Shown here: positions 1 through 64,000 of the stretch, piece after piece
Position numbering within the stretch: position 1 is the stretch's first letter
How the letters are laid out: each line of letters starts with the position of its first letter
IMG/VR virus record: IMGVR_UViG_3300032245_001860
Span: 248,001 to 312,000 of that record
Reading direction: 5' to 3' (one strand)
Length of the DNA: 64,000 nucleotides
Translations under genes and position numbers: made by a program
The notes under the pieces: generated by a model
What the model was told of the DNA's origin: nothing
Seen by the model: the letters and a program-made list of their open reading frames with translations, nothing else
The model's database searches: none

Positions 1-5
1 AAATA

Positions 6-236
6 ATGCCTACAGTAGCTTGCTTTTGTGAAAAATGCGGAAAGAGTTTTTATATGAAAGATGAAATGTATCATCCAATGTCTAAAAATCCTTTCCGCAT
101 GTCTAAAAAACAAAAAGAAATTCCTAACACTTGGGAGGATTGGATTTTGCATGTATCTTCAAATTGTGAAGAATGTAGATTGCCTTACACCCCTTCAAGT
201 TGTTATAAGGACTTAGATAGACTAAAAGGGGGCTAA
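6..236 (+). CDS. small Cys-rich (zinc-ribbon-like) hypothetical protein
   Basis: Two CxxC pairs (CEKC, CEEC); ATG sits in a TAATG, suggesting coupling to an upstream gene outside the window. Confidence 0.6.
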   Translation: MPTVACFCEKCGKSFYMKDEMYHPMSKNPFRMSKKQKEIPNTWEDWILHVSSNCEECRLPYTPSSCYKDLDRLKGG

Positions 237-517
237 GACATATCTGGATGAGACAAATTTTCTTCAAAGCTATTTATAATGCTTCTAAGAGTTTCGGCAC
301 TTAAATTGCCTTTATCGTCAAATTTAATATTGTTGTGTTGTGCAAGATCAAATAAAATTCCACCAATAAATTCATTCATTGCTTGATCTGCATTTATGGA
401 AGATTTTGATTCTTCTTTATCTTCAATGGGTATTTCTGATATAATATCATCAGCTTCATTTTCTAAGCCCATTTCTGCCAATTCTTGAGCTATTTTTATC
501 AAAGCATAAGTATTCAT
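233..517 (-). CDS. hypothetical protein carrying the shared leader motif
   Basis: N-terminus LIKIAQELAEMGLENEADDI matches the motif in ORFs at 53321, 53864, 54607, 56170 and 58585. Confidence 0.7.
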   Translation of the reverse strand: MNTYALIKIAQELAEMGLENEADDIISEIPIEDKEESKSSINADQAMNEFIGGILFDLAQHNNIKFDDKGNLSAETLRSIINSFEENLSHPDMS

Positions 518-519
518 AT

Positions 520-783
520 TTATCCCGTTTTGAAAATCTCAGAAAACAATTTGTCAATATAATCTTTGGAAGCTGTTCTGTTATTCCCATTATGCTTGTT
601 ACAAAGATTTTTTCCAATAAAAGAGTTCATCCATGGTTGGTTTTGTGCGTGTTGTAAAATAAATATGGTACCACATTTATTACGGCAGAATAAACCACCA
701 CAAAGAGCACAAGTTGCGGGGTATAGCATAGGCTCTCCGCAAACTTCACACAGAGGAGGAGTTTTCTTTCTATTTCTTGGCAT
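520..783 (-). CDS. zinc-finger protein
   Basis: CEVC..CALC..C..C..CNKH pattern; ATG at 783 preferred over TTG at 819. Confidence 0.6.
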   Translation of the reverse strand: MPRNRKKTPPLCEVCGEPMLYPATCALCGGLFCRNKCGTIFILQHAQNQPWMNSFIGKNLCNKHNGNNRTASKDYIDKLFSEIFKTG

Positions 784-892
784 ATAGTTGTTAAGATTTG
801 GATTCACGTCATTTACCAACTTTTGATGATATAATCATTAGTTATTAATACATTAAAAATTTCAAGTAATTCCTGCTTGAAACGGAAAGGAT

Positions 893-1528
893 ATGCAAAT
901 GATTAATATTATAAGAATATTAATTGCTTTTATATGCATGCTGATAACAGTAAGTGCAGTAAAAGCTAAAGAAATTAATCAAAACGCTAAGGCATCCGTG
1001 TCAAATAGTGTAAAAAACAAACTTGATAAAAAAGAAAAAATCTTTAAATTTATCAAACTTGTTCAGCCAAAGTATTCAGCGTCTTATATTAAAAAAATTG
1101 TTGATGCAATATTCAAATATAGCGCAAAGTACAAAATTGACCCATATATCATTACAACAACTGCATATATTGAAAGTGAATTCAATATGAAAAGTGGTCC
1201 TTGTGATGGAATTATGCAAATATACAGACCAACATTAAGATGGTTAGATCCCAAGAAAGAATACAATGTCAATACTATTGATGGAAATATTGGACTTGGT
1301 ACTAAAGAACTTTCCAGGCATTACAATTTCAAGTATGTCAGAGGTCGTCAAATGGATCGTTCTTCAAATAATTTCAATGCTTTAAAATTAATGTGGGGCA
1401 AATATAATGGAGCTGGACCAGATAGTAGTTATGTAAAAAAATGTTTTAATGTCTTAAGAAGATTAGGTATTAAAAATGTTTCAGAAATAGAAATAATACT
1501 TCGAAGAAAACAACTTTGGTCTAAGTAA
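893..1528 (+). CDS. SLT-family lytic transglycosylase with N-terminal signal peptide
   Basis: Hydrophobic N-terminus ending AVKA; catalytic-type motif IESEF, GIMQI, NIxLGxKEL, YNG; AAGGA upstream. Confidence 0.85.
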   Translation: MQMINIIRILIAFICMLITVSAVKAKEINQNAKASVSNSVKNKLDKKEKIFKFIKLVQPKYSASYIKKIVDAIFKYSAKYKIDPYIITTTAYIESEFNMKSGPCDGIMQIYRPTLRWLDPKKEYNVNTIDGNIGLGTKELSRHYNFKYVRGRQMDRSSNNFNALKLMWGKYNGAGPDSSYVKKCFNVLRRLGIKNVSEIEIILRRKQLWSK

Positions 1529-1531
1529 AAA

Positions 1532-1559
1532 AAAGAGGAGAGCAAATGCTCTCCTCTTT
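1532..1559. terminator. bidirectional intrinsic terminator
   Basis: Perfect hairpin aaagaggagagc-aaat-gctctcctcttt between convergent genes, A-tract on the left. Confidence 0.85.
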
Positions 1560-1578
1560 CGAATTGTAAACAGAAAAA

Positions 1579-2181
1579 CTATGCACCACCAGCTGTTTGG
1601 GTGTATCTGTTTTGTGAAGATGGGTATCTTGAAATTGCAGTAGTAGCACCACCAGCATAACCGTATGATCCTGGGGTATTTACAATATTTAAGTCACCGA
1701 GCATTCTATTCATTTCATAAGTAACTTTTTGGCACTTGCTTGATAAGTTAGCATATGTGAGCTTTAAGTATGATGAAGCTACAGCCTTTTCAGTTGCTGT
1801 CATACCAGAAACTGCAGTATTGTAGTTTGTAATGGTTGTTGACAAGTTTGACAATATTGTAGCGAAATCACCAAATGAATCAGTGTAGTATGATGAAGCA
1901 ATAACTCCAAGAGGCGCAGTACCAGCTCTTAAGTCAGTCGGGTACTTTGCTGCTGAGTTGAATGTTACAGTTGTGATGTCATTTGCATCAAGAGCTTGGA
2001 AATATTGTTGTCCTGTTGAGATACCAAGACCAACAACTTGGTTCTTAAACTCTTGATAAGAAACTGTATTACTAAAATAGTAAGATCCTGGATCGTTTGT
2101 TGTGGCAACGCCAGATCTTGCAGCGGCTGTTACTACGCCTCCACTTAAGACTGGATACAAACTTGATGGATAGGTTGGCAT
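1579..2181 (-). CDS. hypothetical, probably virion structural protein
   Basis: 200 aa, Ser/Thr/Gly/Ala-rich like the fibre genes; strong AAGGAG upstream of ATG. Confidence 0.65.
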   Translation of the reverse strand: MPTYPSSLYPVLSGGVVTAAARSGVATTNDPGSYYFSNTVSYQEFKNQVVGLGISTGQQYFQALDANDITTVTFNSAAKYPTDLRAGTAPLGVIASSYYTDSFGDFATILSNLSTTITNYNTAVSGMTATEKAVASSYLKLTYANLSSKCQKVTYEMNRMLGDLNIVNTPGSYGYAGGATTAISRYPSSQNRYTQTAGGA

Positions 2182-2540
2182 TTTAAAAACTCCTTAAACC
2201 TTTTAAAAAATATTTCTTCGAAGAAAACACTTTAAAACTTTTTTTGTTTTCATATATCCTATTATTGCAATTCCTTTTTTATACCTGCAAAAAGCCCTAT
2301 ATTGGGTTTATTGCTATGTACAAAGTTATTGTAATAAAGTTTATATTTATGATTTTCTGTAAAAGGAAACATTGTCCTTTATATTCTTTCATGGATGTAA
2401 AAACTACTTCACGCACATAGGATAGAAAGAAAAAATAAGAACAACATAGAACAAATAATAAAGATTCTCTTTAATTCCACTTTTGAATTTTATCCTGAGC
2501 AATGTTTGTTTTATGTTTTTATTGGAAGTAAAAAAATAAG

Positions 2541-5537
2541 ATGGCCGATTTTTACATAGTACCCCCCAGATTAACAGTTGGTACATTTGATAGAGCAAAT
2601 GTTGTCAATAGTATCAACTCCTTAAAAGGAGATTTGACATTTATTGCCGATGCTAATTCTGGCATTAGAGTTGTTATATCTGGGAATACTTTTAGATTTG
2701 CCATAACAGAAAATTACTACGTTAAAAAACAAGGTGATATATATCCTAAAAACTTAGTTTTTACTCCTGAAGCTGGTTACTACGGTCTCTCTGTTGGTTC
2801 TGGAGCCGCTGATCCTGGAACTGGTGCAACTGGTGGTTTGTTTTTCAATACCACATCAAGTTTGCTGAAAGTTTATAATGGCTCTTCGTGGGGAGAAATT
2901 ACTGGTTCAGGCATTACTCAAGGTGCAGCTGACTTAAGATATCTTAAATTAGATGGCACTAATACCCCAACTGCGAATATTTCGATGGGGTCTGCATTAC
3001 TCAGGCTTGCAAACCTTACTACTCAAGCTCTTCCTGGTACAACTGGTCAGATGTTTTTCAATACATCTACAGGAAGAATTAATGTTTATAATGGCACCTA
3101 CTGGGATGATGTTGGTTTAGGTGTTACAAGCATTCAAATTGGTTTTGGTTTAACTTCTACTCAAAATCCAATCGTTCAATCTGGTACTGTTTCTGTTGAC
3201 CTTACTGCAAACTATACATGGACAGGAACTCATAATTTTACAAGTCCAGTTACATTTTCTGCAGCTGGTCAGTCATTCAATATATCTAAGTTATTTATAT
3301 CTGGACAATCTGCTGGCGACTTAATTTATTTCAATGGCACAAACTGGACAAGGTTTGGTATTGGTTCAACAAGTCAAGCTTTAGTAGTTGATTCTTCAGG
3401 GTCTGGAATCACATGGGGAGCTGCCTTAAGTACTTCCGCTGGTTTAGGACTATCTACATTAAATGGTATTGGAACAACAGAACAATTCTTTGCTGTTGGA
3501 ACAAGTGGCTCTTTATTCAATATATCTTCTTTTGGATCCACACATACTTTCAACATTCCAATTGCCGGTACAGGAGCTACAGGTTTAGTTTCAACTGGCG
3601 TACAGACATTCACTGGCGCTAAAACTTTTGATACTACCTTAACTGTTAGTGCATTTACTGGTTCTGCATCAACTACTACTGGCGCATTAATTGTAAATGG
3701 TGGAGTTGGTATAGGCGGAAGTATATTTACATCCAGTTCCTATGCAAGCTCTATTTCTGGTGTTGTTCTTAGCAATGGAGTTATAACATCTGGTTCATGG
3801 GCTGGCTCAACAATAACAGGTAGATATGGTGGTACTGGTTACACATCTTACACCAAAGGTGATTTGCTTGTTGGAGCTGGTGGAACATTTGTCAAACTTC
3901 CAGTAGGTTCTGATTCATATGTTTTAGTTTCAAGTTCTTCAACAGATGCTGGAGTAGCTTGGACAACACCTACAAGCATAGGAAGCACAACTATTGGTAC
4001 TCCGACAGATGGTCTGTACACTGATGGATTCTTTACTTCTTGGACAAATTCTACCACAATTGCTAATGCTTTAGATGACATAAATGAATTACTTTCTCAA
4101 ATAGCTCCTGCAAGACCAGGATATTTGACAAGTACAAGTTTGACAGCAACTTCTGTACCAACTTATTACACTGTTGGAATTTCTGCTGGATTAGGCACTG
4201 AATGGTATCAGGCTGGATATGGCACAGGTTCCAGCATCACAAGATATTATTTGTCAGGTGCTCATACATTATCTACAGCAAATACATCAACAGCATTCTC
4301 TGCTGGAACTTTGACAACTTCAACATATGGAACTATCTATTTCAATAGATATAATTATTTGACTCCTGGCGGTGGCGGGGTAGGCACAATTGACTTGACT
4401 ACCAATTATGCTATCAACTACACTAATAACAACCTTAGATTGACAGCTTTAGGTGCATATAATACAATTTGGACCAAAGCTAATGCACAAATAAATGCCT
4501 ACACTCAGCCAAACTCGGGTTATGAGGGTGTTTATATTGCTCATACAGAAAATAGTCAATTTACAAATACATATGAAATGTGGAAAGATTCATGGTCATC
4601 TTCGAATCCAAGTCCATCTTTCTCTCAATCTGCCACAGCTTCTACATATTCACAAACTTTAAGATTTCTTTCTGGTATTGGTTACTATACTACTGGAACT
4701 GGTTTTAGTGTTTATTTTAAGGGAGCAGCTGGAATATTTAGCAGTTGTTATAATACCACTCAAGTTTATGCAATTTCTGCAACAGGTTTAGTTACAGCTA
4801 CTGGCACAACTTCAAACCCACATTATGCAGGAGAACTTGATAAATCAGGCAATAATCACGTTAGAGTTACATTAAACTCTGCAAGTGCATCTTCATTCAA
4901 CAAATATATTACAGCAACAATATACAAAGCGCATGGCACAACTGCTGCATCAAATGCAATTATAGGTAGAGCAATTAATACATATACTACAACTTCCACT
5001 GACACATTTGAAGGATTCCAAGACGAAGCAAGAAGACTTGTAATTGGCACAGGTATCGCATTTACATCAAATATTGATATGGCAAACGGGAATTTGCAGG
5101 TCAGATCTGGAACATTAAGTTATCCTCTTGCTGCAGATTATGATACTGAATATGGTGGAACACACACATTTACAGGTGATCAAGAATACCAAAGATATTT
5201 TTACAAAACATCTGCAAGTACTGGACAGCTTTCTTTAGGTGGTTTTACGGCTTCTAATATTTCAGCGTATGGCACAGGAAGTGTGAATTTACTTCTTTAT
5301 TTAGAAAGCGACAACAAATATTTTGATTTAGGAGTTTTGCAAGGATCTAATGCAAATGACGGTTCTTCAAGAGCTCAAGCTATTTCTGCAAAGGTAGCGA
5401 CATCAGGAAGTGGTGTCTCATGGTCCTTTGGAGTTTATAGCACTGGTGTAAGTGGAGCTGGAAATTCTGGCAGATATCGTGCAATTGTTATTTATAAAAA
5501 TAACACCTATTCAATGACAAGTATAACGAGTTCATAA
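2541..5537 (+). CDS. large virion fibre/appendage protein (998 aa)
   Basis: GxxFFNTxxxxLxVYNGxxW fibre motifs; shares the YGGTGYTxYTKGDLLVGAG and THTFNIPIAG modules with downstream giants. Confidence 0.75.
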   Translation: MADFYIVPPRLTVGTFDRANVVNSINSLKGDLTFIADANSGIRVVISGNTFRFAITENYYVKKQGDIYPKNLVFTPEAGYYGLSVGSGAADPGTGATGGLFFNTTSSLLKVYNGSSWGEITGSGITQGAADLRYLKLDGTNTPTANISMGSALLRLANLTTQALPGTTGQMFFNTSTGRINVYNGTYWDDVGLGVTSIQIGFGLTSTQNPIVQSGTVSVDLTANYTWTGTHNFTSPVTFSAAGQSFNISKLFISGQSAGDLIYFNGTNWTRFGIGSTSQALVVDSSGSGITWGAALSTSAGLGLSTLNGIGTTEQFFAVGTSGSLFNISSFGSTHTFNIPIAGTGATGLVSTGVQTFTGAKTFDTTLTVSAFTGSASTTTGALIVNGGVGIGGSIFTSSSYASSISGVVLSNGVITSGSWAGSTITGRYGGTGYTSYTKGDLLVGAGGTFVKLPVGSDSYVLVSSSSTDAGVAWTTPTSIGSTTIGTPTDGLYTDGFFTSWTNSTTIANALDDINELLSQIAPARPGYLTSTSLTATSVPTYYTVGISAGLGTEWYQAGYGTGSSITRYYLSGAHTLSTANTSTAFSAGTLTTSTYGTIYFNRYNYLTPGGGGVGTIDLTTNYAINYTNNNLRLTALGAYNTIWTKANAQINAYTQPNSGYEGVYIAHTENSQFTNTYEMWKDSWSSSNPSPSFSQSATASTYSQTLRFLSGIGYYTTGTGFSVYFKGAAGIFSSCYNTTQVYAISATGLVTATGTTSNPHYAGELDKSGNNHVRVTLNSASASSFNKYITATIYKAHGTTAASNAIIGRAINTYTTTSTDTFEGFQDEARRLVIGTGIAFTSNIDMANGNLQVRSGTLSYPLAADYDTEYGGTHTFTGDQEYQRYFYKTSASTGQLSLGGFTASNISAYGTGSVNLLLYLESDNKYFDLGVLQGSNANDGSSRAQAISAKVATSGSGVSWSFGVYSTGVSGAGNSGRYRAIVIYKNNTYSMTSITSS

Positions 5538-5538
5538 T

Positions 5539-8500
5539 ATGTCCTGGTCACAACAAGATTTAAGTTTCAAAAAGCTATCTAATAAAAGAGTAACCACAAG
5601 CACTGGCAAAGGTTTACCTGAAGAAAAAGGTGCGTCTACTCTTGAACTATATTTACCAGATATAAAAACAGAATTAATACCAGGAACAGGCAACACAGCT
5701 ACTGGTTTGAATGGTGTTTTGTATTATTATGGTCCGACTGCTGCATTTGGGCAAACATTAGTAGTTGATACATCTGTACCTGGAAACTTAACTTGGTTTG
5801 CTTCATCTGGTTATGGAAATACCACTACAGCAAATGATGGTTCTGCTGGATCTGAATCACAAAGATTATTTAATTGGGTTTCAGATAAATATGATGCTTT
5901 TGGCACTGTATCTGGCGCTGGTTATGAAATTAAGCTTTATGATGCTTCTAATAACTTAATTACAAAATCAGATGCTTCTAACTGGTTATTTGACTATCAA
6001 ACTGGCATTCTTATGTTCAATAATGCCACTTTATCAAATGGCAATCCAGTTTCTACATCAGGACCATATAAGATTGTCGGATGGAGATATGTTGGTCAAA
6101 AAGGCATAATTCCAGCGTATTATGGTGGTTCTGGATATACAACATACACAAAGGGTGACCTTTTAGTTGGTGCTGGTGGAACATTTATTAAATTAAATGT
6201 TGGTTCTGATAATTATGTTCTTTCAGCTGACTCAACCACAGCATCTGGTTTGAAATGGGTTGTTAACTCTGGATCTGGTTCTGGCATTTCTGTTCTCAAT
6301 GGACTTTCTGCAACTACCCAATTTTTTGCAGTAGGTACAAGTGGAAGTTTATTTAATATATCTTCATCTGGATCTACTCATACATTCAATATTCCAATTG
6401 CTGGATCAGGTGCAACAGGTTTAGTTTCGACAGGTTCTCAGACTTTTGCTGGTCAAAAAACATTTACTTCTCCAATTTTAGGAGATCTTTCTGGTACTGC
6501 AACGACTGCTGGATTTGCCACAACAGCTGCTACAGCTCAAGGAGTTTTATCATCAATCACTGGACAGGCTGTAGATTTAAGTATTGGTCTTATAAGTGGT
6601 ACAGCGTTATCATACAGTAGTAACCTTTATTATAATCCAGCATCAGGTAGATTGGCAGCTGTAAGTTATACTGGTTCATGGGCCGGTAGTACAATCACAG
6701 GATTTTATGGTGGTACAGGATACACAACATACACCAAGGGTGATATTTTAGTTGGCGCAGGTGGAACATTTATTAAGTTAGGTGTTGGAACTGATACCTA
6801 TGTTTTAACAGCATCATCTTCATCTGCAACAGGTTTGACTTGGTCTCCTACTGCTGCTACTGGTATTACAACTCTTAATTCTCTTACAGCAACTCAACAA
6901 TATTTCTCAACAGGCACATCTGGATCCACATTTAATATTTCATCTTCTGGATCTACACATACATTTAATATACCGATAGCTGGTACTGGTACTACTGGAT
7001 TAGTTTCTACTCTTGCTCAAACATTTGCAGGAGCCAAAACATTTACAGGCGATGTAGTTATAACATCATCGACAGCTTCAACCTACATGGCAAATGGAGC
7101 TTTGACTGTAAATGGTGGAGTTGGAATATCTGGCCAGCTTTCATTCAATCAAGCTGCCATGGGATATACAGGGATTGCAACAAACCCTGTAATGGCATTT
7201 ATAGGAAGCACCAATACAGCTCCTATAACAATGACTGTTCTTTCTGATGGATCTCTTCTCTGGGAAGGCAGCTCAGGAAAACTATTTGGAATCAATAACA
7301 ATCTTTCATCAGGTTGGATTTTCAATGTTGGAGATATTTCAGGTCTTCCAATACTTAGAGCAAATGCAGATGGCACTATTGCTATGGCTGAGTTTGCTGC
7401 AAATGTTGGCATTGGTCTTTCAAATCCATCATACAAACTTCATGTTGTAGGTGATACTAATCTTTCATCTGGTTATGTTTACAGAATTAATGGTACTTCG
7501 GTTTTATCATCTACACAAGTTTTAGGACTCACTGTAAACTCTGGAAATATTACATCAGGAGCTTGGTCAGGAACAGCAATATCAGTTCCTTATGGTGGCA
7601 CTGGTCTTACATCTTACACAGTTGGTGATATTCTTTATGCTTCTGGTTCAGCAACTATTGGTAGATTAGCTGCTGGAACTGCTGGATCTATTCTTATTTC
7701 TGCTGGAGCTGGAGCAACTCCATATTATAGCAGTCCAGCATTATTTGTATCGGGAAATGCCACAACAGCTGCAAACATAAATATAGTTGCAACAACCACT
7801 GGAACTCTTTATCCTTTATTTTCAAATGTCTCTACAACTGCTTCTGGAGTTGGAGTATCTGTTGACTCAGCAATATCTTATAATGCTGCTACAGATACAT
7901 TATCTGCTGGTAAATTTAGTGGTTTAGCATCTGGTACAGCAGCAACATTTACTAATATTTATGGAACATTAACTGGTGTTGCTACAACAGCAACTAACGT
8001 AAACACTGTTTCTGCAACAGGTACAAATGCTTCACATTACTTGTTATTCTCACCAGTAAATGGCGGTTCAGGTGTAGCTTTATCAAGTGGAGCTGGCATC
8101 ACATTCAATCCATCTATTGGTCAATTAGGTTTAGGTAATGGATCAGCTATCATAAATGGTTTGTTGTTGGGCACAAGTTCTAATACCATAACAACAACTT
8201 CAGGAAATCTTACACTTAATGCTGGTGGTGGTACTGTTCTTGTCGCTGGAAATCTAAATGTCCAAGGTACAGCAACTTATATTGATTCTACTACTCAAAC
8301 AATTACAGACCCAGTTGTAGTTCTTGGCTCTGGAGCAGGCGGAACACATACAAATGTAACTGACACACAAGATAGAGGAATTGAATACAGAAGATTCTCA
8401 GGTTCTGCTATCACTGGTTTCTTTGGTCTATCAAATGCTTCAGGTAGATTTACTTTCATACCAAATGCAAATGTAACAGCTAACAATACATACACTGGCT

Positions 8501-11500
8501 CTATTGGTGTCATTGAAGCTAATATAACTGGCTCTGCAATAACAGCCACTAATTTTTATGGAACATTTGTTGGAAATTCTGCAAGTGCTACGACTGCTGG
8601 ACTTGCTACCACTGCTCAAAACCTCAACATTACAACTACAGCAACAGGAACACTTTACCCATTATTTACAAGTGTTTCTACTACAGCTTCTGGTGTTGCT
8701 GTTTCTGTTGACGGTACAGATATTTCTTACGATGCTGCTACAAATACTCTTACAGCTGGAAAGTTTAGTGGTTTAGCATCTGGTAGTGCTGCAACATTTA
8801 CAAATTTCTATGGAACGCTTACTGGAAATGTCACTGGTACATCAACAACTTCACAAAATGTAAATATAGTTTCTGCAACTACTGGAACATTCTACCCATT
8901 ATTTAGTAATATTTCCACTACTGCATCTGGTGTGGCTATTTCTGTTGACAGTGGATTATCATGGAATTCTGCAACAGACACATTGACTGCTGGTACATTC
9001 TCAGGAAATCTTTCAGCCACAGCAGCTACAGCAACAAATTTCTATGGTACTTTTGTTGGTTCTGCTACAACTTCAACAAGTTTGAATGTTGTTTTAGCTG
9101 GTACAAACGCAAGTCATCCTATATTATTCACTCCTACAGCTGGATCTGCATCGGGAGTAGCTGTTTCAACAGAATCTTCATTTGTTTACAACCCTTCTAC
9201 TGATATTCTTTCGGTATCTGGTTTAGCTGTTACATCAACAACCGCCTCTACAAACTCTTCAACTGGCGCTTTGATTGTTACTGGCGGAGTTGGTATTGGT
9301 CAATCAGTAAATATTAGTGGACGAGTTGGAATAGGCACCAATTTACTAAATGCCGCATTAAACATTCAAGTTCCATCTACTACTACATCTGGCATCATTT
9401 TGAGAGGAAATGGTTCTCAAACATCTGATGCTATTACTTATTACAGCTCTACTGGTAGCACCCAATTCGCTGTAGATGCAAATGGACGTGTCAGACTTAC
9501 TGGCATGGATGGTATCTGGAACAATAAAGTCCAGCAAAATATATTTGATGTTTCTGATGGAAGAGTAAACTGGAATCTTACTACTTGGCAATATTCATCT
9601 ATTTTTTGGGTTACGGCAAATGCAAGTATTACACAAGCATCTGGCCAACTACAATTTACCAATAGTGGCACAACATCTGTAACAGGTGTTGGTGTTGTTG
9701 CAACTGGCTGGGATACTGGTGGAGCGAACAGAGTATTTGGAATTGTTTCTCCTTCAGGTAGTGAAAGAACATATTTTAAAGGTTATGGAAACCTTGTAAT
9801 TAATCCTAATAATCCAAACGCATTGCATACTGGTTGGAATACCATGGATTTAATTACCTTGGATATTTCTGGTACGGCAAATACCTACGTAGGAAATATC
9901 ATTTTAGGTAAAGTTGAAGGCACAGAGAGATTTTCAGTTGGTCCATTCGGTAACACAAAGATTACAGTTGGTTCTGCCACCACTGCAACAGGTTTATTAG
10001 TAAAAGCAGTAGCATCACAATCTGGCAATATAATAGAAACTCAAGCTTCCACAGGTGTAACAAACTTCTATGTTTCACCAACAGGAGGCGGCTCATTCTC
10101 TGATAATCTTGAAATAAGATCAGCTAAAGAAGTTAGATTTAACAACTCTGGAAATACATTCTACACAGGTTTTAAAGCTGGATCAAATGCATCTAACACC
10201 ACTTACACTTTACCTATTGCATTCCCAGGATCAGGCACATCAGTATTGCAATCTGATTCTTCTGGTGCTTTATCTTGGGTAGGTGTAGTTGGAAGTGCAT
10301 CTACAGCGCAAAACATAAATATAGTTGCAGCAAATACAAACTCTGCTCATCAATTAGTATTTACTCCAGCAAGTGGTTCAGGTTCAGGTGTTGCAGTTTC
10401 TTCAAGAACAACATTAAACTTCAATCCTTCTACTGATATTCTTTCAGTTTCTGGTTTAGCAGTCACAGCATCCACAGCTTCAACTAACTCTTCTACTGGC
10501 GCTCTGATAGTAACTGGCGGAGTTGGTATTGGCGGAACAATTTACACTGCTACTGATCTTAATGTAGGAAATTCAACTACTGGAAGATTGTATTTTAGCC
10601 AAGCAACATTAGGATCTGCTGGAACTACTGTCATTCCTTCGATGGCGTTTATTGGAACAACAAACTCTCCAATAACTTTATCTGTTCTTACTGATAACTC
10701 ACTTTCATTTGATGGTAGTTCAGGTCAGTTATTTTCTATAAATAACAACCTTTCTACAGGTTGGATATTTGCTGTAAACGATATATCTGGTTTACCATTA
10801 ATCAGAGCAAACGCCGATGGTACTGTTGCCATGGGAGAGTTTGCTGGAAATATTGGTATTGGAATTTCAAATCCATCATACAAGTTACATGTTGTTGGAG
10901 ATACAAATCTTTCTTCTGGATATGTATACAGAATTAATGGTACTTCAGTTTTATCTGCAACTTCATTAGGTACTGGGGTCACTAATTCTTCACTTACTGC
11001 TGTTGGGACAATTACTACTGGTACATGGGCAGGAAGTACAATTACTGGCCTTTATGGCGGTACTGGATACACTAACTATACTGCTGGTGATATTCTTGTT
11101 GGAGCTGGCGGAACCTTCATCAAATTAAATGCTGGCTCTTCCAACTATGTATTGACATCAAATGGATCTGGCACAATACCATCTTGGCAAGCAGTTCCTC
11201 CGTCTGCTGCATCTTCTGTTGCAGTATCACCTACCACAACCAATTCTTCTTTCTCTATTACAGTAGTTAATAGTGCAAGTGGCTCAGGTTTAGGTCTCTC
11301 TACAATTGCATCTTTTGTAATCAATCCATCCACTGGCATACTTTCAGTTTCTGGTTTAGCAGTCACATCATCTACTTCATCTACAAGTTATTCTACTGGT
11401 GCCTTAATTGTCACAGGTGGTGTAGGAATAGGAGGAAGTTTATACACTTCTTCTTCATTCGCAGATTCTATATCAGGTGTAGTCCTAAATAATGGTGTAA

Positions 11501-12861
11501 TAACTTCTGGTTCATGGGCTGGAAGTACAATAACTGGACTTTATGGTGGAACAGGTTATACCACATATACAAAAGGTGACATTTTAGTAGGTGCAGGTGG
11601 AACATTTGTCAAGTTTGCAGTTGGCACTAACAATTATGTTCTTGCAGCTAATTCTGCTTCTGGTTCCGGTCTAACATGGAGAACTGCAAGTTCTGCAACA
11701 GCAACTACTTCTGTTGCACCATCTAATCCGCTTACTGGTGATTTCTGGTACGACACATCAGATGGTAGTTTAAGCGTCTATTATAATGATGGAGACACTT
11801 CGCAATGGGTTGAAGTTGCTGGAGCTTTCACAGGCAATGTAGGTTCTGGTAACATTTACAATATACCTTATTACAATGCTACTGGTATAGCAATTACAGG
11901 TTCAACAAACTTTACAAATGTTGGCACTGGAATTTCAATTCTTTACACAACAGGTTCAACTTCAACATCTACTGGTGCATTAGTAGTTTCAGGTGGTGTT
12001 GGTATTGGTGGAAGTATATACACTTCTTCTTCTTATGCTGCATCAATATCTGGAGTTGTATTAAACAATAGTGTCATCACTTCTGGTACATGGGCTGGAT
12101 CTACAATAACAGCAAGATATGGAGGCACTGGGTATACCACTTATACTACTGGTGACATACTTGTTGGAGCAGGAAGTACATTTATCAAGGTTGGATCAGG
12201 TTCAACCAATTATGTGTTATCTTCCAATCCTATGTATCCTGCAGGTGTTGGTTGGACTTGGGTTTCAGCTGTTGGAGTAGGAACTAATCCTCCATCTACC
12301 ACACACGATTCTGATCTTTGGTGGAATGCTACTGATGGAAGTTTAAATTTCTATTACAATGATGGTGATACCAGTCAATGGGTAGAAATAGCTGGCGGAT
12401 CAGGAATTGATTTGTCACAACCAGTTCATATTACATCAACTGTTGGTTCTACAAATGTTTCCACAGGTGCTTTAATTGTAGATGGTGGAGTTGGTATTCA
12501 AGGACAACTTCATACTGCTTCTCTTGTAATCAATGGAACTTATGATGTTGTTGGATCCAGTGTGACATTGTCTGGAACAGGAGTAAGTCAAGTTATCTAT
12601 CAATTAGACGCATCTATTTATAGATCAGTCAAATATATGATTCAAACTACCCATGGATCAGATTATCAAGTTCAAGAAGCTTTAGTTCTTCAAGATGGTA
12701 CAGATGCTTATTTGACCCAATATGCCCAATTATTATCTCTCAATAACTTAGTCTTGGCCACTTACGATGTGGATTTATCAGGAGGATATATGAGGCTTTT
12801 GGCAAATCCAGTTTACTCCAATACAACTTTCAAAATATACGGAACAGCAGTGAGACTATAA
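5539..12861 (+). CDS. giant modular fibre protein (2440 aa)
   Basis: Repeated modules (GALxVxGGVGIG, YTKGDxLVGAG, TGTxYPLF, DISGLP); two (G/S)DxW(Y/W)xxxDGSLxxYYNDGDTSQWVE units; C-terminal RSVKYMIQ...QEALVLQDG domain typical of T4-like/cyanophage fibre ends. Confidence 0.8.
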   Translation: MSWSQQDLSFKKLSNKRVTTSTGKGLPEEKGASTLELYLPDIKTELIPGTGNTATGLNGVLYYYGPTAAFGQTLVVDTSVPGNLTWFASSGYGNTTTANDGSAGSESQRLFNWVSDKYDAFGTVSGAGYEIKLYDASNNLITKSDASNWLFDYQTGILMFNNATLSNGNPVSTSGPYKIVGWRYVGQKGIIPAYYGGSGYTTYTKGDLLVGAGGTFIKLNVGSDNYVLSADSTTASGLKWVVNSGSGSGISVLNGLSATTQFFAVGTSGSLFNISSSGSTHTFNIPIAGSGATGLVSTGSQTFAGQKTFTSPILGDLSGTATTAGFATTAATAQGVLSSITGQAVDLSIGLISGTALSYSSNLYYNPASGRLAAVSYTGSWAGSTITGFYGGTGYTTYTKGDILVGAGGTFIKLGVGTDTYVLTASSSSATGLTWSPTAATGITTLNSLTATQQYFSTGTSGSTFNISSSGSTHTFNIPIAGTGTTGLVSTLAQTFAGAKTFTGDVVITSSTASTYMANGALTVNGGVGISGQLSFNQAAMGYTGIATNPVMAFIGSTNTAPITMTVLSDGSLLWEGSSGKLFGINNNLSSGWIFNVGDISGLPILRANADGTIAMAEFAANVGIGLSNPSYKLHVVGDTNLSSGYVYRINGTSVLSSTQVLGLTVNSGNITSGAWSGTAISVPYGGTGLTSYTVGDILYASGSATIGRLAAGTAGSILISAGAGATPYYSSPALFVSGNATTAANINIVATTTGTLYPLFSNVSTTASGVGVSVDSAISYNAATDTLSAGKFSGLASGTAATFTNIYGTLTGVATTATNVNTVSATGTNASHYLLFSPVNGGSGVALSSGAGITFNPSIGQLGLGNGSAIINGLLLGTSSNTITTTSGNLTLNAGGGTVLVAGNLNVQGTATYIDSTTQTITDPVVVLGSGAGGTHTNVTDTQDRGIEYRRFSGSAITGFFGLSNASGRFTFIPNANVTANNTYTGSIGVIEANITGSAITATNFYGTFVGNSASATTAGLATTAQNLNITTTATGTLYPLFTSVSTTASGVAVSVDGTDISYDAATNTLTAGKFSGLASGSAATFTNFYGTLTGNVTGTSTTSQNVNIVSATTGTFYPLFSNISTTASGVAISVDSGLSWNSATDTLTAGTFSGNLSATAATATNFYGTFVGSATTSTSLNVVLAGTNASHPILFTPTAGSASGVAVSTESSFVYNPSTDILSVSGLAVTSTTASTNSSTGALIVTGGVGIGQSVNISGRVGIGTNLLNAALNIQVPSTTTSGIILRGNGSQTSDAITYYSSTGSTQFAVDANGRVRLTGMDGIWNNKVQQNIFDVSDGRVNWNLTTWQYSSIFWVTANASITQASGQLQFTNSGTTSVTGVGVVATGWDTGGANRVFGIVSPSGSERTYFKGYGNLVINPNNPNALHTGWNTMDLITLDISGTANTYVGNIILGKVEGTERFSVGPFGNTKITVGSATTATGLLVKAVASQSGNIIETQASTGVTNFYVSPTGGGSFSDNLEIRSAKEVRFNNSGNTFYTGFKAGSNASNTTYTLPIAFPGSGTSVLQSDSSGALSWVGVVGSASTAQNINIVAANTNSAHQLVFTPASGSGSGVAVSSRTTLNFNPSTDILSVSGLAVTASTASTNSSTGALIVTGGVGIGGTIYTATDLNVGNSTTGRLYFSQATLGSAGTTVIPSMAFIGTTNSPITLSVLTDNSLSFDGSSGQLFSINNNLSTGWIFAVNDISGLPLIRANADGTVAMGEFAGNIGIGISNPSYKLHVVGDTNLSSGYVYRINGTSVLSATSLGTGVTNSSLTAVGTITTGTWAGSTITGLYGGTGYTNYTAGDILVGAGGTFIKLNAGSSNYVLTSNGSGTIPSWQAVPPSAASSVAVSPTTTNSSFSITVVNSASGSGLGLSTIASFVINPSTGILSVSGLAVTSSTSSTSYSTGALIVTGGVGIGGSLYTSSSFADSISGVVLNNGVITSGSWAGSTITGLYGGTGYTTYTKGDILVGAGGTFVKFAVGTNNYVLAANSASGSGLTWRTASSATATTSVAPSNPLTGDFWYDTSDGSLSVYYNDGDTSQWVEVAGAFTGNVGSGNIYNIPYYNATGIAITGSTNFTNVGTGISILYTTGSTSTSTGALVVSGGVGIGGSIYTSSSYAASISGVVLNNSVITSGTWAGSTITARYGGTGYTTYTTGDILVGAGSTFIKVGSGSTNYVLSSNPMYPAGVGWTWVSAVGVGTNPPSTTHDSDLWWNATDGSLNFYYNDGDTSQWVEIAGGSGIDLSQPVHITSTVGSTNVSTGALIVDGGVGIQGQLHTASLVINGTYDVVGSSVTLSGTGVSQVIYQLDASIYRSVKYMIQTTHGSDYQVQEALVLQDGTDAYLTQYAQLLSLNNLVLATYDVDLSGGYMRLLANPVYSNTTFKIYGTAVRL

Positions 12862-12862
12862 A

Positions 12863-13714
12863 ATGGCAGTTATTAGAAACTTTAGGTTACCTGTAGGAAT
12901 TGGTGTTAGCGCTGACTATATTGAAACCTTTGGTGTTATTCAATCAATTAATACAAACACAGGCTCAATTGTAGCTCGTGGTGGTATTGGAGTTAGCGGC
13001 AATATTTATATGGGAGGCAATCTCTCAGTAGGTTCATCTGTCATAGGTGGTACATGGGCTGGAAATACTGTCGCTGGAAGATATGGCGGAACAGGATATA
13101 CAACATATACAAAAGGTGATTTATTAGTAGGGGCAGGTTCCACATTTATCAAAGTTGGAATTGGAGCATCTCATCAAGTACTAAGTTATTCTCCCACAGC
13201 TTCTTCTGGATTAGGTTGGACTGATTTGTCTATAGCTTTTCCAATTTCCACTAATTATGGAACATTTTATAGTACACAAACCCAAACTGTTCATGGTGCC
13301 AATACTATAACCCCTATAACTGTCAATAATACATACGAAGCTGCTAATATTCAAATATATGGTGGAGCTGGAACATCTTCAAGGATACAAATAAATTCAA
13401 CAGGTGTTTATAATATTCAGTTTTCTTTTCAGATGAATTTATCATCTGGAACCCAGCCAGCAGTAGCTGATTTTTGGTTTAGAATTAATGGAGCTGATAT
13501 TCCTTGGTCAAATAGTAAACAAACAATTCAAGGCAAAGATAATCAGCACATTTTAGCATTGAATTTTGTTTCTTCTTTTAATTCAGGACAATATTTTGAA
13601 ATTATGATGAATAGTCCAGACAGTAATTTCACATTAGAAGGTACTGGAGCAACAACTGGACCAACAAGACCAGGAACCCCAAGTGTCATATACACAGTGA
13701 CAAAAGTATTATAA
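12863..13714 (+). CDS. short fibre protein with C-terminal beta-sandwich (C1q/BclA-like) tip
   Basis: Shared YGGTGYTTYTKGD module followed by RIQINSTGVYNIQFSFQ...GQYFEIM. Confidence 0.65.
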   Translation: MAVIRNFRLPVGIGVSADYIETFGVIQSINTNTGSIVARGGIGVSGNIYMGGNLSVGSSVIGGTWAGNTVAGRYGGTGYTTYTKGDLLVGAGSTFIKVGIGASHQVLSYSPTASSGLGWTDLSIAFPISTNYGTFYSTQTQTVHGANTITPITVNNTYEAANIQIYGGAGTSSRIQINSTGVYNIQFSFQMNLSSGTQPAVADFWFRINGADIPWSNSKQTIQGKDNQHILALNFVSSFNSGQYFEIMMNSPDSNFTLEGTGATTGPTRPGTPSVIYTVTKVL

Positions 13715-13727
13715 ATAGAGAGAAAAA

Positions 13728-16700
13728 ATGGCAGACTTAAATTTTCCCTTAAATCCACAAGTAAATGACTACTATACCTTGAATGGTAAAACATTTAGGT
13801 ATGATGGCTCAAAATGGCGCTTTGCTACACAGAGTATAGTTACAGTAAATTCTGGAAGTGCATTGACATCATTAAATAGTCTAACAAATTCTGCCCAAGA
13901 TTTTTCTGTTGGTGTTTCTGGTTCTTTATTTAATATTTCTTCTGCTGGTAACACTCATACATTTAATATCCCAATTGCTGGTTCTGGTTCCACTGGTTTA
14001 ATTTCTACTGGCGTTCAAACAATATCTGGCGCAAAAACATTTACTTCTTCAATTGTTGGAGATTTGACTGGTACTGCTACTACTGCAATAAATTTAAATA
14101 CAGTTTCAGCAGCTTCAAATGCTACACACTATGTTTTGTTTTCTCCAGCAAATGGTGGAAGTGGCGTTGCTGTTTCTTCTGATACAGGACTTACGTTCAA
14201 TCCATCATCAAATACTGTTTCACTTTCTACACTGTCAGCCACAACTGTCAACACATCTACAGCAAGTGTATCAGGTTCTACTGCCTCAACAAATACATCT
14301 ACTGGTGCATTAGTAGTTACTGGTGGAGTTGGCATAGGCCAATCTATTTCTATTGGTGGAAGATTGCAGTTGTTCAATGGTTCTAACTATACAGCTTTCG
14401 TTTCATCTGCATCAGGAAATACAGTTTATACTTTACCAGCAACAACCCCAGCTACAGGTACTTCTGTTTTGCAATCAGACACAACAGGAACTTTGTCATG
14501 GGTAGCTATGACTGCTACAGGTGGTGCATCAGGTAATACTGCAGCAAATGTAAATGTTAATTCTGCTTCAACAAATGCAAGTCATTTTTTAATTTTTAGT
14601 CCAACAGCAACTGGATCTGGAGTAGCATTATCATCAGAATCAGCTTTAGTTTACAATCCATCTACGGACATATTGTCAGTATCTGGATTAGCAGTAACAT
14701 CAGGAACTTCTTCTACTTCTTCTTCAACTGGTTCGCTTATTGTTTCAGGTGGCGTTGGAATTGGTGGCACACTTTTTGTAGGAAACACTATAGGTGTAAA
14801 CTCTGGCGCTTCTGGATTGTTGTTGCAAAAATTAGTTGGGGGCAATTATGGTGCAATTTACTCTGCGGGTGTAACTCCAAGCGCAACAAACTACACAATG
14901 ATTACTGATGGTACTTCAGTTAACTTTAATGGTACTGGTGGAGTTTATTTTAATATCAGTAATTCAAATAAAATTCAAGTTACCACTAATAACATTAATA
15001 TTGTTCCTACAGCAGGTTCTTCATCTACTTCTACTGGATCTTTGACAGTGGCAGGTGGTGTTGGTATTGGAGGTAGTTTATTTGTTACTTCTGCTACTAA
15101 TATATCAGGAGTAATAATAAATTCAGGAGTTATTACTGGTTCTTTAACAGGAACTGCAACATCAGCTGGTTTTGCAACAACTGCTGGGTTAGCCACGACC
15201 GCAGGACTTGCTACAACTGCTGGATTTGCTACAACAGCAACAAATATCAATGTTGTTTTAGCTTCATCTAATGCAAGTCATCCAGTTTTATTTACTCCAA
15301 CTTCAGGTTCAGCATCTGGTTTAGCAGTATCTTCAAACAGCACACTCGTATACAATCCGTCAACAGACTTGTTGTCAGTATCTGGTGTAGCAATAACTGT
15401 TTCTACCGCTTCTACATCAACTTCCACTGGTGCATTAGTTGTTACAGGTGGTGTTGGCATAGGGCAATCTGTATCTGTCGGTGGTAGATTACAGATGTTT
15501 AATGGAGCAAATTACACAGCATTTGTTTCATCTGCATCTGGCAATACTGTATATACTTTACCTGCAACTTCCCCAGCTACAGGTACTTCAGTATTACAGT
15601 CAACTTCTGCTGGTGTATTAAGTTGGGTTGCTATGACGAGTAGTTCTTCTGGAAATACTGCTCAAAATATTGCTATTAATACTGCTGGAAATGTTAATGT
15701 TTTCCATCCAATTCTATTTACACCATCTTCTTTATCTGCTGGTTCTGCTGTTTCAAGTGATACAACTATAACTTTTAACCCTTCTACTGAAACATTAAAT
15801 GTTTCTGGTTTAGCAATTACTTCTGGTACTGCTTCTACAAATACAACAACTGGAGCATTGGTAGTAAGAGGAGGTCTTGGTGTAACTGGTCAATTAACTT
15901 TTGCTACAGCGTCACTTGGATTTACTGGTATCACATCAAACCCATCCATGTCATTTATTGGAAATACTTCAAGTGCTCCAATCACTATGACTGTCCTAAC
16001 TGACAATTCACTCAACTGGGAAGGTTCACAAGGATCAGTATTTTCTATTGATAGCAATTTATCTTCTGGTGAAATTTTCTCTGTCAGTGATATATCTGGT
16101 TTACCTATAATTTCTGCTTCTGCTGGTCAAACTGTAAATATCAATGAATTTGGTGGATATACACAAATTGGTAATGGGTCAATAAACTCATCTTCTACAT
16201 CTACTGGTTCTCTTGTTATTGCTGGCGGTTTAGGATTCACTGGAAATGCTTTTATAGGCGGCACTACCACTATTGTAAATGGAGCGAACAGCACTTCTAC
16301 TGGTTCTGGATCTTTAGTTGTCAGAGGTGGAATTGGAATTACTGGCAACGCTTTTATAGGCGGTACTACTTCTGTAACAAGCACATCAGCTTCTATAAAT
16401 ACTGGCTCCGGCGCATTAGTAGTTTCGGGAGGTGTAGGTATTGGACAGTCTGCTTCAGTTGGTGGCAGATTACAAATGTTCAACGGTGCGAATTATACTG
16501 CTTTTGTTTCATCTGCATCTGGTAATACAGTTTATACTTTACCAGCTACATCTCCCGCAACAGGATCTTCAGTATTAATTTCTTCTTCTGCTGGTGTATT
16601 GAGTTGGGCATCACTTACTGCTGTTGGTTATACTGCTTCTGGAACAGCTGATGGAACAGTCCAATTTAAATCTGGAAGTGGTTTTGCTGGTACAAATAGT

Positions 16701-18416
16701 TTATTCTTTGATACAAACTTACTTGGATTAAGAGTTTCAGGTTTCCCCGGAGGCAATACACCTTCGTCAACAGATGCTGTGTTGAAACTTGAAGCAACTG
16801 TAGGCTCATTCAATGGAAGTGTGAATGGTACTTATATTGCAGTAAATGCTCCTACTGGATTTGCTGGAGATTTAATGAATCTTCAAGTCAACGCAATCTC
16901 AAGGTTCAGGATTGATAATACAGGTGCTGCCACTGCTGGTACGTTTAATTTTAGTGGTACATCTTCAATCACAAATGGATTGAATAGTTCTTCTACAACT
17001 ACAGGAACATTAACTGTTGCTGGTGGTGTTGGATTTACTGGTAATGCCTTTATTGGTGGAACTGTTAATATTACAAATACAACATTGCCTGGATATGGAT
17101 CTACTACTTCTGGTGCATTAGTTGTTGCTGGTGGAGTTGGCATTGGTGGAAGTGTTTATATTGGTGGTCAGATTGGTGTAGGTGGAACTCTTGACTATAA
17201 TGCGCCTGGCAATGTTGCATATTTTGCTGGCAATTCTAATTCATACACTCAAGTTATAGTTCATAATCATAATGCTGGTAATAATGCATCATCTGACTAT
17301 ATTGTAAGTAATGATAGCACAACAGATACCACTTTCTTTGGCGACTTTGGCATGAACTCTTCTGGCTGGGCTGCTACAACATCTGCTTACAATACAGCAA
17401 ATGCGGTTTATTTAGCATCCAACTCTGGTGATCTTGCTATCGGAACTCTTACAACTAATCCAATCAGATTTTTCTATAATAATGGTACTTCTGATGCTGT
17501 AGTTTTTGGTGCAACAGCTGCAACCGTAAACTATGGCACAAACTCTACATCAACAACTTCTGGTGCATTGCAAGTCAAGGGTGGTTTGGGTATCACTGGA
17601 AACGCATTCATTGGTGGTACTACTTCAATTACAAATACAACTGCTTCAACTTCAATTGCTTCAGGTGCTTTGGTTGTATCTGGTGGTGCTGGTATTGCTC
17701 AAACATTATTTGTTGGTGGAAGCATATCAAATGCAAATTATTTCTATTCTGGTGGAAATAATTTTGCTAAATCAGGTCAGGCTCAAGGCGATATTCTTCT
17801 CGATAATAACGCAAATGACACTCCTGGTGTTTTGTATTATTACAGAAATAATACTAACTTTGGTACTGATGTATTCGCAACTGGTATTGGGTCAACAAGA
17901 TATAGAATTGTCAAAGACTTAAATGAATCTGGTGGATCTGAACTTTGGAGCATTGACAGAACTGGTGTTGTAACTCAAACTGCTTGGGCTCCTGGTGAAA
18001 TTATCAAAATGACAGTGCTTGTAGGCGCTGACCTGACAGGAGGTAGTACAACAACAATTAGTACCACATCTGATACTGATGTTGCATCATATTCGTATAC
18101 ACCAGTTTCTTCAAACTCATATTTAGTGATCGAATTTACAACAAGATATTCTGTAGCTGGTGCAGCAGCAGACGATTTTGTTTCAAGAATAGCTGTTGAT
18201 GGAGCAGAACAAAGTTACAATGTTCAAGTTTGGATCAATGGTGCTGGTGGTGGCACAAGATCTGGCACCTTATTCCCATTGATGGCAAGATACACGAATT
18301 CCAATACTACTGCCAAAACAATTTCAGTAACTGTCAGAAGAGGCACTTCTGACGATAATGCAACAGTTTACAAAGATACAACCACTGTAATGAAAATCAC
18401 GGAAATTGGCAGATAA
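13728..18416 (+). CDS. giant modular fibre protein (1562 aa)
   Basis: N-terminal LNFPxNP...YDGSKW motif shared with 25335; three GGRLQxFNGxNYTAFVSSASGNTVYTLPAT modules; C-terminal YTPVSSNSYLVIEF...MKITEI tip domain. Confidence 0.8.
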   Translation: MADLNFPLNPQVNDYYTLNGKTFRYDGSKWRFATQSIVTVNSGSALTSLNSLTNSAQDFSVGVSGSLFNISSAGNTHTFNIPIAGSGSTGLISTGVQTISGAKTFTSSIVGDLTGTATTAINLNTVSAASNATHYVLFSPANGGSGVAVSSDTGLTFNPSSNTVSLSTLSATTVNTSTASVSGSTASTNTSTGALVVTGGVGIGQSISIGGRLQLFNGSNYTAFVSSASGNTVYTLPATTPATGTSVLQSDTTGTLSWVAMTATGGASGNTAANVNVNSASTNASHFLIFSPTATGSGVALSSESALVYNPSTDILSVSGLAVTSGTSSTSSSTGSLIVSGGVGIGGTLFVGNTIGVNSGASGLLLQKLVGGNYGAIYSAGVTPSATNYTMITDGTSVNFNGTGGVYFNISNSNKIQVTTNNINIVPTAGSSSTSTGSLTVAGGVGIGGSLFVTSATNISGVIINSGVITGSLTGTATSAGFATTAGLATTAGLATTAGFATTATNINVVLASSNASHPVLFTPTSGSASGLAVSSNSTLVYNPSTDLLSVSGVAITVSTASTSTSTGALVVTGGVGIGQSVSVGGRLQMFNGANYTAFVSSASGNTVYTLPATSPATGTSVLQSTSAGVLSWVAMTSSSSGNTAQNIAINTAGNVNVFHPILFTPSSLSAGSAVSSDTTITFNPSTETLNVSGLAITSGTASTNTTTGALVVRGGLGVTGQLTFATASLGFTGITSNPSMSFIGNTSSAPITMTVLTDNSLNWEGSQGSVFSIDSNLSSGEIFSVSDISGLPIISASAGQTVNINEFGGYTQIGNGSINSSSTSTGSLVIAGGLGFTGNAFIGGTTTIVNGANSTSTGSGSLVVRGGIGITGNAFIGGTTSVTSTSASINTGSGALVVSGGVGIGQSASVGGRLQMFNGANYTAFVSSASGNTVYTLPATSPATGSSVLISSSAGVLSWASLTAVGYTASGTADGTVQFKSGSGFAGTNSLFFDTNLLGLRVSGFPGGNTPSSTDAVLKLEATVGSFNGSVNGTYIAVNAPTGFAGDLMNLQVNAISRFRIDNTGAATAGTFNFSGTSSITNGLNSSSTTTGTLTVAGGVGFTGNAFIGGTVNITNTTLPGYGSTTSGALVVAGGVGIGGSVYIGGQIGVGGTLDYNAPGNVAYFAGNSNSYTQVIVHNHNAGNNASSDYIVSNDSTTDTTFFGDFGMNSSGWAATTSAYNTANAVYLASNSGDLAIGTLTTNPIRFFYNNGTSDAVVFGATAATVNYGTNSTSTTSGALQVKGGLGITGNAFIGGTTSITNTTASTSIASGALVVSGGAGIAQTLFVGGSISNANYFYSGGNNFAKSGQAQGDILLDNNANDTPGVLYYYRNNTNFGTDVFATGIGSTRYRIVKDLNESGGSELWSIDRTGVVTQTAWAPGEIIKMTVLVGADLTGGSTTTISTTSDTDVASYSYTPVSSNSYLVIEFTTRYSVAGAAADDFVSRIAVDGAEQSYNVQVWINGAGGGTRSGTLFPLMARYTNSNTTAKTISVTVRRGTSDDNATVYKDTTTVMKITEIGR

Positions 18417-19108
18417 TGGGAACGAAATATAATCCAAGTATTGTGAGAAATGGATTAGTATATTATATTGATGCTGCAAACTCCAGAAGTTATAGTGGGT
18501 CTGGAATTACTGCTTATGAACTCAAATTAAGTGGAATTGGTGGAACTTTAGTAAATGGAGTTGGATTCAGTAGTGCAAACAATGGAAGTTTTATTTTTGA
18601 TGGTACAAATGACTATATCCAAATTCCAGTGAGTTATATTCCTTCAGGTAATGAAGTTTCAGTTTGCTTATGGAATTTTGGAACTACAGCGCAAACTTCT
18701 TCAGTGTTTTCAGCGCATTCAGCTGATGAATTTAGAACAATTAACATACACCTGCCTTGGAACGACAATGTAGTTTATTGGGATGCTGGATTTTCTGCCG
18801 GAACATATGACAGAATAAATACTGCAACTTTGACAAATACTCAATGGCAGGGTTGGCATCATTGGGCATTTATAAAAAATGCAACGACTGGTGTCATGGA
18901 ATTGTATTTAGATGGTGTCTTAAATGTTTCTGGAACATCAAAAACACGCACTATGCCTACCCCATCTCAAGCTTTCATTGGTAGATTTCAAATATCATCA
19001 CCACTATATCATATAGGAAGAGTATCACTTCTTCATCTTTACAATCGTGCATTGACAGCTCAAGAAGTATTGCAAAATTATAATGCCACAAAGAAGAGGT
19101 ACATTTAA
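18416..19108 (+). CDS. LamG/ConA-like lectin-fold protein, array 1 copy 1
   Basis: GLVYYIDAANSRSYSGSG...FDGTNDY...WHHWAF...LYLDG...YNRALTAQEVLQNY. Confidence 0.8.
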   Translation: MGTKYNPSIVRNGLVYYIDAANSRSYSGSGITAYELKLSGIGGTLVNGVGFSSANNGSFIFDGTNDYIQIPVSYIPSGNEVSVCLWNFGTTAQTSSVFSAHSADEFRTINIHLPWNDNVVYWDAGFSAGTYDRINTATLTNTQWQGWHHWAFIKNATTGVMELYLDGVLNVSGTSKTRTMPTPSQAFIGRFQISSPLYHIGRVSLLHLYNRALTAQEVLQNYNATKKRYI

Positions 19109-19740
19109 TGGGCCTCAAACATCATCCAAGAATAGTAACAAATGGAATGTTTCTTTACTATGATGCTGCTAATACAAGAAGTTATAGCGGTAGTGGTGTA
19201 ACTATCAACAATTTGTTTTCAGGTTTTGGATGTACTCTTGTTAATGGCCCCACATACTCATCAAATAATGCTGGTTATTTTTCTTTTGATGGTACTAATG
19301 ATTATGCTCAACTCACTCTACCAGCACTTACAAATTGGAGTTTTTCATTCTGGATCTATAACCATACAGTTCCTGTCTCTGAAAAACAATTATTATCTAC
19401 ATCTGGCGATGTTGTTGGCTTGAGTATGATAAGCACCAAATATAATATATGGAATGGTGCTACTAACGTCACTGGTGCATCTGTAGCGCAAAGTACTTGG
19501 TCTAATGTTGTTTTTATTAATGTAAGTGGTATAGCAAGTACTATTTACATTGATGGAGCTCTTGATAGAAGATTTTCCACAAGCAACAGTATAAGCGCTG
19601 GTTCTGCTCAACTTATGGCTATTCTTTCAACTTTAAGAAACACTCAAGCTTATTTAGGCAGTTTTTTAGGATACAACAGAGCTTTGTCATCTCAAGAAGT
19701 TTTACAAAATTATAATGCCACTAAAAAGAGGTATCAATAA
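19108..19740 (+). CDS. LamG/ConA-like protein, copy 2
   Basis: Same terminal motifs; TAATG overlap. Confidence 0.8.
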   Translation: MGLKHHPRIVTNGMFLYYDAANTRSYSGSGVTINNLFSGFGCTLVNGPTYSSNNAGYFSFDGTNDYAQLTLPALTNWSFSFWIYNHTVPVSEKQLLSTSGDVVGLSMISTKYNIWNGATNVTGASVAQSTWSNVVFINVSGIASTIYIDGALDRRFSTSNSISAGSAQLMAILSTLRNTQAYLGSFLGYNRALSSQEVLQNYNATKKRYQ

Positions 19741-20471
19741 TGGGCGTAAAATCTGGACCAAGAATTATAAAGGATTCATTGATAATTCATCTTGATGCTT
19801 CAGTGTCCAGAGCTTATAGTGGCTCTGGCAACACTTGGTATGATATAAGTGGAAATAATAATCATGGATATTTAGTTAATACTCCGACATTTAACTCGTC
19901 AGGCGCAGCAAGTAATTTTTCATTTAATGGAACTGACGAATACGTTGATATCACCACGTCACCAAATACATTTTCATATAACAGATCGAGTTTTACAGTA
20001 TTGGGATGGGTAAGATTCACTTCATTGCCAAATCCTTTTTATGCTGGGACTATAATTGGAAAATGGAATATTGGTTCTGATCAATTCAATGAATTTATAT
20101 TAAATACACAAGATGAAACAAGAACATTTGTCTTAGGTGTTGATTTTGATGATTCGCTGTCTCCAAATAATGCTGTTAGCGATATTGTTACAACAAATAC
20201 AACTTACACTACAAATATTTGGTATCATGTTTGTGGTACTTTTAATAATGGTGTCTCCTCAATTTATCTTAATGGTATATTAGAAAATTCTGCAACAAGT
20301 GCATACACAACAATAAGAACAGATAACACAGCTTATTTAAGATCTGCACTATTTTACACTAATTTATATTCTGTAGGTCAAAGATCAATAATACAGATGT
20401 ACAATCGTGCGTTAACAGCTCAAGAAGTATTGCAAAATTACAATGCTACAAAGAGGAGGTATGGTCTCTAA
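19740..20471 (+). CDS. LamG/ConA-like protein, copy 3
   Basis: Same motifs, WYHVCGTF..IYLNG; TAATG overlap. Confidence 0.8.
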   Translation: MGVKSGPRIIKDSLIIHLDASVSRAYSGSGNTWYDISGNNNHGYLVNTPTFNSSGAASNFSFNGTDEYVDITTSPNTFSYNRSSFTVLGWVRFTSLPNPFYAGTIIGKWNIGSDQFNEFILNTQDETRTFVLGVDFDDSLSPNNAVSDIVTTNTTYTTNIWYHVCGTFNNGVSSIYLNGILENSATSAYTTIRTDNTAYLRSALFYTNLYSVGQRSIIQMYNRALTAQEVLQNYNATKRRYGL

Positions 20472-21178
20472 TGGGCATTGATGTTGGACCTATTGAAGTA
20501 GTAGATGGATTAGTATTTCATATAGATGCTGGAAATACAAGAAGCTATTCTGGTTCTGGTATTACTGTTAATGCTTTGGTAGGTATTGGGGCCACTTTAG
20601 TAAATGGAACAGGATTCAGTACTTCAAACTCTGGGTATTTTTCGCTTGATGGTACAAATGATTATATTAATGTACCAAGTGGATTTACCAATTATTTCAA
20701 AAGTAATGATAATTGGACTGTAGATTTATGGGTCAAGCTTCTTTCGCAAACAGCAGGTGAGCCAGTGTTGGTTTCAGCAGGACCTTCAATAGGTTACTTT
20801 GATTTGTTTTTAGAAGTTGGAGATAATCAAATATATTTTGCTGCAGGACGTGGTTCAAATTCTGGATATATTCAAAATCAAAATGTATCAAGTACTTTAG
20901 GATACAATTTGACTACTGGTTTTTTCAATATAGTATTTATAAAAAACGGCACTTCATCTGGCAGTGTTTATGTTAATTCAATAAATATTCCAATGTCAGT
21001 AAGTGGCTCAGGTCTTTCAAGTATGCCAAGTATCAATGAAGACTTAAGAATTGGAACATTTAAACAGTCAGGTTTTGAATTGCATGGATTTATTCCTCAA
21101 GTCCAAATATATAACAAAGCTTTATCAGCCTCAGAAGTTATTCAAAATTATAATGCCACAAAAGGGAGATATAAATAA
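20471..21178 (+). CDS. LamG/ConA-like protein, copy 4
   Basis: Same motifs; TAATG overlap. Confidence 0.8.
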   Translation: MGIDVGPIEVVDGLVFHIDAGNTRSYSGSGITVNALVGIGATLVNGTGFSTSNSGYFSLDGTNDYINVPSGFTNYFKSNDNWTVDLWVKLLSQTAGEPVLVSAGPSIGYFDLFLEVGDNQIYFAAGRGSNSGYIQNQNVSSTLGYNLTTGFFNIVFIKNGTSSGSVYVNSINIPMSVSGSGLSSMPSINEDLRIGTFKQSGFELHGFIPQVQIYNKALSASEVIQNYNATKGRYK

Positions 21179-21840
21179 TGGGACTTGATCATTCTCCCTT
21201 AATTGTGACTGATGGATTGTCAGTATATCTTGATGCCGGAAACACAAGAAGCTATTCTGGATCTGGCACAACAGTATATGACTTGAGTGGATCTGGAAAC
21301 ACATCTGCGCTAACAAATGGGCCAACATATTCTTCTTCAAATTTAGGTTATTTTGTGTTAGATGGAACAAATGATTATATAAATGTAAATTCTCTCTCAA
21401 ATATTTTATCAAAGACAGCGTACACTAAAATTGCTTATTTTTATGTAACAAGTTTTTCTACTGCCAATAATATTGTTAGTGGTGGAGTTTCAGGCGAACA
21501 TGCATTTTGGTTAGCAGCTTCAAATAGATTGTATGGCGGTCACAATGGTGCATGGACCACTGTAACAGGAGGTACAATTCTTTCTTTGAATACATGGTAT
21601 TTTGGCGCAATATCATATAGTAGTTCAACTGGATGGAAGCTTTACTTAAATGGAAGAGAAGATGCTTCAAGTGCAAATACAACTACTTTCAATGGCAATC
21701 AAGAAATATTGATTGGTGCTTACGGTGCTGGAAATTACTTTACTGGAAGAATATCCAATGTTCAAGTTTACAACAGAGTATTATCCGCTACAGAAATAGT
21801 ACAAAATTACAATGCTACTAAAAAAAGGTATGGGCTTTAA
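21178..21840 (+). CDS. LamG/ConA-like protein, copy 5
   Basis: Same motifs; TAATG overlap. Confidence 0.8.
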   Translation: MGLDHSPLIVTDGLSVYLDAGNTRSYSGSGTTVYDLSGSGNTSALTNGPTYSSSNLGYFVLDGTNDYINVNSLSNILSKTAYTKIAYFYVTSFSTANNIVSGGVSGEHAFWLAASNRLYGGHNGAWTTVTGGTILSLNTWYFGAISYSSSTGWKLYLNGREDASSANTTTFNGNQEILIGAYGAGNYFTGRISNVQVYNRVLSATEIVQNYNATKKRYGL

Positions 21841-22520
21841 TGGGCATTGATTATAATAATGTTATCGTCACTGATGGATTAGCTGTTTATTTAGATGCAG
21901 CAAATTCAAGAAGCTATTCAGGCTCTGGAAATACTTGGTACAATTTAATTTCCGGGGCTATTGGTGGAACTATTGTAGGAGTAGGTTATTCTACTTTAAG
22001 TGGTGGGTATTTTAATTTTACAGGAAGTCAATATATGACTTTTGCTTCTACTCCACCAATAGGACAGTCAACTTTGTCTTCTACTGTTGAAATTATATCT
22101 TACAGGAATTCAGCTGGTCCATTTGAAGTTATGTTAGGAGGTGGCCCATATAGCTTGAATCAAAGTTACTGGTTTGGTCATCGTGCAAATAACAATAATT
22201 TTATGATGGCTCATTGGGCTAATGACTCTGATAGTGCTACCCCAACAACAAATATAGCTTGGAATCAATATGTTGCTGTTTTTGATAATAGTATAGGAAG
22301 AAGAGCTACATATTATAACAGTGCAATCTTGAATAATGAAGCATCTGGTGTGAACAATACATCTAATTCAAGTTATTTTTTAGGAGCATATAGAGAATCA
22401 GGTGGATCTCCTCAATATCATTATAGTGGGAGAATAGCTTCATTGAAAATTTACAATAGAGTTTTATCACAAGCAGAAATCACACAAAATTATAATGCCA
22501 TGAAAGCAAGGTTTAGATAA
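21840..22520 (+). CDS. LamG/ConA-like protein, copy 6
   Basis: Same motifs; TAATG overlap. Confidence 0.8.
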   Translation: MGIDYNNVIVTDGLAVYLDAANSRSYSGSGNTWYNLISGAIGGTIVGVGYSTLSGGYFNFTGSQYMTFASTPPIGQSTLSSTVEIISYRNSAGPFEVMLGGGPYSLNQSYWFGHRANNNNFMMAHWANDSDSATPTTNIAWNQYVAVFDNSIGRRATYYNSAILNNEASGVNNTSNSSYFLGAYRESGGSPQYHYSGRIASLKIYNRVLSQAEITQNYNAMKARFR

Positions 22521-23848
22521 TGGGAATATCTGCTGGACCCAATTCTATTTCTGATACTCTGGCATTTCATATTGATCCAGCTAACCCAAGATCGTATCCA
22601 GGCTCAGGAAATACAATTTATGATTTATCAGGCAATGGAAATACAAGTTTCTTTACCAATGGTGCATTTTACCAGAACTATTCAAAAGGTGCAGTAAATG
22701 TAGATGGAAATGATGACTATATTTCAACTCCTTTGTTCAATCTTACATCTCCAGTCACTGTTTCTGTATGGGTGAAGAATGTAATTAATGATTCTCCTGT
22801 TTTTAGTGCTTCTGGTCCTGGAGTTACCTACGGAAACAATGAGGTTATTCATTATTTTAGTGGTAAAAGCATTCTAATCGCTGGAAATCCTGCTGCTGGA
22901 AAATATTTTCAATTTCCGCAATTGAATTTGAACCAATGGTCTAATTTAGTGATGACCAGAGACGCCAGCAACAATATGTCAGTATATCTAAATGGAATAG
23001 GTTCTACATCAAACACACAATCATATTCTAACACCTTACAAATGAACCAGATAGGAAGATATTCTGCATTTACCAATATATATAATGCAAAAGGCTCAAT
23101 TGGTGAAGTAAAGATTTATAATCGTGCTTTATCAGCTTCAGAAGTTTTGCAAAATTATAATGCTTCCATAAAAAGATATTCACCAGAAGAAAATATTGTT
23201 ACTAATGGGTTAGTACTTAATTTAGACGCTGCAAATTATCTTTCTTATGCTGGTTCTGGAAATACAGCATTTGATTTGAGTGGTTTTGGAAATACTGCAA
23301 CTCTGGTTAATGGCACTGGATTTACTGGAACAAATGGTGGAACGTTTCTTTTCGATGCTACTAATGATTATATTAGTATAGGCACTGCTTCTTCTGTAAA
23401 ACCAACACAATTAACTTTTGCATGTTTATTTAAAATAAATGCAATAACATCGGTCAATGTAATAGCTGGAAAGCAAGGTGTTGGTAATGGTGCTGCATCT
23501 TACGCTTTAGTAGTACAAAATGGACAATTACATTTCAGGATAAGTAATTCAAGTGGCACAGAATACAATGCGTCAACTGCTTTTTCAAATACATCAAGTT
23601 ATAATTATGCAGTTGGGGCTTATGATGGTTCAAATTTAATACTTTATCTCAATGGGGCATCTGTAGGTGGTTCTTCCGTAGCTATTTCAATTGCATATTC
23701 TGACTCATATCCTTTGTTAATGGGTTATTATGCCAACTCGATTGCTACTAATATGAGTATTGGTTCTTTAAAACTATACAATCGAGTTTTATCTGCCCAA
23801 GAAATTCAACAAAACTTTAATGCTTTACGTGAGCGGTATAACATTTAA
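22520..23848 (+). CDS. LamG/ConA-like protein, copy 7 (two fused domains)
   Basis: Two complete units joined at QNYNASIKRYSPEENIVTNGLVLNLDAAN. Confidence 0.8.
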   Translation: MGISAGPNSISDTLAFHIDPANPRSYPGSGNTIYDLSGNGNTSFFTNGAFYQNYSKGAVNVDGNDDYISTPLFNLTSPVTVSVWVKNVINDSPVFSASGPGVTYGNNEVIHYFSGKSILIAGNPAAGKYFQFPQLNLNQWSNLVMTRDASNNMSVYLNGIGSTSNTQSYSNTLQMNQIGRYSAFTNIYNAKGSIGEVKIYNRALSASEVLQNYNASIKRYSPEENIVTNGLVLNLDAANYLSYAGSGNTAFDLSGFGNTATLVNGTGFTGTNGGTFLFDATNDYISIGTASSVKPTQLTFACLFKINAITSVNVIAGKQGVGNGAASYALVVQNGQLHFRISNSSGTEYNASTAFSNTSSYNYAVGAYDGSNLILYLNGASVGGSSVAISIAYSDSYPLLMGYYANSIATNMSIGSLKLYNRVLSAQEIQQNFNALRERYNI

Positions 23849-23850
23849 TT

Positions 23851-24537
23851 ATGGGACTTGCACATTCTCCAGCTGTAATTGTCGATGGTTTAGTATTGTA
23901 TCTTGATGCATCCAATTCAAGGAGCTACTCTGGATCTGGACTTACTGTAAATGGGTTGGTTAGCGGTATTGGTGGATCTCTTATAAATGGGGTTGGATTT
24001 ACAAGCTCAAATAGTGGAAGTTTTGTTTTTGATGGCACTAATGATGGTATGTATTTCTCTACATATAATTTTTCAACTGGTGATTTTACTATGGAAGTTT
24101 GGTTGAAATTGAATGCATATCCACCTACTGCCAATTCAGCTATTATAGCTAATAGAAACGGCACAACTGACGATGGATGGCTTTTTGATATAAATAGTAA
24201 CCAAAAAGCCAGATTAGTTTTTCAAAATAATGCTGGCACTGTTTACACTATTGAAACTTTAGATATTATAAATTTGAATCAATGGACAAATCTCACTGCT
24301 ATAAGATCAAATACTTCCTTATCATTTTACAGAAATAGTATATTTCAAGCAAGTACATCCTTTCCGTCAAACTACAATATTAATTCGCCAATATCAAATG
24401 ATTATGTAGGTAGATATCAAAGTTCAAGTGGTTTTTTGAGTGGAAATATATCGAAAATACAATACTACAACAGAGCCTTATCATCCACAGAAGTCCTCCA
24501 AAATTATAACACTACAAGAAAGAGATTTGGATTGTAA
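23851..24537 (+). CDS. LamG/ConA-like protein, copy 8
   Basis: Same motifs; 2-nt gap from previous stop. Confidence 0.8.
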   Translation: MGLAHSPAVIVDGLVLYLDASNSRSYSGSGLTVNGLVSGIGGSLINGVGFTSSNSGSFVFDGTNDGMYFSTYNFSTGDFTMEVWLKLNAYPPTANSAIIANRNGTTDDGWLFDINSNQKARLVFQNNAGTVYTIETLDIINLNQWTNLTAIRSNTSLSFYRNSIFQASTSFPSNYNINSPISNDYVGRYQSSSGFLSGNISKIQYYNRALSSTEVLQNYNTTRKRFGL

Positions 24538-25250
24538 TGGCAGTAGGATATAACCCAAGCATTGTATCAGATGGATTAGCTTTGTATATAGATGCTGCTA
24601 ATCAAAGAAGTTATTCTGGATCTGGAAATACTTGGTACGACCTTTCTGCAAATTTAAACCATGCACAAAAAATTAATTCTCCAAATTACATAAATAATGC
24701 TGGAATTGGTTTTACATTTGATGGAAATGGAACTAATTATTTTGATCTTGATAGTAAGTCATCCTTAGTAAATGGCAATGCAGGAACTGTTGGTGGATGG
24801 GTTAGATTTAATTCTGCCCCAAATAATGCCAACTATGTTTTTGTCAGTTATGGTGGAAATGCATATGGCGGAGGTTTTTTGCTTATATATACAGGATTAG
24901 ATGGTGCAAATAGAGGACTTACATTTCAAGCTTTTGGTGGAAGTATAAGTCCTTCGGTTGATTGCGGTATTAGCTATGCTGCATCATCAATATACGCTGG
25001 ACAAGACATTCATATGGTTGCAACTTGGACCACATCTGAAGTCAAACTTTATTTAAACGGACAGCTCAAAGCTACAGCTGCAAACAATGCTGCAATTCCT
25101 TCAAAATCTACATTGAGAATAAGTAGTGAAGGCGGTAGATCAAGAGGTGTTAATGGCAACGTATACACTTGCTCAATCTACAATCGTGCCCTTTCACAAC
25201 AAGAAATTCTCCAAAATTTCAATGCTACAAGATTTAGATATGGAATATAA
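24537..25250 (+). CDS. LamG/ConA-like protein, copy 9
   Basis: Same motifs; TAATG overlap. Confidence 0.8.
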   Translation: MAVGYNPSIVSDGLALYIDAANQRSYSGSGNTWYDLSANLNHAQKINSPNYINNAGIGFTFDGNGTNYFDLDSKSSLVNGNAGTVGGWVRFNSAPNNANYVFVSYGGNAYGGGFLLIYTGLDGANRGLTFQAFGGSISPSVDCGISYAASSIYAGQDIHMVATWTTSEVKLYLNGQLKATAANNAAIPSKSTLRISSEGGRSRGVNGNVYTCSIYNRALSQQEILQNFNATRFRYGI

Positions 25251-25334
25251 GACATTTTACATTCCATGAAGAAATATTTTATAACACAAATAGCGAATAA
25301 ATAAGAGAAAAGAAAAAATTCTTTAGGTTTCTTT

Positions 25335-26093
25335 ATGGCAGCACTTAATTTCCCAACATCCCCAGTAACAAATCAGATTTACACAGCTAATGGTAAATCT
25401 TGGAGATGGGACGGCACTGCATGGAAAACCTATAATACCCTAAGCATTTCAGGAGGAGGAACTGGACTAACATCTATAACCACCGGAAATGCTTTTTTAT
25501 CCTCTAATTCAGCAGGTACAGCTCTTACATATAGAACATTTACAGCTGGATCTGGAATGCAAATTACTATATCTGCTAATGATGTTACTTTTGCAGCAAC
25601 AGGAGTAACAGCAGGAACAGTAACAGGAACAGGTACCTCAGGATATGTACCTGTTTGGACAGCTTCAGGAACAGCACTTACTAATTCGCTTATAAATCAA
25701 GTTGGATCTGTCGTTAATGTAAATGGATCTATTAAAGCAGTAACTAAAAGCTTTAAGATTGATCACCCATTAGACCCAAAAAATAAATATCTGGAGCATG
25801 GATCCCTTGAAGGACCAGAACATGGAGTTTATCAAAGGGGAACAGCATCAGGCTACAAAGAAGTGGAAGTTCTAATGCCTGATTACTTCGTTGCACTATG
25901 CGAAGACAATTATTCAATCCAAATCACATCAAGAATCAATGCACACCTTTACGTTTCTCAAAGTAACAAAAATGGTTTTAAAGTGAAAAGGATTGGAGGG
26001 TTAATTTTCAGTAATCAATATATTGAGTTCGATTATTTTATTGTTGGAGAAAGAAAAGACGTAAAAATTGAACTAATACAATCTAAAAAGTAG
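25335..26093 (+). CDS. short fibre protein with C-terminal KSF-IDHP/LEGPE domain
   Basis: LNFPTSP...WDGTAW N-terminus; KSFKIDHP...HGSLEGPEHGVYQRG. Confidence 0.7.
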   Translation: MAALNFPTSPVTNQIYTANGKSWRWDGTAWKTYNTLSISGGGTGLTSITTGNAFLSSNSAGTALTYRTFTAGSGMQITISANDVTFAATGVTAGTVTGTGTSGYVPVWTASGTALTNSLINQVGSVVNVNGSIKAVTKSFKIDHPLDPKNKYLEHGSLEGPEHGVYQRGTASGYKEVEVLMPDYFVALCEDNYSIQITSRINAHLYVSQSNKNGFKVKRIGGLIFSNQYIEFDYFIVGERKDVKIELIQSKK

Positions 26094-26108
26094 TTTAGGG
26101 GCAAAGTT

Positions 26109-29100
26109 ATGGCAAACGAACCGGAAAATTTCGCAGATAAAGTTATCAATTCATTGATAAAACAATCAAAAGCAGTAGATTTAACTGCTGAAGAAGTGGC
26201 TGCTCAATCAGCAGATCCAGTACCTTCTGGAGATTTTGTTGCTTATGGAGCCCCGTCTGGAGGCGGTACAGGCCCAGGTGCAGGTGGTAATAAAGATATT
26301 GTTATCATTCCAGGCTATACTGGAACTGCTGCAACTTCTGTATCTCAAATTAACTTTTATTGGTCTGCTCCCAATACACCAGATGCCACTGGTGTTGATA
26401 ACAATATCCGTGCTACTATCTATAACTTTGCCACTAACCCTGGATCAGGTGTAACAAGATCTGTATTAGCATTTGGTGGATACGACGGAGCAAATCAATA
26501 TAAACCAACACCTACGTATGGTGGTGGTACTGGTATCACATCTAAAATCTTTATTGATCCATTTTTAGGTAAAATTGATACTGATTTTATTGGATTCAAT
26601 AGCACTGGTGTAGCATCAACAACTGATGTAGGTACCATGTCTTACGATACCACTCAAAATAGAATTAGAGTTGGTACTGGAGCTGGATCTGCAAAAACAG
26701 TTGCTTACACAGATGATGTGTCATCAGTAGCTGGTTTAGCTACTACAGCTCAAAATGTAAATATTGTCACTACTAATACTGGCACATTCTATCCACTATT
26801 TACAAGTTCTTCGACAACTGCTTCGGGAGCAGCAGTCTCTATAGATGGTACTGATATTTCCTATAACGCTGCAACTAATGTACTTACTGCTGGTCAATTC
26901 AGTGGACTTCACACTGGTGCTGCTGCTACATTTACAAATATTTATGGTCCATTAACTGGTACCGCAACAACTGCACAAAATGTTTTTGTAACTAACCAAA
27001 CTACTGGTACCTTCTATCCTGCATTATCAGTTTCTTCTGCCACAGCTAACGGCATAGCATTAGGTGTTGACGCAAATCTTTCTTTTGATGCTGCCACTAA
27101 TGTTCTTACTGCAGGTCAATTTAGTGGCTTAGCTACAGGAGCTGCTGCTACATTTACAAATATTTATGGTGCATTGACTGGTATAGCTACAACTGCTGGT
27201 TTGGCTACAACATCACAAAACGTAAATATTGTTACTGCTGCTACTGGTACATTCTATCCTTTATTTACCAGTGCATCCACAACTGCATCTGGTGTTGCAG
27301 TATCTATCGATGGTACTGATGTTTCTTATAACTTTGCAACTAACACATTTACTGCTGGTACTTTCTCTGGAAACTTATCTGCTACTGCTGCTACCGCTAC
27401 AAACTTCTTTGGCACACTAACAGGGAACGTTACTGGTACAGCAACAACAGCTCAAAATGTCAATGTAGTATCTGGTGCAACTGGTACATTCTATCCATTA
27501 TTTACAAGTGCTTCAGCAACTGCATCAGGTGTAGCAGTATCGATCAACAGTACAAATATATCTTACAATTTTGCTACAAATACACTTACAGCTGGTACTT
27601 TCTCTGGAAACTTGTCAGCAACAGCTGCAACCGCTACTAACTTCTATGGTACTCTCACAGGCAATGTAACAGGTACAGCTACAACATCACAAAATGTATA
27701 TGTTACAGCACAAACTACTGGAACATTCTATCCAACATTCTCTGTATCTTCATCAACAGCAAATGGAATTGCTCTTGGAGTAGATGCTCAACTTTCATTT
27801 GATGCTGCTACAAATACCTTAACATCTGGCAAATTTGATGGTTTGCATTCAGGTTCTGCTGCAACATTCACAAATATTTATGGAACTCTCACAGGAAATG
27901 TAACTGGTACTGCTACTACTGCACTTAATTTATCTTTACAATCCACTTCACAAAATGCAAGCCATTTAGTGCCATTTACCTTAAACTCAGCTACATCAGG
28001 AAGTGCGTTATCTACAAACGCTGGTTTCTCTTATAACCCAAATACTGGAGTATTAACTGTTGGAACTGTCACTGGTACTATCTCTGGTATTGCTTCAACT
28101 TCTGCAAGTGCATTAGTTGCAGCTGCAGCGTCTAATAGTACTCATGCAGTTATATTTAGCACTCCTACAACATCAACTGGTCAAGCTGGTGTAGCTTTAT
28201 CATCAAGCTCTAATATAACTTACAATCCTTCTGGCAATGGAACTTTCTCATTAGGTTCAGGTCAGGCCACAATTAATGGTCTTACATTAGGCGCAACATC
28301 TAATACAATAACTACTTCTTCAGGCAACTTGACTCTTAATGCAAGTGGTGGGACTGTCGTTATTGCTGCTAACTTAAATGTCCAAGGTACTGCAACATAT
28401 ATTGATTCAACAACTCAAACCATAACTGATCCTGTTATAGTACTTGGTTCTGGTGCAGGTGGTACTCATACCAATGTAACAGATACTGTAGATAGAGGTG
28501 TTGAGTTTAGAAGATTCTCAGGATCCGCAATCACTGGATTCTTTGGTCAATCTAATGCTTCTGGTAGATTTACATTCATTCCGAATGCAAATGTGACAGC
28601 TGCAAATACATACACTGGTTCTGTTGGTGTAATAGAAGCCAACTTAACTGGTACTGCTGTTACTGCGACTAACTTCTTTGGTCCTTTAGTTGGAAATGCA
28701 GCTTCTGCTACAACTGCAGGTTTAGCTACAACAGCTCAAAATCTTAATATCGTAGCAACTACAACTGGAACACTTTATCCTTTATTTGCAAGTGTTTCAA
28801 CTACTGCATCTGGTGTAGCAGTTTCTGTAGATGGAACTGATATTTCCTATAACGCAGCCACCAATACTCTTACAGCTGGTCAGTTCAGTGGACTTCATAC
28901 TGGTACTGCAGCTACGTTCACTAATATCTATGGTCCTTTGACAGGAACTGCAACTACAGCTCAAAATGCTTATGTAACAGCTCAAACAACAGGTACATAC
29001 TACCCTGTATTTACCAACACTTCTTCAACCACCAATGGTGTTGTATTAAGTGTTGAATCAACACTTACATGGGATGCAGCTACCAATACTCTTACTTCTG

Positions 29101-30776
29101 GCAAGTTCAGCGGATTGGCATCTGGTACTGCTGCAACATTTACAAACTTCTACGGAACACTTAATGGTAGCATGACAGGTACAGCTACCACTTCACAAAA
29201 TGTAAATATAGTAACTACCAACACTGGTACATTCTATCCATTATTTACAAGTTCTTCAACCACTGCATCCGGCGTTGCGGTATCTATAGATGGTACTGAT
29301 ATTTCCTACAATGCAGCTACTAACGTACTTACAGCTGGACAATTTAGTGGATTAGCTACTGGTACTGCAGCTACGTTTACAAATATTTATGGCACTCTCA
29401 CAGGTAATGTCACTGGTACTTCTACAACTTCCCAAAATGTAAATATAGTAACTGCTGCTACTGGTACATTCTACCCATTGTTTACAAGCGCATCAACAAC
29501 AGCTTCTGGTGTTGCTGTGTCTATCGATGGTACTGATGTTTCCTACAACTTTGCTACCAATACATTTACTGCAGGTACTTTCTCTGGAAACTTATCTGCT
29601 ACTGCAGCAACTGCTACTAACTTCTTTGGAACATTTAATGGAAGTTTAGCAGGATCAGCTACTACATCCCAAAATGTAAATATTGTCACTACAAACACTG
29701 GTACTTTCTATCCGTTGTTTACAAGTGCATCTACCACTGCATCTGGTGTAGCTGTATCTATTGATGGTACTGATATTTCCTATAATGCAGCAACCAACGT
29801 TCTTACAGCTGGTCAATTTAGTGGATTACATACAGGTACTGCGTTCACAGCTACTACATCTTTCTACGGACCATTGGCAGGTACTGCAACAACAGCACAA
29901 AATGTATTTGTAACTAACCAAACAACTGGTACCTTCTACCCAACCTTGTCTGTATCTTCTGCTACAGCAAATGGTATAGCCCTTGGAGTAGATGCTAACC
30001 TTTCATTTGATGCAGCTACTAATGTACTTACTGCTGGTCAGTTCAGTGGTTTAGCTACAGGAACTGCTGCAACATTTACTAATATTTATGGAACATTGGT
30101 AGGTACAGCAACAAGTGCAGCTAACTTGAATGTTGTAGCTGCTGCATCTGCTGGTGCACATTACCTTCTTATGTCACCAACAGCATCAGGTTCTGGTATT
30201 GCAGTATCTACTGATGCACAATTATCTTACGTTCCAAGTACAGATACTCTTACAGTTTCAAATATCAACAATACAACTGTTACTGCAGCTGCTGATTTAT
30301 CAGCAGGAACATATTTGACAATCAAAACTACTTCTGGTGATGACAACTCAACTACAGACTTCTTTATCAGAGGTATAACATCTGGATCTGTATCCAAGTT
30401 CTCTGTTGATGCAAATGGTAACTTGAGAGCTACAACCAAAAGCTTTGATATTGAGCACCCAACTAAGCCAGGCATGAGACTTGTATATGGTGTTCTTGAA
30501 GGCCCAGAGCATGGCGTATATCATAGAGGTACTGTTGAAGGTAAGGGTGAATTAAAGGTTATGCTCCCAGAATATTGGAGCAAGCTTGTTTGCCCAGATT
30601 ATTCAGTCCAACTTACTCCATGGGGCAACTATAGTGTTCATATCGTTGAAAAGTCAACAGAATACTTTACAATTAAGCTTAATGGCAATGCTATAGCAAG
30701 AGCTATTAAGAATATCAAGGTTGACTATATAGTACATGGTTCGAGATTGGATGCACCATTAGAAACAGAACAATAA
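26109..30776 (+). CDS. giant repeat fibre protein (1555 aa)
   Basis: About 14 tandem repeats of roughly 75 aa; C-terminal KSFDIEHP...GVLEGPEHGVYHRG. Confidence 0.8.
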   Translation: MANEPENFADKVINSLIKQSKAVDLTAEEVAAQSADPVPSGDFVAYGAPSGGGTGPGAGGNKDIVIIPGYTGTAATSVSQINFYWSAPNTPDATGVDNNIRATIYNFATNPGSGVTRSVLAFGGYDGANQYKPTPTYGGGTGITSKIFIDPFLGKIDTDFIGFNSTGVASTTDVGTMSYDTTQNRIRVGTGAGSAKTVAYTDDVSSVAGLATTAQNVNIVTTNTGTFYPLFTSSSTTASGAAVSIDGTDISYNAATNVLTAGQFSGLHTGAAATFTNIYGPLTGTATTAQNVFVTNQTTGTFYPALSVSSATANGIALGVDANLSFDAATNVLTAGQFSGLATGAAATFTNIYGALTGIATTAGLATTSQNVNIVTAATGTFYPLFTSASTTASGVAVSIDGTDVSYNFATNTFTAGTFSGNLSATAATATNFFGTLTGNVTGTATTAQNVNVVSGATGTFYPLFTSASATASGVAVSINSTNISYNFATNTLTAGTFSGNLSATAATATNFYGTLTGNVTGTATTSQNVYVTAQTTGTFYPTFSVSSSTANGIALGVDAQLSFDAATNTLTSGKFDGLHSGSAATFTNIYGTLTGNVTGTATTALNLSLQSTSQNASHLVPFTLNSATSGSALSTNAGFSYNPNTGVLTVGTVTGTISGIASTSASALVAAAASNSTHAVIFSTPTTSTGQAGVALSSSSNITYNPSGNGTFSLGSGQATINGLTLGATSNTITTSSGNLTLNASGGTVVIAANLNVQGTATYIDSTTQTITDPVIVLGSGAGGTHTNVTDTVDRGVEFRRFSGSAITGFFGQSNASGRFTFIPNANVTAANTYTGSVGVIEANLTGTAVTATNFFGPLVGNAASATTAGLATTAQNLNIVATTTGTLYPLFASVSTTASGVAVSVDGTDISYNAATNTLTAGQFSGLHTGTAATFTNIYGPLTGTATTAQNAYVTAQTTGTYYPVFTNTSSTTNGVVLSVESTLTWDAATNTLTSGKFSGLASGTAATFTNFYGTLNGSMTGTATTSQNVNIVTTNTGTFYPLFTSSSTTASGVAVSIDGTDISYNAATNVLTAGQFSGLATGTAATFTNIYGTLTGNVTGTSTTSQNVNIVTAATGTFYPLFTSASTTASGVAVSIDGTDVSYNFATNTFTAGTFSGNLSATAATATNFFGTFNGSLAGSATTSQNVNIVTTNTGTFYPLFTSASTTASGVAVSIDGTDISYNAATNVLTAGQFSGLHTGTAFTATTSFYGPLAGTATTAQNVFVTNQTTGTFYPTLSVSSATANGIALGVDANLSFDAATNVLTAGQFSGLATGTAATFTNIYGTLVGTATSAANLNVVAAASAGAHYLLMSPTASGSGIAVSTDAQLSYVPSTDTLTVSNINNTTVTAAADLSAGTYLTIKTTSGDDNSTTDFFIRGITSGSVSKFSVDANGNLRATTKSFDIEHPTKPGMRLVYGVLEGPEHGVYHRGTVEGKGELKVMLPEYWSKLVCPDYSVQLTPWGNYSVHIVEKSTEYFTIKLNGNAIARAIKNIKVDYIVHGSRLDAPLETEQ
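26736..30255 (+). repeat. intragenic tandem repeat, unit about 225-240 bp (TTxQNVxxxxxxTGTFYP...SGVAVSxD...ATNxLTAGxFSG...TNxYGxL)
   Basis: 11 canonical units (5 + 6, either side of a non-repeat insert) plus about 3 His-containing variants, counted by eye in the translation. Confidence 0.85.
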
Positions 30777-31033
30777 TGCATAAATTCAGAATTTATTTGC
30801 CAACAAATAAAAATGCAGCTTGGCTTGTAATTGAGGAAGGAAATATAAATATTGAAGCTGGAATCAGATTCATATACAACTTCCTCGATTACAACGAGCA
30901 AACTCTTGACCGAAATTTATTTATAATTAACGGTGATGATTTTGCAGCAATAGGACGAAGTGGTAAAGATACAAGAATTGCAATATTAGAGTTATTGATG
31001 GAAACCACTGGTGCAATTTTAGTGAAGGAATAA
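30776..31033 (+). CDS. small hypothetical protein between fibre genes (possible assembly factor)
   Basis: 85 aa, TAATG-coupled to the upstream fibre; function inferred from position only. Confidence 0.6.
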   Translation: MHKFRIYLPTNKNAAWLVIEEGNINIEAGIRFIYNFLDYNEQTLDRNLFIINGDDFAAIGRSGKDTRIAILELLMETTGAILVKE

Positions 31034-31039
31034 TATTAG

Positions 31040-34000
31040 ATGGCAACAGATGTCATTATTGACCCAGCCAATGGTCAGATATATTGGAATGATGGCACTG
31101 GATCACCTCAATCTATTTCTATCGGTGGTAATGCTCAAGATGTAATTAATGTTACAGGCTATAGTGCTGCCTTTTCACCTGGATCTACACCTGCAGCATC
31201 TGTAGCAGGAGTTCTTGTAAAATTTACTGATGCAGCAACTGGAACCCTAACTCCTGGCACTAATGCTTACGAGTTAGGGTCTGGTTCTTTAAGATGGAAA
31301 ATATTTGGCACTACCACAAATATTTCCGATAATGCTTCTGCTTTAGGTACTAACACCTTTTCATTAACTACTGGTTTAGTGCAAGTCAATGGCGGAATTG
31401 CAATCTCAGGCAATGTTGGCATTGGACGAACACTATTTTATTATAATCCAAACGACCCAAGATATTTTGTAGGCTTTAGATCTTCTGCTTCTTTAGCGAG
31501 TACACAGGATTATATATTGCCACTCGCCTATCCAGCTACAGGATCTTCTGTTTTACAATCTGACACTGCTGGTACTTTGACATGGGTTCCTATGACAACC
31601 AGTGGAGCAGCATCTGGTGTTACTGCACAAAATATAAATATTGTAAGTGCAACTACTGGAACATTTTTTCCTTTATTCACTAATACATCATCTACAGCTA
31701 ATGGTATTTCGGGTGTAGCAGTTTCTGTCGATAGTAATTTCTCTTTTGATGCTGCAAGTAATGTATTAGTTGTTGATGGTGCTACTTTAGGAGGCTTGGG
31801 ATTAACTACCACTCTTGCTTCTTTTGATATTGGCAACACATCATCAATAGCTCAAACTTTAAACTTTTCAAATACAACTACTGGACAAGTTCAATATAAT
31901 TTTGGCACTGCTTCTGCAAGTGCTTCTACAGCTACATTCTTTGGATCAGTCAACTCCAATAGAATGATCTTAAATGTAAACTCTGCTGGTAACTTATATA
32001 TCCAAACAAACCAAGTTAACGCAAGAGTCAGATTATTTCAAAACAATACAACTGGTAACGTATCTATATTTGGCACTGGTGGTGGAACCTTATACTTAGG
32101 TGAAGATACCATCACAAATAATGCTGATATTTCTATCAGAGGATCAGTTCTTAATGGTGGTGGTGGAAATGTTAGAGCTGCTATATTCACACTTTCTACA
32201 GCAACCTCAAATGGGTCAGGTATTGGCGGAACTTTAGTTTTTCAAACAAGTACATCAGGCAATGCTACAGCTAATTTGCCTAATGCTCTCAGAACAAGAT
32301 TGAGAATTGAAGGTGCTGCAACTGGTACTTCAAACCTTGAAAGTATTATAATTTTAGGTGATGCCACTTCTGGCACTGCTTGGTCATCATATTTAAGAGG
32401 GGTTGATGCTTCTGGTACTGATGTTGAAGCTGGCGAAATTCAAATTCAAGCAGGTAGATCAACAGGTACAGGAGCTGCAAGAGGAATAAGCTTTTATGTT
32501 TCTCCTTCTGGTACAACTTCCTCTACCATAAATGCTGCAAGTCAAATAGCAAGATTTTCCTCAACTGGTTTTACTATTTACTCAACTACTAATGCTACAT
32601 CTACCACTTCAGGAGCATTGATTGTTACTGGTGGTGTTGGTATTGGTGGCTCTATATTCTTAGGGAGCCAATTAACTCAAACTTATACTCCTGTAACAGG
32701 TGCAGGATTAGATCATTCTGTGTTTTTGCAGAGTAACCCATTTCCTACCAATGTCGGTGCAGTAATTCAAGTTGGATTTGGAACTGCTTGGGATGGGTCT
32801 ACTGCTGGATTTTTTAATGGATCTCCTAATGGTACATGGTTAGGAATTAGTGCTGCAACAGCAAACACAGCTGATTTCTTAAGTTTTCAAGAAAATGGAA
32901 CATCGAGATTTACTGTAGGTGCTGGCGGAACAACAAGAATTGCAGCTACAAATACAGCAACATCCACTACTTCTGGAGCTTTAATTGTTTCTGGTGGTGT
33001 GGGTATTAATGGAAATGCATTTATTGGCGGAACTACTACGATAACAAACACCACCTCTTCAACTGGTAATTCAACTGGTGCGTTTGTTGTATATGGTGGC
33101 ACAAATATTGGCGGTAATGCATTCATCGGTGGCACCACTGTAGTTCTCAATACGACAACTTCAACAAGTACAGGTACTGGCGCTTTAGTTGTTAGAGGTG
33201 GCGCAGGAGTAGCTGGTACATTAAATGTTGGGACTAACGTAGTTGTAGGAGCTCTCAATTATGCAGCAACAAATGTTTTGGGAGCATTCCAATCAAGTGT
33301 CAATAGCTTTAATCAGTTTATTGTCCAAAATACGAATAATGGTTCGTCTGCTTCCGCTGACTTTGTTTTAAATAATGATTTATCTTCTGACGCAGCATAT
33401 TATGCAAATTTGGGAATGAATTCCAGTGGCTGGGCAACTACAACATCGCCTTTCAATACAGCTAATGCAACTTATTTAACTGCAACTACTGGAGATCTTG
33501 TTTTAGGTACAACTACTGCTAATGCTATTAGAATTGGTACTGGCGGGACAATATTTGATACAATTAATATCAATGCTGCTGGTACTGCTGTATCTATAAC
33601 ACCAGCTACAGCGTCTGGAACCACATCTACTGGTGCATTAACAATAGTTGGTGGTGTAGGTATTGGCGGAAGTGTCAATATTGGCAAAACTCTCAATTTA
33701 TGGAATCCTGCTTACACATTCTCAACCAATTTAGCATCTGGCGCAGTTACAGCAACTACAACTTATATTTTACCAACTGCATACCCCTCTGGTACTGGAA
33801 CTTCATATCTTTCAGCAAGTACAACAGGTGTAATGGCTTGGGTAGCAGCTCCTACAAGTGGAGGCGGTACTCCTGGTGGTTCTACAAGACAAATTCAGTA
33901 CAACAATGCTTCATCTTTTGCTGGCGCTGGTGGATTTGAATTTACAACAGGTGGTATAGCAAATACTGTTTCAATATTTTCAACTTCTGGAACAGGATAT

Positions 34001-34435
34001 ACAGGTGGACTGTGGATCAATACAATAAATGGTTCAACTACAAGGGTTGGTATTGGACTTTCAAACCCACAATTTGAACTTGAAATTAATGGTGAAATAT
34101 CAGCTACCAATAAAAGCTTTGTAATTGATCATCCTACTAAGCCTGACATGAAACTCCGATATGGCTCATTAGAAGGCCCTGAAAATGGAGTTTATGTCAG
34201 AGGAATATTAATTGGCAATAATATCATAGAGACACCTGATTATTGGGTTGGTTTAGTTGATCCTAACACATTTACTGTGAATCTTACTCCAATAGGAAAA
34301 TTTGCTCATTTATATGTTGAAAAAATAGAAGATTATAAAGTTTATGTTGGCAATAGTAGCGCAACTAATATCCATTGTTTTTATACTATCTGGGCTGAAA
34401 GAAAAGATATTCCTAAACTTGTGACGGAGTATTAG
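31040..34435 (+). CDS. large modular fibre protein (1131 aa)
   Basis: Shared modules (GALIVxGGVGI, GMNSSGWAxTTS also in 13728); C-terminal KSFVIDHP...YGSLEGPENGVYVRG. Confidence 0.8.
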   Translation: MATDVIIDPANGQIYWNDGTGSPQSISIGGNAQDVINVTGYSAAFSPGSTPAASVAGVLVKFTDAATGTLTPGTNAYELGSGSLRWKIFGTTTNISDNASALGTNTFSLTTGLVQVNGGIAISGNVGIGRTLFYYNPNDPRYFVGFRSSASLASTQDYILPLAYPATGSSVLQSDTAGTLTWVPMTTSGAASGVTAQNINIVSATTGTFFPLFTNTSSTANGISGVAVSVDSNFSFDAASNVLVVDGATLGGLGLTTTLASFDIGNTSSIAQTLNFSNTTTGQVQYNFGTASASASTATFFGSVNSNRMILNVNSAGNLYIQTNQVNARVRLFQNNTTGNVSIFGTGGGTLYLGEDTITNNADISIRGSVLNGGGGNVRAAIFTLSTATSNGSGIGGTLVFQTSTSGNATANLPNALRTRLRIEGAATGTSNLESIIILGDATSGTAWSSYLRGVDASGTDVEAGEIQIQAGRSTGTGAARGISFYVSPSGTTSSTINAASQIARFSSTGFTIYSTTNATSTTSGALIVTGGVGIGGSIFLGSQLTQTYTPVTGAGLDHSVFLQSNPFPTNVGAVIQVGFGTAWDGSTAGFFNGSPNGTWLGISAATANTADFLSFQENGTSRFTVGAGGTTRIAATNTATSTTSGALIVSGGVGINGNAFIGGTTTITNTTSSTGNSTGAFVVYGGTNIGGNAFIGGTTVVLNTTTSTSTGTGALVVRGGAGVAGTLNVGTNVVVGALNYAATNVLGAFQSSVNSFNQFIVQNTNNGSSASADFVLNNDLSSDAAYYANLGMNSSGWATTTSPFNTANATYLTATTGDLVLGTTTANAIRIGTGGTIFDTININAAGTAVSITPATASGTTSTGALTIVGGVGIGGSVNIGKTLNLWNPAYTFSTNLASGAVTATTTYILPTAYPSGTGTSYLSASTTGVMAWVAAPTSGGGTPGGSTRQIQYNNASSFAGAGGFEFTTGGIANTVSIFSTSGTGYTGGLWINTINGSTTRVGIGLSNPQFELEINGEISATNKSFVIDHPTKPDMKLRYGSLEGPENGVYVRGILIGNNIIETPDYWVGLVDPNTFTVNLTPIGKFAHLYVEKIEDYKVYVGNSSATNIHCFYTIWAERKDIPKLVTEY

Positions 34436-34436
34436 T

Positions 34437-35168
34437 ATGGGTCACTATTTTAACCCCAATATTCCAAAAGAAAATTTTCATTGGGCAGTTGATGCAGCAA
34501 ATATTCGTTCTTATAATGGAACTGGAACTGTCTGGTTTGATGTTGTTGATGCTAACAATTTAACTTTGACTAATACTCCAACATTCTCATCTTTAGGAGC
34601 AACTTCTAATTTTGCTTTCAATGGCTCAACGCAATATGCAGTAAATTCTTCTTTGATTAGTCCAGCTTTAATTCAAGGACCAATTACTGTCAATGTAATT
34701 TTTTCTCCAAATACTCTTACTGGCACCCAAAATGTATTTTCTTTATTTGACAATGTAAACAGGGCATTGCAAATTGGTTACAACGGAACAACAGGAGCTG
34801 TTTGGAAGTTTGGCGGAACATCATTAGTAACTTACAATTATGCTGGTGTTGGAACAGTATGGCATGTTACATACACATGTGATGGATCTAATAATTCCAA
34901 AGTTTATGTAAATGGTCAATTAAATAACTCTGGTGTTGTCGCTACTGATACAGGTACACCAGTTTATTACACTGTTGGTACTTATGGCGCTGGTGTAGGC
35001 CAGTTTTTTAATGGCAAAGTATATTATGCTTCTATACATAAAAAAGTATTTACAGATAGAGAAGTGGCTTCTATGTGGCATGCGCTAAGAAGAAGATATG
35101 GTTATGCAGGAATTGGTATTACGCCTGTTGGTGATGCTGTCGTTGGCGGACTCCAAGGAGGCCAATAA
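34437..35168 (+). CDS. LamG/ConA-like protein, array 2 copy 1
   Basis: VDAANIRSYNGTG...FNGSTQY...WHVTY...VYVNG. Confidence 0.75.
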   Translation: MGHYFNPNIPKENFHWAVDAANIRSYNGTGTVWFDVVDANNLTLTNTPTFSSLGATSNFAFNGSTQYAVNSSLISPALIQGPITVNVIFSPNTLTGTQNVFSLFDNVNRALQIGYNGTTGAVWKFGGTSLVTYNYAGVGTVWHVTYTCDGSNNSKVYVNGQLNNSGVVATDTGTPVYYTVGTYGAGVGQFFNGKVYYASIHKKVFTDREVASMWHALRRRYGYAGIGITPVGDAVVGGLQGGQ

Positions 35169-35836
35169 TGGGTGGTGGTGTTGGTCCAGTAGGACAAGCA
35201 TTAGAAAATGTTGTTGTGAGAATTGATGCTGTTAACGCCAATTCATATTCAGGATCGGGAACAACTATTAACTCTTTACTTAATTCACAAACATTAAGCT
35301 CAAGTGGTGTGACTTTCATATCGGCAAAAGGCGAAAGCGTGTTTGTTTTTGGTGGCTCAGGATATGTTACATCATCTAATAATACTGGAGTATCAGGAAC
35401 TCAAAACAAAACCATGGCAGCATGGGTTAGATTTGGAACTAAAGGCACTCAAGGAAGTATGTCAACAGGTGCAAATGGTGCAGGTACAGGGATGGCATTG
35501 GCAACTTCAAGCAGTGTCATATTGTTAGGTTATGGCAATTCTGGCACATTAACTACATATTCTTATAATGCTCATCAATGGTATTACTTGGTATATACAA
35601 GTAGCTTAGTTTCTGGCTCAACCCATAATATTCAGTTGTATGTAAATGGTGGTTTAGCTCATTCTGCATTAGTTCCAAATATCAACTTGACAAATAATTC
35701 TCTACGAATTGGTTGTGACAATAGTGGTTTTGGCATGAGTGGTTTCATCTCAAGAGCAAATTTTTACAATAAAAGTTTATCGCCAAGAGAAATACAAAAG
35801 AACTATCAAAATTATAAAAATAGGTTTGGATTATAA
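35168..35836 (+). CDS. LamG/ConA-like protein, array 2 copy 2
   Basis: IDAVNANSYSGSG...WYYLVY...LYVNG...YNKSLSPREI; TAATG overlap. Confidence 0.75.
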   Translation: MGGGVGPVGQALENVVVRIDAVNANSYSGSGTTINSLLNSQTLSSSGVTFISAKGESVFVFGGSGYVTSSNNTGVSGTQNKTMAAWVRFGTKGTQGSMSTGANGAGTGMALATSSSVILLGYGNSGTLTTYSYNAHQWYYLVYTSSLVSGSTHNIQLYVNGGLAHSALVPNINLTNNSLRIGCDNSGFGMSGFISRANFYNKSLSPREIQKNYQNYKNRFGL

Positions 35837-35837
35837 A

Positions 35838-36524
35838 ATGGGACAAAAAGGCGGACCTAACATACCATTTGAAAATTTACAATTTGTCTTTGATCCAAGA
35901 CACCCAAGCTCGTTGTCAGGAAATTATATAACTTTAATTGATTCAATAATAGGAAGCGCTACAGGAGCTACTCTTTCTGGAAGTGGAACAACTTTAGGAA
36001 TAAATTTCTCAGCAATTTCTGATACTTTAAATTTTGGAAATATATCAAAAATTAACCTGACTGCAAACCTTACAGTTATGGGATGGATTTATCCTAAAAG
36101 TTTTGGAGGTGGAAGCAGTGGAAGGATATTTGATAAGTTCAAGACTACCGTTCCTCAATCAGGATTTGCTTTATGGATTGATAATGCTATAGGAACAAAT
36201 GCAATTGTTTATGGTACTGGGTGGACTGTTAGTACTACAGTGGCAAGATTGAGTAACCAAGTAAATTTAAATACTTGGCAACACTTTGCTGCTGTGCACA
36301 GCGGAACAACTGTTACATTTTATAAAAATGGCTCTTCTATAGGTTCAAGTTCAAGTATTACAGCTCCTACATCAGGAAGTGTTAATGCATGTATTGGAAA
36401 TAACGCTGGTGGAACAAATAATTTTGATGGAATTTTAGGTGCAGTGAGAATTTACAGTCGTGCACTGTCTGCAACAGAAATATTGCAAACCTACAATTCT
36501 ACAAAATCAAAATTTGGTTTATAA
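35838..36524 (+). CDS. LamG/ConA-like protein, array 2 copy 3
   Basis: Start moved to ATG 35838 (MGQKGGP), matching the MG start of most paralogs; WQHFAAV..FYKNG..YSRALSATEI. Confidence 0.75.
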   Translation: MGQKGGPNIPFENLQFVFDPRHPSSLSGNYITLIDSIIGSATGATLSGSGTTLGINFSAISDTLNFGNISKINLTANLTVMGWIYPKSFGGGSSGRIFDKFKTTVPQSGFALWIDNAIGTNAIVYGTGWTVSTTVARLSNQVNLNTWQHFAAVHSGTTVTFYKNGSSIGSSSSITAPTSGSVNACIGNNAGGTNNFDGILGAVRIYSRALSATEILQTYNSTKSKFGL

Positions 36525-36553
36525 AATTATTTATAATATAAGAGTACAAACAA

Positions 36554-37822
36554 ATGGCAGATTCAGATAAAAATATAAGAATTACAACCAACAAAAATAA
36601 GGCAGATCCGGCAAAACCTACAATAGTTTTTAGTGGATCTTCTGCTGGTTCGTCTGTCATCACTTTAGAAGTATTAAATGATAATACTTTATCATTTGTG
36701 TCAAATGAAGGTCAAATCTTTTCATTAGACTCAAATCTTACAGTTGGAACTATTTGGTCTGTTAATGATGTCTCAGGTGTTCCTTTAATTAGAGCCAGCG
36801 CTGGGGGCACTATTAACATGGCTGAGTATGGTGCAAATGTTGGCGTTGGTGAATCTAATCCTCTTCATAAATTAAGTGTAAAGGGTGCTTTAGCAATTGG
36901 AAGCACCAATACCAACAACTACACTATCTTTAGATTTCCAGCTGCAGGTACTGGACAAACTTATATTCTTCCAAGTAATTATCCTGGCACTGGTGTTTCA
37001 GTTTTGCAATCTGACACTGCGGGAAACCTTTTGTGGGTAGCAGCTGCAACAGGTGGTGGTTCTGGAAGTGTAAACTCTGGTACTGCTGGAAGTGTTGCGT
37101 TTTACCCAGCTAACGGAACTGCTGTTAGTGGCACAAGTTTGATACAACTTGCAAGTACTGGCACAGCTGTATCTATTTATGCAAACTTAGATTTGTATGC
37201 ACAAAACGACCTTAGATTGTGGAATTCAGGAAGTTCAAACTTCACTGGACTACAAGCTGGAGCAAACCCAACCAGTTACACATTAACTTTCCCGGCATCA
37301 GCACCAGGAGCTGGCGCTGGCTTTTCAATGCTTATGACTGATTCTACTGGGAACATGTCATTTGGTGGATTTATTCAAGGTACAGGCACTTCGCTTCTTG
37401 TTTCAGGAACTGGTGTTACAATAAGAAACAGAAGACCATTATTATTGACTTTTGCTTCTGGTTATACTCCTGCTACTGGTACAACCGCTGATGATGTAGT
37501 TCTAAGATTGCCTGAATCTTTTACAGATGGAACAACATCAGTGACGTGGGTGCCAAGAAGAGCATTTATTAGAACTGAAACTTTTTCAGCTGGTTCAACT
37601 TTGATCAATTTGCAATATTCGACGGGTACTGGTGTATTTACGTCTGTCAACCTTATAGGAGGAGCTGGTTTATCAGTTGGTGGTGCTGGTATTGCTGAAT
37701 CAAGCACAACAAACTTTACAGCTTCAACTTTAACATCAGGTACTAAGTTAAGAGTCAACTTTAGCTCTATCAACGCTGCTCACTCTGACTTTTTGATATA
37801 TCTGCAATTAGAAGAATTATAA
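36554..37822 (+). CDS. fibre-module virion protein (422 aa)
   Basis: Carries the NDVSGVPLIRA and YILPxxYPxxGxSVLQSDTAG modules seen in the giants. Confidence 0.7.
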   Translation: MADSDKNIRITTNKNKADPAKPTIVFSGSSAGSSVITLEVLNDNTLSFVSNEGQIFSLDSNLTVGTIWSVNDVSGVPLIRASAGGTINMAEYGANVGVGESNPLHKLSVKGALAIGSTNTNNYTIFRFPAAGTGQTYILPSNYPGTGVSVLQSDTAGNLLWVAAATGGGSGSVNSGTAGSVAFYPANGTAVSGTSLIQLASTGTAVSIYANLDLYAQNDLRLWNSGSSNFTGLQAGANPTSYTLTFPASAPGAGAGFSMLMTDSTGNMSFGGFIQGTGTSLLVSGTGVTIRNRRPLLLTFASGYTPATGTTADDVVLRLPESFTDGTTSVTWVPRRAFIRTETFSAGSTLINLQYSTGTGVFTSVNLIGGAGLSVGGAGIAESSTTNFTASTLTSGTKLRVNFSSINAAHSDFLIYLQLEEL

Positions 37823-39357
37823 TGAAAGTACATTTACAAAGATATAGAATACCACAAACTTTTGGTGGAGCTTTGAGATTTCTAACTGATCCGGGTTTTG
37901 GACCAGTGCAATGTGTATTAGGTTTCCATGTAAATACTGGAACAGTTTTGAACACAGGTGATGCATCAAGCAATTCTAAAGGATTTATGATTGGTCATGC
38001 AGGAACTTCCGGATCTTCTGCAGCTCCAACTACTCTAATGTGCTCATCTGGTATAGCGCATAGTAATAATTTGGCTTCAACCCAAACTACATTAAGTACA
38101 AGAAATTCTGACTGGCTTACTCAAGATAGTAATAGAACTACAAGAGTCAGATTTACAAATATTGTGTTGGGTACAGATGAAATTACCCTGGCCAATTCTG
38201 GTAAGGCTGCAGTAGGTACAACTTTTGATGACTTAATTCTCGTTATGTTTGGCGGGACTGGTTTATCTTCTGCTACAAATTACAATACTCTAAACCAAAC
38301 ATTAAATGCACTTAGAAACCAAACAGGACTTACATTTCGTCCGGATGTTGTGATTGGTTCTTGGTGTATGGATACAGCAGGTAATACAAGTGTAGCAGGA
38401 CAATCAAAATTTGGGTTTGGAGCAGTTGGTCGCACTAACAATTCTGATTCTGTATATATCGTCTACAGTGGAAACAATGCAGTAACACCAGTAGCTTGTA
38501 AAGCTGGAATTGGAACTGACATGTTATGGAAAAGAATATCAGCTTTCGGTACTGCTACAAACACTGCTTCAGCCGCATCTGGAGGCGGAGTTACAGCCTT
38601 TAATGCTGATGGTTTTGATGTTCAAACTTATAATTCTGCACAAGCGGCAGCTACTTATCAATATAACTTCACAGCCTTGAAATGTGATGAGAGAATAAAA
38701 ACAGGTTATTTTTTTACTCCAACAGGAACTGGCAGTACTTTTGTCAACTTAGGATTTGTACCTCAGTTTGTAATGGGAGCTTCTTGTGGTTCAAGTATAA
38801 TGCAATCTCAACCTGAAACAAACTTAGAAGCTCCATCATTAAGTTTATGGTTTGCACAAGGCAGTACATCTTCAAAATTTATTGAGGGCAAGGGCACAAT
38901 TACAACATCGACTGCTAACGTGACTGGAACTGGTACAGGCTCTTCATTCTTAGCTCAAATTTCTCAAGGCGATAGTATATATAATATTAATTACCAATTA
39001 GTGGGCACAGTGGCAAGTGTTGCATCTACTACTTCATTAGCTTTTACAGCCAATGCAGCCTTAACTTTATCCTCTCAAAACTATTTTATTACAAGAACAA
39101 CCAATTACACATTATACTTTGGTGATCAAATTGGTAATGCAGTACAAAAAGCATTTTGCGGTATTGCAACGTCAGCTCCAGCATTGGCAATATCATCAGG
39201 TACAGCTGTTTCAACAATTACAGCTGGACAAGTTGTTACATTTCAAGGCGATAATGGTTTTACTATAAACTACACAAATCAATATAGATTTCCACAATTA
39301 AATTGGTACATGGCAATAGAAGCTGAGCCAAGACAAAAAAGAAGACAGTCAGGATAA
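37822..39357 (+). CDS. probable virion structural protein (511 aa)
   Basis: TAATG-coupled; Ser/Thr/Gly-rich; GTITTSTANVTGTGT..F...GDSIY..VASVASTTSL motif common in tail proteins. Confidence 0.6.
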   Translation: MKVHLQRYRIPQTFGGALRFLTDPGFGPVQCVLGFHVNTGTVLNTGDASSNSKGFMIGHAGTSGSSAAPTTLMCSSGIAHSNNLASTQTTLSTRNSDWLTQDSNRTTRVRFTNIVLGTDEITLANSGKAAVGTTFDDLILVMFGGTGLSSATNYNTLNQTLNALRNQTGLTFRPDVVIGSWCMDTAGNTSVAGQSKFGFGAVGRTNNSDSVYIVYSGNNAVTPVACKAGIGTDMLWKRISAFGTATNTASAASGGGVTAFNADGFDVQTYNSAQAAATYQYNFTALKCDERIKTGYFFTPTGTGSTFVNLGFVPQFVMGASCGSSIMQSQPETNLEAPSLSLWFAQGSTSSKFIEGKGTITTSTANVTGTGTGSSFLAQISQGDSIYNINYQLVGTVASVASTTSLAFTANAALTLSSQNYFITRTTNYTLYFGDQIGNAVQKAFCGIATSAPALAISSGTAVSTITAGQVVTFQGDNGFTINYTNQYRFPQLNWYMAIEAEPRQKRRQSG

Positions 39358-39358
39358 T

Positions 39359-40171
39359 ATGAGAATAGTAGCAGTTCAATTAAATCTTAAAAATTGTGAG
39401 AGCTACAAAGTTTTTTATGATTTTTTAGAAAATGATGTATTCAAAAATCTGCCTGAAAATTGCGATTTATTAGTTTTTCCCGAAAATATAAACTTATCAT
39501 TGTTCTTCTTAAAAAATGACCTAAAATCACTTAATCTGAGGTCATTTTATGAAAGATTTATTGATAGGATTCTTTCAATGTTAAATCTTTCATTGATTTT
39601 GAAATATGAAGATCTTGATTATCAAAAATCTGTAATATTATCTGCATTTCAAGATTTGGCAAAAAAATATAATGTAAATGAAATTACCGGAAGTTTTTAT
39701 AACAAAACTCTAAGTGGTATATACAATTCAATTTATGCAATAGATAGAAATGGCTATCTTTTAGGCTCTGGATCTAAAAAAGATTTAGTGGGATTAGAAA
39801 AAGCACTTAAAATAAAATCAGAAAATCAAAATAAAGTAATAAACTTTGATTTTGGCAGAGTAGGTTTATCTGTTTGTTTTGATTTAAACGACAAAGATTA
39901 TATTTCGCAATATAAATGTGATGTTCTTGTAGCTCCTTCAAATGGTTGGAGATTATTCCCAGGATATCCATTTGATCCTTTAATTGAAACTCCACAAATT
40001 GAAAGAGCTAAAGAAAACAATTTTGCAATTATTAGACCTTATTGCGCAGGGTGGTTAGGTCCATTATATTTTGCTGGAAGAAGTATGATTGTTGATAAAA
40101 TGGGCAATATTGTCAATCAATCAAAAACAAGAACTCAAACAGAATTATTGGTCTCTGACATCGACATTTGA
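39359..40171 (+). CDS. carbon-nitrogen hydrolase (nitrilase superfamily)
   Basis: MRIVAVQ start; Glu-Lys-Cys triad motifs LLVFPEN, SKKDL, SVCFDL; C-terminal GRSMIVDKMG. Confidence 0.85.
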   Translation: MRIVAVQLNLKNCESYKVFYDFLENDVFKNLPENCDLLVFPENINLSLFFLKNDLKSLNLRSFYERFIDRILSMLNLSLILKYEDLDYQKSVILSAFQDLAKKYNVNEITGSFYNKTLSGIYNSIYAIDRNGYLLGSGSKKDLVGLEKALKIKSENQNKVINFDFGRVGLSVCFDLNDKDYISQYKCDVLVAPSNGWRLFPGYPFDPLIETPQIERAKENNFAIIRPYCAGWLGPLYFAGRSMIVDKMGNIVNQSKTRTQTELLVSDIDI

Positions 40172-40357
40172 TTGAATTTCTACACTTGTATTTCTTTTCA
40201 TGCCTTCATTAGGTGTTGTTTCTTTCACTGTAAATCCAGGAATTTTATCTAAGAATTTCATAAGATCCAGGCATTCTTTACCACTTGTTCCTTTGGGGAC
40301 AACTTCTACTTTTCCATTACTGCTAATCTTAATTTCTAATTCCACTTCTTTTGACAT
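40145..40357 (-). CDS. DUF2997-like small protein
   Basis: IKISSNGKVEVVPKGTSGKECLDL; adjacent to a DUF1257 gene as is typical. Confidence 0.75.
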   Translation of the reverse strand: MSKEVELEIKISSNGKVEVVPKGTSGKECLDLMKFLDKIPGFTVKETTPNEGMKRNTSVEIQSNVDVRDQ

Positions 40358-40782
40358 TAGATTATTTTCCTTGCAACAATATTTAAGTCTGTTATCCTTC
40401 TTTGCAATAAAGCTTCATCTTCAACATTAACTTTAATTTTAAAGCCATTTTTTGCAAGTGCTTCTTCTAATACAACTTTGACATAAGACTGGATGATGCG
40501 ATCATGCATTTTATGAGCTTGATCATAATCAGAAACGATCATTTCATATTTTTTATTTTCAGCATCCCATAAAAAACCAATATCATTTGATGCGCCAGTA
40601 AAATGATTAACTTGCTCTTTAGGAATTACGATATTTGCTTTTTCATTTCTTTTATCGCCTTTATATCCTGTTAATTGCTCTGGTTCTGAATAGCAAACAG
40701 GATTGAATCCCAAAGAATTTAAGGCATCCAAAAGAGATTTCTTATCAACAATTTCACATTCAATCTTCTTGTAAGCAGACAT
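40357..40782 (-). CDS. DUF1257 (Ycf35-like) protein
   Basis: MSAYKKIECEIVDKKSLLDALNSLG...LTGYKG...NDIGFLWD...YEMIVSDYD...QSY. Confidence 0.8.
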   Translation of the reverse strand: MSAYKKIECEIVDKKSLLDALNSLGFNPVCYSEPEQLTGYKGDKRNEKANIVIPKEQVNHFTGASNDIGFLWDAENKKYEMIVSDYDQAHKMHDRIIQSYVKVVLEEALAKNGFKIKVNVEDEALLQRRITDLNIVARKII

Positions 40783-41084
40783 TATAATTCGTCACTTTCT
40801 TCTTCATCTTCTTCATCAACTTCAAGAATCTGATAGTTTAGCCATTCAAGAGTGTCGCTAATAGTTTCTCTAAGTTTGATGATTCCAGCCACAGCAATTC
40901 CATGGCCTTCGTTGATGTTAGTAACTAAATTATAACCTTCTAAAATAACTTCAGTAGCTTCTAATGATTTTGCCAGTCTTTCAGTAAGTTCTTCTGGGTC
41001 TAAATTTCTGATATTTTCAAGATGTTTTTTATATTCTTCTTGAAGTTGTAATTCTTTTTCAGTGTCCATATTGATAGATTCCAT
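40782..41084 (-). CDS. acidic helical hypothetical protein
   Basis: TAATG-coupled to the DUF1257 gene; start uncertain (41084 or 41069). Confidence 0.6.
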   Translation of the reverse strand: MESINMDTEKELQLQEEYKKHLENIRNLDPEELTERLAKSLEATEVILEGYNLVTNINEGHGIAVAGIIKLRETISDTLEWLNYQILEVDEEDEEESDEL

Positions 41085-41138
41085 AAGTTGTGTCCTCAAA
41101 GTAAATTGTACAAGCTTAATGAATATAGAGGTATGAAT

Positions 41139-41504
41139 ATGAATAATTATTTTGTTGTTTTAAGTTGTTTGTGTTTACTGTCTGCTCCGGTTAAGGCTTT
41201 TTCACAACCAATTCAACCAATTGTCCAAGTAGATGAAAAGCCAAAGAAAGAAATATTAATTAGCATTCGCAGCAAGTTTTACAGAAATCCAGTTCAAGTG
41301 ATTGAGGGGTTTTTCAAACAAGCTGGAATTTATGATTTTTCTATCGAAGATGATGAAAAGTTAGAAAAGATGGATGTTGGAAATTTTCAATTCAAAAATA
41401 AAACAGTTGATCAAGCTATCAAAAGATTATCTTCTGAATACAAAATAGTTTTTGAAATTGAAGAAGTGGGAAAAGATAAAGTTTACAAAGTCAAAATGAG
41501 GTAA
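41139..41504 (+). CDS. exported protein with secretin N0/STN-like domain
   Basis: Signal peptide ending VKA; ISIRSKFYRNPVQVIEGFFKQAGIYDFSI...KNKTVDQAIKRL; paralogous to next ORF; GAGG upstream of ATG 41139. Confidence 0.55.
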   Translation: MNNYFVVLSCLCLLSAPVKAFSQPIQPIVQVDEKPKKEILISIRSKFYRNPVQVIEGFFKQAGIYDFSIEDDEKLEKMDVGNFQFKNKTVDQAIKRLSSEYKIVFEIEEVGKDKVYKVKMR

Positions 41505-41509
41505 GTTAA

Positions 41510-42139
41510 ATGAAAAAATTGTTAGCTCTTTTGGTTGTTTTATGTGCATGTAATATTTCTTATGCACAAAACATTAAAGTTGATTTGAAAGATGCTCCAG
41601 TAAGAACAACACTTGAAGCTATGTTTAAAGACGCTGGAATTAAAAATTATGTCATTGATAATTCTGTATCTGGATTTATCACAATGACTTTAGAAGATAT
41701 ACCTTTTGAAAACGCACTCAAAATTGTAATGAGAAATTCTTTTCCTCCACTTACATATACTAAAGAAAATGATGTATGGATTGTTAAAGAAAGAAAGATT
41801 ACAGAATACAAACAACCAGCTCCAGCTATTACGGTTGAAGAGCCAAGAGGAGCAATATTTGAAAGAATACCATTAACATTTATTGATCCTTTAGATTTAA
41901 TGAGCGCTTTTGGTAACATTCTGTACATAAGACAATTTGGAAGATCGGATGGCATGTATGGAAGTGGTATGGGTGGCCTTGGCGGTGGCAATAATAACAG
42001 CTTTCTCGGAAGCAATGGAGGCCTTGGATTGGGCAGTGGTAATGGAATGGGCGGAGGAGCAATGGGAGGCCTTGGCGGTGCTTTCGGTGGAGGAATGAAT
42101 GGTGGAATAGGTGGATTTGGTGGCGGAAGGAATTTCTAA
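41510..42139 (+). CDS. exported secretin-N-terminal-like protein with Gly-rich tail and no secretin barrel
   Basis: Signal peptide ending SYA; IKVDLKDAPVRTTLEAMF...YVIDNSVSGFITMTLEDIPFENALKIVM resembles PilQ/GspD N0; IPLTFIDPxDL resembles the start of a secretin N-ring domain. Confidence 0.7.
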   Translation: MKKLLALLVVLCACNISYAQNIKVDLKDAPVRTTLEAMFKDAGIKNYVIDNSVSGFITMTLEDIPFENALKIVMRNSFPPLTYTKENDVWIVKERKITEYKQPAPAITVEEPRGAIFERIPLTFIDPLDLMSAFGNILYIRQFGRSDGMYGSGMGGLGGGNNNSFLGSNGGLGLGSGNGMGGGAMGGLGGAFGGGMNGGIGGFGGGRNF

Positions 42140-42408
42140 TGTCACATTTTTATTTAAGAAAATCATACACTTTTTCAGAAACAGATGAAATGATGCTTGA
42201 TATTAGAAAAGAAATGTCAAATTTCCTCACCAAAGAAGAAGCTGAATTCATTTTAAATAGAAGATATGCTCTTATAGATCCACCTCCTTTTAAAAACAAT
42301 GAATTAGATATGCTGCAAGATAAAGTTTATGATTTAGAAAGAAAATTGCAAATCGCATTAATTGAAATTGAAAAACTCAAGAATGTAAAAAAACATTCGA
42401 GTCCATAA
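42139..42408 (+). CDS. hypothetical protein with C-terminal coiled coil
   Basis: TAATG-coupled; heptad pattern LQDKVYDLERKLQIALIEIEKL. Confidence 0.6.
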   Translation: MSHFYLRKSYTFSETDEMMLDIRKEMSNFLTKEEAEFILNRRYALIDPPPFKNNELDMLQDKVYDLERKLQIALIEIEKLKNVKKHSSP

Positions 42409-42950
42409 TGAATAACTATATAATCTTTTATCCAAAAGATATTGACAATAATGACGAACCAAAAGAAACTGTTTTATGGGAAGTAAAATATCACTTGCAT
42501 AGCAGTATGATAGATTTGCCTGATTATTTGTTAAGTTTATTGGAAGCAGATCAAAAACAAGCATATCCTATTAGTAAATGGCACTACGAATTTGCTAATT
42601 TAGGTATGCAGTTAATTTATGACTACGTGTATGCAAAAGAATATGCATATTTTTTAGATAACATTCCATTTTTTACTGCAACATTGTCAGCTTTGGATTT
42701 AAATAGATTCAACAACCAGATAGTGGTCAAACAAAAAGTTGGAAAAAAGCTTCTCAAAGAAATGAAGCTTAGAAACCAAGGAGTTATGCATCCTGAAAAG
42801 TTTCACAAAAAAATGATTGAATTAACAGATATATCAGATGAAAAATTCTTGATACATGAAGAAATATGTGACACTTTATTGAATTTAGAAAATTTATGTG
42901 AAAAATGTGTGCAGTACGAAAGTCTGATTGAATGGAAATCTATATGTTAG
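42408..42950 (+). CDS. hypothetical protein
   Basis: 180 aa, TAATG-coupled. Confidence 0.65.
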   Translation: MNNYIIFYPKDIDNNDEPKETVLWEVKYHLHSSMIDLPDYLLSLLEADQKQAYPISKWHYEFANLGMQLIYDYVYAKEYAYFLDNIPFFTATLSALDLNRFNNQIVVKQKVGKKLLKEMKLRNQGVMHPEKFHKKMIELTDISDEKFLIHEEICDTLLNLENLCEKCVQYESLIEWKSIC

Positions 42951-42961
42951 AGGTGATTTAA

Positions 42962-43414
42962 ATGAGTTGGTATAGATTAGCACAGCAACCAGACAATTGG
43001 TCTAATATCTTAAAAGGCAATCAGCCAGGTACAGCATCGAACCCAAAAGGAATTCTTGTGAGTTATGCTGATTATCAAAAATTAAAATCTTTTGGTACTG
43101 GTAGTGGACCTATTAGTGTTTTAGATAAAGATACAAATCAATATGTAACTGTTATACATGGTGGCTTAACTCCTGACAATAAATTTGGTTTTGCAGATGG
43201 CAAGGGTGGATTTGTTTTTCCTAATGAAGAAGATGACTGGGCTACTAAATTAGGCGTAAATCCATCAAACTTCATAGTTTCTTGTTATGAAGGGTCTGCA
43301 AATGCTGGAGACTTTAAAGCTGCTACAAACTACCAAGGCAAACTTGAAATGTCAATGCCTCAGACAGTAACAGACACTACTCAAGATGTTAGAATTAACG
43401 TTTCAGGTGCATAA
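42962..43414 (+). CDS. hypothetical protein, possible caspase-fold His-Cys peptidase
   Basis: GAGGT upstream; VTVIHG ... FIVSC dyad-like spacing; starts MSWYRLAQ. Confidence 0.55.
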   Translation: MSWYRLAQQPDNWSNILKGNQPGTASNPKGILVSYADYQKLKSFGTGSGPISVLDKDTNQYVTVIHGGLTPDNKFGFADGKGGFVFPNEEDDWATKLGVNPSNFIVSCYEGSANAGDFKAATNYQGKLEMSMPQTVTDTTQDVRINVSGA

Positions 43415-43434
43415 AATACCTGTACAATTCTAAA

Positions 43435-44055
43435 ATGATTTCTTTATGTATTACTCATCGAGTTGACGAGGATATATCTTGGGTTGAAGATATTTATGGT
43501 GATTTATTAATTTATAATAAAGGAGACGAATGGGATCTTCCATATCCTTGTCATGAGTCTCCCAAGATACCTAATGAAGTTGATACTTTTTTAAGGGGCA
43601 TTATTGAAGCTTATGATATTATGCCAAATTATAGATTTGTTTACCTTCTAAGACCTAATTGCAGACACTTTGATGAAGATGTTACATCTTATATAAGCAT
43701 AAATCAATACAATCAAGTTAATGATAATGAGATAGTTCCACTTGCTGATAAATTTTTTGATTTCAATTTAGATCAAGCTAAAAAAACTCTTAATGAGAAT
43801 CAAATATTAGTATTAGATTCTGTATTAGATATTATGAGTAAGTTAGGGATTAATTTGAATGATAAGACCTATTCATGCTCATATGGTTCTCAGTATTTTT
43901 TTAGTAGCCAGTTTGTAATCAATAAACCCAAAGAATGGTGGATTGCTGTGCATAGTATAGCTAATCAAATATATGAAAGTTTTGGAAATGATGTTTCTTA
44001 TATATTTGAAATTTTGTGGCCAATGATTCTAAGACATTCTTTAATTCAAGAATAA
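43435..44055 (+). CDS. divergent DUF3431-like protein
   Basis: EDISWV..LIYNKG...SQYFFS...KPKEWW...FEILWP. Confidence 0.7.
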   Translation: MISLCITHRVDEDISWVEDIYGDLLIYNKGDEWDLPYPCHESPKIPNEVDTFLRGIIEAYDIMPNYRFVYLLRPNCRHFDEDVTSYISINQYNQVNDNEIVPLADKFFDFNLDQAKKTLNENQILVLDSVLDIMSKLGINLNDKTYSCSYGSQYFFSSQFVINKPKEWWIAVHSIANQIYESFGNDVSYIFEILWPMILRHSLIQE

Positions 44056-44066
44056 TGTGAGTAATT

Positions 44067-44771
44067 ATGAATAATATTTTTGTTCCAAATAATTATATAA
44101 AATTAAGTTCTATAAAAGTTTCTAAAGACATAGAAGAAGCTTACAAGGAAAATAAAGGTTTTGAAGTTAAGTTAGAATTTAATGATTTACCATATGGTGA
44201 AAATGCCTTGTCTAAATCAATAGATGAAGAAACTATGAATCTACACCATGACAAACATCATAAGAAATATTTTGATAATTTAATGGAAGCCCTGTCAGAT
44301 CAAAACATAGACAATTTGAATGTGAATGATGTATTGTCTAATCTTGAAAAATATCCCAAGTCAATAAGAGAAAAGATTAGAAATAATGGTGGTGGTCACT
44401 TTAACCATGAGTTTTTTTGGAATCTAATGTCTCCAACACCTAAAACAAAACCTGAAGGTAAATTACTTCAAATGATTGAGAATCAATTTCAATCATTTGA
44501 AAATTTTAAAGAAGAATTTATTCAAACTGGCTTAGATAGATTCGGATCAGGCTGGGTATGGCTTTGCGTAAACAATGGAAAATTAAAATTGTCATCTATG
44601 CCAAATCAAGATAATCCAATAATTGAGAAATGCGGAGTGCCTTTGGTTGGATGTGATGTTTGGGAACATGCATATTACTTAAAATATAAGAATGACAGAG
44701 AGGCATACTTAAAAGCCTGGTTTGATGTTTTAAACTGGGATTTTCCTGAAAAAATTATATCAAAATTGTAA
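44067..44771 (+). CDS. sodA: Mn/Fe superoxide dismutase with N-terminal extension
   Basis: LPY..AL, HHDKHH, NNGGGHFNH (Mn-type signature), FGSGWVWL, PNQD, DVWEHAYY. Confidence 0.95.
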   Translation: MNNIFVPNNYIKLSSIKVSKDIEEAYKENKGFEVKLEFNDLPYGENALSKSIDEETMNLHHDKHHKKYFDNLMEALSDQNIDNLNVNDVLSNLEKYPKSIREKIRNNGGGHFNHEFFWNLMSPTPKTKPEGKLLQMIENQFQSFENFKEEFIQTGLDRFGSGWVWLCVNNGKLKLSSMPNQDNPIIEKCGVPLVGCDVWEHAYYLKYKNDREAYLKAWFDVLNWDFPEKIISKL

Positions 44772-44789
44772 ATTTGTATAATTTTTTTT

Positions 44790-45452
44790 ATGAAAGACAG
44801 ATTGGTTGTAATTGCAAGATATAATGAAAATTTAGATTGGTTAAAAAATCTAAATAATCCTTTTATGGTCTACAATAAAGGCCAAGAATTTCCATATGAA
44901 ATAATTAGAAAAGACATTCCTAATAAGGGTAGAGAAGCAGAGACATATATTAGATCAATCATTGAAAATTATTCTGTGCTGAGTCAATATAAATATATGG
45001 TTTTCTTGCAAGGAAATCCATTTGATCATTGCCAGGATTTATACAACAAAATAAATTCATATGATAATGAAAATACTTTTGATTACTTATCTGAATTAAA
45101 TGGCGAAGTGCAATTTGATAAAATTTTATACTTAAGAGATCATTCTGTTTCTTTAATTGATTGTTTATTGAATCAAAGTTATGTAAATCAATCAGGTGCA
45201 GTAAAAACACTTTTATTGTTAAATCTAATCGGTATCAAATTACAATCTTGTCAATGGAGTTATGCATGTGGTGCTCAATATATAGTTCCAACCAAAATAA
45301 TTCTAAATAAATCTATAGAATGGTGGATGCATTTTTATAGAATTTTTCAATGCTATTCTACTTCAGCCCCTAATGACTTTGCTTACATATTGGAATTGAC
45401 TTGGCCGATTATATGGAATTTTTCTGACAATACAAAGGAAGAATCATATTAA
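44790..45452 (+). CDS. DUF3431 family protein
   Basis: VIARYNENLDW..YNKG..PNKGREAETY..FLQGNPFDH..GAQYIV..LELTWP. Confidence 0.8.
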   Translation: MKDRLVVIARYNENLDWLKNLNNPFMVYNKGQEFPYEIIRKDIPNKGREAETYIRSIIENYSVLSQYKYMVFLQGNPFDHCQDLYNKINSYDNENTFDYLSELNGEVQFDKILYLRDHSVSLIDCLLNQSYVNQSGAVKTLLLLNLIGIKLQSCQWSYACGAQYIVPTKIILNKSIEWWMHFYRIFQCYSTSAPNDFAYILELTWPIIWNFSDNTKEESY

Positions 45453-45495
45453 TGCAAATAATAAGTATATAAGAGATTTTCGGAGATCAAAAAAA

Positions 45496-45870
45496 ATGAA
45501 TTTTGTTACTAATTTACTTACAATGCATAATCAATTCAAAGTTTATCATTGGCAAACACAAAGAAAAGTCGGAAGTTTTGCTCAACATAATGCTTTTGGC
45601 ACAGCATATGATGATTTAACTGATCACATTGATGATTTTATTGAGATATATCAAGGTAAACGTGGTGCAATAATTGGTAAAAATGGCTTTACAATTAATC
45701 TACAAAATCTTGATGATAATCCTGTTGCTTTTGTTGATGAATTCATTAGCTATTTAACTCAACATGTAACAGAAGCGCTTGATCCTGTTGCTGACACTGA
45801 TTTATTAAATATTAGAGATGAAATGCTTGGTATTTTGAACCAGACAAAGTACCGTTTAAATATGAAGTAG
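45496..45870 (+). CDS. ferritin/Dps-like four-helix protein (DUF5856-like)
   Basis: KVYHWQT...HNAFGxxYDxLxxxIDxFIExYQG...LNIRDEM...KYRL. Confidence 0.8.
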   Translation: MNFVTNLLTMHNQFKVYHWQTQRKVGSFAQHNAFGTAYDDLTDHIDDFIEIYQGKRGAIIGKNGFTINLQNLDDNPVAFVDEFISYLTQHVTEALDPVADTDLLNIRDEMLGILNQTKYRLNMK

Positions 45871-46245
45871 ATGAATCAACTTAATGAAAAAATTGCCATC
45901 ATTTTTACTAAATGTTTTGGCAATATGTTTACATTCTGGGCATTTTGTGGCTGGGCATTTTTACCATTGATTCCAGTTTTATCTAATTACAAAGAAACAA
46001 TTTTATACATAAGCAGCGGGTTTATACAACTCGCTGCTCTTCCTTTAATAATGGTTGGTCAAGAAGTTTTAGGTCGTGATTCTGAAAAAAGATCTTTAAA
46101 AGACCATGAAATGATACAAACTCAATTTTATAGAATGGAAGATGCAATGGATAAATTAGGCTTGATATTAGAAGAAATAAGAGAATTGCATTTACATACA
46201 CATAAAATGCTCAAGAAAGATAATGATGTCCCAGAAGACTTATAA
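45871..46245 (+). CDS. membrane protein, DUF1003-like
   Basis: Two hydrophobic segments; SSGFIQLAALPLIMVGQ...KDHE followed by coiled coil. Confidence 0.65.
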   Translation: MNQLNEKIAIIFTKCFGNMFTFWAFCGWAFLPLIPVLSNYKETILYISSGFIQLAALPLIMVGQEVLGRDSEKRSLKDHEMIQTQFYRMEDAMDKLGLILEEIRELHLHTHKMLKKDNDVPEDL

Positions 46246-46468
46246 TAGTTATTATGATTCTGATGGTGTAAAAGCAATGGTCGCTAAAAAATTAGCAACT
46301 TTAGAACTTTCCAATGGTGAGATGAAAAAAAGCTTAGAGTTTTCTCTCAATCTTGATACAGAGCAATTAAAAAATATATATAAAAACCTGTCCAAAAATC
46401 AGCAAAAAACCAAATTTGGACAGGCTATAAAAATGATCATAGAAATCAAAGAAGAGTTTTATTTATAA
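46223..46468 (+). CDS. hypothetical protein
   Basis: 81-aa ORF filling the gap in a + strand run. Confidence 0.5.
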   Translation: MMSQKTYNSYYDSDGVKAMVAKKLATLELSNGEMKKSLEFSLNLDTEQLKNIYKNLSKNQQKTKFGQAIKMIIEIKEEFYL

Positions 46469-46839
46469 CCACAACCCCCGCAAGTGTCGTACTCTTCTCC
46501 TTCTATAGAGAAACTTTTGTTACATCCACAAGTTTTTGCAGCGTTTGGATTTTCTACCTTAAATCCAGATTGCATTCCATTTTCTTGATAATCTATAACA
46601 CATCCATTGACATATTTTGCTGAACTATATTCTACTGCAATTTTTATATCTTTATCATAAACTATAATGTCATCGATTTCAGGCTCACCTTCTGCTAAAG
46701 CAAGTCCATATTGTAATCCTGAACATCCTCCACCAGACACATAAAAAGCAAGATAAGCATCAGAAACAGATTGATCTTCTATAGTGTTCAAAATAATTTT
46801 AGCTGCAGTTTCAGTTAAAGAAATATTTAAATCATTCAT
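46459..46839 (-). CDS. HesB/IscA/ErpA A-type Fe-S cluster carrier
   Basis: ISLTETAA, GGCSGLQY, GFKVENPNA, TCGCNKSF; extra C-terminal CGGC. Confidence 0.92.
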   Translation of the reverse strand: MNDLNISLTETAAKIILNTIEDQSVSDAYLAFYVSGGGCSGLQYGLALAEGEPEIDDIIVYDKDIKIAVEYSSAKYVNGCVIDYQENGMQSGFKVENPNAAKTCGCNKSFSIEGEEYDTCGGCGYK

Positions 46840-46841
46840 AT

Positions 46842-47717
46842 TTACCTCAAAATTTCAAACCTTGTTGCATGTATTACTGGTCTCACTAAAACTAAATCAA
46901 GTGCTGTGTCAACTAAAACTTGAGCAGTAATATCAGTTTCAGGCTCTACAGAATCAGTATGCACTATTAAACCCTTTTTATGTTCTCCAACCACAATCTT
47001 TTGAGCAAAATATAACAGTGAAGCTTCTTTACTCTCAGCAATCTGAAATTTTTTCAACCAAGAGCTGACCCAATCTTGCTCAACAATGCTATTATTCTTT
47101 TTAACAACCCAGTTTTCTGGGTGTAATAATGCTAAATCATATCTTGTCGAAAGTGATTTTACATCTTCCATGTCATCAGCATTTGTAGCTTTTATGCAAA
47201 GTTCACCATCAAAGTTATCAATTAAAGTCTTTGTAACTTTTAATGGTTCTTCAATTTTAACATGGTAATCATGAAGCATTTCATTGAGTAATGTTTCAGC
47301 TTTGCCATAATTTTCATTTTGCAAAGCATCATCAAGCTCATAATGAATATCTAAAGTGGAAGCTAATTTCTTTAGATAATCTATAACTTCTTCTTCAGAA
47401 AGTAAAATTATATCTGTATCTTGAGTTCTTGCTAATTTTGGTTCTATAATTCTAAATTTGAATAAATCTTCAATGATAATTTTATAATAGCCCCAAGCTT
47501 GATGGTTGATATTTAGGAAACATTCATGTATGAGATTTCCATTTGACCCAAAAACATCTGTTGGTATAATTTGCATAAATGAATTTTGTTCTGGATCTAC
47601 TAAGCCAAGAGAAGTTGTTTCAGTTCCTAATCTCATAGCACATCGAACAATATCTTGATTATCTTCAACCCAAATGGCAATTCCTGCTTCTAAGGCATAT
47701 TCTGGTGTTTTTTCCAT
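46842..47717 (-). CDS. hypothetical protein (291 aa)
   Basis: Long acidic ORF; TATAAT 6 nt upstream of ATG. Confidence 0.7.
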   Translation of the reverse strand: MEKTPEYALEAGIAIWVEDNQDIVRCAMRLGTETTSLGLVDPEQNSFMQIIPTDVFGSNGNLIHECFLNINHQAWGYYKIIIEDLFKFRIIEPKLARTQDTDIILLSEEEVIDYLKKLASTLDIHYELDDALQNENYGKAETLLNEMLHDYHVKIEEPLKVTKTLIDNFDGELCIKATNADDMEDVKSLSTRYDLALLHPENWVVKKNNSIVEQDWVSSWLKKFQIAESKEASLLYFAQKIVVGEHKKGLIVHTDSVEPETDITAQVLVDTALDLVLVRPVIHATRFEILR

Positions 47718-47743
47718 AAAACTATTATACGTTAGAACTCATT

Positions 47744-48463
47744 TTAAATATCTTTGTGTTCAATGTGCAATTCTTCTATTTTTTTAAGAAATTTGTCTAT
47801 GGTTCTGATAGATGGGTTTTCAATGGTAATCTCATGTAGATTGGGTTTGTTAGCTTCTTTATTTAAAACTATAATACTATCGTAATAAACAATCGATTCT
47901 AAATTTTTAGTGAAATAAGTATGATCAATTTCTATAGAGTTTCGGGAATTTAATTGATCAATAATATTTTTAGTATGTTCAATGAAGCTTTTTGGATTTT
48001 TATAACCACCATCATCATAAAATTTAAAATAAGATGTATGGCAATCCTCTACAAGATATATTCCATTATCAGATAGTAAATGTTCAAAAGCAAAATTTAA
48101 AGTTTGGATTTGATGATTGTTTTTATGACTTCCATCATCAAGAATTACATCAAATTTGCCATATTTAGCAGCAATTTTTTCAAGAAAATCAATGTCTGAT
48201 TGATCTCCTATTTCAATTTTGATATTATTTTTTTCAAGATTTTTGCACTCAGGTTCAATATCTATTCCAAGAATTTGTGAGTTTTCTCCAAAGCAATAAG
48301 CCCACATATCTAAAGACCCGCCTTTCCAAACACCAATTTCAAGAAATTTGATATCTTTGTCTACAAATTTTCCAAAGTGTTTATTGTAGATATCTAAGTA
48401 ATGGGTCCACTTATGAATGCTTCTATGAGTTCTGTTGTAAAAAAAATCTTCAAACTTATTCAT
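47744..48463 (-). CDS. class I SAM-dependent methyltransferase, sugar O-methyltransferase-like
   Basis: HKWxHY, LEIGVWKGGS, GIDI, GDQSD, DVILDDGSH, YLVED; start moved to ATG 48463, which has TATAAT 7 nt upstream. Confidence 0.85.
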   Translation of the reverse strand: MNKFEDFFYNRTHRSIHKWTHYLDIYNKHFGKFVDKDIKFLEIGVWKGGSLDMWAYCFGENSQILGIDIEPECKNLEKNNIKIEIGDQSDIDFLEKIAAKYGKFDVILDDGSHKNNHQIQTLNFAFEHLLSDNGIYLVEDCHTSYFKFYDDGGYKNPKSFIEHTKNIIDQLNSRNSIEIDHTYFTKNLESIVYYDSIIVLNKEANKPNLHEITIENPSIRTIDKFLKKIEELHIEHKDI

Positions 48464-48484
48464 GAAAATAATTATACTGTTAAA

Positions 48485-48516
48485 TGAAAAGGGACAGGAT
48501 GAGATCAATCCTGTCC
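48485..48516 (-). terminator. intrinsic terminator
   Basis: Minus strand ggacaggat-tgatctc-atcctgtcc followed by cttttc. Confidence 0.75.
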
Positions 48517-48598
48517 AAGCAGTTTCGTTTACAGGATTACGATACTCGCAACTTATATCTTGCCTGTTGATCCACTTAAAAAAGTCAAACTGCACAAC
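48487..48598 (-). ncRNA. candidate small structured RNA or attenuator leader (~110 nt)
   Basis: TATAAT at 48605-48610, nested stems gcagttt/aaactgc and acagg/cctgt, ends in the terminator above. Confidence 0.4.
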
Positions 48599-48679
48599 CG
48601 CCTTATTATACTGGTGGCATTTCCAGTCTTATATTAGGTCTTTTACTGAAATTACATAATAAATCGTTAAAATAATAGG

Positions 48680-49247
48680 TAACAATTTATTTTTTTTACT
48701 TGTTGCAAAAGTGTATTTTCATAAGCCAGGTTGTTTATTCCTAATACGAGATATGTCTATTTCTTGGGTAGATAAAGCCGTCAAATCTTCATCTTAACAC
48801 GCCAGTTGCGCTTGCTTTCGTCATAAGCTATACCCGCTCTCTACAGAAGTGTGCATATCTTGTTGCTCCTGAATAAGGAATACAACTCACTTCAATGTCT
48901 ACTGCATCACGAAGCAAGTAGACCTGATTTCAAGATTCTATTAGTTTTGAAATTTATAGAAACTAATAAACCTTTAATCATGCTATACAGCCCTTGACCG
49001 TGACTTCTCGGACCATATAACTACCTTTATTTTCTTAGACTTTAATGCCGCTGATTGATACATATATTCAGCGTTTATATGTATGTTTTCATCTCCATCA
49101 TAGTTCCAGGTTTCGGGCCTGAAACTCACAGAAAACAGGCTTGCTTGAACGACCATTACTGGCGGGAGCAGTAGAGAATTGCTTTATCCCTTTTTTATAT
49201 CTCACGATGTCAAGCCACCGAAATTGTTATTCAATTGTTAAAATACA
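48680..49247 (-). ncRNA. candidate large structured non-coding RNA (~550 nt), family unassigned
   Basis: ORF-free, apparently richer in GC than neighbouring spacers, consensus promoter upstream, at least 10 helices including nested long-range pairs and two pseudoknots. Confidence 0.7.
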
Positions 49248-49253
49248 AATATT

Positions 49254-49281
49254 ATTATATTGTTATTGATATTTTTGTCAA
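49254..49281 (-). promoter_or_regulatory. sigma70-type promoter for the large RNA
   Basis: TTGACA (49281-49276), 16-nt spacer, TATAAT (49259-49254) on the minus strand. Confidence 0.75.
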
Positions 49282-49997
49282 TCACCTTTTGAAGGGTCAT
49301 ATTCAAAAATCAATGGCCATAAATTTTCAAATGTTCCTGACATTCTGATACCTGTCCCAATTGGATTATTAGCAATCACAATCAATTTATATAAACATGC
49401 CCACCATTCGTAAGGCTTATTTATAATCTTTGAAACTGGTACAATATGTTGAGCTCCAGAACCCCATTGATACGATCTTCCTTTATATGGGATATCCATC
49501 ATTTTGCAAACAAAAGAAACTAAAGCGAGATCAGTTGCTACAATTTCAGATTCTTCAATATGATCGTCATAAATTAATGGGCATGTTATTTTTTCTTCTG
49601 GGCAAAATATTTTTCTGATTAAAATATTATAAAAACCATTTATGTAAAAATCATCATCATTTGCAAATTCAAAAGGATTACAATGTGTGGTTAGAGGCAT
49701 ATAAGTGTCTTTATTAGCATTATTTATTATATCAATTGTATTTGCACAATGGTCAAATGGGTGTCCTTGTAAAAAAATTACAGTTTCTAATAAATGCAAT
49801 TGATCATAATTTTCTAAAATACCACGAAGAAATGCTTCTGCTTCTCGCCCAATATTAGGAGAATCTATTTTATGAATTTCAGGCCAAAGCCAGTCCTCTC
49901 CATGATTATATATAATATAATATGTCTTGAGATTTTTTATCCATTGAATGTCTTCATCATATCTGCATACTATAGTTAGCTTTTTGTAGTCTTGCAT
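49278..49997 (-). CDS. DUF3431 family protein
   Basis: IVCRYDEDIQW..PNIGREAEAF..FLQGHPFDH..GAQHIV..FENLWP; ATG 49997 preferred over TTG 50015. Confidence 0.8.
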   Translation of the reverse strand: MQDYKKLTIVCRYDEDIQWIKNLKTYYIIYNHGEDWLWPEIHKIDSPNIGREAEAFLRGILENYDQLHLLETVIFLQGHPFDHCANTIDIINNANKDTYMPLTTHCNPFEFANDDDFYINGFYNILIRKIFCPEEKITCPLIYDDHIEESEIVATDLALVSFVCKMMDIPYKGRSYQWGSGAQHIVPVSKIINKPYEWWACLYKLIVIANNPIGTGIRMSGTFENLWPLIFEYDPSKGD

Positions 49998-50043
49998 ATA
50001 TTTTTTATAAAACAATTGGCATTTGTATTTTGGATATATGAAA

Positions 50044-50457
50044 TTAATTTGCTTTCCATTTATCCGGAATATATATTTTTACAATATCTGATGACCACTT
50101 TTTTCCTTCATCACCACCATATAATCGCCATTCCCAGTAAGTAGGATTTTCATCATTTTTAGAGTGGTTGAATCGTTTTTCAAAAGTATATTTATGAATC
50201 TTCAATACATCTTTTAATTCAAGGTATGATCTATTTGATAAGTCTCTTGCTATATCATAATCTTTTTGAGACCCAAAATTAATCTTTCCTAAGCGTTTTT
50301 TGTAAGCTTCTTCTGCTATTTTTCTTATTTCATAAGGAATAAAAATTTTCTTATCCATTATTGATTCTTTTGAAGCAAATTTGTTAAAAACTGTATCAGA
50401 TAATTTAAATAGCTGTTTTGAATCAAGAATTTTGCAGAGGTTTATAATTTTGTTCAT
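50044..50457 (-). CDS. leader-motif protein with conserved phage domain ending WRLYGGDEGKKWS
   Basis: N-terminal IINLCKILDSKQLFKLSDTVFNKFAS; C-terminal domain resembles the W-x-L-W/Y-G-G-D-x-G-x-x-W module of phage head-associated proteins. Confidence 0.65.
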   Translation of the reverse strand: MNKIINLCKILDSKQLFKLSDTVFNKFASKESIMDKKIFIPYEIRKIAEEAYKKRLGKINFGSQKDYDIARDLSNRSYLELKDVLKIHKYTFEKRFNHSKNDENPTYWEWRLYGGDEGKKWSSDIVKIYIPDKWKAN

Positions 50458-50505
50458 ACAGTATATATATATAATAAAATAAAAAAATACCTTCGGAGGT
50501 ACAAA

Positions 50506-51138
50506 ATGCCGATAACACTTTCAGATGCTCTCATATTTACTCTTGCTTGGGAAGGAGGATTTACTAATCACCCTCTTGACCCTGGTGGAGCTACAAATTT
50601 TGGTATCATTCAAACAAGATATGATGAATATCGCAAATTCAAAAAACTGAAAACCCAAACAGTAAAGCTTATTACCAAAGAAGAATACACAGAAATTTAT
50701 GATAAATATTATTGGGATCCAGTAAGAGCTCAATATTTGTTGGGACCTTTAGGGCTTGCATTATTTGATACAGCAGTAAATTTGGGTGTAGGTGGAGCTC
50801 TAAGCAGATTGCAGTCTTCCATGAAATTGCCTGTCACTGGTAAATGGACCCAAAACATAAGTGACAAAATACATGATGCTAATCAATTGGATATAGCAAT
50901 CAATATTTGTAAGCTAAGAATAGCAAAAAGATATGCAAGGGTCAAACAAAGACCAGATCAAGTTGTCTTCTTAAAAGGATGGCTCAATAGAGATAATGCT
51001 TTATTGAGAAAAGTCAAATCTTTAGGTGGAATTTCTGTTTTGTCTATTGAGCCAGGTTACGATTTTGATTTAGAAGAGATTACTAATGAGTTTAATACAG
51101 ATCTTCTGAAGGAACTGGAAGCTTTTGATTTGGATTAG
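50506..51138 (+). CDS. glycoside hydrolase family 108 endolysin
   Basis: EGGFTNHPLDPGGATNFGI, IYDKYYW, FDTAVNLG, FLKGWLNR; GGAGG upstream. Confidence 0.92.
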   Translation: MPITLSDALIFTLAWEGGFTNHPLDPGGATNFGIIQTRYDEYRKFKKLKTQTVKLITKEEYTEIYDKYYWDPVRAQYLLGPLGLALFDTAVNLGVGGALSRLQSSMKLPVTGKWTQNISDKIHDANQLDIAINICKLRIAKRYARVKQRPDQVVFLKGWLNRDNALLRKVKSLGGISVLSIEPGYDFDLEEITNEFNTDLLKELEAFDLD

Positions 51139-51826
51139 GTTGGTGATTCCAAATAGATAGCCACACTCTTTCGCAATATGCAGCTATTTCATCACCTGGA
51201 TTTATAGACTTCCAATCTTTAATCAATGTGTAAAATTCAGTCCACCATTCAAAATTTTTAGATTTGATATATGATGTGGGCACTATATATTGCGCTCCAG
51301 CAGAATAGGTAATTTCCTTAGAAGATAAATCTAATCCTAACATTTGGGCAAAAAATACAGAAGTGCTAATTTCTAAACCTCTGTCATCATTTAAGTCTAT
51401 GTCTCCAGACAATTTTGTAAATGTTGCTGAAGGGGCAAATTGCTTTCTGAAAAGTTTACATATTGTTGCAGCTTCAAAATTAAAGTACGCTCTGTCACTT
51501 GGAAGTTTGTAAGTGACCATTGAATTTGCTAAAAATACAATTTCATTTGAATTGTATTCGTTTATGGATTCGACTGGGTCATCATCATGGTCAAAAGGAT
51601 TCCCTTGAATGAAAATAACACAATCATAATCATCCAGCATTTCATAGCATTCGACAATAGCTCTTGCGTAAGTTTCACACTCTCTGCCATAATTTTCAAT
51701 ATCAACTCTTGGAATATCTTCCCAAGGCCAATTTTCGCCTTTATTATAGATTAATATATCTCCATCTAATTCTTTAGACCATTCAATGTCCTCATTGTAT
51801 CTTGCTATAATTGTTAATTTTTTCAT
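51092..51826 (-). CDS. DUF3431 family protein
   Basis: IIARYNEDIEW..YNKG..ENYGRE..FIQGNPFDH..GAQYIV..ERVW; start 51826 in an ATGA overlap. Confidence 0.8.
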   Translation of the reverse strand: MKKLTIIARYNEDIEWSKELDGDILIYNKGENWPWEDIPRVDIENYGRECETYARAIVECYEMLDDYDCVIFIQGNPFDHDDDPVESINEYNSNEIVFLANSMVTYKLPSDRAYFNFEAATICKLFRKQFAPSATFTKLSGDIDLNDDRGLEISTSVFFAQMLGLDLSSKEITYSAGAQYIVPTSYIKSKNFEWWTEFYTLIKDWKSINPGDEIAAYCERVWLSIWNHQPNPNQKLPVPSEDLY

Positions 51827-52536
51827 AAGTCTGAGTGTTGCCAAATTAATGGCCAAATCCTTTCTAAAATATATGTCCAAGCAATTTCATTCTTTTCTTT
51901 GCACAAATAATAAAATAAGTAATGAAGATTTTTCCACCATTCTAATGATTTGTTGGTAATTAAAAACGAGGGAACTGTGTATTGTGCCCCAACAGCCCAA
52001 TAATTATCTTTATCTTGATGATCTAATCCCAAGATTGTACACATTGTCACATTGTCTAAAAACCAATTTTTATTTGGTTCTTGATTTGTCACAGTGTTAG
52101 TATTCAAATCTAATTTTTGATATTTAGGAATAAATTCTTCATTCAAGTGATCTAAGTTCAGCATGCAATTTATTATGGAAGGATGAATATTGAATATTCT
52201 TCTATTGTCATTGTAAATATCTCTATTAATTGAATTAGACAAAGCAAGTATTTCATTTTTTTCATTATTGTTGATCATTTGAATAATATCTGGGCAATGA
52301 TCAAAAGGATTTCCTTGCACAAAAGATATCAAATCATAATCTTTGAAAACTTCATAAAATTCAATAACGGCTCTGACAAAAGTTTCACCTTCTCTGCCAT
52401 AATTTTCAATGTTTATTCTGGGAATATTTTCATAAGGCCAATCATCACCTTTATTATAAATAACAATATCTCCAGACAATTCTTTAGACCATTCAATGTT
52501 TTCATTGAATCTTGCAATAATTGTTAGCTTTTTCAT
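51823..52536 (-). CDS. DUF3431 family protein
   Basis: Same motifs; start 52536 in an ATGA overlap. Confidence 0.8.
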   Translation of the reverse strand: MKKLTIIARFNENIEWSKELSGDIVIYNKGDDWPYENIPRINIENYGREGETFVRAVIEFYEVFKDYDLISFVQGNPFDHCPDIIQMINNNEKNEILALSNSINRDIYNDNRRIFNIHPSIINCMLNLDHLNEEFIPKYQKLDLNTNTVTNQEPNKNWFLDNVTMCTILGLDHQDKDNYWAVGAQYTVPSFLITNKSLEWWKNLHYLFYYLCKEKNEIAWTYILERIWPLIWQHSDL

Positions 52537-53246
52537 AAGTCTTTGTGATCCAAAATTAGAGGCCAAATACGTTCTAATGCATATGTCCAAGATTCAATTT
52601 GTTTATATTTGGAAATATATTCGAAAATCATATGCAAATTTTCCCACCATTGTTTACTTTTATACTTAATATTTTTTATTGGTACTATATATTGACCACC
52701 ATTAGCCCATTCAACAATCTTATTTTGATAATCTATATCTAATATAGAGCACAATCCCATGGTTTCTTCAAATAAAAAGAAATCTGTGTTTGATTGATTT
52801 CTACTTAATTCATTTGGATTGCAGTAATCAATCTTTGATTTGAATGACTTATCTTCAATTTGAAGTAAAATATTTATGATTGAAAAATGTTTACCATTGA
52901 TGAAGTCATCTGACGGGTATTGGTCTTTAGAAACAAAATCAGATATTTTTACAATAGAGTTCTTGAATGAAAAATTTATAACTTTTTTGAAATCTTTGCA
53001 ATGCTCTTGTGGATTACCTTGCAAAAAAACTACATTGTCATAATGGTCTAAATTTTCATAAAATTCTATGATAGCCCTGACAAAAGTTTCACCTTCTCGG
53101 CCATAGTTTTCAGTATCTATTCTTGGTATATCTTTCCATGGCCAATCTGTGCCTTTATTATAGATGACAATATCTCCATCTAAATCTCTTGCCCATTTAA
53201 TATCTTCATTATATCTGGCAACTATAATCAAGTTTTTGGGACTCAT
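52533..53246 (-). CDS. DUF3431 family protein
   Basis: Same motifs; TAAAAT 6 nt upstream of ATG. Confidence 0.8.
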   Translation of the reverse strand: MSPKNLIIVARYNEDIKWARDLDGDIVIYNKGTDWPWKDIPRIDTENYGREGETFVRAIIEFYENLDHYDNVVFLQGNPQEHCKDFKKVINFSFKNSIVKISDFVSKDQYPSDDFINGKHFSIINILLQIEDKSFKSKIDYCNPNELSRNQSNTDFFLFEETMGLCSILDIDYQNKIVEWANGGQYIVPIKNIKYKSKQWWENLHMIFEYISKYKQIESWTYALERIWPLILDHKDL

Positions 53247-53264
53247 GAAATTATTTTACAAGAA

Positions 53265-53291
53265 AGGTGACTGTCAATTTATCTGTAAATA
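53265..53291 (+). promoter_or_regulatory. candidate phage promoter AGGT-N16-GTAA
   Basis: Same spaced motif recurs at 55756, 56114 and 60535, each intergenic and upstream of a + strand gene. Confidence 0.45.
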
Positions 53292-53320
53292 TATAAGTAA
53301 CAGTACTCAGGAGTTTTATA

Positions 53321-53854
53321 ATGTCAGAAAAAAGAATTATATTATGCTCACAATTGATTGAACAAGCTAATAGTTTTGATTCAAAAGGTGATCATGAAAA
53401 AGCAGATCAACTTACAAAAGTAGCCAAACAATTATCTAATAAAGAAATATCAGTTCGTGAAGCTCTGAATTTTGGAAGAATGTTAGGCGGTCTTACTGGT
53501 GGACTTGCTGGGTATGCTTTGGCTCCAATGTTTGCAAGACAAAAGGGTGGATTGCAATATTCAATGCAAATTCTTCAAAAGAAATACCCACAATTATATA
53601 CCCAACTATTACCTGAGTTTACAGCAATACAAAATATTGAAAATTCTATACAGCCAAGAAAAAATGCTCTTACTACAAAGGTAATGCAAGCAATTCAATC
53701 AGGTTCATATACAAACACACCTGTTGCAACTCCTCCTCCTGTACAAGCAACCACAACTCCAGCTGCAACCACAACTCCTGCACCAGTAGCAGCTTCTGCT
53801 GTAAAAGTCAATCCAGTTGTCACTCCTGCTAATATTGCTGTAACAAAAGGTTAA
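53321..53854 (+). CDS. leader-motif protein with Pro/Ala/Thr-rich tail
   Basis: LIEQANSFDSKGDHEKADQLTKVAK leader; GGAG upstream; glycine-zipper-like hydrophobic segment GRMLGGLTGGLAGYAL. Confidence 0.75.
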   Translation: MSEKRIILCSQLIEQANSFDSKGDHEKADQLTKVAKQLSNKEISVREALNFGRMLGGLTGGLAGYALAPMFARQKGGLQYSMQILQKKYPQLYTQLLPEFTAIQNIENSIQPRKNALTTKVMQAIQSGSYTNTPVATPPPVQATTTPAATTTPAPVAASAVKVNPVVTPANIAVTKG

Positions 53855-53863
53855 GGTAAATTA

Positions 53864-54607
53864 ATGGATAAAGTCGCATTTTGTAAAAATCTTGAAGAAG
53901 TTGCAAACAAACTTGATGATTTAGGTCTTCATAAACAAGCAGATATATGTACTGAAGACATCAAGAGAGTTGCATCTGGAGAAATGTCAACAAGAGAAGC
54001 TTTCATTAAATTAAAACTTCCTAATGTTGGCAAAATGCTTGGTTTAGGAAATTTTGAAAAATCTTTTTTGAGACCATTTTACAAACCATTCCTATTGGCA
54101 GCTGCTGTTTATTATGGTGGACCTCAATTATTGAAAGCTTTGAAACTTGATCCAAAAATATTAACAAATCGCCAGCTATTCAATCAGAAATTAACTCAAA
54201 TGTTTGGCAAGCAAGGGGCTGCAATAGCTGCAAATATAGCCAAAGATGTTCAAACTAAGATGCAACAAAAAGCTGTTCAATTGGGTGCACAGGCAGTTTC
54301 TGGTGTGGCAGGTCAACAATCTGGTGCTGTAGACCCTTCAAGAGCAGCACAACAACCTGGACAACAAGCTCAACAACCATCATACACTAACATGCAGATG
54401 GATGTTCAACAAGTTTATCAACAATATCTTACAAATAAGAGTCAAACAGCTCCACAAATGCAAGCGGTTATAAATAATAAGAAAACTGCAATTTACAATT
54501 ATATGACTGGAACTATGAAAGCTACTCCGCAAGTTGCACAACAACAAGCTACTACATTTGAAAAATTAGTAAAATCCTATTTAAATAACGCAGGTTTAAA
54601 AATATAA
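53864..54607 (+). CDS. leader-motif protein, Gln/Ala-rich
   Basis: LEEVANKLDDLGLHKQADICTEDIKRVAS leader; SxREA shared with previous ORF. Confidence 0.75.
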   Translation: MDKVAFCKNLEEVANKLDDLGLHKQADICTEDIKRVASGEMSTREAFIKLKLPNVGKMLGLGNFEKSFLRPFYKPFLLAAAVYYGGPQLLKALKLDPKILTNRQLFNQKLTQMFGKQGAAIAANIAKDVQTKMQQKAVQLGAQAVSGVAGQQSGAVDPSRAAQQPGQQAQQPSYTNMQMDVQQVYQQYLTNKSQTAPQMQAVINNKKTAIYNYMTGTMKATPQVAQQQATTFEKLVKSYLNNAGLKI

Positions 54608-55173
54608 TGGAAAAAGCATTAGAATATTTAGCAGATTTAGCTAATGAATTAGATTCACAAAACGCACATAGATTAGCAGATAGCATTACAGCTCAATTAA
54701 AACAAGCATCAAAAGATTGGGACCATGAATACGATATGGTCAGAAATCAAATGGAAACAGCTGAAAGAGCTATTGATGGTATTGAAGATGTTATTGGTGA
54801 AGATGGTGAAGGCAATTTGATGGCTTGGGTACAGTCAAAGATTACTAACGCTGTCGAAATGTTAGATGGAGTTTCTGACTATTTACAAAGCCAACATAAA
54901 ACAGCTTCAGACAAAAATAAAGGTAAGAAATTAGGTAAACCTTTCCGTACTCCTGGTGGTCCTAAGAAATTTTCTGTTTATGTTAAAAATGACAAAGGCA
55001 ATGTAGTCAAGGTTAACTTTGGAGATCCTAATATGGAGATCAAGAGAGATGACCCAAAAAGAAGAAAAAACTTTAGAGCAAGACACAATTGCGATAATCC
55101 AGGACCTCGCACCAAAGCAAAATATTGGTCATGCAAGATGTGGTCAAAAAAGAATGTATCTGATTTGACTTAG
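54607..55173 (+). CDS. leader-motif protein with acidic helical domain and basic His/Cys phage module
   Basis: LADLANELDSQNAHRLADSI..KQAS; AWVQSKIT domain; KKFSVYVK..VNFGD..FRARHNC..YWSC module common in large phages. Confidence 0.8.
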   Translation: MEKALEYLADLANELDSQNAHRLADSITAQLKQASKDWDHEYDMVRNQMETAERAIDGIEDVIGEDGEGNLMAWVQSKITNAVEMLDGVSDYLQSQHKTASDKNKGKKLGKPFRTPGGPKKFSVYVKNDKGNVVKVNFGDPNMEIKRDDPKRRKNFRARHNCDNPGPRTKAKYWSCKMWSKKNVSDLT

Positions 55174-55204
55174 AAAAAAAAGAGGACTGTAAAGTCCTCT
55201 TTTT
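55174..55204. terminator. bidirectional intrinsic terminator
   Basis: aaaaagaggact-gtaa-agtcctcttttt between convergent genes. Confidence 0.85.
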
Positions 55205-55207
55205 AGT

Positions 55208-55714
55208 TTAAACTATATAAAAATCCCATTCATCGTAATCATTTTTTGCAAAATTGTTCATCATTGCATGAAAACTATATTTTGGACATCTTGGCTTAGA
55301 AAGTAATTTCATATTAGCTTGATCTAATGTTTTCCAAGCTTTATGTCCATTGCATCTTTTGCAGCAAGTAACTAAGTTTTCCCAAGTATGAGTTCCACCT
55401 AAATGTCTTGGATAAACGTGGTCTAATGTAAGTTCGTTATTTCTAACACCGCAATATTGACATGTGTAATTGTCTCTGTTATAAATGCCTAATCTTGAAA
55501 CTTTATATTCTCTTGTGAATTTTCTTTTTACTTGATAATTTAGTCTAAGAACTGTAGGTCTTTGGATGAATTCACCACTGATTGTTAATAAAAAATCATC
55601 TTCTAAAATATGTAAAGGTTCAGCTTTACCTTTTAGCATCATATTCACTGCTTTTCTCATTGTGCAAATAGACAATGGTTCATAATCAGCATTGAGCAAT
55701 AAGACTCGATTCAT
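55208..55714 (-). CDS. HNH endonuclease (McrA-like)
   Basis: VLLLNADYEPL, RDNYTCQYCG, LTLDHVYPR..GG..WENLVTCCKRCN. Confidence 0.92.
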   Translation of the reverse strand: MNRVLLLNADYEPLSICTMRKAVNMMLKGKAEPLHILEDDFLLTISGEFIQRPTVLRLNYQVKRKFTREYKVSRLGIYNRDNYTCQYCGVRNNELTLDHVYPRHLGGTHTWENLVTCCKRCNGHKAWKTLDQANMKLLSKPRCPKYSFHAMMNNFAKNDYDEWDFYIV

Positions 55715-55755
55715 AATTCAATTATACCTCCAATGTTTTCTGCAAGCTTATTTGT

Positions 55756-55783
55756 AGGTACTAAAATCATAATTATGTAAAAT
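55756..55783 (+). promoter_or_regulatory. candidate phage promoter AGGT-N17-GTAA
   Basis: AGGT 55756-55759, GTAAAAT from 55777. Confidence 0.4.
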
Positions 55784-55800
55784 TATTTTTGAGGTAAATT

Positions 55801-56109
55801 ATGAACTTAGATACATTTAATTTCAACGACACAATAGAGTCAGAAACCAGACCCGTACTTGTTAAATTTTGGGCATCTTGGTGTGGTCCCTGCAAAGCTT
55901 ATGCCCCAACCTTTGAAAAATTTGCAGAAGAAAATCCTGATGTTGCTTGTTTCTCTGTAGATTGTGAAGAAAGTAAAGATTTAGTAGAAGAGTTTCACAT
56001 TATGTCTATACCTGTAACTTTACTTTTTAAAAATGGTGAAAATGTAACTCAAAAACAAGGCAAATTGACAGCAAATGATCTAAGCCAATTAGTAGCTGAG
56101 CACAAATAA
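55801..56109 (+). CDS. trxA: thioredoxin
   Basis: FWASWCGPCK active site, SIPVT cis-Pro loop, FKNG. Confidence 0.92.
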   Translation: MNLDTFNFNDTIESETRPVLVKFWASWCGPCKAYAPTFEKFAEENPDVACFSVDCEESKDLVEEFHIMSIPVTLLFKNGENVTQKQGKLTANDLSQLVAEHK

Positions 56110-56113
56110 TAAT

Positions 56114-56141
56114 AGGTTTTATAACCCTATATTTGTAATAT
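56114..56141 (+). promoter_or_regulatory. candidate phage promoter AGGT-N17-GTAA
   Basis: AGGT 56114-56117, GTAATAT from 56135. Confidence 0.45.
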
Positions 56142-56169
56142 ATTTAGTATTACTCCCAAGGATTGTCAA

Positions 56170-57702
56170 ATGGATAAAAAAATATTAGATAACTTGAATG
56201 AAATTTCAATGGTTTTTGAAGATTTAGGTATGGATAAGCAAGCAGATATTGTTAATGAAATTTTTCTTAAAGTCGCTAAAAAGAAAGCTAAAAAGAAGAA
56301 TGTCCCAACCAATCCTTCTTTGTGGTCAGAATGTAAAGCTTGGGCTAAAAGAACATTTGATGTATATCCTTGCGTACCATTAGATTCTATGGCACTAACT
56401 AAAAAAGGTTGGGCTGAATATTCTGATTTGAATATTGGGGATGAAATTCTTACTTACAATCAAAAGATAGATAAACTTGAATGGAAACCTATTATTGATC
56501 TACATTTCTACGAAGATGCTCCTACTTTAAGCTTAAAAAAATTGCAAACAAATTTTAAAGTAAGGTGTACTCCTGATCACAAGTGGGTTTTGAAAACATA
56601 TAATTCAAAATATCCTGACAGTTTAGTACAAGCAAAAAATATTACAAAAAGAATGAGTCTAAAAACAGCTGCTGAAATAGTTGATGACGTAAACGAAAAT
56701 TTAAATTTATCTAATTGGAGAAAAGGTGACGATTGGGTTGAAAATGTCTTAAAAATGTCAAAAACTCAATTAGAAGCTTTTTTTGCAGCTGGTATTGTTT
56801 ATGATGGCAATGATAAAGGTTTGTCATCATTGAATAGAAGCACTTATGGTTTTTCTCAGAAAAATATAAATCATGGTGAAGCTATGGAAATTGCTGCTGT
56901 ACTTTTAGGATACAGAGTTTCGTTTGTTCAGAAAATGCACAATATGGAAATGAAATCATGGACATTTATCAAACGTGATTCTGAAAGCACTGGCAATCTT
57001 ATTATTGAAGAAGATTTAAATTGTGATGTTTGGTGCCCTCAAACTGAAAACAATACTTGGGTCATGAAACAAGGAAGAATTATTACCATTACTGGAAATA
57101 GTGCCTACGCCAATGGTGCTGCAGCCAAAAGATATAAATCAAAGGGCGGCGGATGGAAAAAAGCAAGCTCTGATTCTAACATGAGATTAGCTCAGGAAGT
57201 TACAGAAACACCAATCACTTCTTTTAATCTTCCTGGTGGCGAATCTGATCAAGCTTTTGAAAAAAATCCACAATCAATATATCAACAAGCTATCAATCAA
57301 ATTAAGAATTTAATTGTTTCAAATAAAAGAAAAGATGCTAATGATGTGTTTTCATATTATTTTAATGGCACAGATTTAAGTCCAGCTCAAAAAACAGCAT
57401 TGCAAAATCAATACAATTCTATTTTGGATAGATTTACAAGCAAAGACAAAGACTTTAATTTATCTAATCCTATGGCTCAACAATACCTATTAGAAGAAGA
57501 CACAAAAGCAAATACTTATGTAGCTAATTTTATCAAGAGATTAGGAATACCCAAGGCTCAAATAACTAATAATTCAAAAGCATTCAGTGATATCTCAAAA
57601 TTGATATCAACGATTAAGGATATTAATATCAGATACAAAGCTATTGATGTCCTTAAGGGTATTGTAAATATGAATTCTCAAACCTCAAGAGTAAAACCAT
57701 AA
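56170..57702 (+). CDS. leader-motif protein with intein-split basic module (DUF5872-like)
   Basis: Leader LNEISMVFEDLGMDKQADIVNEIFLKVA; removing the intein restores PTNPSLW..K..AKRTFDVYP/SAYANG..AKRYKSKGGGW. Confidence 0.8.
   Translation: MDKKILDNLNEISMVFEDLGMDKQADIVNEIFLKVAKKKAKKKNVPTNPSLWSECKAWAKRTFDVYPCVPLDSMALTKKGWAEYSDLNIGDEILTYNQKIDKLEWKPIIDLHFYEDAPTLSLKKLQTNFKVRCTPDHKWVLKTYNSKYPDSLVQAKNITKRMSLKTAAEIVDDVNENLNLSNWRKGDDWVENVLKMSKTQLEAFFAAGIVYDGNDKGLSSLNRSTYGFSQKNINHGEAMEIAAVLLGYRVSFVQKMHNMEMKSWTFIKRDSESTGNLIIEEDLNCDVWCPQTENNTWVMKQGRIITITGNSAYANGAAAKRYKSKGGGWKKASSDSNMRLAQEVTETPITSFNLPGGESDQAFEKNPQSIYQQAINQIKNLIVSNKRKDANDVFSYYFNGTDLSPAQKTALQNQYNSILDRFTSKDKDFNLSNPMAQQYLLEEDTKANTYVANFIKRLGIPKAQITNNSKAFSDISKLISTIKDINIRYKAIDVLKGIVNMNSQTSRVKP
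56371..57099 (+). mobile_element. intein (243 aa, degenerate LAGLIDADG remnant)
   Basis: Block A CVPLDSMALTKKGW, block B CTPDHKW, block F DVWCPQT, terminal TGN followed by Ser+1; AFFAAGIVYDG resembles one LAGLIDADG motif. Confidence 0.88.
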
Positions 57703-58001
57703 TGGCATTTCAAAAAGATCAAGAGTTAGACAGTGGATTTACTGGAAACTATTGGAGATTGTCTGCTGTAAATGTTTACTGTGAAGGCGATCCAGCAGTT
57801 TCTATCAGTATGTTTTTATATAAAGATAGAAATGCCAGATTGCAAGGAAAATCATCAATATCAGATATGTTGATTCAAATTCCACTATCATCTATTGATT
57901 CGACATTCTCATATGATTTTAGAGCTTGTATCTATAACAGATTGAAACAATTGGAATATTGGCAAGATGCAATAGATGTTATTGAAGAAGATGGTTCATA
58001 A
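57702..58001 (+). CDS. small probable virion/tail-associated protein
   Basis: SGxxGNYWR...ARLxGKSS...FSYDFRACxYN; paralog of next ORF. Confidence 0.7.
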   Translation: MAFQKDQELDSGFTGNYWRLSAVNVYCEGDPAVSISMFLYKDRNARLQGKSSISDMLIQIPLSSIDSTFSYDFRACIYNRLKQLEYWQDAIDVIEEDGS

Positions 58002-58013
58002 GGAAATAAAAAA

Positions 58014-58583
58014 ATGGCTTTTGAATTAAATAGAGATTTACCCTCAGGTGTATCAGGAAATTATTGGAAGATTAGCTCTGCATTAGTTGCTTGTAGTACA
58101 GATTATCCAACTTGTGATGTTTATTTAGAATTGTTTTTGACAAGACAAGCAAGATTAGATGGGAAATCATCATTGCTGACACAAGTTGTAGGAGTTCCAT
58201 TAGCAATAGTAGATATGTCATTCTCATATGATTTCAGAGCTTGTTTATATAATACTATAAAGTCATTTCCTGAATGGACATCCGCTGTAGATATATTTGA
58301 TGACCCTAATCACGTTCCTGTTGCTAATAATGTAAATTTGGTCACCGATTTTGAAACTGCTAAAAATATTACTTTTTCAGCATATGACAATTTCAATGCT
58401 CCTATTACAATCAGCGTTGTAGATCAGCCAACTAATGGAGTAATCACAGAAAGCAATGGAGTATTTACTTACACTCCTAATGCTGGTTACTCAGGTTCTG
58501 ATCTTGCTACATACAAGGCATCAAATAGTCAATTTGATAGTACTCCGGCAAATATTAATATCACAGTAAATCCAGGTGCATAA
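58014..58583 (+). CDS. paralog of the previous ORF fused to an Ig-like (Big_9/cadherin-like) domain
   Basis: C-terminal PVANN...QPTNG...FTYTPNAGYSGSD..TYKAS...ANINITV. Confidence 0.8.
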   Translation: MAFELNRDLPSGVSGNYWKISSALVACSTDYPTCDVYLELFLTRQARLDGKSSLLTQVVGVPLAIVDMSFSYDFRACLYNTIKSFPEWTSAVDIFDDPNHVPVANNVNLVTDFETAKNITFSAYDNFNAPITISVVDQPTNGVITESNGVFTYTPNAGYSGSDLATYKASNSQFDSTPANINITVNPGA

Positions 58584-58584
58584 T

Positions 58585-59121
58585 ATGGAAAAAGAATCAA
58601 AGTGGACACAAAAATATAAAGATTCTATCGATTGCAGCAAACCACAAAAAGGCTTCAGTCAAAGAGCCCATTGCCAAGGAAAAAAGAAAAAGAAAAAATC
58701 TAAGGCATCTGTTTTGGAAACCTTGAATAAGATAGCAATTCAGCTTGAAAATTCTGGTAAGTTTTCATTAGCATCAGAAGTCAATGACGTTTTTATTAAG
58801 GTAGCAAATAAATTCAAACCAGAATATAAAGTTCCTTTTCCTATGAATCTTGATGACGCTTTAAACAATTATGATTCAAGCAATTATGAAGTTGATGTTG
58901 AAGGCGATTGGGAAGAAACTGAGCCTATTTCAGATTTTAGAGAAGAAGCTTCGGATGATTTACTTCATTCACCAGCAGCAGTCGATGATAATCACTTAAT
59001 TTTCTATAACGAAGATGAAGATCATGTTGAAGTAATGAATATGGTTCCTAAACATCATTTAGATAGTTTACATAAAAATCCAAGCAAACAAACTAAATTC
59101 ATAAAAAGAGCCGAAGACTAA
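58585..59121 (+). CDS. protein with basic Cys/His module, internal leader motif and acidic tail
   Basis: KWTQKYKDSIDCSKP.KGFSQRAHC module, then LNKIAIQLENSGKFSLASEVNDVFIKVA; ATG 58585. Confidence 0.75.
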   Translation: MEKESKWTQKYKDSIDCSKPQKGFSQRAHCQGKKKKKKSKASVLETLNKIAIQLENSGKFSLASEVNDVFIKVANKFKPEYKVPFPMNLDDALNNYDSSNYEVDVEGDWEETEPISDFREEASDDLLHSPAAVDDNHLIFYNEDEDHVEVMNMVPKHHLDSLHKNPSKQTKFIKRAED

Positions 59122-59122
59122 A

Positions 59123-59143
59123 AAGGGGAGCAATGCTCCCCTT
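59123..59143. terminator. intrinsic terminator between convergent genes
   Basis: aaggggagc-aat-gctcccctt. Confidence 0.8.
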
Positions 59144-59144
59144 G

Positions 59145-59993
59145 TTATTTATTTCTAATCAATAGTTCAGTTGCTGGTTTTGCTTCATAACCATCATCTG
59201 TCTTCTTTCTTCTTCCTGCTGTGTAAGTAACAGGGAATTTATCCACTAAAAGACCAGTATTATCAAAGAAACCATCTTCTATATCTCTGTTGCATAAAAA
59301 CACGTCAGATTGCTTATTTGACCTTACAAAATTCAGTAGTTTATTTTGATCATCATCTGAAAACTCTTGACCGTAAGAAGTAAACGATCCTCTGTATGGT
59401 GGATCTAAAAATATAAAATGTTCAGGCTCATCTACAGCATAACTTACTGCATCAGACCAATCACCAGAAAGCACTGATGCAGTTTGCAATTTGTCATGCC
59501 ACCATTCAACTACTTCTTTTTCATACACTTTATCTTTTTGATTTAGTAAACCAGATGGCGTTCCGTATCTATTGTTTGTATTGATATTAAGTTGATAGAT
59601 ACCATTAAAACCTGTTTTCATTAAAAAATAAAGTACAGCTGCTTCTTTGACAGTATCCCAAGCTGCATAATCATAAGCATGTTGATGTCTTAAAGAATAA
59701 TAGTAATCTTTTCTACCAGCTTTATCTAATGGTAAATATTCTTTTGACATTTCATCCATAAAATTAATGAAATCTTCGTGATTATCTCTGATCGTTTTGT
59801 ATATACGAACAATATCACTGTTGACATCATTGATGATAAGATGCTTTGGATTATAATGTTCAACTACATGAATGAACATTGCTCCACCGCCAAAAAATGG
59901 TTCTATATAAGTTTTGACCGATTTTGGCATGAATGGCTTATAATGCTTAAGCATTTTATTCTTACCGCCAGCCCAAATAAATAAAGGTTTCAT
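59145..59993 (-). CDS. Dam-family (D12 class) N6-adenine DNA methyltransferase
   Basis: KPLFIWAGGK, YIEPFFGGGA, IINDVN, FLDPPY. Confidence 0.93.
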   Translation of the reverse strand: MKPLFIWAGGKNKMLKHYKPFMPKSVKTYIEPFFGGGAMFIHVVEHYNPKHLIINDVNSDIVRIYKTIRDNHEDFINFMDEMSKEYLPLDKAGRKDYYYSLRHQHAYDYAAWDTVKEAAVLYFLMKTGFNGIYQLNINTNNRYGTPSGLLNQKDKVYEKEVVEWWHDKLQTASVLSGDWSDAVSYAVDEPEHFIFLDPPYRGSFTSYGQEFSDDDQNKLLNFVRSNKQSDVFLCNRDIEDGFFDNTGLLVDKFPVTYTAGRRKKTDDGYEAKPATELLIRNK

Positions 59994-60517
59994 TAATTTT
60001 CCTTACCCAAATACGCCATCATTATACTTTCAATTTCTTGTTCTGTAAATCCATTCTCATTCAGAAAAAATACACAGCTTAATGGATCTAACTTTTTCAT
60101 TGTCTCTGAAAACTTATGTAATATTTTTCCTTCACAACATCCACTTCCAGATAAAAATGTAATATATTTTACTTGTGGATTTAACATTTTGCAAAGTATA
60201 TAGTTTTTGCCCCATCTTTCTATTGCATTCCCATCTTGGCCTTGATGCTTGCTTTCAAATACATAACAAAGATTTCTCTGCTTGCCTCTTGGTTGATCAA
60301 ACCAAAATCCGCCATCAGGTACACAACCTAAACTAACATCAAGATTGACAAATTCTGGAAGTTTTCTTTTGCCATTTTTATCGTTGTAATGTTCTTTTTC
60401 AAAATAATATTTGCTGCGTAGAGATGATGCAATTTTGTTCATTGCTTTTTTAGTGTTATCATCTAAGCTTTTTGATTCACGGGTAGTTGCGATATCACCC
60501 CTGCCACCTTTACTCAT
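59993..60517 (-). CDS. compact EcoRI-like PD-(D/E)xK restriction endonuclease
   Basis: VPDGG...FESKHQG..GNAIERWGKN parallels EcoRI PDGG...EAKHQG...GNAIERSHKN; TAATG-coupled to the methylase. Confidence 0.75.
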   Translation of the reverse strand: MSKGGRGDIATTRESKSLDDNTKKAMNKIASSLRSKYYFEKEHYNDKNGKRKLPEFVNLDVSLGCVPDGGFWFDQPRGKQRNLCYVFESKHQGQDGNAIERWGKNYILCKMLNPQVKYITFLSGSGCCEGKILHKFSETMKKLDPLSCVFFLNENGFTEQEIESIMMAYLGKEN

Positions 60518-60534
60518 AAAAAATACCTCAAAGT

Positions 60535-60562
60535 AGGTGAAAAATATACACCCCTGTAAAAG
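60535..60562 (+). promoter_or_regulatory. candidate phage promoter AGGT-N17-GTAA
   Basis: AGGT 60535-60538, GTAAAAG from 60556. Confidence 0.45.
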
Positions 60563-60595
60563 TATATCATAAGTTTAAATATAAAGGCAATACTT

Positions 60596-61399
60596 ATGGA
60601 TAAATGGCGAATAATTGAAGCTAAAAATCATGGTGGATTGGATGATTGGTTTAACAAAGAAAAATGGGTAGATGTCTCTCGTCCTAAAAAGAAAGGCAAA
60701 GGATATGAGCCTTGTGGACGTGGCGATACTTCAAAAGGAAAAAAACCAGTTTGCACTCCTGCTAATAAAGCTAAGAATCTTACCGAAAAAGAACGCAAAA
60801 ACAGAATTCGCCAAAAAAGAAAAAAAGAAAAAGAACCAAATCCGGACAAGAAGCCAAATAATACAACATATTCTCCTGGCGCTGGTGGAAAATCAAATGT
60901 TTCTGAAACCAACAATATAAGATTTGTTGGAAGTATAATTCCATTATCGGAATTACGTCCAAAACAACCTAAATTTGTTAAAATTGCAATCTTAGGCGAA
61001 GAAGATGAAATCCCATCTACTGAAATATCTGGAATGTTTTCAGAACAAGATGATAAAATATCAGCTATGGCAGAACAAATTCAAGAAGAAGCATTTACAA
61101 AACTTGCTGAAATACTATCTCATCAAATGGGTTTAAGTGGTCCTGACGCTCCTTCAATAAGCTCTATAAAGTATTATGAAAATCCAGTTCAAGAAGAAAT
61201 GACTGAACAAGAATACCTTAGATTTATACGTCATAAAAGTGCTGTAATTCGTAGCATGCATAAACAAGCTAAAGAAAATTCAGATTCTAAAATGTATGAA
61301 ATTACATACAAAATGGCAGTCAATGGTTCTAATCCTTTTAATTATTCGGATATTGTAAAAGTAGTTAGGGAAGTTTTAGAAAATTCAAATTCCAATTAA
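60596..61399 (+). CDS. protein with basic DUF5872-like module and acidic C-terminal domain
   Basis: GGLDDWF.KEKWVD...CGR...PVCTP...RQKRKKE; domains separated by KFVKIA. Confidence 0.7.
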   Translation: MDKWRIIEAKNHGGLDDWFNKEKWVDVSRPKKKGKGYEPCGRGDTSKGKKPVCTPANKAKNLTEKERKNRIRQKRKKEKEPNPDKKPNNTTYSPGAGGKSNVSETNNIRFVGSIIPLSELRPKQPKFVKIAILGEEDEIPSTEISGMFSEQDDKISAMAEQIQEEAFTKLAEILSHQMGLSGPDAPSISSIKYYENPVQEEMTEQEYLRFIRHKSAVIRSMHKQAKENSDSKMYEITYKMAVNGSNPFNYSDIVKVVREVLENSNSN

Positions 61400-61418
61400 A
61401 ACGAATAAAAAGGATTAC

Positions 61419-62090
61419 ATGGAAACTATTTTTATTATTAAGAATTTTAAAAGAACAAAAGATTGTGTCTTGACTATTAAGAGTATTAGGCATTTTTGTG
61501 ATAATGAAATACATATTCTACATTTATTTAATGAAAGTATTGACGAATACAAAACATCAGAACTTTCATATAATGAAGAATTAATGAGTATGGGTGTAAT
61601 CCAATTTTTTGGTAAAACAAAGTATAATTGTGGTCCAGGTTGTTTAAGTCCAGTGAATGGTTTGTATTATTCTGAGGGATTGAATTATTGTTCTGAAATT
61701 TTTAAGGGTCAAAACAAAAAAGTAATATTTTTAGATGAAAATCATTTTTTCACTACAGGTGAAACAATTAAATTTTTATTAGATAATGATTATGATTTTG
61801 CTTATGGAACTTGGGGCGATCCTACACTTAGTGGTGAAGATGAAAATACGTTGCCTAATTGCTCATTATTAGGTTTTAATTTTTTTAATTTAAAACATTT
61901 ATTTCCTATCCAAGAAGTCATAATGTTTTGTGAACCTCTAATCAGTCAAGAAATTCTTGCTAAAATCACAGACAAATCTCGTATTTATAAAATACCAACC
62001 AGAATAAGAGACAATTATTGTGGAGATGGTTTTTGGACTAATGATTATGATCAAATGTATGATGCTTTGCAAAAAAGTGGAATCGTATAA
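61419..62090 (+). CDS. putative GT-A fold glycosyltransferase
   Basis: N-terminal IFIIKNFKR...TIKSIR strand-helix and VIFLDEN in the DxD-like position. Confidence 0.5.
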   Translation: METIFIIKNFKRTKDCVLTIKSIRHFCDNEIHILHLFNESIDEYKTSELSYNEELMSMGVIQFFGKTKYNCGPGCLSPVNGLYYSEGLNYCSEIFKGQNKKVIFLDENHFFTTGETIKFLLDNDYDFAYGTWGDPTLSGEDENTLPNCSLLGFNFFNLKHLFPIQEVIMFCEPLISQEILAKITDKSRIYKIPTRIRDNYCGDGFWTNDYDQMYDALQKSGIV

Positions 62091-62117
62091 AAAAATATTA
62101 TTATAAGGAAAAATAAA

Positions 62118-62699
62118 ATGATCAAGTTTGCATCACATGTTATTGAAGTAGGAAAATTATTTCCTAAATCTGGCAAACAACAAAAGTTTGTCAAAGTTGC
62201 TATGGGGCCTGGATTATCTATGCTTGCTGGTGGTTTAGAAAAAGCTGTTGAACAGTTGGCTTCTAAACTTCATGAAAAATGGGCAGAAGGTTTTAGAGCT
62301 GGTGAAATGGCTAAGGGCAATGAAAACCCTACCAGAATGAAAGATGATGGTATGGGCGGACAGGTAGATATTCTTAATACATCCTATGCAGAATTACCAG
62401 CAAAATGGCAAGCAGAAAATAAAGCACAAGCAGAATCAGCCATTGGATTAGTAGCAAAAGATATGCCTGGAGCAATGGATAATCTTGAAAATTTAGCAGC
62501 TCAAGTTCACGAGCAATGGTTGTCAAGAAACTCCTGGGCTAAAGATGGTCCTTTAGGTGTTGCTTATTCTGAATTACCTGAAGAAGAGAAGCAAAAAGAT
62601 AGGGATGTTATTACTTCAGCTCATGAAATTCTTAGCCAAATGATGGGCGGAGAAGAAGATGTAATGCCTGAAGAAACTGAAGAACCAAGTGAATTTTAA
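62118..62699 (+). CDS. tandem RyR (ryanodine receptor repeat) domain protein
   Basis: LASKLHEKW...SYAELP..WQAENK and LAAQVHEQW...VAYSELPEEEKQKDR. Confidence 0.75.
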   Translation: MIKFASHVIEVGKLFPKSGKQQKFVKVAMGPGLSMLAGGLEKAVEQLASKLHEKWAEGFRAGEMAKGNENPTRMKDDGMGGQVDILNTSYAELPAKWQAENKAQAESAIGLVAKDMPGAMDNLENLAAQVHEQWLSRNSWAKDGPLGVAYSELPEEEKQKDRDVITSAHEILSQMMGGEEDVMPEETEEPSEF

Positions 62700-63124
62700 T
62701 ATTTAGAAATAAATATCTTTTTATTCAACAATAAATCCCAAACCAGTGCAAGTCGTCCTTTTAAAGATAATTGCACTGGTTTTTCTATGTAATCTTCCAA
62801 AATATTTTCTAAAAGTTCTTCAGCACTATTGACAGCGTTTGGGTTATAATCATTGGTAGCAGAGTCAATTACAAACTCATAATATTTAATGGCTTTTTTA
62901 TCAGAAGGAGAATATGCTTCTAAAAATTGTTCCATGGTAAAAGTATAGATGTTGTTAAAAACATCAAAAGCAACCCATATATTTGGATCTATTTCCAAAA
63001 AGGCTTCAGTGTTAGGTATTTTTACTAATTCTGGCTCAAAACAATATCTCGCTTCAATTTGCTGAGGTTGTTTTGATGATAAATTATTATGAAAACTGAA
63101 ATAATGCTGGCTATAAGAGTTCAT
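62696..63124 (-). CDS. hypothetical phage protein
   Basis: WVAFDVFNNIYTFTMEQFLEAY resembles the GDW(I/V)..G..YP...F..TY phage family. Confidence 0.6.
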   Translation of the reverse strand: MNSYSQHYFSFHNNLSSKQPQQIEARYCFEPELVKIPNTEAFLEIDPNIWVAFDVFNNIYTFTMEQFLEAYSPSDKKAIKYYEFVIDSATNDYNPNAVNSAEELLENILEDYIEKPVQLSLKGRLALVWDLLLNKKIFISKY

Positions 63125-63146
63125 AGATATATTAATTGTACATAAA

Positions 63147-63722
63147 TCAAACTGTGTTTTGAAATTTTTCTTTTATTTTAATCAAGGCTTTATTAGCTGT
63201 CATGTTTGCAAATTGCCTTGATACACCATAAATATTTGCTACTTCTTTGAATGTATATCCTTCAATGTAAATCAAAGAAAGTATATTTTTTTCTTTATCT
63301 GACAATATGGATAAATATTCTTCTGTCAATATTTTGTTAATCACTAAAGAATCTGTGATAGAAGATGTTTTACATTTTTCATTTATGTAGTTTTCTTGAA
63401 ATATTTCAGAATCTACAATTTCAGGTATTTTGCTTAAATCTGAAAATGCAGCATTAGGTATTTTTATTAAACCAGTGTCGTATCTTGTGTAATGACTAAG
63501 ATAAAAATTTATATAGTTGTAAATGTGAGTAATAAGCTTGACATTCTTTGCAGGATCAAAAGTCCTGAATGCCTTAATTGCTCCAAGTTTAGCCTCTTGA
63601 ACTAAATCTTCTAAAGCATATTTGCCATGATATCTTTTATGGACAAAATGAGCATGTTTCATTATCAGTTTGTTGTATTGTAAGAGCATTTTTTCTTCAG
63701 CTTTATCTTGCTTAGTTTTCAA
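63147..63722 (-). CDS. phage-encoded sigma70-family RNA polymerase sigma factor
   Basis: Region 2 EDLVQEAKLGAIKAFRTFDP; region 4 LSDKEKNIL...GYTFKEVANIYGVSRQ; start may be ATG 63689. Confidence 0.88.
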   Translation of the reverse strand: MKTKQDKAEEKMLLQYNKLIMKHAHFVHKRYHGKYALEDLVQEAKLGAIKAFRTFDPAKNVKLITHIYNYINFYLSHYTRYDTGLIKIPNAAFSDLSKIPEIVDSEIFQENYINEKCKTSSITDSLVINKILTEEYLSILSDKEKNILSLIYIEGYTFKEVANIYGVSRQFANMTANKALIKIKEKFQNTV

Positions 63723-64000
63723 TTTTTGCTACCCTTGCATATGATTTCCAAACTTCTAAATCAAAATCAGCTACATTCTTTTCATTAAGTTTACACCAAA
63801 ATAAAAACTTATCTTCCCAAAATCTGTAAGTCAAAGGAATTACGGGTGTAGATTTTGGCGCACGATCATCTATATTTTCTTTTATAAACTTGAGAATATG
63901 TGTATCTAATATTGCAATTTTATCTTTGTAAAATGTGTCAGAATGTAAAAGAAAAAATCTACTTGTTTTCATTCCAACACCAGGAATTTCTTCTAATATT
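63712..64000 (-). CDS. HhH-GPD N-glycosylase/AP lyase (OGG-like), 5' end outside the window
   Basis: Frame open to the edge: LEEIPGVGMKTSRFFL (HhH with catalytic Lys), IAILDTHIL, DLEVW. Confidence 0.8.
   Translation of the reverse strand, partial: ILEEIPGVGMKTSRFFLLHSDTFYKDKIAILDTHILKFIKENIDDRAPKSTPVIPLTYRFWEDKFLFWCKLNEKNVADFDLEVWKSYARVAKIEN

What the first reader, a model, noticed from the sequence alone, without database searches (positions are those of the whole stretch)
2541..39357. About 37-kb appendage locus assembled from a small shared module toolkit
Seen: at least seven proteins reuse the same modules in different orders. These are WAGxTxxGxYGGTGYTxYTKGDxLVGAG (2541, 5539 several times, 12863); LNxL...THTFNIPIAG...QTxxGxKTF (2541, 5539 twice, 13728); TGTFYPLF repeats (5539, 26109, 31040); D(I/V)SG(L/V)P (5539 twice, 13728, 36554); YxLP...GxSVLQS (5539, 13728 three times, 31040, 36554); a ~110-aa NLNVQGTATYIDSTTQ...RRFSGSAITGFFG block (about 8180-8520 and 28300-28640); and many STGALxVxGGVGIG units. 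Inference: module shuffling produces several long fibres, possibly a hairy virion with head or sheath filaments.
Basis: partly seen in the sequence, partly recalled or inferred. Interest (0 to 1): 0.62.

Follow-up and report, generated by a model that had tools for sequence, protein, structure and literature searches.

The report
Modular fibre locus of a huge phage
A 37-kb block of a roughly 370-kb uncultivated freshwater phage encodes nine long fibre proteins built from a shared set of repeat modules, plus twelve small lectin-like proteins; related phages show the modules being swapped, so this is a large, actively reshuffled version of the familiar phage host-recognition fibre locus.

Summary
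The locus (2541-39357, all + strand) holds nine fibre genes (9,154 aa) and twelve single-domain Laminin_G_3 genes in two arrays. The genome is a 316-kb IMG/VR record (CheckV 88%) of a tailed phage; it has a portal gene.

Fibre identity:
- One C-terminal domain matches the cyanophage Pam1 tailspike receptor-binding domain (Z 9.8) and other tailspike or fibre tips.
- A short motif matches a T5 L-shaped-fibre PHROG (1e-11).
- The 283-aa protein is predicted to form a trimer (0.91; best control 0.00).
- The lectin genes have homologues annotated as virion structural proteins in S-PM2 and a Flavobacterium myovirus.

Shuffling: six relatives keep gene order and terminal domains but differ in the number and order of shaft modules. 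One relative is 95-99% identical over most of the 2440-aa fibre, yet carries replaced patches and a roughly 295-aa insertion. A roughly 240-aa block is shared at 70-90% identity between two different fibre genes.

Where the fibres sit on the virion (tail, head or sheath) cannot be decided. It is a new variant of a known kind, of moderate interest.

The parts
2541..5537 (+). Fibre gene 1 (998 aa). Architecture: own N-terminal domain with two knob motifs, then M1-M2-M7-M1, then an own 520-aa C-terminal domain.
   Evidence: The orthologue in L014 is 97% identical. The orthologue in L046 has an extra M3-M7-M5.
5539..12861 (+). Fibre gene 2 (2440 aa), carrying 28 module copies. Order: N-domain, M1 M2 M1 M2 M7 M4 M1, M3x2 M6 M3x4, M7, unique patch, M5 M3 M7 M5 M4 M1 M3 M7 M1 knob M7 M1 knob M7, C-domain.
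   Evidence: The knob motif matches phrog_3304, L-shaped tail fiber protein assembly, at 1e-11. Mosaic against the L014 orthologue.
12863..13714 (+). Short fibre (283 aa): M7-M1 followed by a 160-aa C-terminal domain.
   Evidence: Predicted homotrimer: ipSAE 0.91, best control 0.00, partner pLDDT 90, runs agree in at least 91% of contacts. Its C-terminal domain lies inside larger fibres in L014 and L047.
13728..18416 (+). Fibre gene 4 (1562 aa). Order: knob, M2, (M3-M7-M5) units, M4, (M7-M5) units, own C-terminal domain.
   Evidence: Orthologues are 1354 aa in L046 and 1920 aa in L047, with other module orders.
18416..25250 (+). Lectin array A: nine abutting genes holding ten Laminin_G_3 (ConA-like) domains. 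The gene at 22520-23848 is a tandem double.
   Evidence: Pfam PF13385 at 1e-15 to 1e-32. phrog_8510 virion structural protein and phrog_24074. Paralogues are 23-38% identical. Several have one-to-one orthologues in L047 and L046.
25335..26093 (+). Short fibre (252 aa): knob motif, a degenerate M1-like stretch, then the CT1 tip domain (about 25692-26093).
   Evidence: phrog_17490 at 2e-12. At least 60% identical in more than 120 protein clusters. AF2 gives pLDDT above 90 over most of residues 165-240. Best fold match is 7eea_A, the Pam1 tailspike receptor-binding domain: Z 9.8, rmsd 1.7 A, 69 residues aligned.
26109..30776 (+). Fibre gene 6 (1555 aa). Order: own N-domain, M3 x7, M6, M3 x8 (237-nt period), CT1 tip (30342-30776).
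   Evidence: phrog_17490 at 8e-22. The orthologue in L040 has M3 x8, M6, M3 x13.
30776..31033 (+). Small 85-aa ORF between the two CT1 fibres. Role unknown; a fibre assembly factor is a guess.
   Evidence: An ORF of the same size sits at the same place in L040 and L042. No PHROG match.
31040..34435 (+). Fibre gene 7 (1131 aa). Order: own N-domain, M5 M3, unique patch, (M7-M5) units, CT1 tip (33962-34435).
   Evidence: phrog_17490 at 2e-39. Orthologues are 887, 1061 and 1622 aa and carry different modules, including M1, M2 or M4.
34437..36524 (+). Lectin array B: three Laminin_G_3-type genes (34437-35168, 35168-35836, and about 35838-36524).
   Evidence: One-to-one orthologues in L042, L040 and L015.
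36554..37822 (+). Fibre gene 8 (422 aa). Order: M4 at the N-terminus, M5 x2, then a jelly-roll C-terminal domain (residues about 290-422).
   Evidence: AF2 gives block-mean pLDDT of mostly 76-92 for residues 300-422. The domain has a TNF/C1q-like jelly roll with generic matches at Z up to 8.9, including phage 7-7-1 tail fibre and the KP1 baseplate. Orthologues of 369 and 609 aa have other shafts. 363 homologues were found.
37822..39357 (+). Conserved 511-aa protein without toolkit modules; last gene of the locus.
   Evidence: Weak phrog_1591 tail fiber match at 2e-5. Present after the M4 protein in L015, L040 and L042. The Atlas search gave only unnamed viral clusters.
8107..8838 (+). Block of about 240 aa (M6 plus flanking M3) shared with 28224-28946 in fibre gene 6.
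   Evidence: 70-90% aa identity in 40-residue windows and 78% nt identity over 651 nt. The M6 part is only 51-55% identical to the positional orthologues in L040 and L042, and M6 is absent from the fibre-2 orthologues of L046 and L047.

Best explanation
The locus encodes the host-recognition appendages of a huge, uncultivated freshwater tailed phage of about 370 kb. Nine proteins form trimeric, beta-rich fibres. Each has a gene-specific N-terminal domain, which is inferred to attach it to the virion or to another fibre. Next comes a shaft assembled from a common stock of seven repeat modules (M1-M7) and a short knob motif. Each ends in a gene-specific tip domain.

The tips are of several kinds. 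CT1, in three proteins, is a tailspike/fibre-type C-terminal beta-sandwich. Two proteins have TNF/C1q-like jelly rolls. Others have their own domains. Twelve free-standing ConA-like lectin proteins are encoded directly behind two of the fibres. They are inferred to be virion-borne carbohydrate binders that ride on, or work beside, the fibres.

Evolution works by recombination among the diverged repeats. Gene order and terminal domains stay fixed. Shaft modules are duplicated, lost, inserted, moved between genes, and whole genes are fused or split.

Shown: the modules, the architectures, the differences between relatives, and the fold and family matches. Inferred: virion location, trimer state beyond the model, lectin docking, and the effect on host range (different reach and several receptor specificities).
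For: - Modules are real and confined to this locus.
- The genome is a tailed phage: portal phrog_16240 at 2e-35. Other giant tail-type proteins lie elsewhere in the genome.
- Fibre kinship: the knob motif matches phrog_3304 at 1e-11, and there are weak tail-fiber PHROG hits for 12863 and 37822.
- The CT1 fold best matches the Pam1 tailspike receptor-binding domain: Z 9.8, rmsd 1.7 A, 69 residues, 23% identity. The next matches are the C-termini of the LKA1, K64-1 and AP22 spikes and the R-pyocin fibre. Viral models annotated as tail fiber also match.
- In L028 an M4 protein carries tail-fiber PHROG C-termini.
- The M1 profile finds 10,153 cluster representatives. The top hit has 58 copies and ends in Peptidase_S74.
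- Trimer model of the 12863 protein: score 0.91, best of 3 controls 0.00. That mark was reached by 20 of 30 proteins solved as pairs and 1 of 23 solved as single chains.
- Lectin genes match PF13385. The homologous domain is the C-terminus of S-PM2 p176, annotated 'virion structural protein'. Free-standing homologues annotated 'structural protein' follow a 'tail fiber-like' gene in Flavobacterium phage immuto.
- Shuffling: the architectures of L014, L015, L040, L042, L046 and L047 differ. The fibre-2 orthologue in L014 is a mosaic: 95-99% identical, with patches at 26-66% and an insertion of about 295 aa. A block is shared between genes.
Against: - No virion proteomics or microscopy exists for this phage.
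- No baseplate, sheath or major capsid family was detected with the Pfam models tried.
- The flanking genes are lysis-like, an AAA ATPase and metabolic genes, not baseplate genes, so tail attachment is not shown.
- Most fibre sequence has no PHROG, Pfam or PDB match.
- The jelly-roll matches at Z 8-9 are at background level.
- AF2 monomer models are poor outside the tips.
- The trimer score is a model's confidence, not a measurement.
- No domain that would dock the lectins on fibres was identified.
Confidence: 0.75

Rival explanations
1. Hairy virion: some or most of these fibres are not baseplate tail fibres. Instead they are filaments anchored on the capsid, neck or tail sheath, as in jumbo phages phAPEC6, CBB and Atu_ph07, and act by entangling or pre-adsorbing to cells.
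For: - There are nine fibre genes, more than a six-fold baseplate set needs.
- The locus lies away from any recognisable baseplate genes.
- Other hairy jumbo phages are described in PMC5259590 and PMC6102473.
- The gene-specific N-terminal domains could fit several different anchor sites.
Against: - All informative matches are to tail fibres and tailspikes.
- tblastn of two fibres against 50,697 phage records listed no hairy jumbo phage: cyanophages, Flavobacterium phages and uncultured phages were found, and nothing.
- No head-decoration family hits these ORFs. Such domains occur in other giant ORFs of the genome.
Confidence: 0.2
2. Not virion parts: the products are made in the infected cell as secreted or surface adhesins or lectins, for example for cell aggregation, superinfection exclusion or decoying, and are not packed into particles.
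For: - The locus is flanked by non-structural genes: a CN_hydrolase, and by synteny with relatives an Fe-SOD.
- Lectin domains also occur in many cellular surface proteins.
- No direct evidence of virion association exists.
Against: - Homologues of the lectin genes and of the CT1 and M6 modules are annotated as virion structural or tail-fibre proteins in cultured phages.
- The trimeric fibre design with a tailspike-like tip is typical of virion proteins.
- Secretion signals were not examined, so that line of evidence is missing on both sides.
Confidence: 0.04
3. Artefact: the repeats and the differences between relatives come from mis-assembly of repetitive metagenomic DNA.
For: - Several relatives' contigs end inside fibre genes (L014 and L046).
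- Laying other samples' contigs gives many short-sided joints.
Against: - Repeat copies are only 60-83% identical in DNA, too diverged to collapse.
- All nine fibre frames are open over 250-2440 codons.
- Independent assemblies from different samples give the same gene order and intact frames.
- Contigs of the source run tile 26109-30776 without a mismatch.
Confidence: 0.01

Closest known systems
Mosaic tail-fibre genes of T-even and other tailed phages (gp37/gp38-type adhesin regions, side tail fibres)
   Same: Conserved attachment end, a repetitive shaft, exchangeable segments bounded by conserved motifs, and host-range evolution by recombination and domain duplication. This comparison rests on established knowledge and was not tested here.
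   Different: No sequence match to the T4 fibre families. Seven unrelated module families are shared across seven genes in one genome. The scale is larger: nine fibre genes, 9,154 aa and 37 kb. Twelve lectin genes accompany the fibres.
T4-like cyanophage virion structural / fibre-like proteins (S-PM2 p175-p177, P-SSM2 tail fiber-like protein, S-SM2 and relatives)
   Same: They share M6, CT1 (phrog_17490 and phrog_28536) and the Laminin_G_3 unit. The arrangement 'CT1 fibre, three lectin genes, M4 protein' recurs in a 177-kb contig, L028.
   Different: Only single modules match, at 27-43% identity. In S-PM2 the lectin domain is fused to the end of a protein of about 1,060 aa, whereas here it stands alone in twelve genes. 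The host genome is a different, much larger phage without detectable T4 core families.
Cyanophage Pam1 tailspike receptor-binding domain (PDB 7eea)
   Same: The C-terminal beta-sandwich of CT1 superposes at Z 9.8, rmsd 1.7 A, over 69 residues with 23% identity, clearly above the next match at Z 7.0.
   Different: Only the last 70-80 residues correspond. No beta-helix spike body or enzyme domain was detected here.
Multi-receptor-binding-protein sets of large phages (Klebsiella K64-1 / RaK2-type branched spikes; CBA120-type)
   Same: Many different receptor-binding proteins are encoded side by side in one large myovirus-type genome. This comparison rests on established knowledge. The K64-1 S2-4 C-terminus is a weak fold match at Z 6.5.
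   Different: Those are mostly enzymatic beta-helix depolymerases linked through gp10-like adaptor domains. Here the proteins are long non-enzymatic repeat fibres plus lectins, and no adaptor domain was recognised.
Hairy jumbo phages (phAPEC6, CBB, Atu_ph07)
   Same: Jumbo genome, many fibre-like products, and arrays of related genes (PMC7247149, PMC5259590 and PMC6102473).
   Different: No sequence similarity was found. The location of the present fibres on the virion is unknown.

Membership tests
Phage tail fibre / receptor-binding fibre (functional class) | Homotrimeric elongated assembly | tested here: met
   In silico only. Three copies of the 283-aa protein give ipSAE 0.91 against a best control of 0.00, with interdigitated contacts over residues 5-95.
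Phage tail fibre / receptor-binding fibre (functional class) | Homology of at least one domain to an established tail fibre or tailspike | tested here: met
   CT1 against the Pam1 tailspike receptor-binding domain at Z 9.8. The knob motif against phrog_3304 at 1e-11. The M1-rich top hit ends in Peptidase_S74.
Phage tail fibre / receptor-binding fibre (functional class) | Presence in the virion, attached to the baseplate or tail tip | not testable with these tools
   No isolate, proteome or micrograph exists. Only homologues are annotated as structural proteins.
Phage tail fibre / receptor-binding fibre (functional class) | Encoded next to baseplate or tail genes | tested here: not met
   Upstream are endolysin-like, AAA ATPase and SLT genes. 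Downstream are a CN_hydrolase and metabolic genes. This feature is usual but not obligatory; cyanophage fibre genes also lie apart.
Pfam PF13385 Laminin_G_3 (ConA-like lectin/glucanase superfamily) | Match above the curated cut-off of 27.6 bits | tested here: met
   Four of the five lectin genes scanned score 57.6-114 bits. The gene at 34437 fails Pfam but matches phrog_24074 and the paralogue profile. The other seven genes were assigned by the paralogue profile only.
T4 long tail fibre (gp34-gp37) and T4-type core | Sequence match to T4-type structural families | tested here: not met
   No Gp23, sheath, gp25-like or Baseplate_J match in the record. No T4 fibre family appears in the Pfam or PHROG scans of the fibres.
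Diversity-generating retroelement target (mutagenised receptor-binding protein) | Reverse transcriptase in the genome | tested here: not met
   No RVT_1 match in the 316-kb record, which is 88% complete.
Fibres with C-terminal intramolecular chaperone (Peptidase_S74) | A PF13884 domain at the C-terminus | tested here: not met
   No PF13884 match in any of the eight large proteins scanned. It is present in a distant M1-bearing protein.

The most novel reading that the evidence does not exclude
The locus may build a composite, possibly branched adhesion apparatus. Successive gene products would join end to end or side by side; fusion and fission of the same domains among relatives hint at such physical contact. 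The twelve free-standing lectins would dock on particular shaft modules. Module shuffling would then re-wire both reach and specificity, giving a combinatorial host-recognition system not yet described for phages. It might coat the tail or head as hairs.
Probability: 0.15. Interest if true: 0.7.

Novelty: new variant of a known kind. Interest (0 to 1): 0.5.

Why it matters
Receptor-binding fibres decide which bacteria a phage can infect. Huge phages are almost all uncultivated, so their host recognition is unknown. This locus offers three things:

- A set of seven well-delimited, unannotated fibre modules. One of them is present in more than 10,000 protein clusters, so it could become a domain model for annotating metagenomic phage fibres.
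- A natural series of relatives in which shaft length and composition vary while anchors and tips stay fixed. This is useful for learning the rules of fibre engineering.
- A conserved partnership between long fibres and arrays of stand-alone lectins, whose role in adsorption is untested.

The phage clade is common in freshwater metagenomes, so the findings bear on abundant environmental viruses.

Tried and rejected
- Near-identity DNA search of 2541-12861 against 50,697 phage records: no match.
- tblastn of the 1562-aa fibre against the same records: no match.
- Pfam on the eight large proteins: nothing except a sub-threshold BppL_N hit.
- PDB sequence searches with three fibres and with an M4 profile: nothing meaningful.
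- Genome-wide Pfam family searches for Gp23, Phage_sheath_1, Terminase_6N, GPW_gp25 and Baseplate_J: no match. The Gp23 control did not ring anywhere either, so that blank says little.
- PHROG scans of many large ORFs outside the window: mostly blank.
- Promoter and terminator scan: no more sites than in shuffled sequence.
- The AF2 monomer of the 422-aa protein did not fold M4 or M5 (pLDDT about 50), so those folds remain unknown.
- Jelly-roll matches of its tip are generic.
- Protein Atlas search for the 511-aa protein: only unnamed viral clusters.
- Diversity-generating retroelement idea: rejected, no reverse transcriptase.
- Laying contigs of three other freshwater runs on 26109-30776 gave many joints. 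Their sides are short (24-50 letters) at 80% likeness, so they were not used as evidence for copy-number variation.
- Possible membership in the 'moraphage' lineage (PMC12619734) was considered because of DnaK/DnaJ and the aquatic origin. It could not be tested from the paper's text.
- No alternative genetic code was needed.

Full report
**Context.** The window is bases 248001-312000 of a single 315,852-bp IMG/VR virus record. The record is linear, CheckV puts it at 88% complete, and its GC content is 33%. A protein identical to one from the window also sits on a 370-kb contig, so the true genome is probably about 370 kb.

The record is a tailed phage. It has a portal gene at genome 130575-132917 (phrog_16240, 2e-35). 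It also has bacterial-type replication and chaperone genes: gyrase A/B, RecA, Hsp70, DnaJ and ribonucleotide reductase. Other giant tail-type or Ig-repeat ORFs lie elsewhere in the genome. Words from the locus occur at low share in freshwater, lake and aquatic metagenomes from at least twelve studies.

**Checking the observation.** ORFs fill 2541-39357 on the + strand, mostly abutting or overlapping by a few bases.

I then built a profile for each motif class by iterated search. I scored all 31 proteins from the left 45 kb of the window together with their reversed sequences. With filters off the counts are:

| Module | Length (aa) | Copies |
|---|---|---|
| M1 (WAG...YGGTGY) | 63 | 9 |
| M2 (THTFNIPIAG) | 73 | 4 |
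| M3 (TGTFYPLF) | 79 | 28 |
| M4 (DISGLP) | 131 | 4 |
| M5 (SVLQS) | 68 | 20 |
| M6 | 121 | 2 |
| M7 (STGALxVxGGVGIG) | 38 | 25 |

No decoy was hit. Seven proteins carry modules, and no copy exists elsewhere in the record. At the DNA level the copies are 60-83% identical. M3 forms 237-nt tandem arrays.

- Twelve small genes (210-260 aa; one is a tandem double of 442 aa) lie in two arrays, 18416-25250 and 34437-36524. They are paralogues at 23-38% identity and match Pfam Laminin_G_3.
- Three proteins (25335, 26109 and 31040) end in a common domain, here called CT1, which matches phrog_17490 and phrog_28536.
- A short knob motif recurs at N-termini and inside shafts. It matches a T5 L-shaped tail fibre PHROG at 1e-11.

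**What the proteins are.** Most of the sequence has no Pfam, PHROG or PDB match. The informative matches all point to fibres and spikes.
- An AF2 model of the 252-aa protein has a confident C-terminal domain. Its best solved match is the cyanophage Pam1 tailspike receptor-binding domain (7eea_A: Z 9.8, rmsd 1.7 A, 69 residues, 23% identity). That stands clear of the next matches, which are the C-termini of other tailspikes, depolymerases and the R-pyocin fibre.
- Predicted viral structures annotated as tail fiber also match this model.
- The tip of the 422-aa protein is a TNF/C1q-like jelly roll, a trimer-forming fold, but these matches are at background level.
- Three copies of the 283-aa protein are modelled as an intertwined trimer. 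The score is 0.91 and the best of three controls is 0.00. Partner pLDDT is 90 and the runs agree in at least 91% of contacts. The mark was reached by 20 of 30 proteins solved as pairs and 1 of 23 solved as single chains. This is support, not proof.
- The M1 profile finds 10,153 cluster representatives among 1.84 billion proteins, many with numerous copies. The top hit has 58 copies in 4,745 aa and ends in the Peptidase_S74 fibre chaperone.
- M4 is the N-terminal domain of viral proteins of 142-1,803 aa in 25 viral contigs. One of these carries tail-fiber PHROG C-termini.
- The lectin genes resemble the C-terminus of S-PM2 p176, annotated 'virion structural protein'. They also resemble two free-standing 'structural proteins' that follow a 'tail fiber-like' gene in Flavobacterium phage immuto.

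**Shuffling.** Six related loci from other assemblies keep the gene order: fibre 1, fibre 2, short fibre, fibre 4, lectins..., CT1 fibres, three lectins, M4 protein, the 511-aa protein, CN_hydrolase. They also keep the terminal domains. The shafts differ.
- The fibre-7 orthologues are 887, 1,061, 1,131 and 1,622 aa long. They variously contain M1, M2 or M4.
- The M4 protein is 369, 422 or 609 aa long.
- Fibre 6 has 7+8 or 8+13 M3 units.
- The C-terminal domain of the 283-aa protein lies inside fibre 2 in L014 and inside fibre 4 in L047. In L047, fibre 2 is split in two with a lectin gene between the halves.

The closest relative, L014, is 97% identical in fibre 1. In fibre 2 it is 95-99% identical over residues 1-1200 and 1682-1881. 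It drops to 26-66% over about 1250-1580, has an insertion of about 295 aa after about residue 2060, and is 60% identical at the end. This patchwork within an otherwise near-identical gene is the signature of recent recombination.

Within the window, residues about 857-1100 of fibre 2 and 706-946 of fibre 6 are 70-90% identical (78% in DNA). The M6 part of fibre 6 is only 51-55% identical to its positional orthologues in L040 and L042. Fibre-2 orthologues in L046 and L047 lack M6 altogether. That indicates transfer of a block between two genes of one genome.

The lectin paralogues, by contrast, are old. Many have one-to-one orthologues in relatives, in a partly different order.

**Interpretation.** The best reading is a host-recognition locus made of trimeric fibres with fixed anchors and tips and recombining modular shafts, accompanied by a conserved family of lectins. 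The module toolkit is partly shared with T4-like cyanophages and other aquatic phages.

Where the fibres sit is open. The neighbouring genes are not baseplate genes, and standard tail families were not detected in this divergent genome. The 'hairy virion' idea has precedent in jumbo phages (PMC7247149, PMC5259590 and PMC6102473) but no specific support here. A diversity-generating retroelement is not involved. Mis-assembly is unlikely.

**Novelty.** Mosaic fibres and multi-adhesin sets are established. What is new here:
- the module families, none of which is in Pfam;
- the extent of sharing across seven genes;
- the direct evidence for transfer between genes and for fusion and fission among relatives;
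- the fibre-lectin partnership in a huge phage.

I rate it a new variant of a known kind, interest 0.5.

Noticed in passing
window 43435-44055 (+), 44790-45452 (+), 49278-50015 (-), 51092-51880 (-), 51823-52590 (-), 52533-53246 (-): A second family of six paralogues of about 205-260 aa (26-36% identity), unrelated to the fibres. Four of them lie in tandem on the minus strand. A relative's homologue carries only a faint DUF3431 mark.
   Followed up: partly
window 39359-40171: A carbon-nitrogen hydrolase gene (PF00795, 2.6e-16) follows the fibre locus directly here and in every relative seen. DUF2997 and DUF1257 genes come next on the other strand.
   Followed up: partly
window 30776-31033: An 85-aa ORF between the two CT1 fibres keeps the same size and place in L040 and L042. 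It has no family match and could be an assembly factor.
   Followed up: partly
genome G000:C1 130575-132917 (L007 10575-12914): The portal protein (780 aa) has a C-terminal stretch with weak HNH-endonuclease PHROG matches (residues 666-762, E 2e-4).
   Followed up: no
genome G000:C1 196051-204549 (+), 215907-224033 (-), 231102-236957 (-): Three further giant ORFs of 2,832, 2,708 and 1,951 aa lie outside the locus. One matches a minor tail protein PHROG at 2e-56. Two carry Ig-like domains of the 'head decoration / tail fiber' type. None shares the toolkit modules.
   Followed up: partly
genome G000:C1, among the 95 ORFs of alignment A1 (positions 1-248000): A RuBisCO large-chain-like gene (PF00016, 6e-33), Hsp70, two DnaJ, gyrase A and B, RecA, adenylosuccinate synthetase and UDP-galactopyranose mutase are encoded by the phage. 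The individual ORFs were not located.
   Followed up: no
window 3780-3968, 6082-6264, 6661-6849, 7546-7734, 11008-11193, 11497-11685, 12073-12261, 13037-13225: The 63-aa M1 module has no Pfam model, yet its profile finds 10,153 cluster representatives (1,521 at E<=1e-10) in 1.84 billion proteins, with up to 58 copies per protein. It is a candidate for a new domain family of fibre shafts.
   Followed up: partly
window 30321-30632: When contigs of three other freshwater runs are laid on fibre 6, summed depth is highest over the CT1 tip (92-266 in the 30321-30476 bin, against mostly 0-115 elsewhere). This suggests the tip domain is shared by many more phages than the shaft.
   Followed up: no

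Follow-up and report, generated by a model that had tools for sequence, protein, structure and literature searches.

Related systems

The tailspike of Pan3, a cyanopodophage with a 38-kb genome, has been solved as an assembly of 3 copies of gp14 and 3 copies of gp15 (PDB ID: 9VYH). Gp15 is a 270-aa LamG-type beta-sandwich without a Pfam match, and its gene begins one base past the stop of the tailspike gene. The locus described here resembles this arrangement in that the first array gene, W1, is also a separate gene directly after a fibre gene and also encodes a LamG-type sandwich. It differs in that gp15 is a single gene without the end motifs of the array.

LamG domains also occur in T4-like cyanophages. 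S-PM2 p176, a virion structural protein, has at its C-terminal end two LamG domains that carry the motifs of the array proteins, and virion proteins of S-RSM4, Syn1 and S-RIM44 also have C-terminal LamG domains. In S-PM2 one or two domains are fused to a long protein, whereas here there are nine separate genes. S-CREM2 ORF86, again in contrast to the nine, is a single 335-aa protein; its gene has a one-base overlap with the long tail fibre gene, and the protein was detected in purified virions by one peptide at 3% coverage (PMC10665884). The T4-like cyanophage domains and ORF86 fall in the same sequence family as the array proteins, at 28-33% identity.

In the cultured Flavobacterium myovirus immuto, the run gp052-gp051-gp050-gp049 has a fibre gene ending in the domain we call KSF, as does the 1131-aa fibre gene of our locus. 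The immuto fibre gene is overlapped by two small free-standing LamG genes annotated "structural protein," and a longer protein with a terminal LamG domain follows. Immuto has two to three modules against nine plus three here.

Several adsorption proteins per genome, and modular exchange of such proteins, are known from CBA120 (tailspikes 1-4), PhiK64-1, phi92 and the mosaic fibre genes of T-even and lambdoid phages, in which conserved segments beside variable binding parts permit recombinational exchange. Proteins of these systems have a distinct N-terminal anchor that bears a large enzymatic or fibrous binding part, whereas an array protein is one small lectin domain, and what is conserved is this domain's own terminal strands together with its helix. 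Diversity-generating retroelements (DGRs) and the invertible fibre segments of Mu (Gin) and P1 (Cin) likewise diversify phage adsorption proteins at their receptor-binding end. In A1002, many copies of small fibre subunits, belonging to two different proteins, line up along a single extended protein, to which they dock by beta-sheet augmentation (PMC13730344). Such chain-like fibres, found in the podophages A1002, GP4 and VP1, in which many small subunits share one carrier, are a possible model for the array, although their subunits differ in fold, a rope-like carrier was not identified here, and the likeness is one of idea only.

The LamG array and its surroundings

The sequence analysed is a 64,000-nucleotide window of a 316-kb IMG/VR record of a giant freshwater phage. 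The ORF list and Pfam give nine co-oriented plus-strand genes with ten Laminin_G_3 domains at window positions 18416-25250 (Table 1), inside a 37-kb block of fibre genes. A genome scan of the whole record finds only 13 matches to PF13385, all of them within this fibre cluster, so the clustering of LamG genes is not due to chance. About nine fibre-like genes make up the cluster together with twelve LamG genes, three of which form a second array at 34437-36524. In that second array, X2 and X3 also exceed the PF13385 cut-off, and X1 is under it in the protein scan yet was matched in the genome scan.

A TAATG stop/start overlap is found at eight of the nine array gene starts, one of the eight being the junction with the 1562-aa fibre gene; the sole exception, W8, has a 2-nt spacer. 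Eight of the proteins begin with MG and W9 with MA. Of the remaining 32 plus-strand junctions in the window, 3 likewise have a one-base overlap. The gene and domain counts, the TAATG joints and the Met-Gly starts are as the original prediction had described them from the sequence. Neither promoter-like nor terminator-like sites in the array rise above a shuffled control, so internal ones are not indicated, and no signal peptide was found in the LamG proteins. In the source sample, error-free contigs support the gene order of the window, and the longest of them covers 19107-23418.

Table 1. Fibre genes, LamG genes and recombination boundaries in the window
Feature	Position	Strand	Start joint	Remarks
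1562-aa fibre-like gene	13728..18416	+		Stop overlaps W1 start
W1, 230 aa, cassette type C	18416..19108	+	TAATG	98% identical to same-position gene of relative L085
W2, 210 aa, cassette type D	19108..19740	+	TAATG	99% identical to L085
W3, 243 aa	19740..20471	+	TAATG	Unrelated cassette here in L085 (38% identity)
W4, 235 aa, cassette type E	20471..21178	+	TAATG	94% identical to L085
W5, 220 aa, cassette type B	21178..21840	+	TAATG	99% identical to L085, 81% to L093 (position 3), 61% to L006
W6, 226 aa	21840..22520	+	TAATG	Replaced in L085 (best match <=35% identity)
W7, 442 aa, two fused domains	22520..23848	+	TAATG	684-aa gene at this position in L085 (32% identity)
W8, 228 aa	23851..24537	+	2-nt spacer	45% identical to L085 gene at same position
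W9, 237 aa	24537..25250	+	TAATG	Starts MA; replaced in L085 (best match 37% identity)
Recombination boundary	19740..19822	+		Collinear 93.6% L085 match (15582-19822) stops ~80 nt into W3 conserved N-terminal segment
Recombination boundary	20400..20471	+		95% L085 match (20400-21922) restarts ~70 nt before W3 stop, in conserved C-terminal segment
Recombination boundary	21840..21922	+		W6 conserved N-terminal segment; L085 identity lost up to 25175
Recombination boundary	25175..25250	+		W9 conserved C-terminal segment; L085 identity back (84% over 25175-27703)
252-aa mini-fibre	25335..26093	+		N-terminal motif as on 1562-aa fibre; C-terminal KSF domain
1555-aa repeat-rich fibre gene	26109..30776	+		KSF domain at end
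1131-aa fibre gene	31040..34435	+		KSF domain at end; second LamG array directly after
X1, LamG paralog, 243 aa	34437..35168	+		Divergent; without QNYNA motif; Gly-rich C-terminal tail
X2, LamG paralog, 222 aa	35168..35836	+	TAATG (with X1)	
X3, LamG paralog, 228 aa	35838..36524	+		From ATG at 35838; matches Pfam
422-aa fibre-like gene	36554..37822	+		N-terminal domain ~120 aa

Family and fold

All nine array genes score above the curated PF13385 cut-off of 27.6 bits, at 35-114 bits and with E-values from 1.8e-08 to 8.8e-33. In the alignment of the ten domains, the invariant columns are confined to the ends (D19, Y26, G28, S29, G30, T32, Y164, Y209, N210, L213, E217, Q220, N221 and N223), and amino-acid identity falls from 0.57 (N end) and 0.67 (C end) to 0.18 within the core. 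The shared terminal motifs of the original prediction are thus present. Its description of the core as almost unalignable agrees with the low identity and is slightly overstated, since the core can be aligned to the Pfam model throughout (positions 1-150 of its 151). It had also given the conserved termini a docking function. They are indeed shared and in part specific: the first ~27 and last ~8 profile positions belong to the small-protein subfamily and are absent from most giant poly-LamG proteins. However, the C-terminal motif lies within the general Pfam model for its first ten residues (YNRxLSxxEI), and this part is therefore a feature of the fold family, not a special docking tag. The conserved ends are maintained through protein-level selection and not by recent gene conversion.

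We define the small phage LamG subfamily as free-standing proteins of 210-250 aa that match the profile end to end with both conserved end motifs, and the array proteins match it in this way. A search by the two end motifs finds the same small type in at least 524 IMG/VR stretches, usually as tandem arrays right after a fibre gene, and among 80 IMG/VR loci a long fibre-like ORF nearly always precedes them. The fetched loci contain 129 full-length domains, and relatives also have polypeptides in which two to five of these modules are joined. Other phages thus share the array arrangement. No one fibre domain consistently travels with the arrays, KSF being present in 13 of 82 sources, and a conserved docking partner for the LamG proteins was not found. 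The tip domain of the 1562-aa fibre, its last 203 residues, has 71 homologues and no counterpart among the 80 IMG/VR loci.

The AF2 model of W5 (pLDDT 90.5, pTM 0.89) is a beta-sandwich jelly roll with 16 strands and a C-terminal helix, matching LamG-type domains with Z of 20-23. The best structural matches are AbnA domain 4, which was solved bound to an arabinose oligosaccharide, a trans-sialidase lectin domain, and the clostridial HcN jelly roll, and the best sequence matches are 4QVS and the sialic-acid-binding module of NanA. The array proteins thus have a LamG/ConA-like lectin fold, as had been proposed, each being a complete beta-sandwich with a C-terminal helix, and carbohydrate-binding domains are the best structural matches; LamG folds can bind proteins too. 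Pan3 gp15 aligns with the W5 model at Z = 20.5 over residues 1-219, with no sign of sequence homology in that alignment (16% identity) or in the W5 search of solved structures, which misses gp15. A complex prediction of three copies of the fibre tip with W1 scored 0.00, a value that the tool grades as giving no answer for or against docking. No sugar- or metal-binding residues were identified in the array proteins. A neurotoxin relationship was considered and rejected: of the clostridial receptor-binding region the HcN jelly-roll subdomain alone is matched, without the HcC trefoil or the translocation and protease domains, and by single-domain proteins of 210-243 aa; what is shared is the common lectin fold and not a toxin.

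Exchange of cassettes between related phages

The new result is cassette exchange between near-identical relatives at the conserved gene ends. In such relatives, four cassettes are kept at 94-99% identity and unrelated ones (32-45%) occupy the other five positions, with DNA breakpoints inside the conserved stretches of ~80 nt at gene starts and ~70 nt at gene stops. Different cassettes are found at one position among related phages, and a given cassette type turns up again elsewhere in the order and in further genomes, so that the modules are interchangeable, as originally suggested. One fibre-tip family is followed by differing first cassettes (types C, F, H and A), and the second domain of W7 with the start of W8 has 79% DNA identity to L087. 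Within each cassette type, dN/dS is 0.02-0.20, indicating purifying selection. The mosaic comparisons are based on metagenome assemblies; assembly error is disfavoured because L085 and L086, which are independent assemblies, have identical gene order, and because contigs from the source sample back the order of the window. The only role demonstrated for the conserved ends is as boundaries of cassette exchange by recombination.

Other diversification routes were looked for. The record, which is 88% complete, has no PF00078 match for a reverse transcriptase and no PF00239 match for a serine invertase or resolvase, and there are no inverted repeats in 13000-40000. Repeats within the array are merely 61-81% identical, leaving no near-identical template repeat. 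A DGR variable protein and an invertible fibre segment of the Gin/Cin type were rejected on these grounds, and the expectation that neither a DGR nor an invertase operates here agrees with them. Compared with those systems, the variation here lies between genomes and uses old, selectively maintained cassettes, not variation within one genome.

What the array may do

We favour, with moderate confidence, the interpretation that the array is a panel of free-standing LamG/ConA-like lectin subunits of the phage adsorption apparatus. The nine genes are stop/start-coupled to the 1562-aa fibre gene and to one another, and related phages recombine whole variable cores, giving each strain its own combination from a shared pool. 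The subunits may bind cell-surface glycans of differing specificity, and may ride on trimeric fibres as accessory subunits, like gp15 on the Pan3 tailspike. On this view the fold has an invariant pole made of the conserved ends, which are in part generic to Laminin_G_3, may also touch the fibre, and would double as homology arms that make the cores portable. The lectin fold, S-PM2 p176 and Pan3 gp15 together suggest a virion location for the array proteins, and the same support points to glycan binding. If this is correct, cassette swaps could change or widen the adsorption range of the phage.

A possible but less probable interpretation, that of the original prediction, is that near-equal amounts of the nine proteins compete as interchangeable tips for one fibre docking site through the conserved terminal motifs, giving a mixed, bet-hedged set per virion or burst. 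The eight TAATG junctions would suit near-equal production, although one-base overlaps are found at other window junctions too. Most of the invariant end residues are polar (D, N, R, Y, E, Q, N) and so fit a surface better than a buried core, and the outermost profile positions are subfamily-specific, yet part of the C-terminal motif is generic to PF13385. Generic docking would also fit the different first cassettes behind one fibre-tip family, and there is a precedent in the two kinds of A1002 subunit side by side on one "rope" (PMC13730344); against it, the conserved docking partner was not found, and relatives fuse two to five modules per polypeptide, so not every module needs a docking site of its own.

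It is unlikely that the proteins are soluble lectins outside the particle, released at lysis or acting in the infected cell, for example in masking receptors on debris and infected cells or in binding host polysaccharide. They would be suited to this as single domains with no separate anchor domain, and proteomics has picked up a free-standing homologue only once, with a very weak signal. The lack of a signal peptide, the tight embedding in and coupling to late fibre genes, the fused versions that terminate virion structural proteins, and the membership of Pan3 gp15 in a solved tailspike all argue the other way.

Fibre chaperone genes typically lie directly after the fibre gene, as in T4 g37-g38, Mu S-U and lambda stf-tfa. 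The LamG genes have that position, and the cluster has about nine fibre-like genes to twelve LamG genes, so one could imagine assembly chaperones of the Tfa/gp38 kind, one per fibre type and mostly not kept in the virion. We consider this quite improbable. There is no chaperone-family match: a chaperone or gp38-type adhesin was rejected since Pfam gives Laminin_G_3 and weak sialidase N-terminal domain matches only, and the PHROGs matches are to unknown-function and "virion structural protein" families. Moreover, one fibre gene is followed by nine LamG genes, which LamG type comes first does not depend on the fibre tip before it, co-evolving fibre/LamG pairs are not indicated, and a lectin fold with divergent, selectively kept cores fits ligand recognition better.

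That the proteins degrade glycans, as ConA-like glucanases removing capsule or slime, is a very remote prospect: the Pfam family description includes glucanases and some structural matches are glycoside hydrolase domains, but where GH43 enzymes and sialidases are matched, it is in their non-catalytic lectin or carbohydrate-binding domains, the GH16-type ExDxxE motif is absent from all twelve LamG proteins, and the ten-domain alignment has no conserved acidic residue in the core.

Genes following the arrays

The 252-aa mini-fibre is 94% identical to its L085 counterpart, and a mini-fibre also follows the array in L006, L007, L085 and L087. Across the 82 sources scanned, a gene that opens with the N-terminal domain of the 422-aa gene comes after a LamG array 15 times, once in the window and 14 times at other loci, and the same domain is present in fibre genes of 54 of the 82.

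Organization of the LamG array

Behind a 1562-aa fibre-like gene, nine LamG genes (W1-W9 in array order) follow one another much as the original prediction had it, as a translationally coupled array with conserved ends and a variable core; the gene list, the Pfam matches, the stop-start overlaps and the alignment identities all agree with that description. The Pfam cut-off for Laminin_G_3 (PF13385) is exceeded by 9 of the 9. At 8 of the 9 gene starts the junction is TAATG, in which the last A of the preceding stop doubles as the A of ATG, the first being that of the fibre-like gene with W1; the start at 23851 is the only one with a 2-nt spacer. Eight of the nine proteins start Met-Gly, and an AAGAGG-like stretch found 8-12 nt upstream of the next ATG is encoded by conserved C-terminal K-K-R-Y codons. 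When the ten domains are aligned (W7 has two), invariant columns are confined to the two ends, where amino-acid identity is 0.57 and 0.67, versus 0.18 in the core. The array thus drawn looks like a poly-LamG chain cut by TAATG at each domain boundary. One-base overlaps additionally occur at three plus-strand junctions elsewhere in the window.

The window covers bases 248001-312000 of an IMG/VR virus record of 315,852 bp that is about 88% complete, and its DNA is present in freshwater metagenomes of several studies. Its first 37 kb consist of a run of fibre-like genes (998, 2440, 283, 1562, 252, 1555, 1131, 422, and 511 aa), and all 13 of the 13 LamG matches of the whole record fall in this block. 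Promoter-like and terminator-like sites show no excess over shuffled sequence, counts that are consistent with a single long late transcript. For W5, 10-12% of its sampled words occur in two metatranscriptome runs, a weak hint of transcription.

Features of the fibre block and of the genes beyond it
Feature	Positions	Strand	Remarks
2440-aa fibre protein	5539-12861		C-terminal match to T5 L-shaped tail fibre assembly (intramolecular chaperone), phrog_3304, E 1e-11; two copies of a ~100-aa fibre module
1562-aa fibre-like gene	13728-18416		~100-aa fibre module at residues 737-837
Tip domain of the 1562-aa fibre	17805-18413		
Nine LamG genes (W1-W9)	18416-25250	+	210-243 aa each, except one two-domain gene of 442 aa
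W5, the modelled LamG gene	21178-21837	+	
252-aa fibre-like gene	25335-26093		C-terminal KSF domain, ~135 aa
1555-aa fibre gene	26109-30776		C-terminal KSF domain, ~135 aa
Internal repeats of the 1555-aa gene	26700-30150		seven copies of a 300-nt unit plus related families
1131-aa fibre gene	31040-34435		C-terminal KSF domain, ~135 aa
Second array, three LamG paralogs (X1-X3)	34437-36524		directly 3' of the 1131-aa fibre gene
~100-aa fibre module	36554-36940		
Carbon-nitrogen hydrolase	39359-40171		directly after the fibre block
Fe/Mn superoxide dismutase, phage-encoded	44067-44771		both Pfam domains, E 2e-37 and 1.2e-20
DUF3431 gene	44790-45452		
Methyltransferase	47744-48595		
DUF3431 gene	49278-50015		
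Methyltransferase	59145-59993		clear DNA methyltransferase

Fold of the array proteins

The AF2 model of W5, made from a 111-sequence alignment, has a pLDDT of 90.5 and a pTM of 0.89 and consists of a beta-sandwich with a trailing helix (residues 204-218). Its best structural matches are domain 4 of AbnA, whose solved structure contains an arabinose oligosaccharide, the trans-sialidase lectin domain, and, from the binding regions of clostridial toxins, the jelly-roll half. By sequence, the best matches among solved structures are 4QVS (an S-layer-associated LamG), neurexin LNS, the sialic-acid-binding module of NanA, and pentraxins. The array proteins contain no glucanase motif, no conserved acidic core residue, and no signal peptide. 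We take the toxin resemblance to be the shared lectin fold and nothing more. In one related contig (L087, 9993-13405), three LamG genes have precomputed Pfam matches to Toxin_R_bind_N (PF07953) and Laminin_G_3 with no other toxin domain, the former because the jelly-roll fold is held in common.

The PF13385 model stops at W5 residue 207, and since it reaches that far, the motif YNRxLSxxEI is a family-wide feature; what is specific to the small-protein subfamily is the QNYNAxKxRY that follows it and the first ~27 residues. Both domains of W7 fold in an AF2 model from a 14-row alignment (pLDDT 72.5, pTM 0.56), with an inter-domain orientation of such low confidence that the model is mute on contacts between LamG modules. 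The second array includes a divergent member, X1, which is under the Pfam cut-off in the protein scan, is without the YNRALS/QNYNA motif, and ends in a Gly-rich tail of ~25 aa.

Occurrence in other genomes

A scan with the two end motifs finds relatives encoded in at least 524 IMG/VR stretches. Among 80 fetched loci tandem arrays are the rule, nearly always preceded by a long Gly/Ser/Thr-rich fibre-like ORF. The number of LamG domains reaches 14 in 13 kb at one locus (L062) and eight at another (L047), with two to five at most others and seven plus one in a syntenic 358-kb contig (L006). Some contigs have fused modules, two to five per protein. The family profile has 50,797 matches at E ≤ 1e-30 among 1.84 billion protein-cluster representatives, headed by giant proteins in which as many as 30 of these domains occur. 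We gathered 313 distinct full-length LamG domains. Megablast of the array against GenBank phages gives zero matches.

Metagenome assemblies tend to break inside LamG arrays, and arrays should for this reason be under-represented in short-read data. The contigs of three relatives (L088, L089, L090) end one or two genes past the fibre, and the Logan contigs on 18416-24400 have roughly the length of one variable core, their depth peaking at the conserved ends.

Exchange of cassettes among close relatives

For the C-terminal 203 residues of the 1562-aa fibre there are 71 homologues, with up to 97% identity, and the contigs carrying them yielded near relatives of the whole locus. One of these (L085) has a nine-gene array at the same place, in a gene order repeated in an independent assembly (L086). 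Identity to the window is 98, 99, 94, and 99% at positions 1, 2, 4, and 5 and 94% for the flanking 252-aa gene, whereas positions 3, 6, 7, 8, and 9, the seventh being a 684-aa gene, have just 32-45% identity to any window gene. Collinear DNA matches cover 15582-19822 (93.6%), 20400-21922 (95%), and 25175-27703 (84%), and from their limits every break falls within a conserved segment, either ~80 nt past a gene start or ~70 nt short of a stop. A sliding comparison along W3 goes from 1.00 to ~0.5 and back to 1.00, turning at those points, and another pair of contigs (L091, L092) has the same pattern at its middle gene.

Behind a fibre tip 93% identical to that of the window, L087 has twelve genes. 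With cassettes typed at a threshold of 70% identity, one type is found at positions 5, 1, 1, and 2 of four contigs and a second at positions 5, 5, and 3, and the first cassette after a single fibre-tip family is of at least four types. Within a cassette type dN/dS is 0.02-0.20, cores included, and the cores of W3, W5, and W6 recur near-unchanged in other lakes. From the low dN/dS and this recurrence, the variation is a dealing out of old, well-maintained cores, not hypermutation. The proposal that it arises without a DGR or invertase holds up, as the record contains no reverse transcriptase, resolvase, or inverted repeats.

Recent gene conversion within the genome is rejected as what keeps the ends alike: synonymous codon identity is 0.52-0.59 in the ends versus 0.44 in the core, only a slight excess, and no two paralogs match exactly over more than 26 nt. 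Paralog joints in Logan contigs from other lakes are unreliable as evidence of rearrangement, with sides of at most 56 nt at 80% likeness.

Links to the virion and the question of docking

In S-PM2, p176 is annotated as a virion structural protein and has two C-terminal tandem LamG domains with the same motifs as the window. ORF86 of S-CREM2 has a one-base overlap with the long tail fibre gene and was found in CsCl-purified virions, by a single peptide only (PMC10665884). Cultured Flavobacterium phage immuto has a fibre gene with the KSF end of the window's 1131-aa fibre, and overlapping that gene are two small LamG genes that carry the annotation "structural protein". The strongest precedent for a virion link is structural: the tailspike of cyanopodophage Pan3 (PDB 9VYH) has three gp14 spike chains with three chains of gp15, a 270-aa protein encoded directly after gp14, which the W5 model matches with Z = 20.5 over residues 1-219. 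Gp15 differs in having no detectable sequence similarity to the window LamG proteins, and for that reason it indicates a capability of such a protein and not membership in the family.

Possibly the LamG proteins dock onto the fibre through their conserved termini, as the original prediction supposed. In keeping with docking, most of the invariant end residues are polar, and the kind of fibre tip does not dictate which cassette comes first behind it. Against it, no conserved partner was found among the loci, and the fused relatives indicate that not every module needs a site of its own. Nor did a complex prediction help: three copies of the 203-aa tip of the 1562-aa fibre (30-row alignment) with W1 returned "no answer", which speaks neither for nor against binding.

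Two candidates for a universal partner were set aside. No counterpart of the 1562-aa fibre's tip turned up in any of the 80 IMG/VR loci. The KSF domain, which has the signature KSFxIxHP...LEGPE...ERKD at its very end and no Pfam or PDB sequence match, closes a fibre with a LamG gene immediately behind it 11 times across the loci, as well as in gp052 of immuto, and is present in only 13 of the 82 sources; the LamG genes behind KSF fibres are not one another's closest relatives.

Interpretation

No part of phage biology is harder to predict than host recognition, and for most phages of aquatic habitats a cultured host is lacking. Best supported is the reading of the array as a set of lectin subunits belonging to the adsorption apparatus, whose cores phages exchange with one another at the conserved ends of the genes. 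The gene structure, the fold, the setting among fibre genes, the wide occurrence, the exchange with its breakpoints, and the purifying selection are demonstrated; that such subunits bind glycans, are carried on the fibres, and affect host range is what we infer. If they encode adsorption lectins, the arrays are a very common and easily recognized host-range module, and metagenomes could reveal which cassettes it contains, so that phage-host dynamics might be followed. Because breakpoints fall sharply within the conserved ends of the genes, a unit of exchange can evidently be less than a whole gene and lie within one protein domain. The array also supplies, ready-made in nature, a set of small, stable lectins that combine a common scaffold with many binding surfaces.

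A more far-reaching reading, which we put forward tentatively and consider rather doubtful, is that recombination serves to vary adsorption specificity, which would add a third mechanism to DGRs and invertases. In this scheme, free-standing lectins would plug into fibres via one invariant pole formed by the N- and C-termini, the same segments would act as homology arms, and a lake-wide pool of old, maintained cores would be dealt out strain by strain; each phage lineage would then have its own multi-glycan recognition set.

That a phage can have several receptor-binding proteins, and that fibre genes can be mosaic, is well established, and LamG domains are already annotated in cyanophage virion proteins. 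Our literature search did not find tandem arrays of free-standing LamG genes described, nor LamG core exchange at boundaries inside the domain.

Further features of the fibre genes

The tip domain of the 1562-aa fibre has the look of a separate receptor-binding head. Its ends are invariant, the final ITEIGR being kept in nearly all of 30 aligned homologues, an internal patch comes in two or three allelic classes, and between the window and the syntenic contig L006 the domain is swapped. The ~100-aa fibre module is found in fibre genes of 54 of the 82 sources (81 loci and the window), often near the C-terminus of the fibre preceding an array, and in 15 cases it opens the gene directly after one. 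In the 1555-aa fibre gene, the internal repeats are spaced 237-465 nt within each copy run.

What the first reader, a model, noticed from the sequence alone, without database searches (positions are those of the whole stretch)
43435..62090. Six DUF3431 paralogs plus a sugar O-methyltransferase-like and a GT-like gene: candidate glycan-decoration pathway
Seen: DUF3431-type genes at 43435, 44790, 49278, 51092, 51823 and 52533 (the last three in tandem with ATGA overlaps), with conserved RYNE, GRE, QGxPxxH, GAQY and ExxW and a variable middle. A methyltransferase lies at 47744 and a GT-A-like ORF at 61419. Inference: DUF3431 proteins act as glycosyl- or related transferases, and the extremely Ser/Thr-rich fibres or the host surface are the substrates. 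A glycosylated bacteriophage fibre coat, comparable to giant-virus fibrils, would be unusual.
Basis: inference. Interest (0 to 1): 0.6.

Follow-up and report, generated by a model that had tools for sequence, protein, structure and literature searches.

The report
Phage glycosyltransferase-like DUF3431 gene family
A 316-kb freshwater jumbo phage carries six copies of an uncharacterised gene family (DUF3431) that folds like a sugar-transferring enzyme and is repeatedly fused or adjacent, in many viruses, to the enzyme that makes UDP-galactofuranose, so it is probably a new glycosyltransferase family in a phage-encoded sugar-decoration pathway whose target is still unknown.

Summary
Exactly six DUF3431 paralogs lie at the stated coordinates, with the stated motifs, a variable middle and two ATGA overlaps. 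A Methyltransf_24-type methyltransferase and a second GT-A-fold ORF (61419-62090) are also there.

The AlphaFold model of paralog D (pLDDT 90.6) matches only GT-A / nucleotide-diphospho-sugar transferase folds, with VIA Z up to 9.7. There is no DxD motif; an invariant QGNPFDH loop sits in its place. Five paralogs keep all family-invariant residues. Paralog A and its orthologue in a related phage are degenerate.

The strongest functional evidence is from context:
- 25 of 80 viral DUF3431 loci have UDP-galactopyranose mutase (GLF) within 10 kb, usually abutting.
- Two natural GLF-DUF3431 fusion proteins exist.
- Other fusions join DUF3431 to GT2, GT90, GT92, GT32, GT10, GT14, HtrL, TylF/Methyltransf_24 and epimerase domains.
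- The phage encodes GLF, a sugar epimerase/dehydratase, a nucleotidyltransferase, sugar C- and O-methyltransferases and four more GT-type genes.

So the "glycan pathway" reading is supported. The acceptor (fibres, host surface or DNA) is not shown.

In passing I found a roughly 760-nt conserved, structured, promoter-to-terminator non-coding RNA candidate at 48485-49247 that matches no Rfam family.

The parts
43435..44055 (+). DUF3431 paralog A (206 aa). It is degenerate: it lacks G47, R48, Q74, G75, P77 and D79-H80. It has a similarly degenerate orthologue in relative L092 (59% identity).
44790..45452 (+). DUF3431 paralog B (220 aa) with all invariant residues. Its orthologue is L093:14383-15027.
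47744..48463 (-). SAM-dependent methyltransferase (239 aa from ATG 48463) of the Methyltransf_24 / O-methyltransferase-like type. It is absent at this place in relatives L092 and L093. Homologues abut DUF3431 in L028, L031 and L065.
49278..49997 (-). DUF3431 paralog C (239 aa). Invariant residues are kept, with K29H and N76H.
51092..51826 (-). DUF3431 paralog D (244 aa). This is the modelled copy: GT-A fold, pLDDT 90.6.
51823..52536 (-). DUF3431 paralog E (237 aa). Its start overlaps the stop of F in an ATGA.
52533..53246 (-). DUF3431 paralog F (237 aa), the first gene of the F-E-D tandem. It is orthologous to L092:3817-4530 and L093:8053-8778.
53250..53277 (-). Sigma-70-like promoter match (TTGACA-16-AATAAT, 11 of 12) directly upstream of F. 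It is the candidate promoter of the F-E-D unit. This is a consensus match only.
61419..62090 (+). Second, unrelated GT-A-fold ORF (223 aa) with an invariant L-D-E motif after the fourth strand. No linkage to DUF3431 is shown.

Best explanation
The six genes are a lineage-specific, old expansion of the DUF3431 family in an uncultured tailed jumbo phage. DUF3431 is a soluble enzyme with a GT-A (nucleotide-diphospho-sugar transferase) fold.

I propose that five paralogs (B-F) are active glycosyltransferases. They would bind an NDP-sugar at the C-terminal edges of strands 1-4, through the R-Y-N-E, Y-N-K-G, G-R-E and Q-G-N-P-F-D-H loops, with D-H and conserved Arg/Lys residues replacing the usual DxD-metal site. 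They would transfer the sugar to an acceptor held by the variable middle region, so that each paralog makes a different linkage or serves a different acceptor.

They would work in the infected cell's cytoplasm, together with the phage's own sugar-nucleotide enzymes (GLF, epimerase/dehydratase, nucleotidyltransferase), other GTs and methyltransferases, including the adjacent Methyltransf_24 enzyme that would methylate the sugar.

Shown: paralogy, conservation, predicted fold, genomic and fusion context.
Inferred: transferase activity (about 0.7); UDP-galactofuranose as donor for at least some paralogs (about 0.4); virion fibre proteins as acceptor (about 0.3).
For: Fold:
- The model of D has pLDDT 90.6 and pTM 0.88.
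- All 50 best VIA matches are GT-A or nucleotidyltransferase chains. The best are mannosylglycerate synthase (Z 9.7, rmsd 4.2, 166 residues), ArnC (9.5) and hyaluronan synthases (9.3); GlfT2 scores 7.9 and AfGfsA 7.7.
- Foldseek PDB hits are weak (best 1.3e-3) but uniformly the same fold.
- BFVD hits are viral GT-A proteins, down to E 2.4e-10.
- The family-invariant residues sit after strands 1, 2, 3 and 4.

Context:
- GLF lies within 10 kb in 25 of 80 viral DUF3431 loci. It is the largest neighbour cluster among 937 neighbour ORFs.
- 12 of 14 searchable whole records hold GLF.
- The adjacency is scattered over at least 13 places on the family tree.
- IMG/VR holds at least 586 GLF loci and 409 DUF3431 loci among 2.9 million contigs.
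- GLF-DUF3431 fusion proteins exist: P0145 and P0188, with both domains full length.
- Other fusions join DUF3431 to GT90, GT2, GT92, Caps_synth/GT32, GT10, GT14, HtrL, Methyltransf_24/TylF and epimerase.
- The window's methyltransferase has homologues abutting DUF3431 in other viruses.

Own genome:
- It encodes GLF (E 2e-63), an epimerase/dehydratase, WavE, sugar C-methyltransferase, FkbM methyltransferase, two GT2 genes, GT92, a HAD-nucleotidyltransferase and a GHMP kinase.
- The paralogs have no transmembrane segment.
- The phage has no WbaP, WecA, Wzx or Wzy.
- No ThyA-family enzyme was found.
Against: - No activity data exist for any DUF3431 protein. The literature holds only fungal expression notes.
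- The GT-A hallmark DxD is absent.
- Fold scores (Z 8-10) do not separate glycosyltransferases from sugar nucleotidyltransferases.
- No solved relative is detectable by sequence.
- In this phage GLF lies about 170 kb from the paralogs.
- A related 261-kb phage record with GLF shows no DUF3431 in the 73% that is held.
- Only 7 of 95 viral GLF loci carry DUF3431.
- In Desulfovibrio and Pseudodesulfovibrio chromosomes DUF3431 abuts LarC/LarB/LarE genes, not glycan genes.
- Copy number varies (three in relatives L092 and L093) and the methyltransferase is absent there, so the set is accessory, not a fixed pathway.
- The acceptor is unknown.
Confidence: 0.62

Rival explanations
1. DUF3431 is a real glycosyltransferase, but its acceptor is the host cell envelope (LPS, capsule, S-layer or wall polymer precursors). 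It would remodel the surface during infection, for example to block superinfection or to release progeny.
For: Phage GTs that change host serotype are established (summarised in PMC12619734). The genome has WavE and GT families typical of LPS clusters. Bacterial chromosomes also carry DUF3431, some copies fused to GT90. The genes lie in an accessory region that varies in copy number, beside the endolysin gene.
Against: No phage-encoded initiating polyprenyl-phosphate transferase, flippase, polymerase or ligase was found. The paralogs are soluble, without membrane segments. The many NCLDV homologues have no bacterial envelope to modify.
Confidence: 0.2
2. The enzymes glycosylate phage DNA, putting sugar on a hydroxylated or hydroxymethylated pyrimidine, with UDP-Galf from GLF as one donor. 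This has been proposed for Rhizobium phage RL38J1.
For: A published pathway links a phage-encoded UDP-galactopyranose mutase to glycosylated 5-hydroxycytosine DNA (PMC13326640). Phage GTs often act on DNA (PMC12619734). The paralogs are soluble and cytoplasmic.
Against: Those pathways need a thymidylate-synthase-family enzyme to make the acceptor base, and none is found in the 316-kb record at E<=1. The nearby DNA methyltransferase is a Dam-type N6-adenine enzyme, not a C5 enzyme. Most DUF3431 homologues are in NCLDV and eukaryotes and are fused to protein- or polysaccharide-type GT families. The record is only 88% complete, so absence is not proof.
Confidence: 0.08
3. DUF3431 is not a glycosyltransferase but a nucleotide-handling enzyme of the same fold. 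It could be a sugar-1-phosphate nucleotidylyltransferase that feeds GLF and the fused GTs with UDP-galactose, or another nucleotidyl- or phospho-transferase.
For: Nucleotidyltransferases (GlmU Z 8.8, IspD 8.6, CMP-KDO synthetase as best Foldseek hit) tie with GTs in the fold searches. DxD is absent and conserved Arg/Lys residues are present. A GLF fusion would also make sense for a UDP-Gal supplier. Adjacency to the CTP-using LarC in Desulfovibrionaceae fits too.
Against: The loop after strand 1 reads A-R-Y-N-E, which resembles the GT2 N-terminal motif rather than the G-x-G-x-R signature of nucleotidyltransferases. Six paralogs with a variable acceptor-side region, and fusions to seven different GT families, fit a transferase module better than a precursor enzyme. 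The genome already has nucleotidyltransferases.
Confidence: 0.1

Closest known systems
Pfam DUF3431 (PF11913), described from eukaryotes, mainly fungi (e.g. Aspergillus nidulans ANIA_08443 next to the glucan synthase gene celA)
   Same: Same family by HMM and by shared invariant motifs. No function is assigned in the literature.
   Different: The fungal proteins are longer and have one N-terminal membrane span with the domain outside the cytosol. The phage copies are 206-244 aa, soluble, and present as six paralogs forming a clade of their own (SH-aLRT 99). No homologue was found by tblastn in 50,697 GenBank phage records.
Galactofuranosyltransferases GlfT2 (mycobacteria, GT2) and GfsA (Aspergillus, GT31)
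   Same: GT-A fold (GlfT2 Z 7.9, GfsA Z 7.7). Both partner functionally with UDP-galactopyranose mutase, which is the commonest neighbour and a fusion partner of DUF3431.
   Different: No sequence similarity is detectable. Those enzymes have acidic DxD-type metal sites (own knowledge), while DUF3431 has NPFDH. They are not the top fold matches.
Chlorovirus PBCV-1 capsid glycosylation machinery (A064R and partners) and Mimivirus fibril glycosylation (own knowledge of the literature)
   Same: Virus-encoded, cytoplasmic, soluble GT-A enzymes combined with sugar methyltransferase domains and virus-encoded sugar-nucleotide synthesis. Multi-domain GT-GT-MT architectures resemble the DUF3431 fusions.
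   Different: These are eukaryotic viruses. The GT families are different and have DxD. There the acceptor (capsid or fibril proteins) is proven; here it is not.
Virion glycosylation in mycobacteriophages (Freeman et al. 2023, as summarised in PMC12619734)
   Same: A tailed phage that encodes GTs and decorates its own structural proteins.
   Different: Those GTs are ordinary families placed in the structural operon, and their targets are capsid and tail-tube C-termini. Here the genes lie in an accessory region after the fibre module and no target is known.
Glycosylated 5-hydroxycytosine DNA of phages RB69, DLP3 and RL38J1 (PMC13326640)
   Same: A phage-encoded GLF together with several GTs.
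   Different: That pathway requires a ThyA-family 5-hydroxy-dCMP synthase, and none was found here. The GTs named there are not DUF3431.

Membership tests
Pfam DUF3431 (PF11913) | Match to the family HMM above the gathering score (25 bits) | tested here: met
   B scores 38.6, D 32.6 and C 28.2 bits. F (20.0) and A (18.5) fall below the cut-off and E has no Pfam hit. All six match an HMM of 90 family members and each other. D's database twin carries a precomputed PF11913 hit.
Pfam DUF3431 (PF11913) | Family-invariant residues (R9, E12, W16, Y27-N28-K29-G30, N45, G47-R48-E49, Q74-G75-N76-P77-F78-D79-H80, G177-A178-Q179, E219) | tested here: met
   Kept in B-F with conservative changes. Not kept in A or in its orthologue L092:10904-11521.
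GT-A fold glycosyltransferases | Single Rossmann-like alpha/beta/alpha domain of the nucleotide-diphospho-sugar transferase type | tested here: met
   All 50 top VIA matches and nearly all top Foldseek matches have this fold (Z up to 9.7). The model's pLDDT is 90.6.
GT-A fold glycosyltransferases | DxD (or DxH) metal- and diphosphate-binding motif after strand 4 | tested here: not met
   The loop after strand 4 (residues 69-74) is Q-G-N-P-F-D-H, with a single acidic residue followed by His. Metal-independent GT-A enzymes do exist (4ayj is among the hits), so this lowers but does not exclude the claim.
GT-A fold glycosyltransferases | Transfer of a sugar from an NDP-sugar to an acceptor | not testable with these tools
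   Needs enzyme assays.
Galactofuranosyltransferases (functional class) | UDP-Galf supply: UDP-galactopyranose mutase in the same genome or locus | tested here: met
   GLF lies at G000 122962-124083 (E 2e-63). In the family at large, 25 of 80 loci are adjacent to GLF and there are two fusions. In this phage the genes are about 170 kb apart.
Galactofuranosyltransferases (functional class) | Homology to a characterised Galf-transferase family | tested here: not met
   No PDB sequence relative. Only fold-level similarity to GlfT2 and GfsA, no better than to other GT-A enzymes.
Sugar nucleotidyltransferases | G-x-G-x-R phosphate-binding loop after strand 1 | tested here: not met
   The sequence after strand 1 is A-R-Y-N-E-D.
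Methyltransf_24 / class I SAM methyltransferases (gene 47744-48463) | HMM match above the cut-off and a glycine-rich SAM loop | tested here: met
   PF13578 scores 27.6 against 26.3, PF01596 scores 22.7 against 22, and phrog_21658 gives 5.9e-19. An E-I-G-V-W-K-G-G-S loop is seen in the translation. That the substrate is a sugar is inferred from context only.
Phage DNA glycosylation systems | ThyA-family enzyme that makes hydroxymethyl- or hydroxy-pyrimidine nucleotides | tested here: not met
   No PF00303 match at E<=1 in the 316-kb record, while the control genomes do match. The record is 88% complete.
Wzx/Wzy- or ABC-type surface polysaccharide systems | Initiating polyprenyl-phosphate transferase, flippase, polymerase or ligase | tested here: not met
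   No PF02397, PF00953, PF01943 or PF04932 match in the genome. Use of host enzymes is not excluded.

The most novel reading that the evidence does not exclude
DUF3431 is a previously unrecognised glycosyltransferase family: GT-A fold, no DxD, possibly metal-independent. It is shared by fungi, giant viruses, a few bacteria and jumbo phages, and its ancestral job is to transfer galactofuranose from UDP-Galf. In this phage five diversified paralogs, plus an O-methyltransferase, build a methylated, Galf-containing glycan on the giant Ser/Thr/Gly-rich tail-fibre proteins.
Probability: 0.15. Interest if true: 0.8.

Novelty: new variant of a known kind. Interest (0 to 1): 0.6.

Why it matters
It would give a function to a widespread domain of unknown function: at least 409 loci in IMG/VR, many fungi, and some bacteria.

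It would also add a candidate galactofuranosyltransferase family. Galf is absent from mammals and its enzymes are drug and diagnostic targets in fungi and mycobacteria (own knowledge).

Finally, it would show that jumbo phages, like giant eukaryotic viruses, can carry a large autonomous glycosylation toolkit.

The GLF adjacency and fusions make the hypothesis directly testable with a defined donor.

Tried and rejected
- Megablast of the region against GenBank phages gave no match.
- tblastn of paralog D against 50,697 phage records gave no match.
- PHROGs has no family for DUF3431 or for ORF 61419.
- A profile search of PDB sequences gave only chance hits at E>1.
- hhalign of the DUF3431 profile against the ORF-61419 profile showed no relation, probability 0.3%. 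The two GT-A genes are therefore not paralogs.
- The fold search 'atlas' library was unavailable.
I replaced it with a degenerate DNA pattern for F-x-Q-G-N-P-F-D-H, which found 12 loci.
- A search for DUF3431 in 15 records of GLF-bearing relatives found nothing. Most of those records are 5-31% fragments, so the result says little.
- An exact 36-mer of the RNA element was not found in IMG/VR.
- The Freeman et al. paper is not held, so I cite it only through PMC12619734.
- No RNA runs hold the region, so read laying was not used and expression is untested.
- The large representative protein search was not used. The word search and family scans had already placed the protein.

Full report
**What the window is.** The window is bases 248001-312000 of a 315,852-bp IMG/VR virus record. 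CheckV puts it at 88% complete, with 33% G+C and about 94% coding sequence. It is a tailed phage, not a giant eukaryotic virus, for these reasons:
- A 705-aa protein next to GLF is a large terminase whose relatives are phage terminases. The best is an uncultured 485-kb phage.
- The region holds a GH108/phrog_315 endolysin, an HNH nuclease, a Dam methylase and a sigma-70-family factor.

Partial copies of the region occur in freshwater and aquatic metagenomes. No RNA run holds it.

**Observation.** No seventh exists in the genome.
- They are 28-49% identical to one another.
- F, E and D form a tandem with two ATGA overlaps and a good promoter match before F.
- None has a hydrophobic segment, so they are soluble cytoplasmic proteins.
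- Five (B-F) keep every family-invariant residue.
- A, and its orthologue in a related phage, have lost the G-R-E and Q-G-x-P-x-D-H residues. A is probably inactive or has changed chemistry, yet it is retained.

On a tree of 83 family members, the six copies plus the copies from two related metagenomic phages (L092, L093) form one clade (SH-aLRT 99). That clade contains orthologue pairs (A, B, F). The expansion is therefore old within this phage lineage, and copy number differs between relatives: three there, six here.

**Fold.** With a 90-sequence alignment, AlphaFold2 gives a confident model of D (pLDDT 90.6, pTM 0.88).
- An exhaustive structural scan of about 48,000 PDB representatives returns only GT-A glycosyltransferases and the structurally allied sugar nucleotidyltransferases among the top 50. 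The best are Z 9.7 (rmsd 4.2 A, 166 residues, mannosylglycerate synthase), ArnC 9.5, hyaluronan synthases 9.3, TarP 8.9, SpsA 8.4, GlfT2 7.9 and GfsA 7.7.
- Foldseek agrees but weakly (best E 1.3e-3).
- In the viral library the best hits are GT-A-type proteins of phages and giant viruses (E 2.4e-10).
- These Z values are only moderately above the background the tool quotes. The support comes from the uniformity of the list and the full-domain coverage, not from the score.
- The invariant residues fall in the loops after strands 1-4, where this fold binds the nucleotide-sugar (inference).
- The classical DxD is missing. Its place is taken by Q-G-N-P-F-D-H.
- No solved structure is related by sequence.

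**Context, the main functional evidence.**
- IMG/VR holds at least 409 DUF3431 loci. Many are in giant-virus bins (NCLDV capsid and VLTF3 neighbours) and some are in terminase-bearing phages.
- In the 80 best loci, the commonest neighbouring gene family by far is UDP-galactopyranose mutase (GLF). It is present in 25 loci, mostly overlapping or within tens of bases on the same strand.
- 12 of the 14 whole records that could be searched contain GLF, always within 5 kb of DUF3431.
- The adjacency is spread over at least 13 separate positions of the tree, so it is not one lineage's synteny.
- GLF itself is rare in viruses.
- Conversely, 7 of 95 GLF loci carry DUF3431, so DUF3431 is one of several partners of viral GLF.
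- Two natural proteins fuse a complete GLF to a complete DUF3431 domain: P0145 (601 aa) and P0188 (587 aa).
- Other fusions join DUF3431 to GT90 (six, plus one in a Haloferula genome), GT2 (six), GT92 (four), Caps_synth/GT32, GT10, GT14, HtrL, Methyltransf_24 with TylF, myo-inositol oxygenase and an NDP-sugar epimerase fragment.
- The window's methyltransferase has homologues directly abutting DUF3431 in other viruses, for example methyltransferase-methyltransferase-DUF3431-x-GLF in L028.

Together this places DUF3431 among glycan-building catalytic modules and points to UDP-galactofuranose as a frequent donor.

**The phage's own sugar toolkit.** Besides GLF (G000 122962-124083) the genome has two clusters.
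- Near 50-55 kb: kinase, HAD phosphatase, NDP-sugar epimerase/dehydratase, WavE, sugar C-methyltransferase and FkbM methyltransferase.
- At 140-147 kb: NTP_transf_3, Methyltransf_24, RuBisCO-like protein, HAD-nucleotidyltransferase, GT92 and GHMP kinase.

There are also two GT2 genes near 69 kb. ORF 61419-62090 is a further GT-A-fold protein (pLDDT 78; VIA Z 13.6; Foldseek 2e-7; invariant L-D-E after strand 4). It is unrelated in sequence to DUF3431.

**Acceptor.** This is the weak point.

For virion proteins:
- The paralogs follow a 38-kb module of giant proteins that are the five most Ser/Thr-rich in the genome (25-30% against 15%).
- One of these has a C-terminal tail-fibre assembly domain.
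- The module also holds a run of ConA-like lectin-domain paralogs.
- The enzymes are cytoplasmic, and the phage has no lipid-carrier initiation, flippase, polymerase or ligase genes.

For DNA:
- A published phage pathway uses GLF for glycosylated 5-hydroxycytosine.
- However, its obligatory ThyA-family enzyme is absent here, and the local DNA methylase is Dam-type.

For the host envelope:
- There is general precedent, and LPS-type GT families are present.

None of the three is excluded.

**An unexplained counter-observation.** In Desulfovibrio and Pseudodesulfovibrio chromosomes the DUF3431 gene overlaps the end of a LarC-like gene in a LarB/LarE cluster. That is nucleotide-cofactor chemistry rather than glycan chemistry, and it keeps a non-GT, nucleotide-handling role alive.

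**Comparison and novelty.** Virus-encoded glycosylation is known in chloroviruses and mimiviruses (own knowledge), and in mycobacteriophages (via PMC12619734).

What is new here:
- the assignment of DUF3431 to the GT-A fold with a non-DxD site;
- its statistical and physical (fusion) link to GLF;
- its expansion to six copies in a jumbo phage, although tblastn finds no homologue of paralog D in 50,697 deposited phage genomes.

The four papers that mention DUF3431 give no function. I therefore rate it a new variant of a known kind, of moderate to good interest.

**Side finding.** The 0.8-kb "gap" between the methyltransferase and paralog C is the best-conserved stretch of the neighbourhood. It is 90-96% identical to relatives, where flanking genes are 65-84% identical at the nucleotide level.
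- It starts after the only perfect 12/12 sigma-70 promoter match of the region.
- It ends in a GC-rich hairpin plus T-run.
- It has no ORF of 80 aa or more.
- It matches no Rfam 15 family, even at E<=1.
- It folds into a consensus structure with 220 pairs, of which 35-36 show compensatory double changes, against 4-7 when partners are slid.
- The alignment energy is -173 against -108 +/- 6 kcal/mol for column-shuffled controls, z about -10.8.

It is a candidate new large structured RNA of this phage lineage. The caveats are that there are seven sequences but only about three effective lineages, and that the structure was derived from the same alignment.

Noticed in passing
window 48485-49247, minus strand (promoter match 49254-49281, terminator hairpin 48492-48516): A non-coding element of about 760 nt with a perfect TTGACA-16-TATAAT promoter match and an intrinsic terminator. 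It is 75-96% identical in seven metagenomic copies (L092, L093, L134-L139), which is more conserved than the flanking genes. It has no Rfam 15 match. RNAalifold gives 220 pairs, 35-36 of them compensatory, with z about -10.8 against column shuffles. Candidate new large structured phage RNA.
   Followed up: partly
window 47744-48595: The 283-aa GTG-start reading of the methyltransferase is an artefact. Its first 44 codons lie in the conserved RNA element and terminator, which relatives have without any methyltransferase. The true start is ATG 48463. In L092 and L093 a 152-aa ORF occupies this slot, so the methyltransferase is a lineage-specific insertion.
   Followed up: yes
window 44067-46839 and 55801-56109: Redox and iron genes are interleaved with the DUF3431 genes: an Fe/Mn superoxide dismutase (E 2e-37), a ferritin-like DUF5856, an IscA-type Fe-S assembly protein and, judging from the relatives, a thioredoxin. 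The arrangement is syntenic in L092 and L093.
   Followed up: no
G000 140385-146816 (outside the window): A cluster of NTP_transf_3-like, Methyltransf_24, a RuBisCO large-chain-like protein (E 6e-33), a HAD-nucleotidyltransferase fusion, GT92 and GHMP kinase. A RuBisCO-like protein inside a phage sugar-nucleotide cluster is unusual.
   Followed up: no
G000 48217-49116 (outside the window): A type IV pilin-like protein with an N-terminal methylation motif and DUF1559. This is a family typical of Planctomycetota and Verrucomicrobiota (own knowledge), so it may hint at the host. Several bacterial DUF3431 carriers are also PVC bacteria, but the phage's 33% G+C does not match those genomes.
   Followed up: no
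window 18416-25250: A run of nine tandem ORFs inside the fibre module, eight of about 210-240 aa and one of 442 aa. The two that I scanned carry ConA-like lectin (Laminin_G_3) domains. They look like a diversified set of carbohydrate-binding tips.
   Followed up: partly
L095:2995-3666 and L101:508-1284 (Desulfovibrio and Pseudodesulfovibrio genomes): Bacterial DUF3431 genes overlap the 3' end of a LarC-like nickel-insertion gene, beside LarB- and LarE-like genes. This context is unrelated to glycans and remains unexplained.
   Followed up: partly
L096:2689-7121 (Saccharibacteria MAG contig, 33% G+C): Two tandem DUF3431 genes run directly into GLF, and a third DUF3431 copy lies 1.3 kb further on. 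This is another multi-copy DUF3431-GLF locus outside the virus collection.
   Followed up: partly

What the first reader, a model, noticed from the sequence alone, without database searches (positions are those of the whole stretch)
50044..62699. Shared ~30-aa leader ending in K/R-x-A fused to unrelated cargo domains: candidate virion-loading tag and protease system
Seen: a motif of roughly L-x2-h-A-x2-L/F-D/E-x2-G-x4-A-D-x-h-x(1-6)-K/R-x-A occurs at the N-terminus of ORFs 233-517, 50044, 53321, 53864, 54607 and 56170, and internally in 58585, while the downstream parts are unrelated. Short K/R-x-A(S/Q) words also sit at apparent domain boundaries: RLAQ (42962, 56170), KTAS (54607), KFVKIA (60596), KFVKVA just before the RyR repeats (62118), RTAS (520-783) and possibly IKVS before the SOD core. 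Known: T4 internal proteins use an N-terminal capsid-targeting sequence removed by prohead protease gp21, and phiKZ head proteins are cut at short motifs by gp175; both cleave after Glu. Inference: this phage uses a portable leader and an Ala-specific cleavage site to load varied cargo into the head for delivery or DNA condensation.
Basis: partly seen in the sequence, partly recalled or inferred. Interest (0 to 1): 0.82.

Follow-up and report, generated by a model that had tools for sequence, protein, structure and literature searches.

The report
Portable TPR-like tag on phage proteins
An uncultured 316-370 kb phage and its relatives put the same ~37-residue helical hairpin in front of dozens of unrelated proteins, which looks like an undescribed address tag, possibly for loading cargo into the virus head, although neither its destination nor any cleavage has been shown.

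Summary
The shared leader is real. Five window ORFs (53321, 53864, 54607, 56170, 58576) pass a leave-one-out or independent-profile test. ORF 233 is a divergent member and 50044 a weak one.

A profile of the leader finds 242 protein clusters among 1.84 billion. At least 112 of the best 150 carry it at residue 1, on unrelated cargo. Conservation stops abruptly after V-M-K-[KR]-[LIV]-A.

The leader resembles one kinesin-light-chain-type TPR hairpin (hhalign 96%; AlphaFold pLDDT above 90). It occurs in same-strand arrays of 2-9 genes in AT-rich jumbo-phage contigs. This genome has at least 14 copies. None was found in 185,579 cellular genomes, cultured phages, Pfam, PHROGs or the PDB.

Recognisable cargo includes two kinds of peptidoglycan hydrolase and a J-domain. 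Shorter N-terminal tags (M-W-Y-[KR]-x-A; ...K-F-V-K-V-A) sit on other proteins and end the same way.

Virion loading, by analogy with the T4 capsid-targeting sequence, is the best-supported reading but is untested. Cleavage after Ala is only a possibility, and C-terminal copies argue that docking is the core function. No head or protease gene was reached.

The parts
53864..53974 (+). Type-1 leader (37 aa, MDKVAFCKNLEEVANKLDDLGLHKQADICTEDIKRVA) of ORF 53864-54607. The cargo has a hydrophobic segment and a Q-rich region.
   Evidence: Leave-one-out 28.2 bits. Independent profile 26.2 bits, E 4e-7. Coordinates checked.
53321..53425 (+). Type-1 leader (35 aa, ends TKVA) of ORF 53321-53854. The cargo has a Gly-zipper-like hydrophobic segment and a P/T/A-rich tail.
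   Evidence: 16.4 bits; 23.5 bits.
54607..54708 (+). Type-1 leader (34 aa, ends LKQA) of ORF 54607-55173. The cargo is a helical middle part (phrog_32745) plus a DUF5754-like/phrog_7595 basic C-terminal module.
   Evidence: 13.3 bits; 16.1 bits. AlphaFold2: helix 2-17, turn, helix from 21, pLDDT 92-98 over residues 1-30.
56170..56277 (+). Type-1 leader (36 aa, ends FLKVA) of ORF 56170-57702. The cargo is a small basic module split by an intein (56371-57099) plus a C-terminal domain.
   Evidence: Leave-one-out 20.9 bits. Independent profile only 8.0 bits. Intein-less homologue P0008 keeps the leader.
58702..58806 (+). Internal type-1 leader (aa 43-77 of ORF 58576-59121, ends FIKVA). It is preceded by a 40-aa basic Cys module and followed by acidic cargo. 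The ORF ends with a further KQTKFIKRA word (59092-59121).
   Evidence: 12.6 bits; 23.9 bits. Homologue P0095 has a second leader copy in place of the basic module.
419..517 (-). Divergent type-1 leader of ORF 233-517 (MNTYALIKIAQELAEMGLENEADDII...). It lacks the K-h-A end.
   Evidence: Not recovered by leave-one-out. Scores 16.0 bits, E 6e-4, with the independent profile.
50374..50457 (-). Probable truncated type-1 leader (28 aa, ends NKFA) of ORF 50044-50457.
   Evidence: Seen by eye. Found only by the profile that contains its own homologues P0025/P0060 (27.4 bits). Missed. This is the weakest member.
62118..62201 (+). Type-3 presequence (28 aa, MIKFASHVIEVGKLFPKSGKQQKFVKVA) of ORF 62118-62699. 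The cargo is a RyR domain.
   Evidence: F-x-K-[VI]-A is enriched 4 vs 0.3. A homologous presequence MIRFSSSEIPLSKIWKTDKPKFVKVA sits on unrelated cargo in L035:9421-9996. RyR domain: Pfam E 2e-7.
60917..60988 (+). Internal type-3 presequence (IRFVGSIIPLSELRPKQPKFVKIA, aa 108-131) of ORF 60596-61399. It lies between a basic N-terminal module (phrog_23735) and an acidic C-terminal half.
42962..42982 (+). Short N-terminal tag MSWYRLA of ORF 42962-43414. It is one member of the M-W-Y-[KR]-x-A class.
   Evidence: About 30 distinct proteins in related loci start with MWY[KR]xA. 30 of 55 WY[KR] words are at the N-terminus, and the codons vary synonymously.
50506..51138 (+). Untagged GH108 lysozyme, divergent neighbour of ORF 50044. 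It is given for contrast, because its homologues in related phages carry the leader or the MWY tag.
   Evidence: Pfam Glyco_hydro_108. L035:6060-6980 is leader plus GH108; L038:4068-4814 is MWYRTVIAQ plus GH108.

Best explanation
The ~37-residue leader is a self-contained TPR-like helix-turn-helix hairpin that works as a portable docking tag. By binding one conserved partner it recruits many otherwise unrelated accessory proteins to the same place. These include peptidoglycan hydrolases, a J-domain protein, small basic or acidic proteins and proteins with hydrophobic segments.

The most likely place is the interior of the assembling prohead, so that the cargo is packaged and delivered with the DNA, as with the T4 capsid-targeting sequence.

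Shown:
- the tag exists, is modular, is under strong protein-level constraint and is predicted to be a hairpin;
- it is restricted to a clade of AT-rich jumbo phages;
- tagged genes form diversified arrays.

Inferred:
- that it binds a common partner;
- that the partner is in the head;
- that the conserved end h-h-[KR]-h-Ala, shared with the shorter tags, is a recognition and perhaps cleavage site.
For: - Spread: 242 clusters with E<=1e-3 among 1.84e9 proteins. At least 112 of the best 150 have the tag at residue 1, on proteins of 39-489 aa.
- Boundary: column information is 1.1-5 bits through the tag and at most about 1 bit in the ten or so columns after the final Ala, with isolated later columns reaching 1.4.
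- Cargo diversity: 52 cargo clusters among 95.
- Constraint: paralogue leaders within a locus are 63% identical, against 62% between loci, with near-saturated third codon positions. This means ancient copies under purifying selection, not gene conversion.
- Fold: hairpin with pLDDT 92-98; two discrete hairpins in P0095; hhalign to TPR units 96.3%.
- Arrays: 2-9 tagged genes per locus of 20 kb or less, across 34 IMG/VR loci from contigs up to 358 kb. This genome has at least 14.
- Distribution: absent from 185,579 species genomes.
- Cargo: the tag sits on a glucosaminidase and on a GH108 lysozyme, while the window has an untagged GH108 that could serve as endolysin. It also sits on a J-domain.
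- Interchangeable tags: the same cargo types carry the alternative MWY tag.
- Precedent: T4 internal proteins are diverse proteins sharing only a CTS (PMC3012670). SPN3US head proteins carry N-terminal propeptides of 20-254 residues (PMC10052503).
Against: - No head, scaffold, portal or protease gene was seen near the arrays or in the ~115 kb of this genome that I read.
- The tag is four times longer than the T4 CTS and unrelated to it.
- Several cargoes have hydrophobic segments, and a J-domain or NUDIX enzyme is not an obvious virion passenger.
- The tag has no match in cultured phages, so no virion proteome can be consulted.
- C-terminal and internal copies show that N-terminal position and cleavage are not obligatory.
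Confidence: 0.4

Rival explanations
1. The hairpins bind each other. A lone TPR unit has two exposed faces, so tagged proteins could stack or bundle through their leaders into hetero-oligomers or a larger body. This could be an intracellular complex, or an inner-body-like core. Proteins with 2-3 copies would act as cross-linkers.
For: - The leader is TPR-like in sequence and predicted fold.
- Natural proteins carry two or three copies, at both ends or in tandem: P0006, P0011, P0019, P0044, P0058, P0095, P0115.
- The ~900-1000-aa paralogues next to the arrays carry a C-terminal copy.
Against: - No multimer modelling was possible.
- Foldseek hits to TPR proteins are not significant (E >= 0.75, rmsd 7-8 A).
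- This reading does not explain the 6-residue MWY tag or the shared h-h-[KR]-h-A end.
Confidence: 0.2
2. It is simply the conserved N-terminal domain of one large, old, expanding gene family whose C-termini were replaced by recombination. Examples would be host-takeover, anti-defence or exclusion proteins that all touch the same host target. No trafficking or processing would be involved.
For: - The genes sit in tandem arrays in accessory regions rich in homing endonucleases and methyltransferases.
- Near-identical leaders are followed by entirely different tails.
- Almost no cargo has a known domain.
Against: - The cargo includes complete enzymes with their own activities: glucosaminidase, GH108 lysozyme and a J-domain.
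- The same enzymes occur untagged or with a different tag. This fits an address label better than a functional domain.
Confidence: 0.2
3. The tags are stability or chaperone signals: N-terminal recognition motifs for a host AAA+ protease or chaperone. The pattern hydrophobic-hydrophobic-basic-hydrophobic resembles one class of ClpX N-terminal motif, as recalled from the literature. Such signals would time the life of accessory proteins.
For: - MWY[KR]h and VM[KR][KR]L fit a hydrophobic-hydrophobic-basic-hydrophobic pattern.
- J-domain genes lie beside or within the arrays.
Against: - A degron does not need a conserved 37-residue folded hairpin.
- C-terminal copies do not fit an N-terminal degron.
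- The resemblance rests on memory and was not tested.
Confidence: 0.08
4. The tagged genes are RiPP-like precursors: a conserved leader followed by a hypervariable core that is modified and released by cleavage after the leader.
For: - A conserved leader with a sharp boundary, many short products and some Cys-rich tails.
Against: - Cargo reaches 500-1000 aa and includes enzymes.
- The Cys motifs look like CPxCG zinc ribbons.
- No modifying enzyme or peptidase-transporter was found among the neighbours.
Confidence: 0.03

Closest known systems
T4 capsid-targeting sequence (CTS) of internal proteins IPI/II/III and Alt, removed by prohead protease gp21
   Same: An N-terminal presequence is the only thing shared by a diverse, fast-evolving set of accessory proteins (PMC3012670). 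The genes lie outside the head module.
   Different: - Length is 37 residues against about 10, with no sequence similarity.
- Here it is a folded TPR-like hairpin, not a short helix.
- The boundary is [KR]-h-Ala, not L/I-x-Glu.
- The module also occurs C-terminally.
- Encapsidation and cleavage are unproven here.
N-terminal propeptides of phiKZ/SPN3US head and ejection proteins, cut by gp175/gp245 at A/S/G-x-E
   Same: A jumbo phage with many tagged proteins. Propeptides there span 20-254 residues (PMC10052503).
   Different: Those propeptides are not one conserved portable module, and the cleavage motif ends in Glu. No homologue of these proteins or proteases was seen here.
Tetratricopeptide repeat, kinesin-light-chain type (Pfam TPR_10/TPR_12)
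   Same: The core L-N-x-I-A-N-x-L-D-x-x-G-x-[YHF]-x-E-A aligns with the TPR unit S-M-N-N-L-A-x-V-L-x-x-Q-G-K-Y-x-E-A (hhalign 96.3%). It is predicted as a helix-turn-helix.
   Different: - It is a single unit at a protein terminus, not an array.
- No Pfam TPR model reaches E 0.1 on the window leaders.
- The second half of helix B (T-x-V-M-K-R-L-A) departs from the TPR consensus.
P22 scaffolding-protein C-terminal helix-turn-helix and the HK97 protease C-terminal targeting peptide (recalled from the literature, not tested)
   Same: Small terminal helical elements that dock proteins to the inside of a procapsid and can carry foreign cargo.
   Different: One protein each, not a multigene tag family. 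No sequence relation was tested.
Polymorphic toxin or effector loci (conserved N-terminal trafficking domain, variable C-terminus, cassette arrays)
   Same: The same architecture and array organisation, with C-terminal displacement.
   Different: Those are cellular secretion substrates. No secretion apparatus or immunity genes were identified here.

Membership tests
T4-type capsid-targeting sequence / prohead-protease propeptide | Short N-terminal presequence shared by otherwise unrelated proteins | tested here: met
T4-type capsid-targeting sequence / prohead-protease propeptide | Presequence ends at the protease motif (L/I-x-E in T4; A/S/G-x-E in phiKZ-like phages) | tested here: not met
   The boundary consensus is K-[KR]-[LIV]-A, with Ala in 95/125 and Ser in 16/125. 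There is no Glu at P1.
T4-type capsid-targeting sequence / prohead-protease propeptide | Tagged proteins are present in virions with the tag removed | not testable with these tools
   There is no cultured relative and no proteome.
T4-type capsid-targeting sequence / prohead-protease propeptide | The genome encodes a prohead protease, and capsid or scaffold proteins carry the same site | tested here: inconclusive
   No head or protease gene lies in the window, L010, L025 or L045. About 200 kb of the genome was out of reach.
TPR repeat (Pfam clan TPR) | 34-residue helix-turn-helix with the small and hydrophobic consensus positions | tested here: met
   hhalign 96.3%, E 1.7e-9 over 26 columns. 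The TPR units used had been picked up by the leader profile, so there is some selection bias. AlphaFold predicts a hairpin.
TPR repeat (Pfam clan TPR) | Tandem array of three or more units forming a superhelix | tested here: not met
   There is a single unit per protein in at least 112 of 150 hits. The rare 2-3 copies are separated by linkers.
TPR repeat (Pfam clan TPR) | Recognised by curated TPR models | tested here: not met
   No Pfam TPR hit at E<=0.1 on the window proteins. One TPR_2 hit at 8e-4 among 62 tagged proteins.
RiPP precursor leader | Short core peptide and adjacent modifying or processing enzymes | tested here: not met
   Cargo runs from a few residues to about 450 aa in the database hits (up to about 1000 aa in the related loci) and includes enzymes. 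Neighbours are HNH endonucleases and methyltransferases.

The most novel reading that the evidence does not exclude
A clade of uncultured 260-370 kb phages runs a cargo-addressing system of a new type. It uses a single TPR-like hairpin, plus minimal variants such as MWY[KR]xA and ...KFVKVA, all ending in hydrophobic-hydrophobic-[KR]-hydrophobic-Ala. The tag loads dozens of diversified effector proteins into the capsid for injection. It is removed by a maturation protease that cuts after Ala, a specificity closer to herpesvirus assemblin (recalled) than to the Glu-specific T4 and phiKZ enzymes.
Probability: 0.25. Interest if true: 0.85.

Novelty: new variant of a known kind. Interest (0 to 1): 0.68.

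Why it matters
If the tag is an address label, it marks a whole set of otherwise unannotatable proteins in huge phages as one functional class, probably delivered effectors. About a tenth of the genes in this window would belong to it.

It would also give a ready-made, sequence-defined handle for three things:
- finding the receptor;
- predicting virion content from sequence alone;
- loading foreign proteins into large capsids.

It would further show that a single TPR unit can act as a portable module. Even if the destination is not the head, a 37-residue element held at about 62% identity across ancient paralogues with unrelated cargo points to an important, unknown binding partner.

Tried and rejected
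- Cultured relatives: megablast of the region against cultured phages gave no match. tblastn of two leader variants gave none either, though such short queries have little power.
- Word-based search with the leader of 53864 found only itself and one close homologue.
The whole protein found only its own contig.
- A PDB profile search found nothing.
- A literature search for the motif strings found nothing relevant. The weak Pfam Amphi-Trp hit on 58576 (E 5.8e-5, below cutoff) led nowhere.
- Promoter comparison between tagged and structural genes was inconclusive, because there are too few intergenic regions.
- Walking the contig upstream by two look-ups reached an ATPase, PhoH, DnaJ, a 1951-aa protein and GyrB, but no head genes. 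I stopped there, since about 200 kb remained.
- The ~900-1000-aa neighbours with a C-terminal tag have no Pfam or PHROG hit and only weak Atlas leads.
- Conservation at the DNA level or by gene conversion is rejected. Synonymous sites differ, and within-locus copies are no more alike than between-locus copies.
- A phage-nucleus import signal was considered and set aside. Lysins and proteins with hydrophobic segments are unlikely nuclear cargo, and no nucleus-shell gene was seen. This was not tested.


Full report
**What the window is.** The window is positions ~248,001-312,000 of a 315,852-bp IMG/VR contig from a JGI metagenome. A 370,470-bp contig holds the same proteins. G+C is 34.8%. Positions 2.5-39 kb hold giant tail-fibre-like proteins and arrays of LamG-like paralogues. 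The finding lies in an accessory region with a GH108 lysozyme, DUF3431 paralogues, an HNH endonuclease, thioredoxin, a Dam methylase and a sigma factor. No cultured phage is close.

**The leader is real.**
- The seven sequences align as L-x2-h-A-x2-L-D-x2-G-x4-A-D...K-h-A.
- A profile of the seven finds nothing else in the six-frame translation above 5.8 bits.
- Leave-one-out recovers five copies (12.6-28.2 bits) as the best non-training hit. It misses ORFs 233 and 50044.
- A profile made only from 32 leaders of other contigs scores five window copies at 16-26 bits and 56170 at 8 bits. It misses 50044. Shuffled windows never exceed 9.2 bits.
- I therefore count five solid members, one divergent (233) and one probable truncated (50044).
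- Pfam and PHROGs have no family for the leader.

**It is a large family.**
- The profile search of 1.84 billion representatives gave 242 proteins at E<=1e-3.
- At least 112 of the best 150 carry the module from residue 1, in proteins of 39-489 aa.
- The consensus is M-N-K-[RK]-x-[IV]-[LI]-A-S-L-N-K-I-A-N-E-L-D-N-S-G-L-[HYF]-K-E-A-[DNS]-x-h-T-x-V-M-K-[KR]-[LIV]-A.
- Per-column information is 1.1-5 bits through this stretch and falls to about 1 bit or less in the columns immediately after the final Ala (Ala 95/125, Ser 16/125); a few isolated later columns reach 1.0-1.4 bits.
- Identical leaders are followed by wholly different tails. 95 cargo segments fall into 52 BLAST clusters.
- Only singletons carry a Pfam domain: FHA, ferritin-like and DUF5764.
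- About 25 further hits are long repeat proteins with a 42-residue period, which led to the TPR comparison.

**Fold.**
- hhalign of the leader profile against kinesin-light-chain-type TPR units gives 96.3% probability over 26 columns. Those units had been selected by the leader profile, so this comparison is somewhat biased.
- AlphaFold2 on ORF 54607 predicts helix 2-17, a turn and a helix from 21, with pLDDT 92-98 over residues 1-30. There the second helix runs on through K-Q-A into the cargo.
- In P0095, a homologue of ORF 58576 with two leaders, each leader is a discrete hairpin whose second helix ends 2-3 residues after K-h-A.
- Foldseek's top matches for that model are TPR domains, but none is significant.

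**Genomic setting.**
- The conserved leader retrieved 34 IMG/VR loci, in contigs up to 358 kb with 30-41% G+C. Each has 0-9 tagged genes, nearly all in same-strand tandem arrays. Other contigs show the same pattern.
- One locus (L025) is the same contig as the window, 210-270 kb away (window positions 1-64,000 against contig 21,209-41,325), and holds five more copies.
- The 20 kb upstream of the window hold three more. One is a leader-glucosaminidase. This genome therefore has at least 14.
- Neighbours are homing endonucleases (23 loci), methyltransferases, a pilin-like protein and ~1000-aa paralogues. There are no head genes.
- No copy was found in 185,579 species genomes.
- Leader copies within a locus are no more alike than copies between loci (63% vs 62% at the protein level). 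Third codon positions are near saturation, so the constraint acts on the protein.

**Position is not obligatory.** Internal copies often begin with M-N-K, which suggests fused neighbouring genes. C-terminal copies end 1-5 residues after the K-h-A position, for example ...LMKRIAK* and ...NILRKYNV* on proteins of 305 and 909-1004 aa. In the window, 58576 carries the leader after a 40-residue basic module.

**Other tags.**
- K-F-V-K-[IV]-A in 62118 and 60596 is the end of a separate ~24-28-residue presequence. It recurs on unrelated cargo in L035.
- A minimal M-x-K-F-[VI]-K-[VT]-A begins other proteins, including one in this genome.
- About 30 distinct proteins in these loci begin with exactly M-W-Y-[KR]-x-A, including window ORF 42962 and two in the upstream flank. 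Their codons vary synonymously.
- GH108 lysozymes occur with the long leader, with the MWY tag, or untagged. J-domains occur with either tag.
- The pentapeptide [FYWM][VILMY][KR][VILT]A is 9.5-fold enriched in the first 45 residues of 363 protein families (21 vs 8, Fisher p 7e-9). I defined the pattern after seeing the data.
- Generic [KR]xA is not enriched (102 vs 93 +/- 9).

**Interpretation.** A discrete, strongly constrained terminal hairpin on unrelated cargo, interchangeable with other short tags, is best read as a docking or address module for one conserved partner.

The T4 capsid-targeting sequence is the closest precedent. T4 internal proteins are described as a highly diverse set of defence proteins sharing only a CTS (PMC3012670). 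Jumbo-phage head proteins carry N-terminal propeptides removed at A/S/G-x-E (PMC10052503). Tagged peptidoglycan hydrolases alongside an untagged lysozyme fit virion-borne entry enzymes.

The destination is nevertheless unproven. Cleavage is a possibility only. Self-association of the hairpins, or a shared host target, remain serious rivals.

Noticed in passing
window 56371-57099 (within ORF 56170-57702): A 243-aa intein (starts Cys, ends ...ITGN followed by Ser) splits a small basic module. The homologue P0008 (264 aa) lacks it.
   Followed up: partly
window 42962-42982; L010:16195-16482, L010:17654-18187; about 30 proteins in L011-L044: An exact N-terminal tag M-W-Y-[KR]-x-A sits on diverse proteins (GH108 lysozyme, J-domain, NUDIX-like). 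Many of these genes have a TAGAAT/TATTATAT box 5-12 nt before the ATG and no Shine-Dalgarno sequence, which suggests leaderless mRNAs.
   Followed up: partly
window 43435-44055, 44790-45452, 49278-50015, 51092-51880, 51823-52590, 52533-53246: Six paralogues of a DUF3431-like protein are interleaved with the tagged genes.
   Followed up: no
window 18416-25250 and 34437-35168: An array of about ten LamG-like paralogues, all starting MG.x..P...D.L..Y.DA.N.RSYSGSG, lies within the tail-fibre region.
   Followed up: no
window 58576-58700, 60596-60916, 54900-55170; L004:2749-4875: The small basic Cys-containing modules of ORFs 58576, 60596, 54607 and 56170 recur together inside one 709-aa mosaic protein of Synechococcus phage S-SM2 (between gp16 and gp17). 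They also occur in Pelagibacter and Roseobacter phages, without the leader.
   Followed up: partly
window 44067-44108: The Fe/Mn superoxide dismutase has a ~30-aa N-terminal extension containing N-Y-I-K-L-S. This could be a Ser variant of the short tag.
   Followed up: no
L025:1-7185 (same contig, about 34-41 kb): Three adjacent ~900-1000-aa paralogues have no database match. At least one ends in a C-terminal copy of the leader, and homologues flank the arrays in other contigs.
   Followed up: partly
L045:18856-19521 (same contig): A 221-aa protein has N-terminal MKTVIKRIAQ, a Pro/Ala-rich linker and a C-terminal half leader.
   Followed up: no
window 59145-60517: A Dam-type methyltransferase lies directly beside a 174-aa protein of unknown function. 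This may be a restriction-modification-like pair.
   Followed up: no
L011-L044: A ~460-aa HNH homing endonuclease family is the commonest neighbour of the tag arrays (23 loci).
   Followed up: partly
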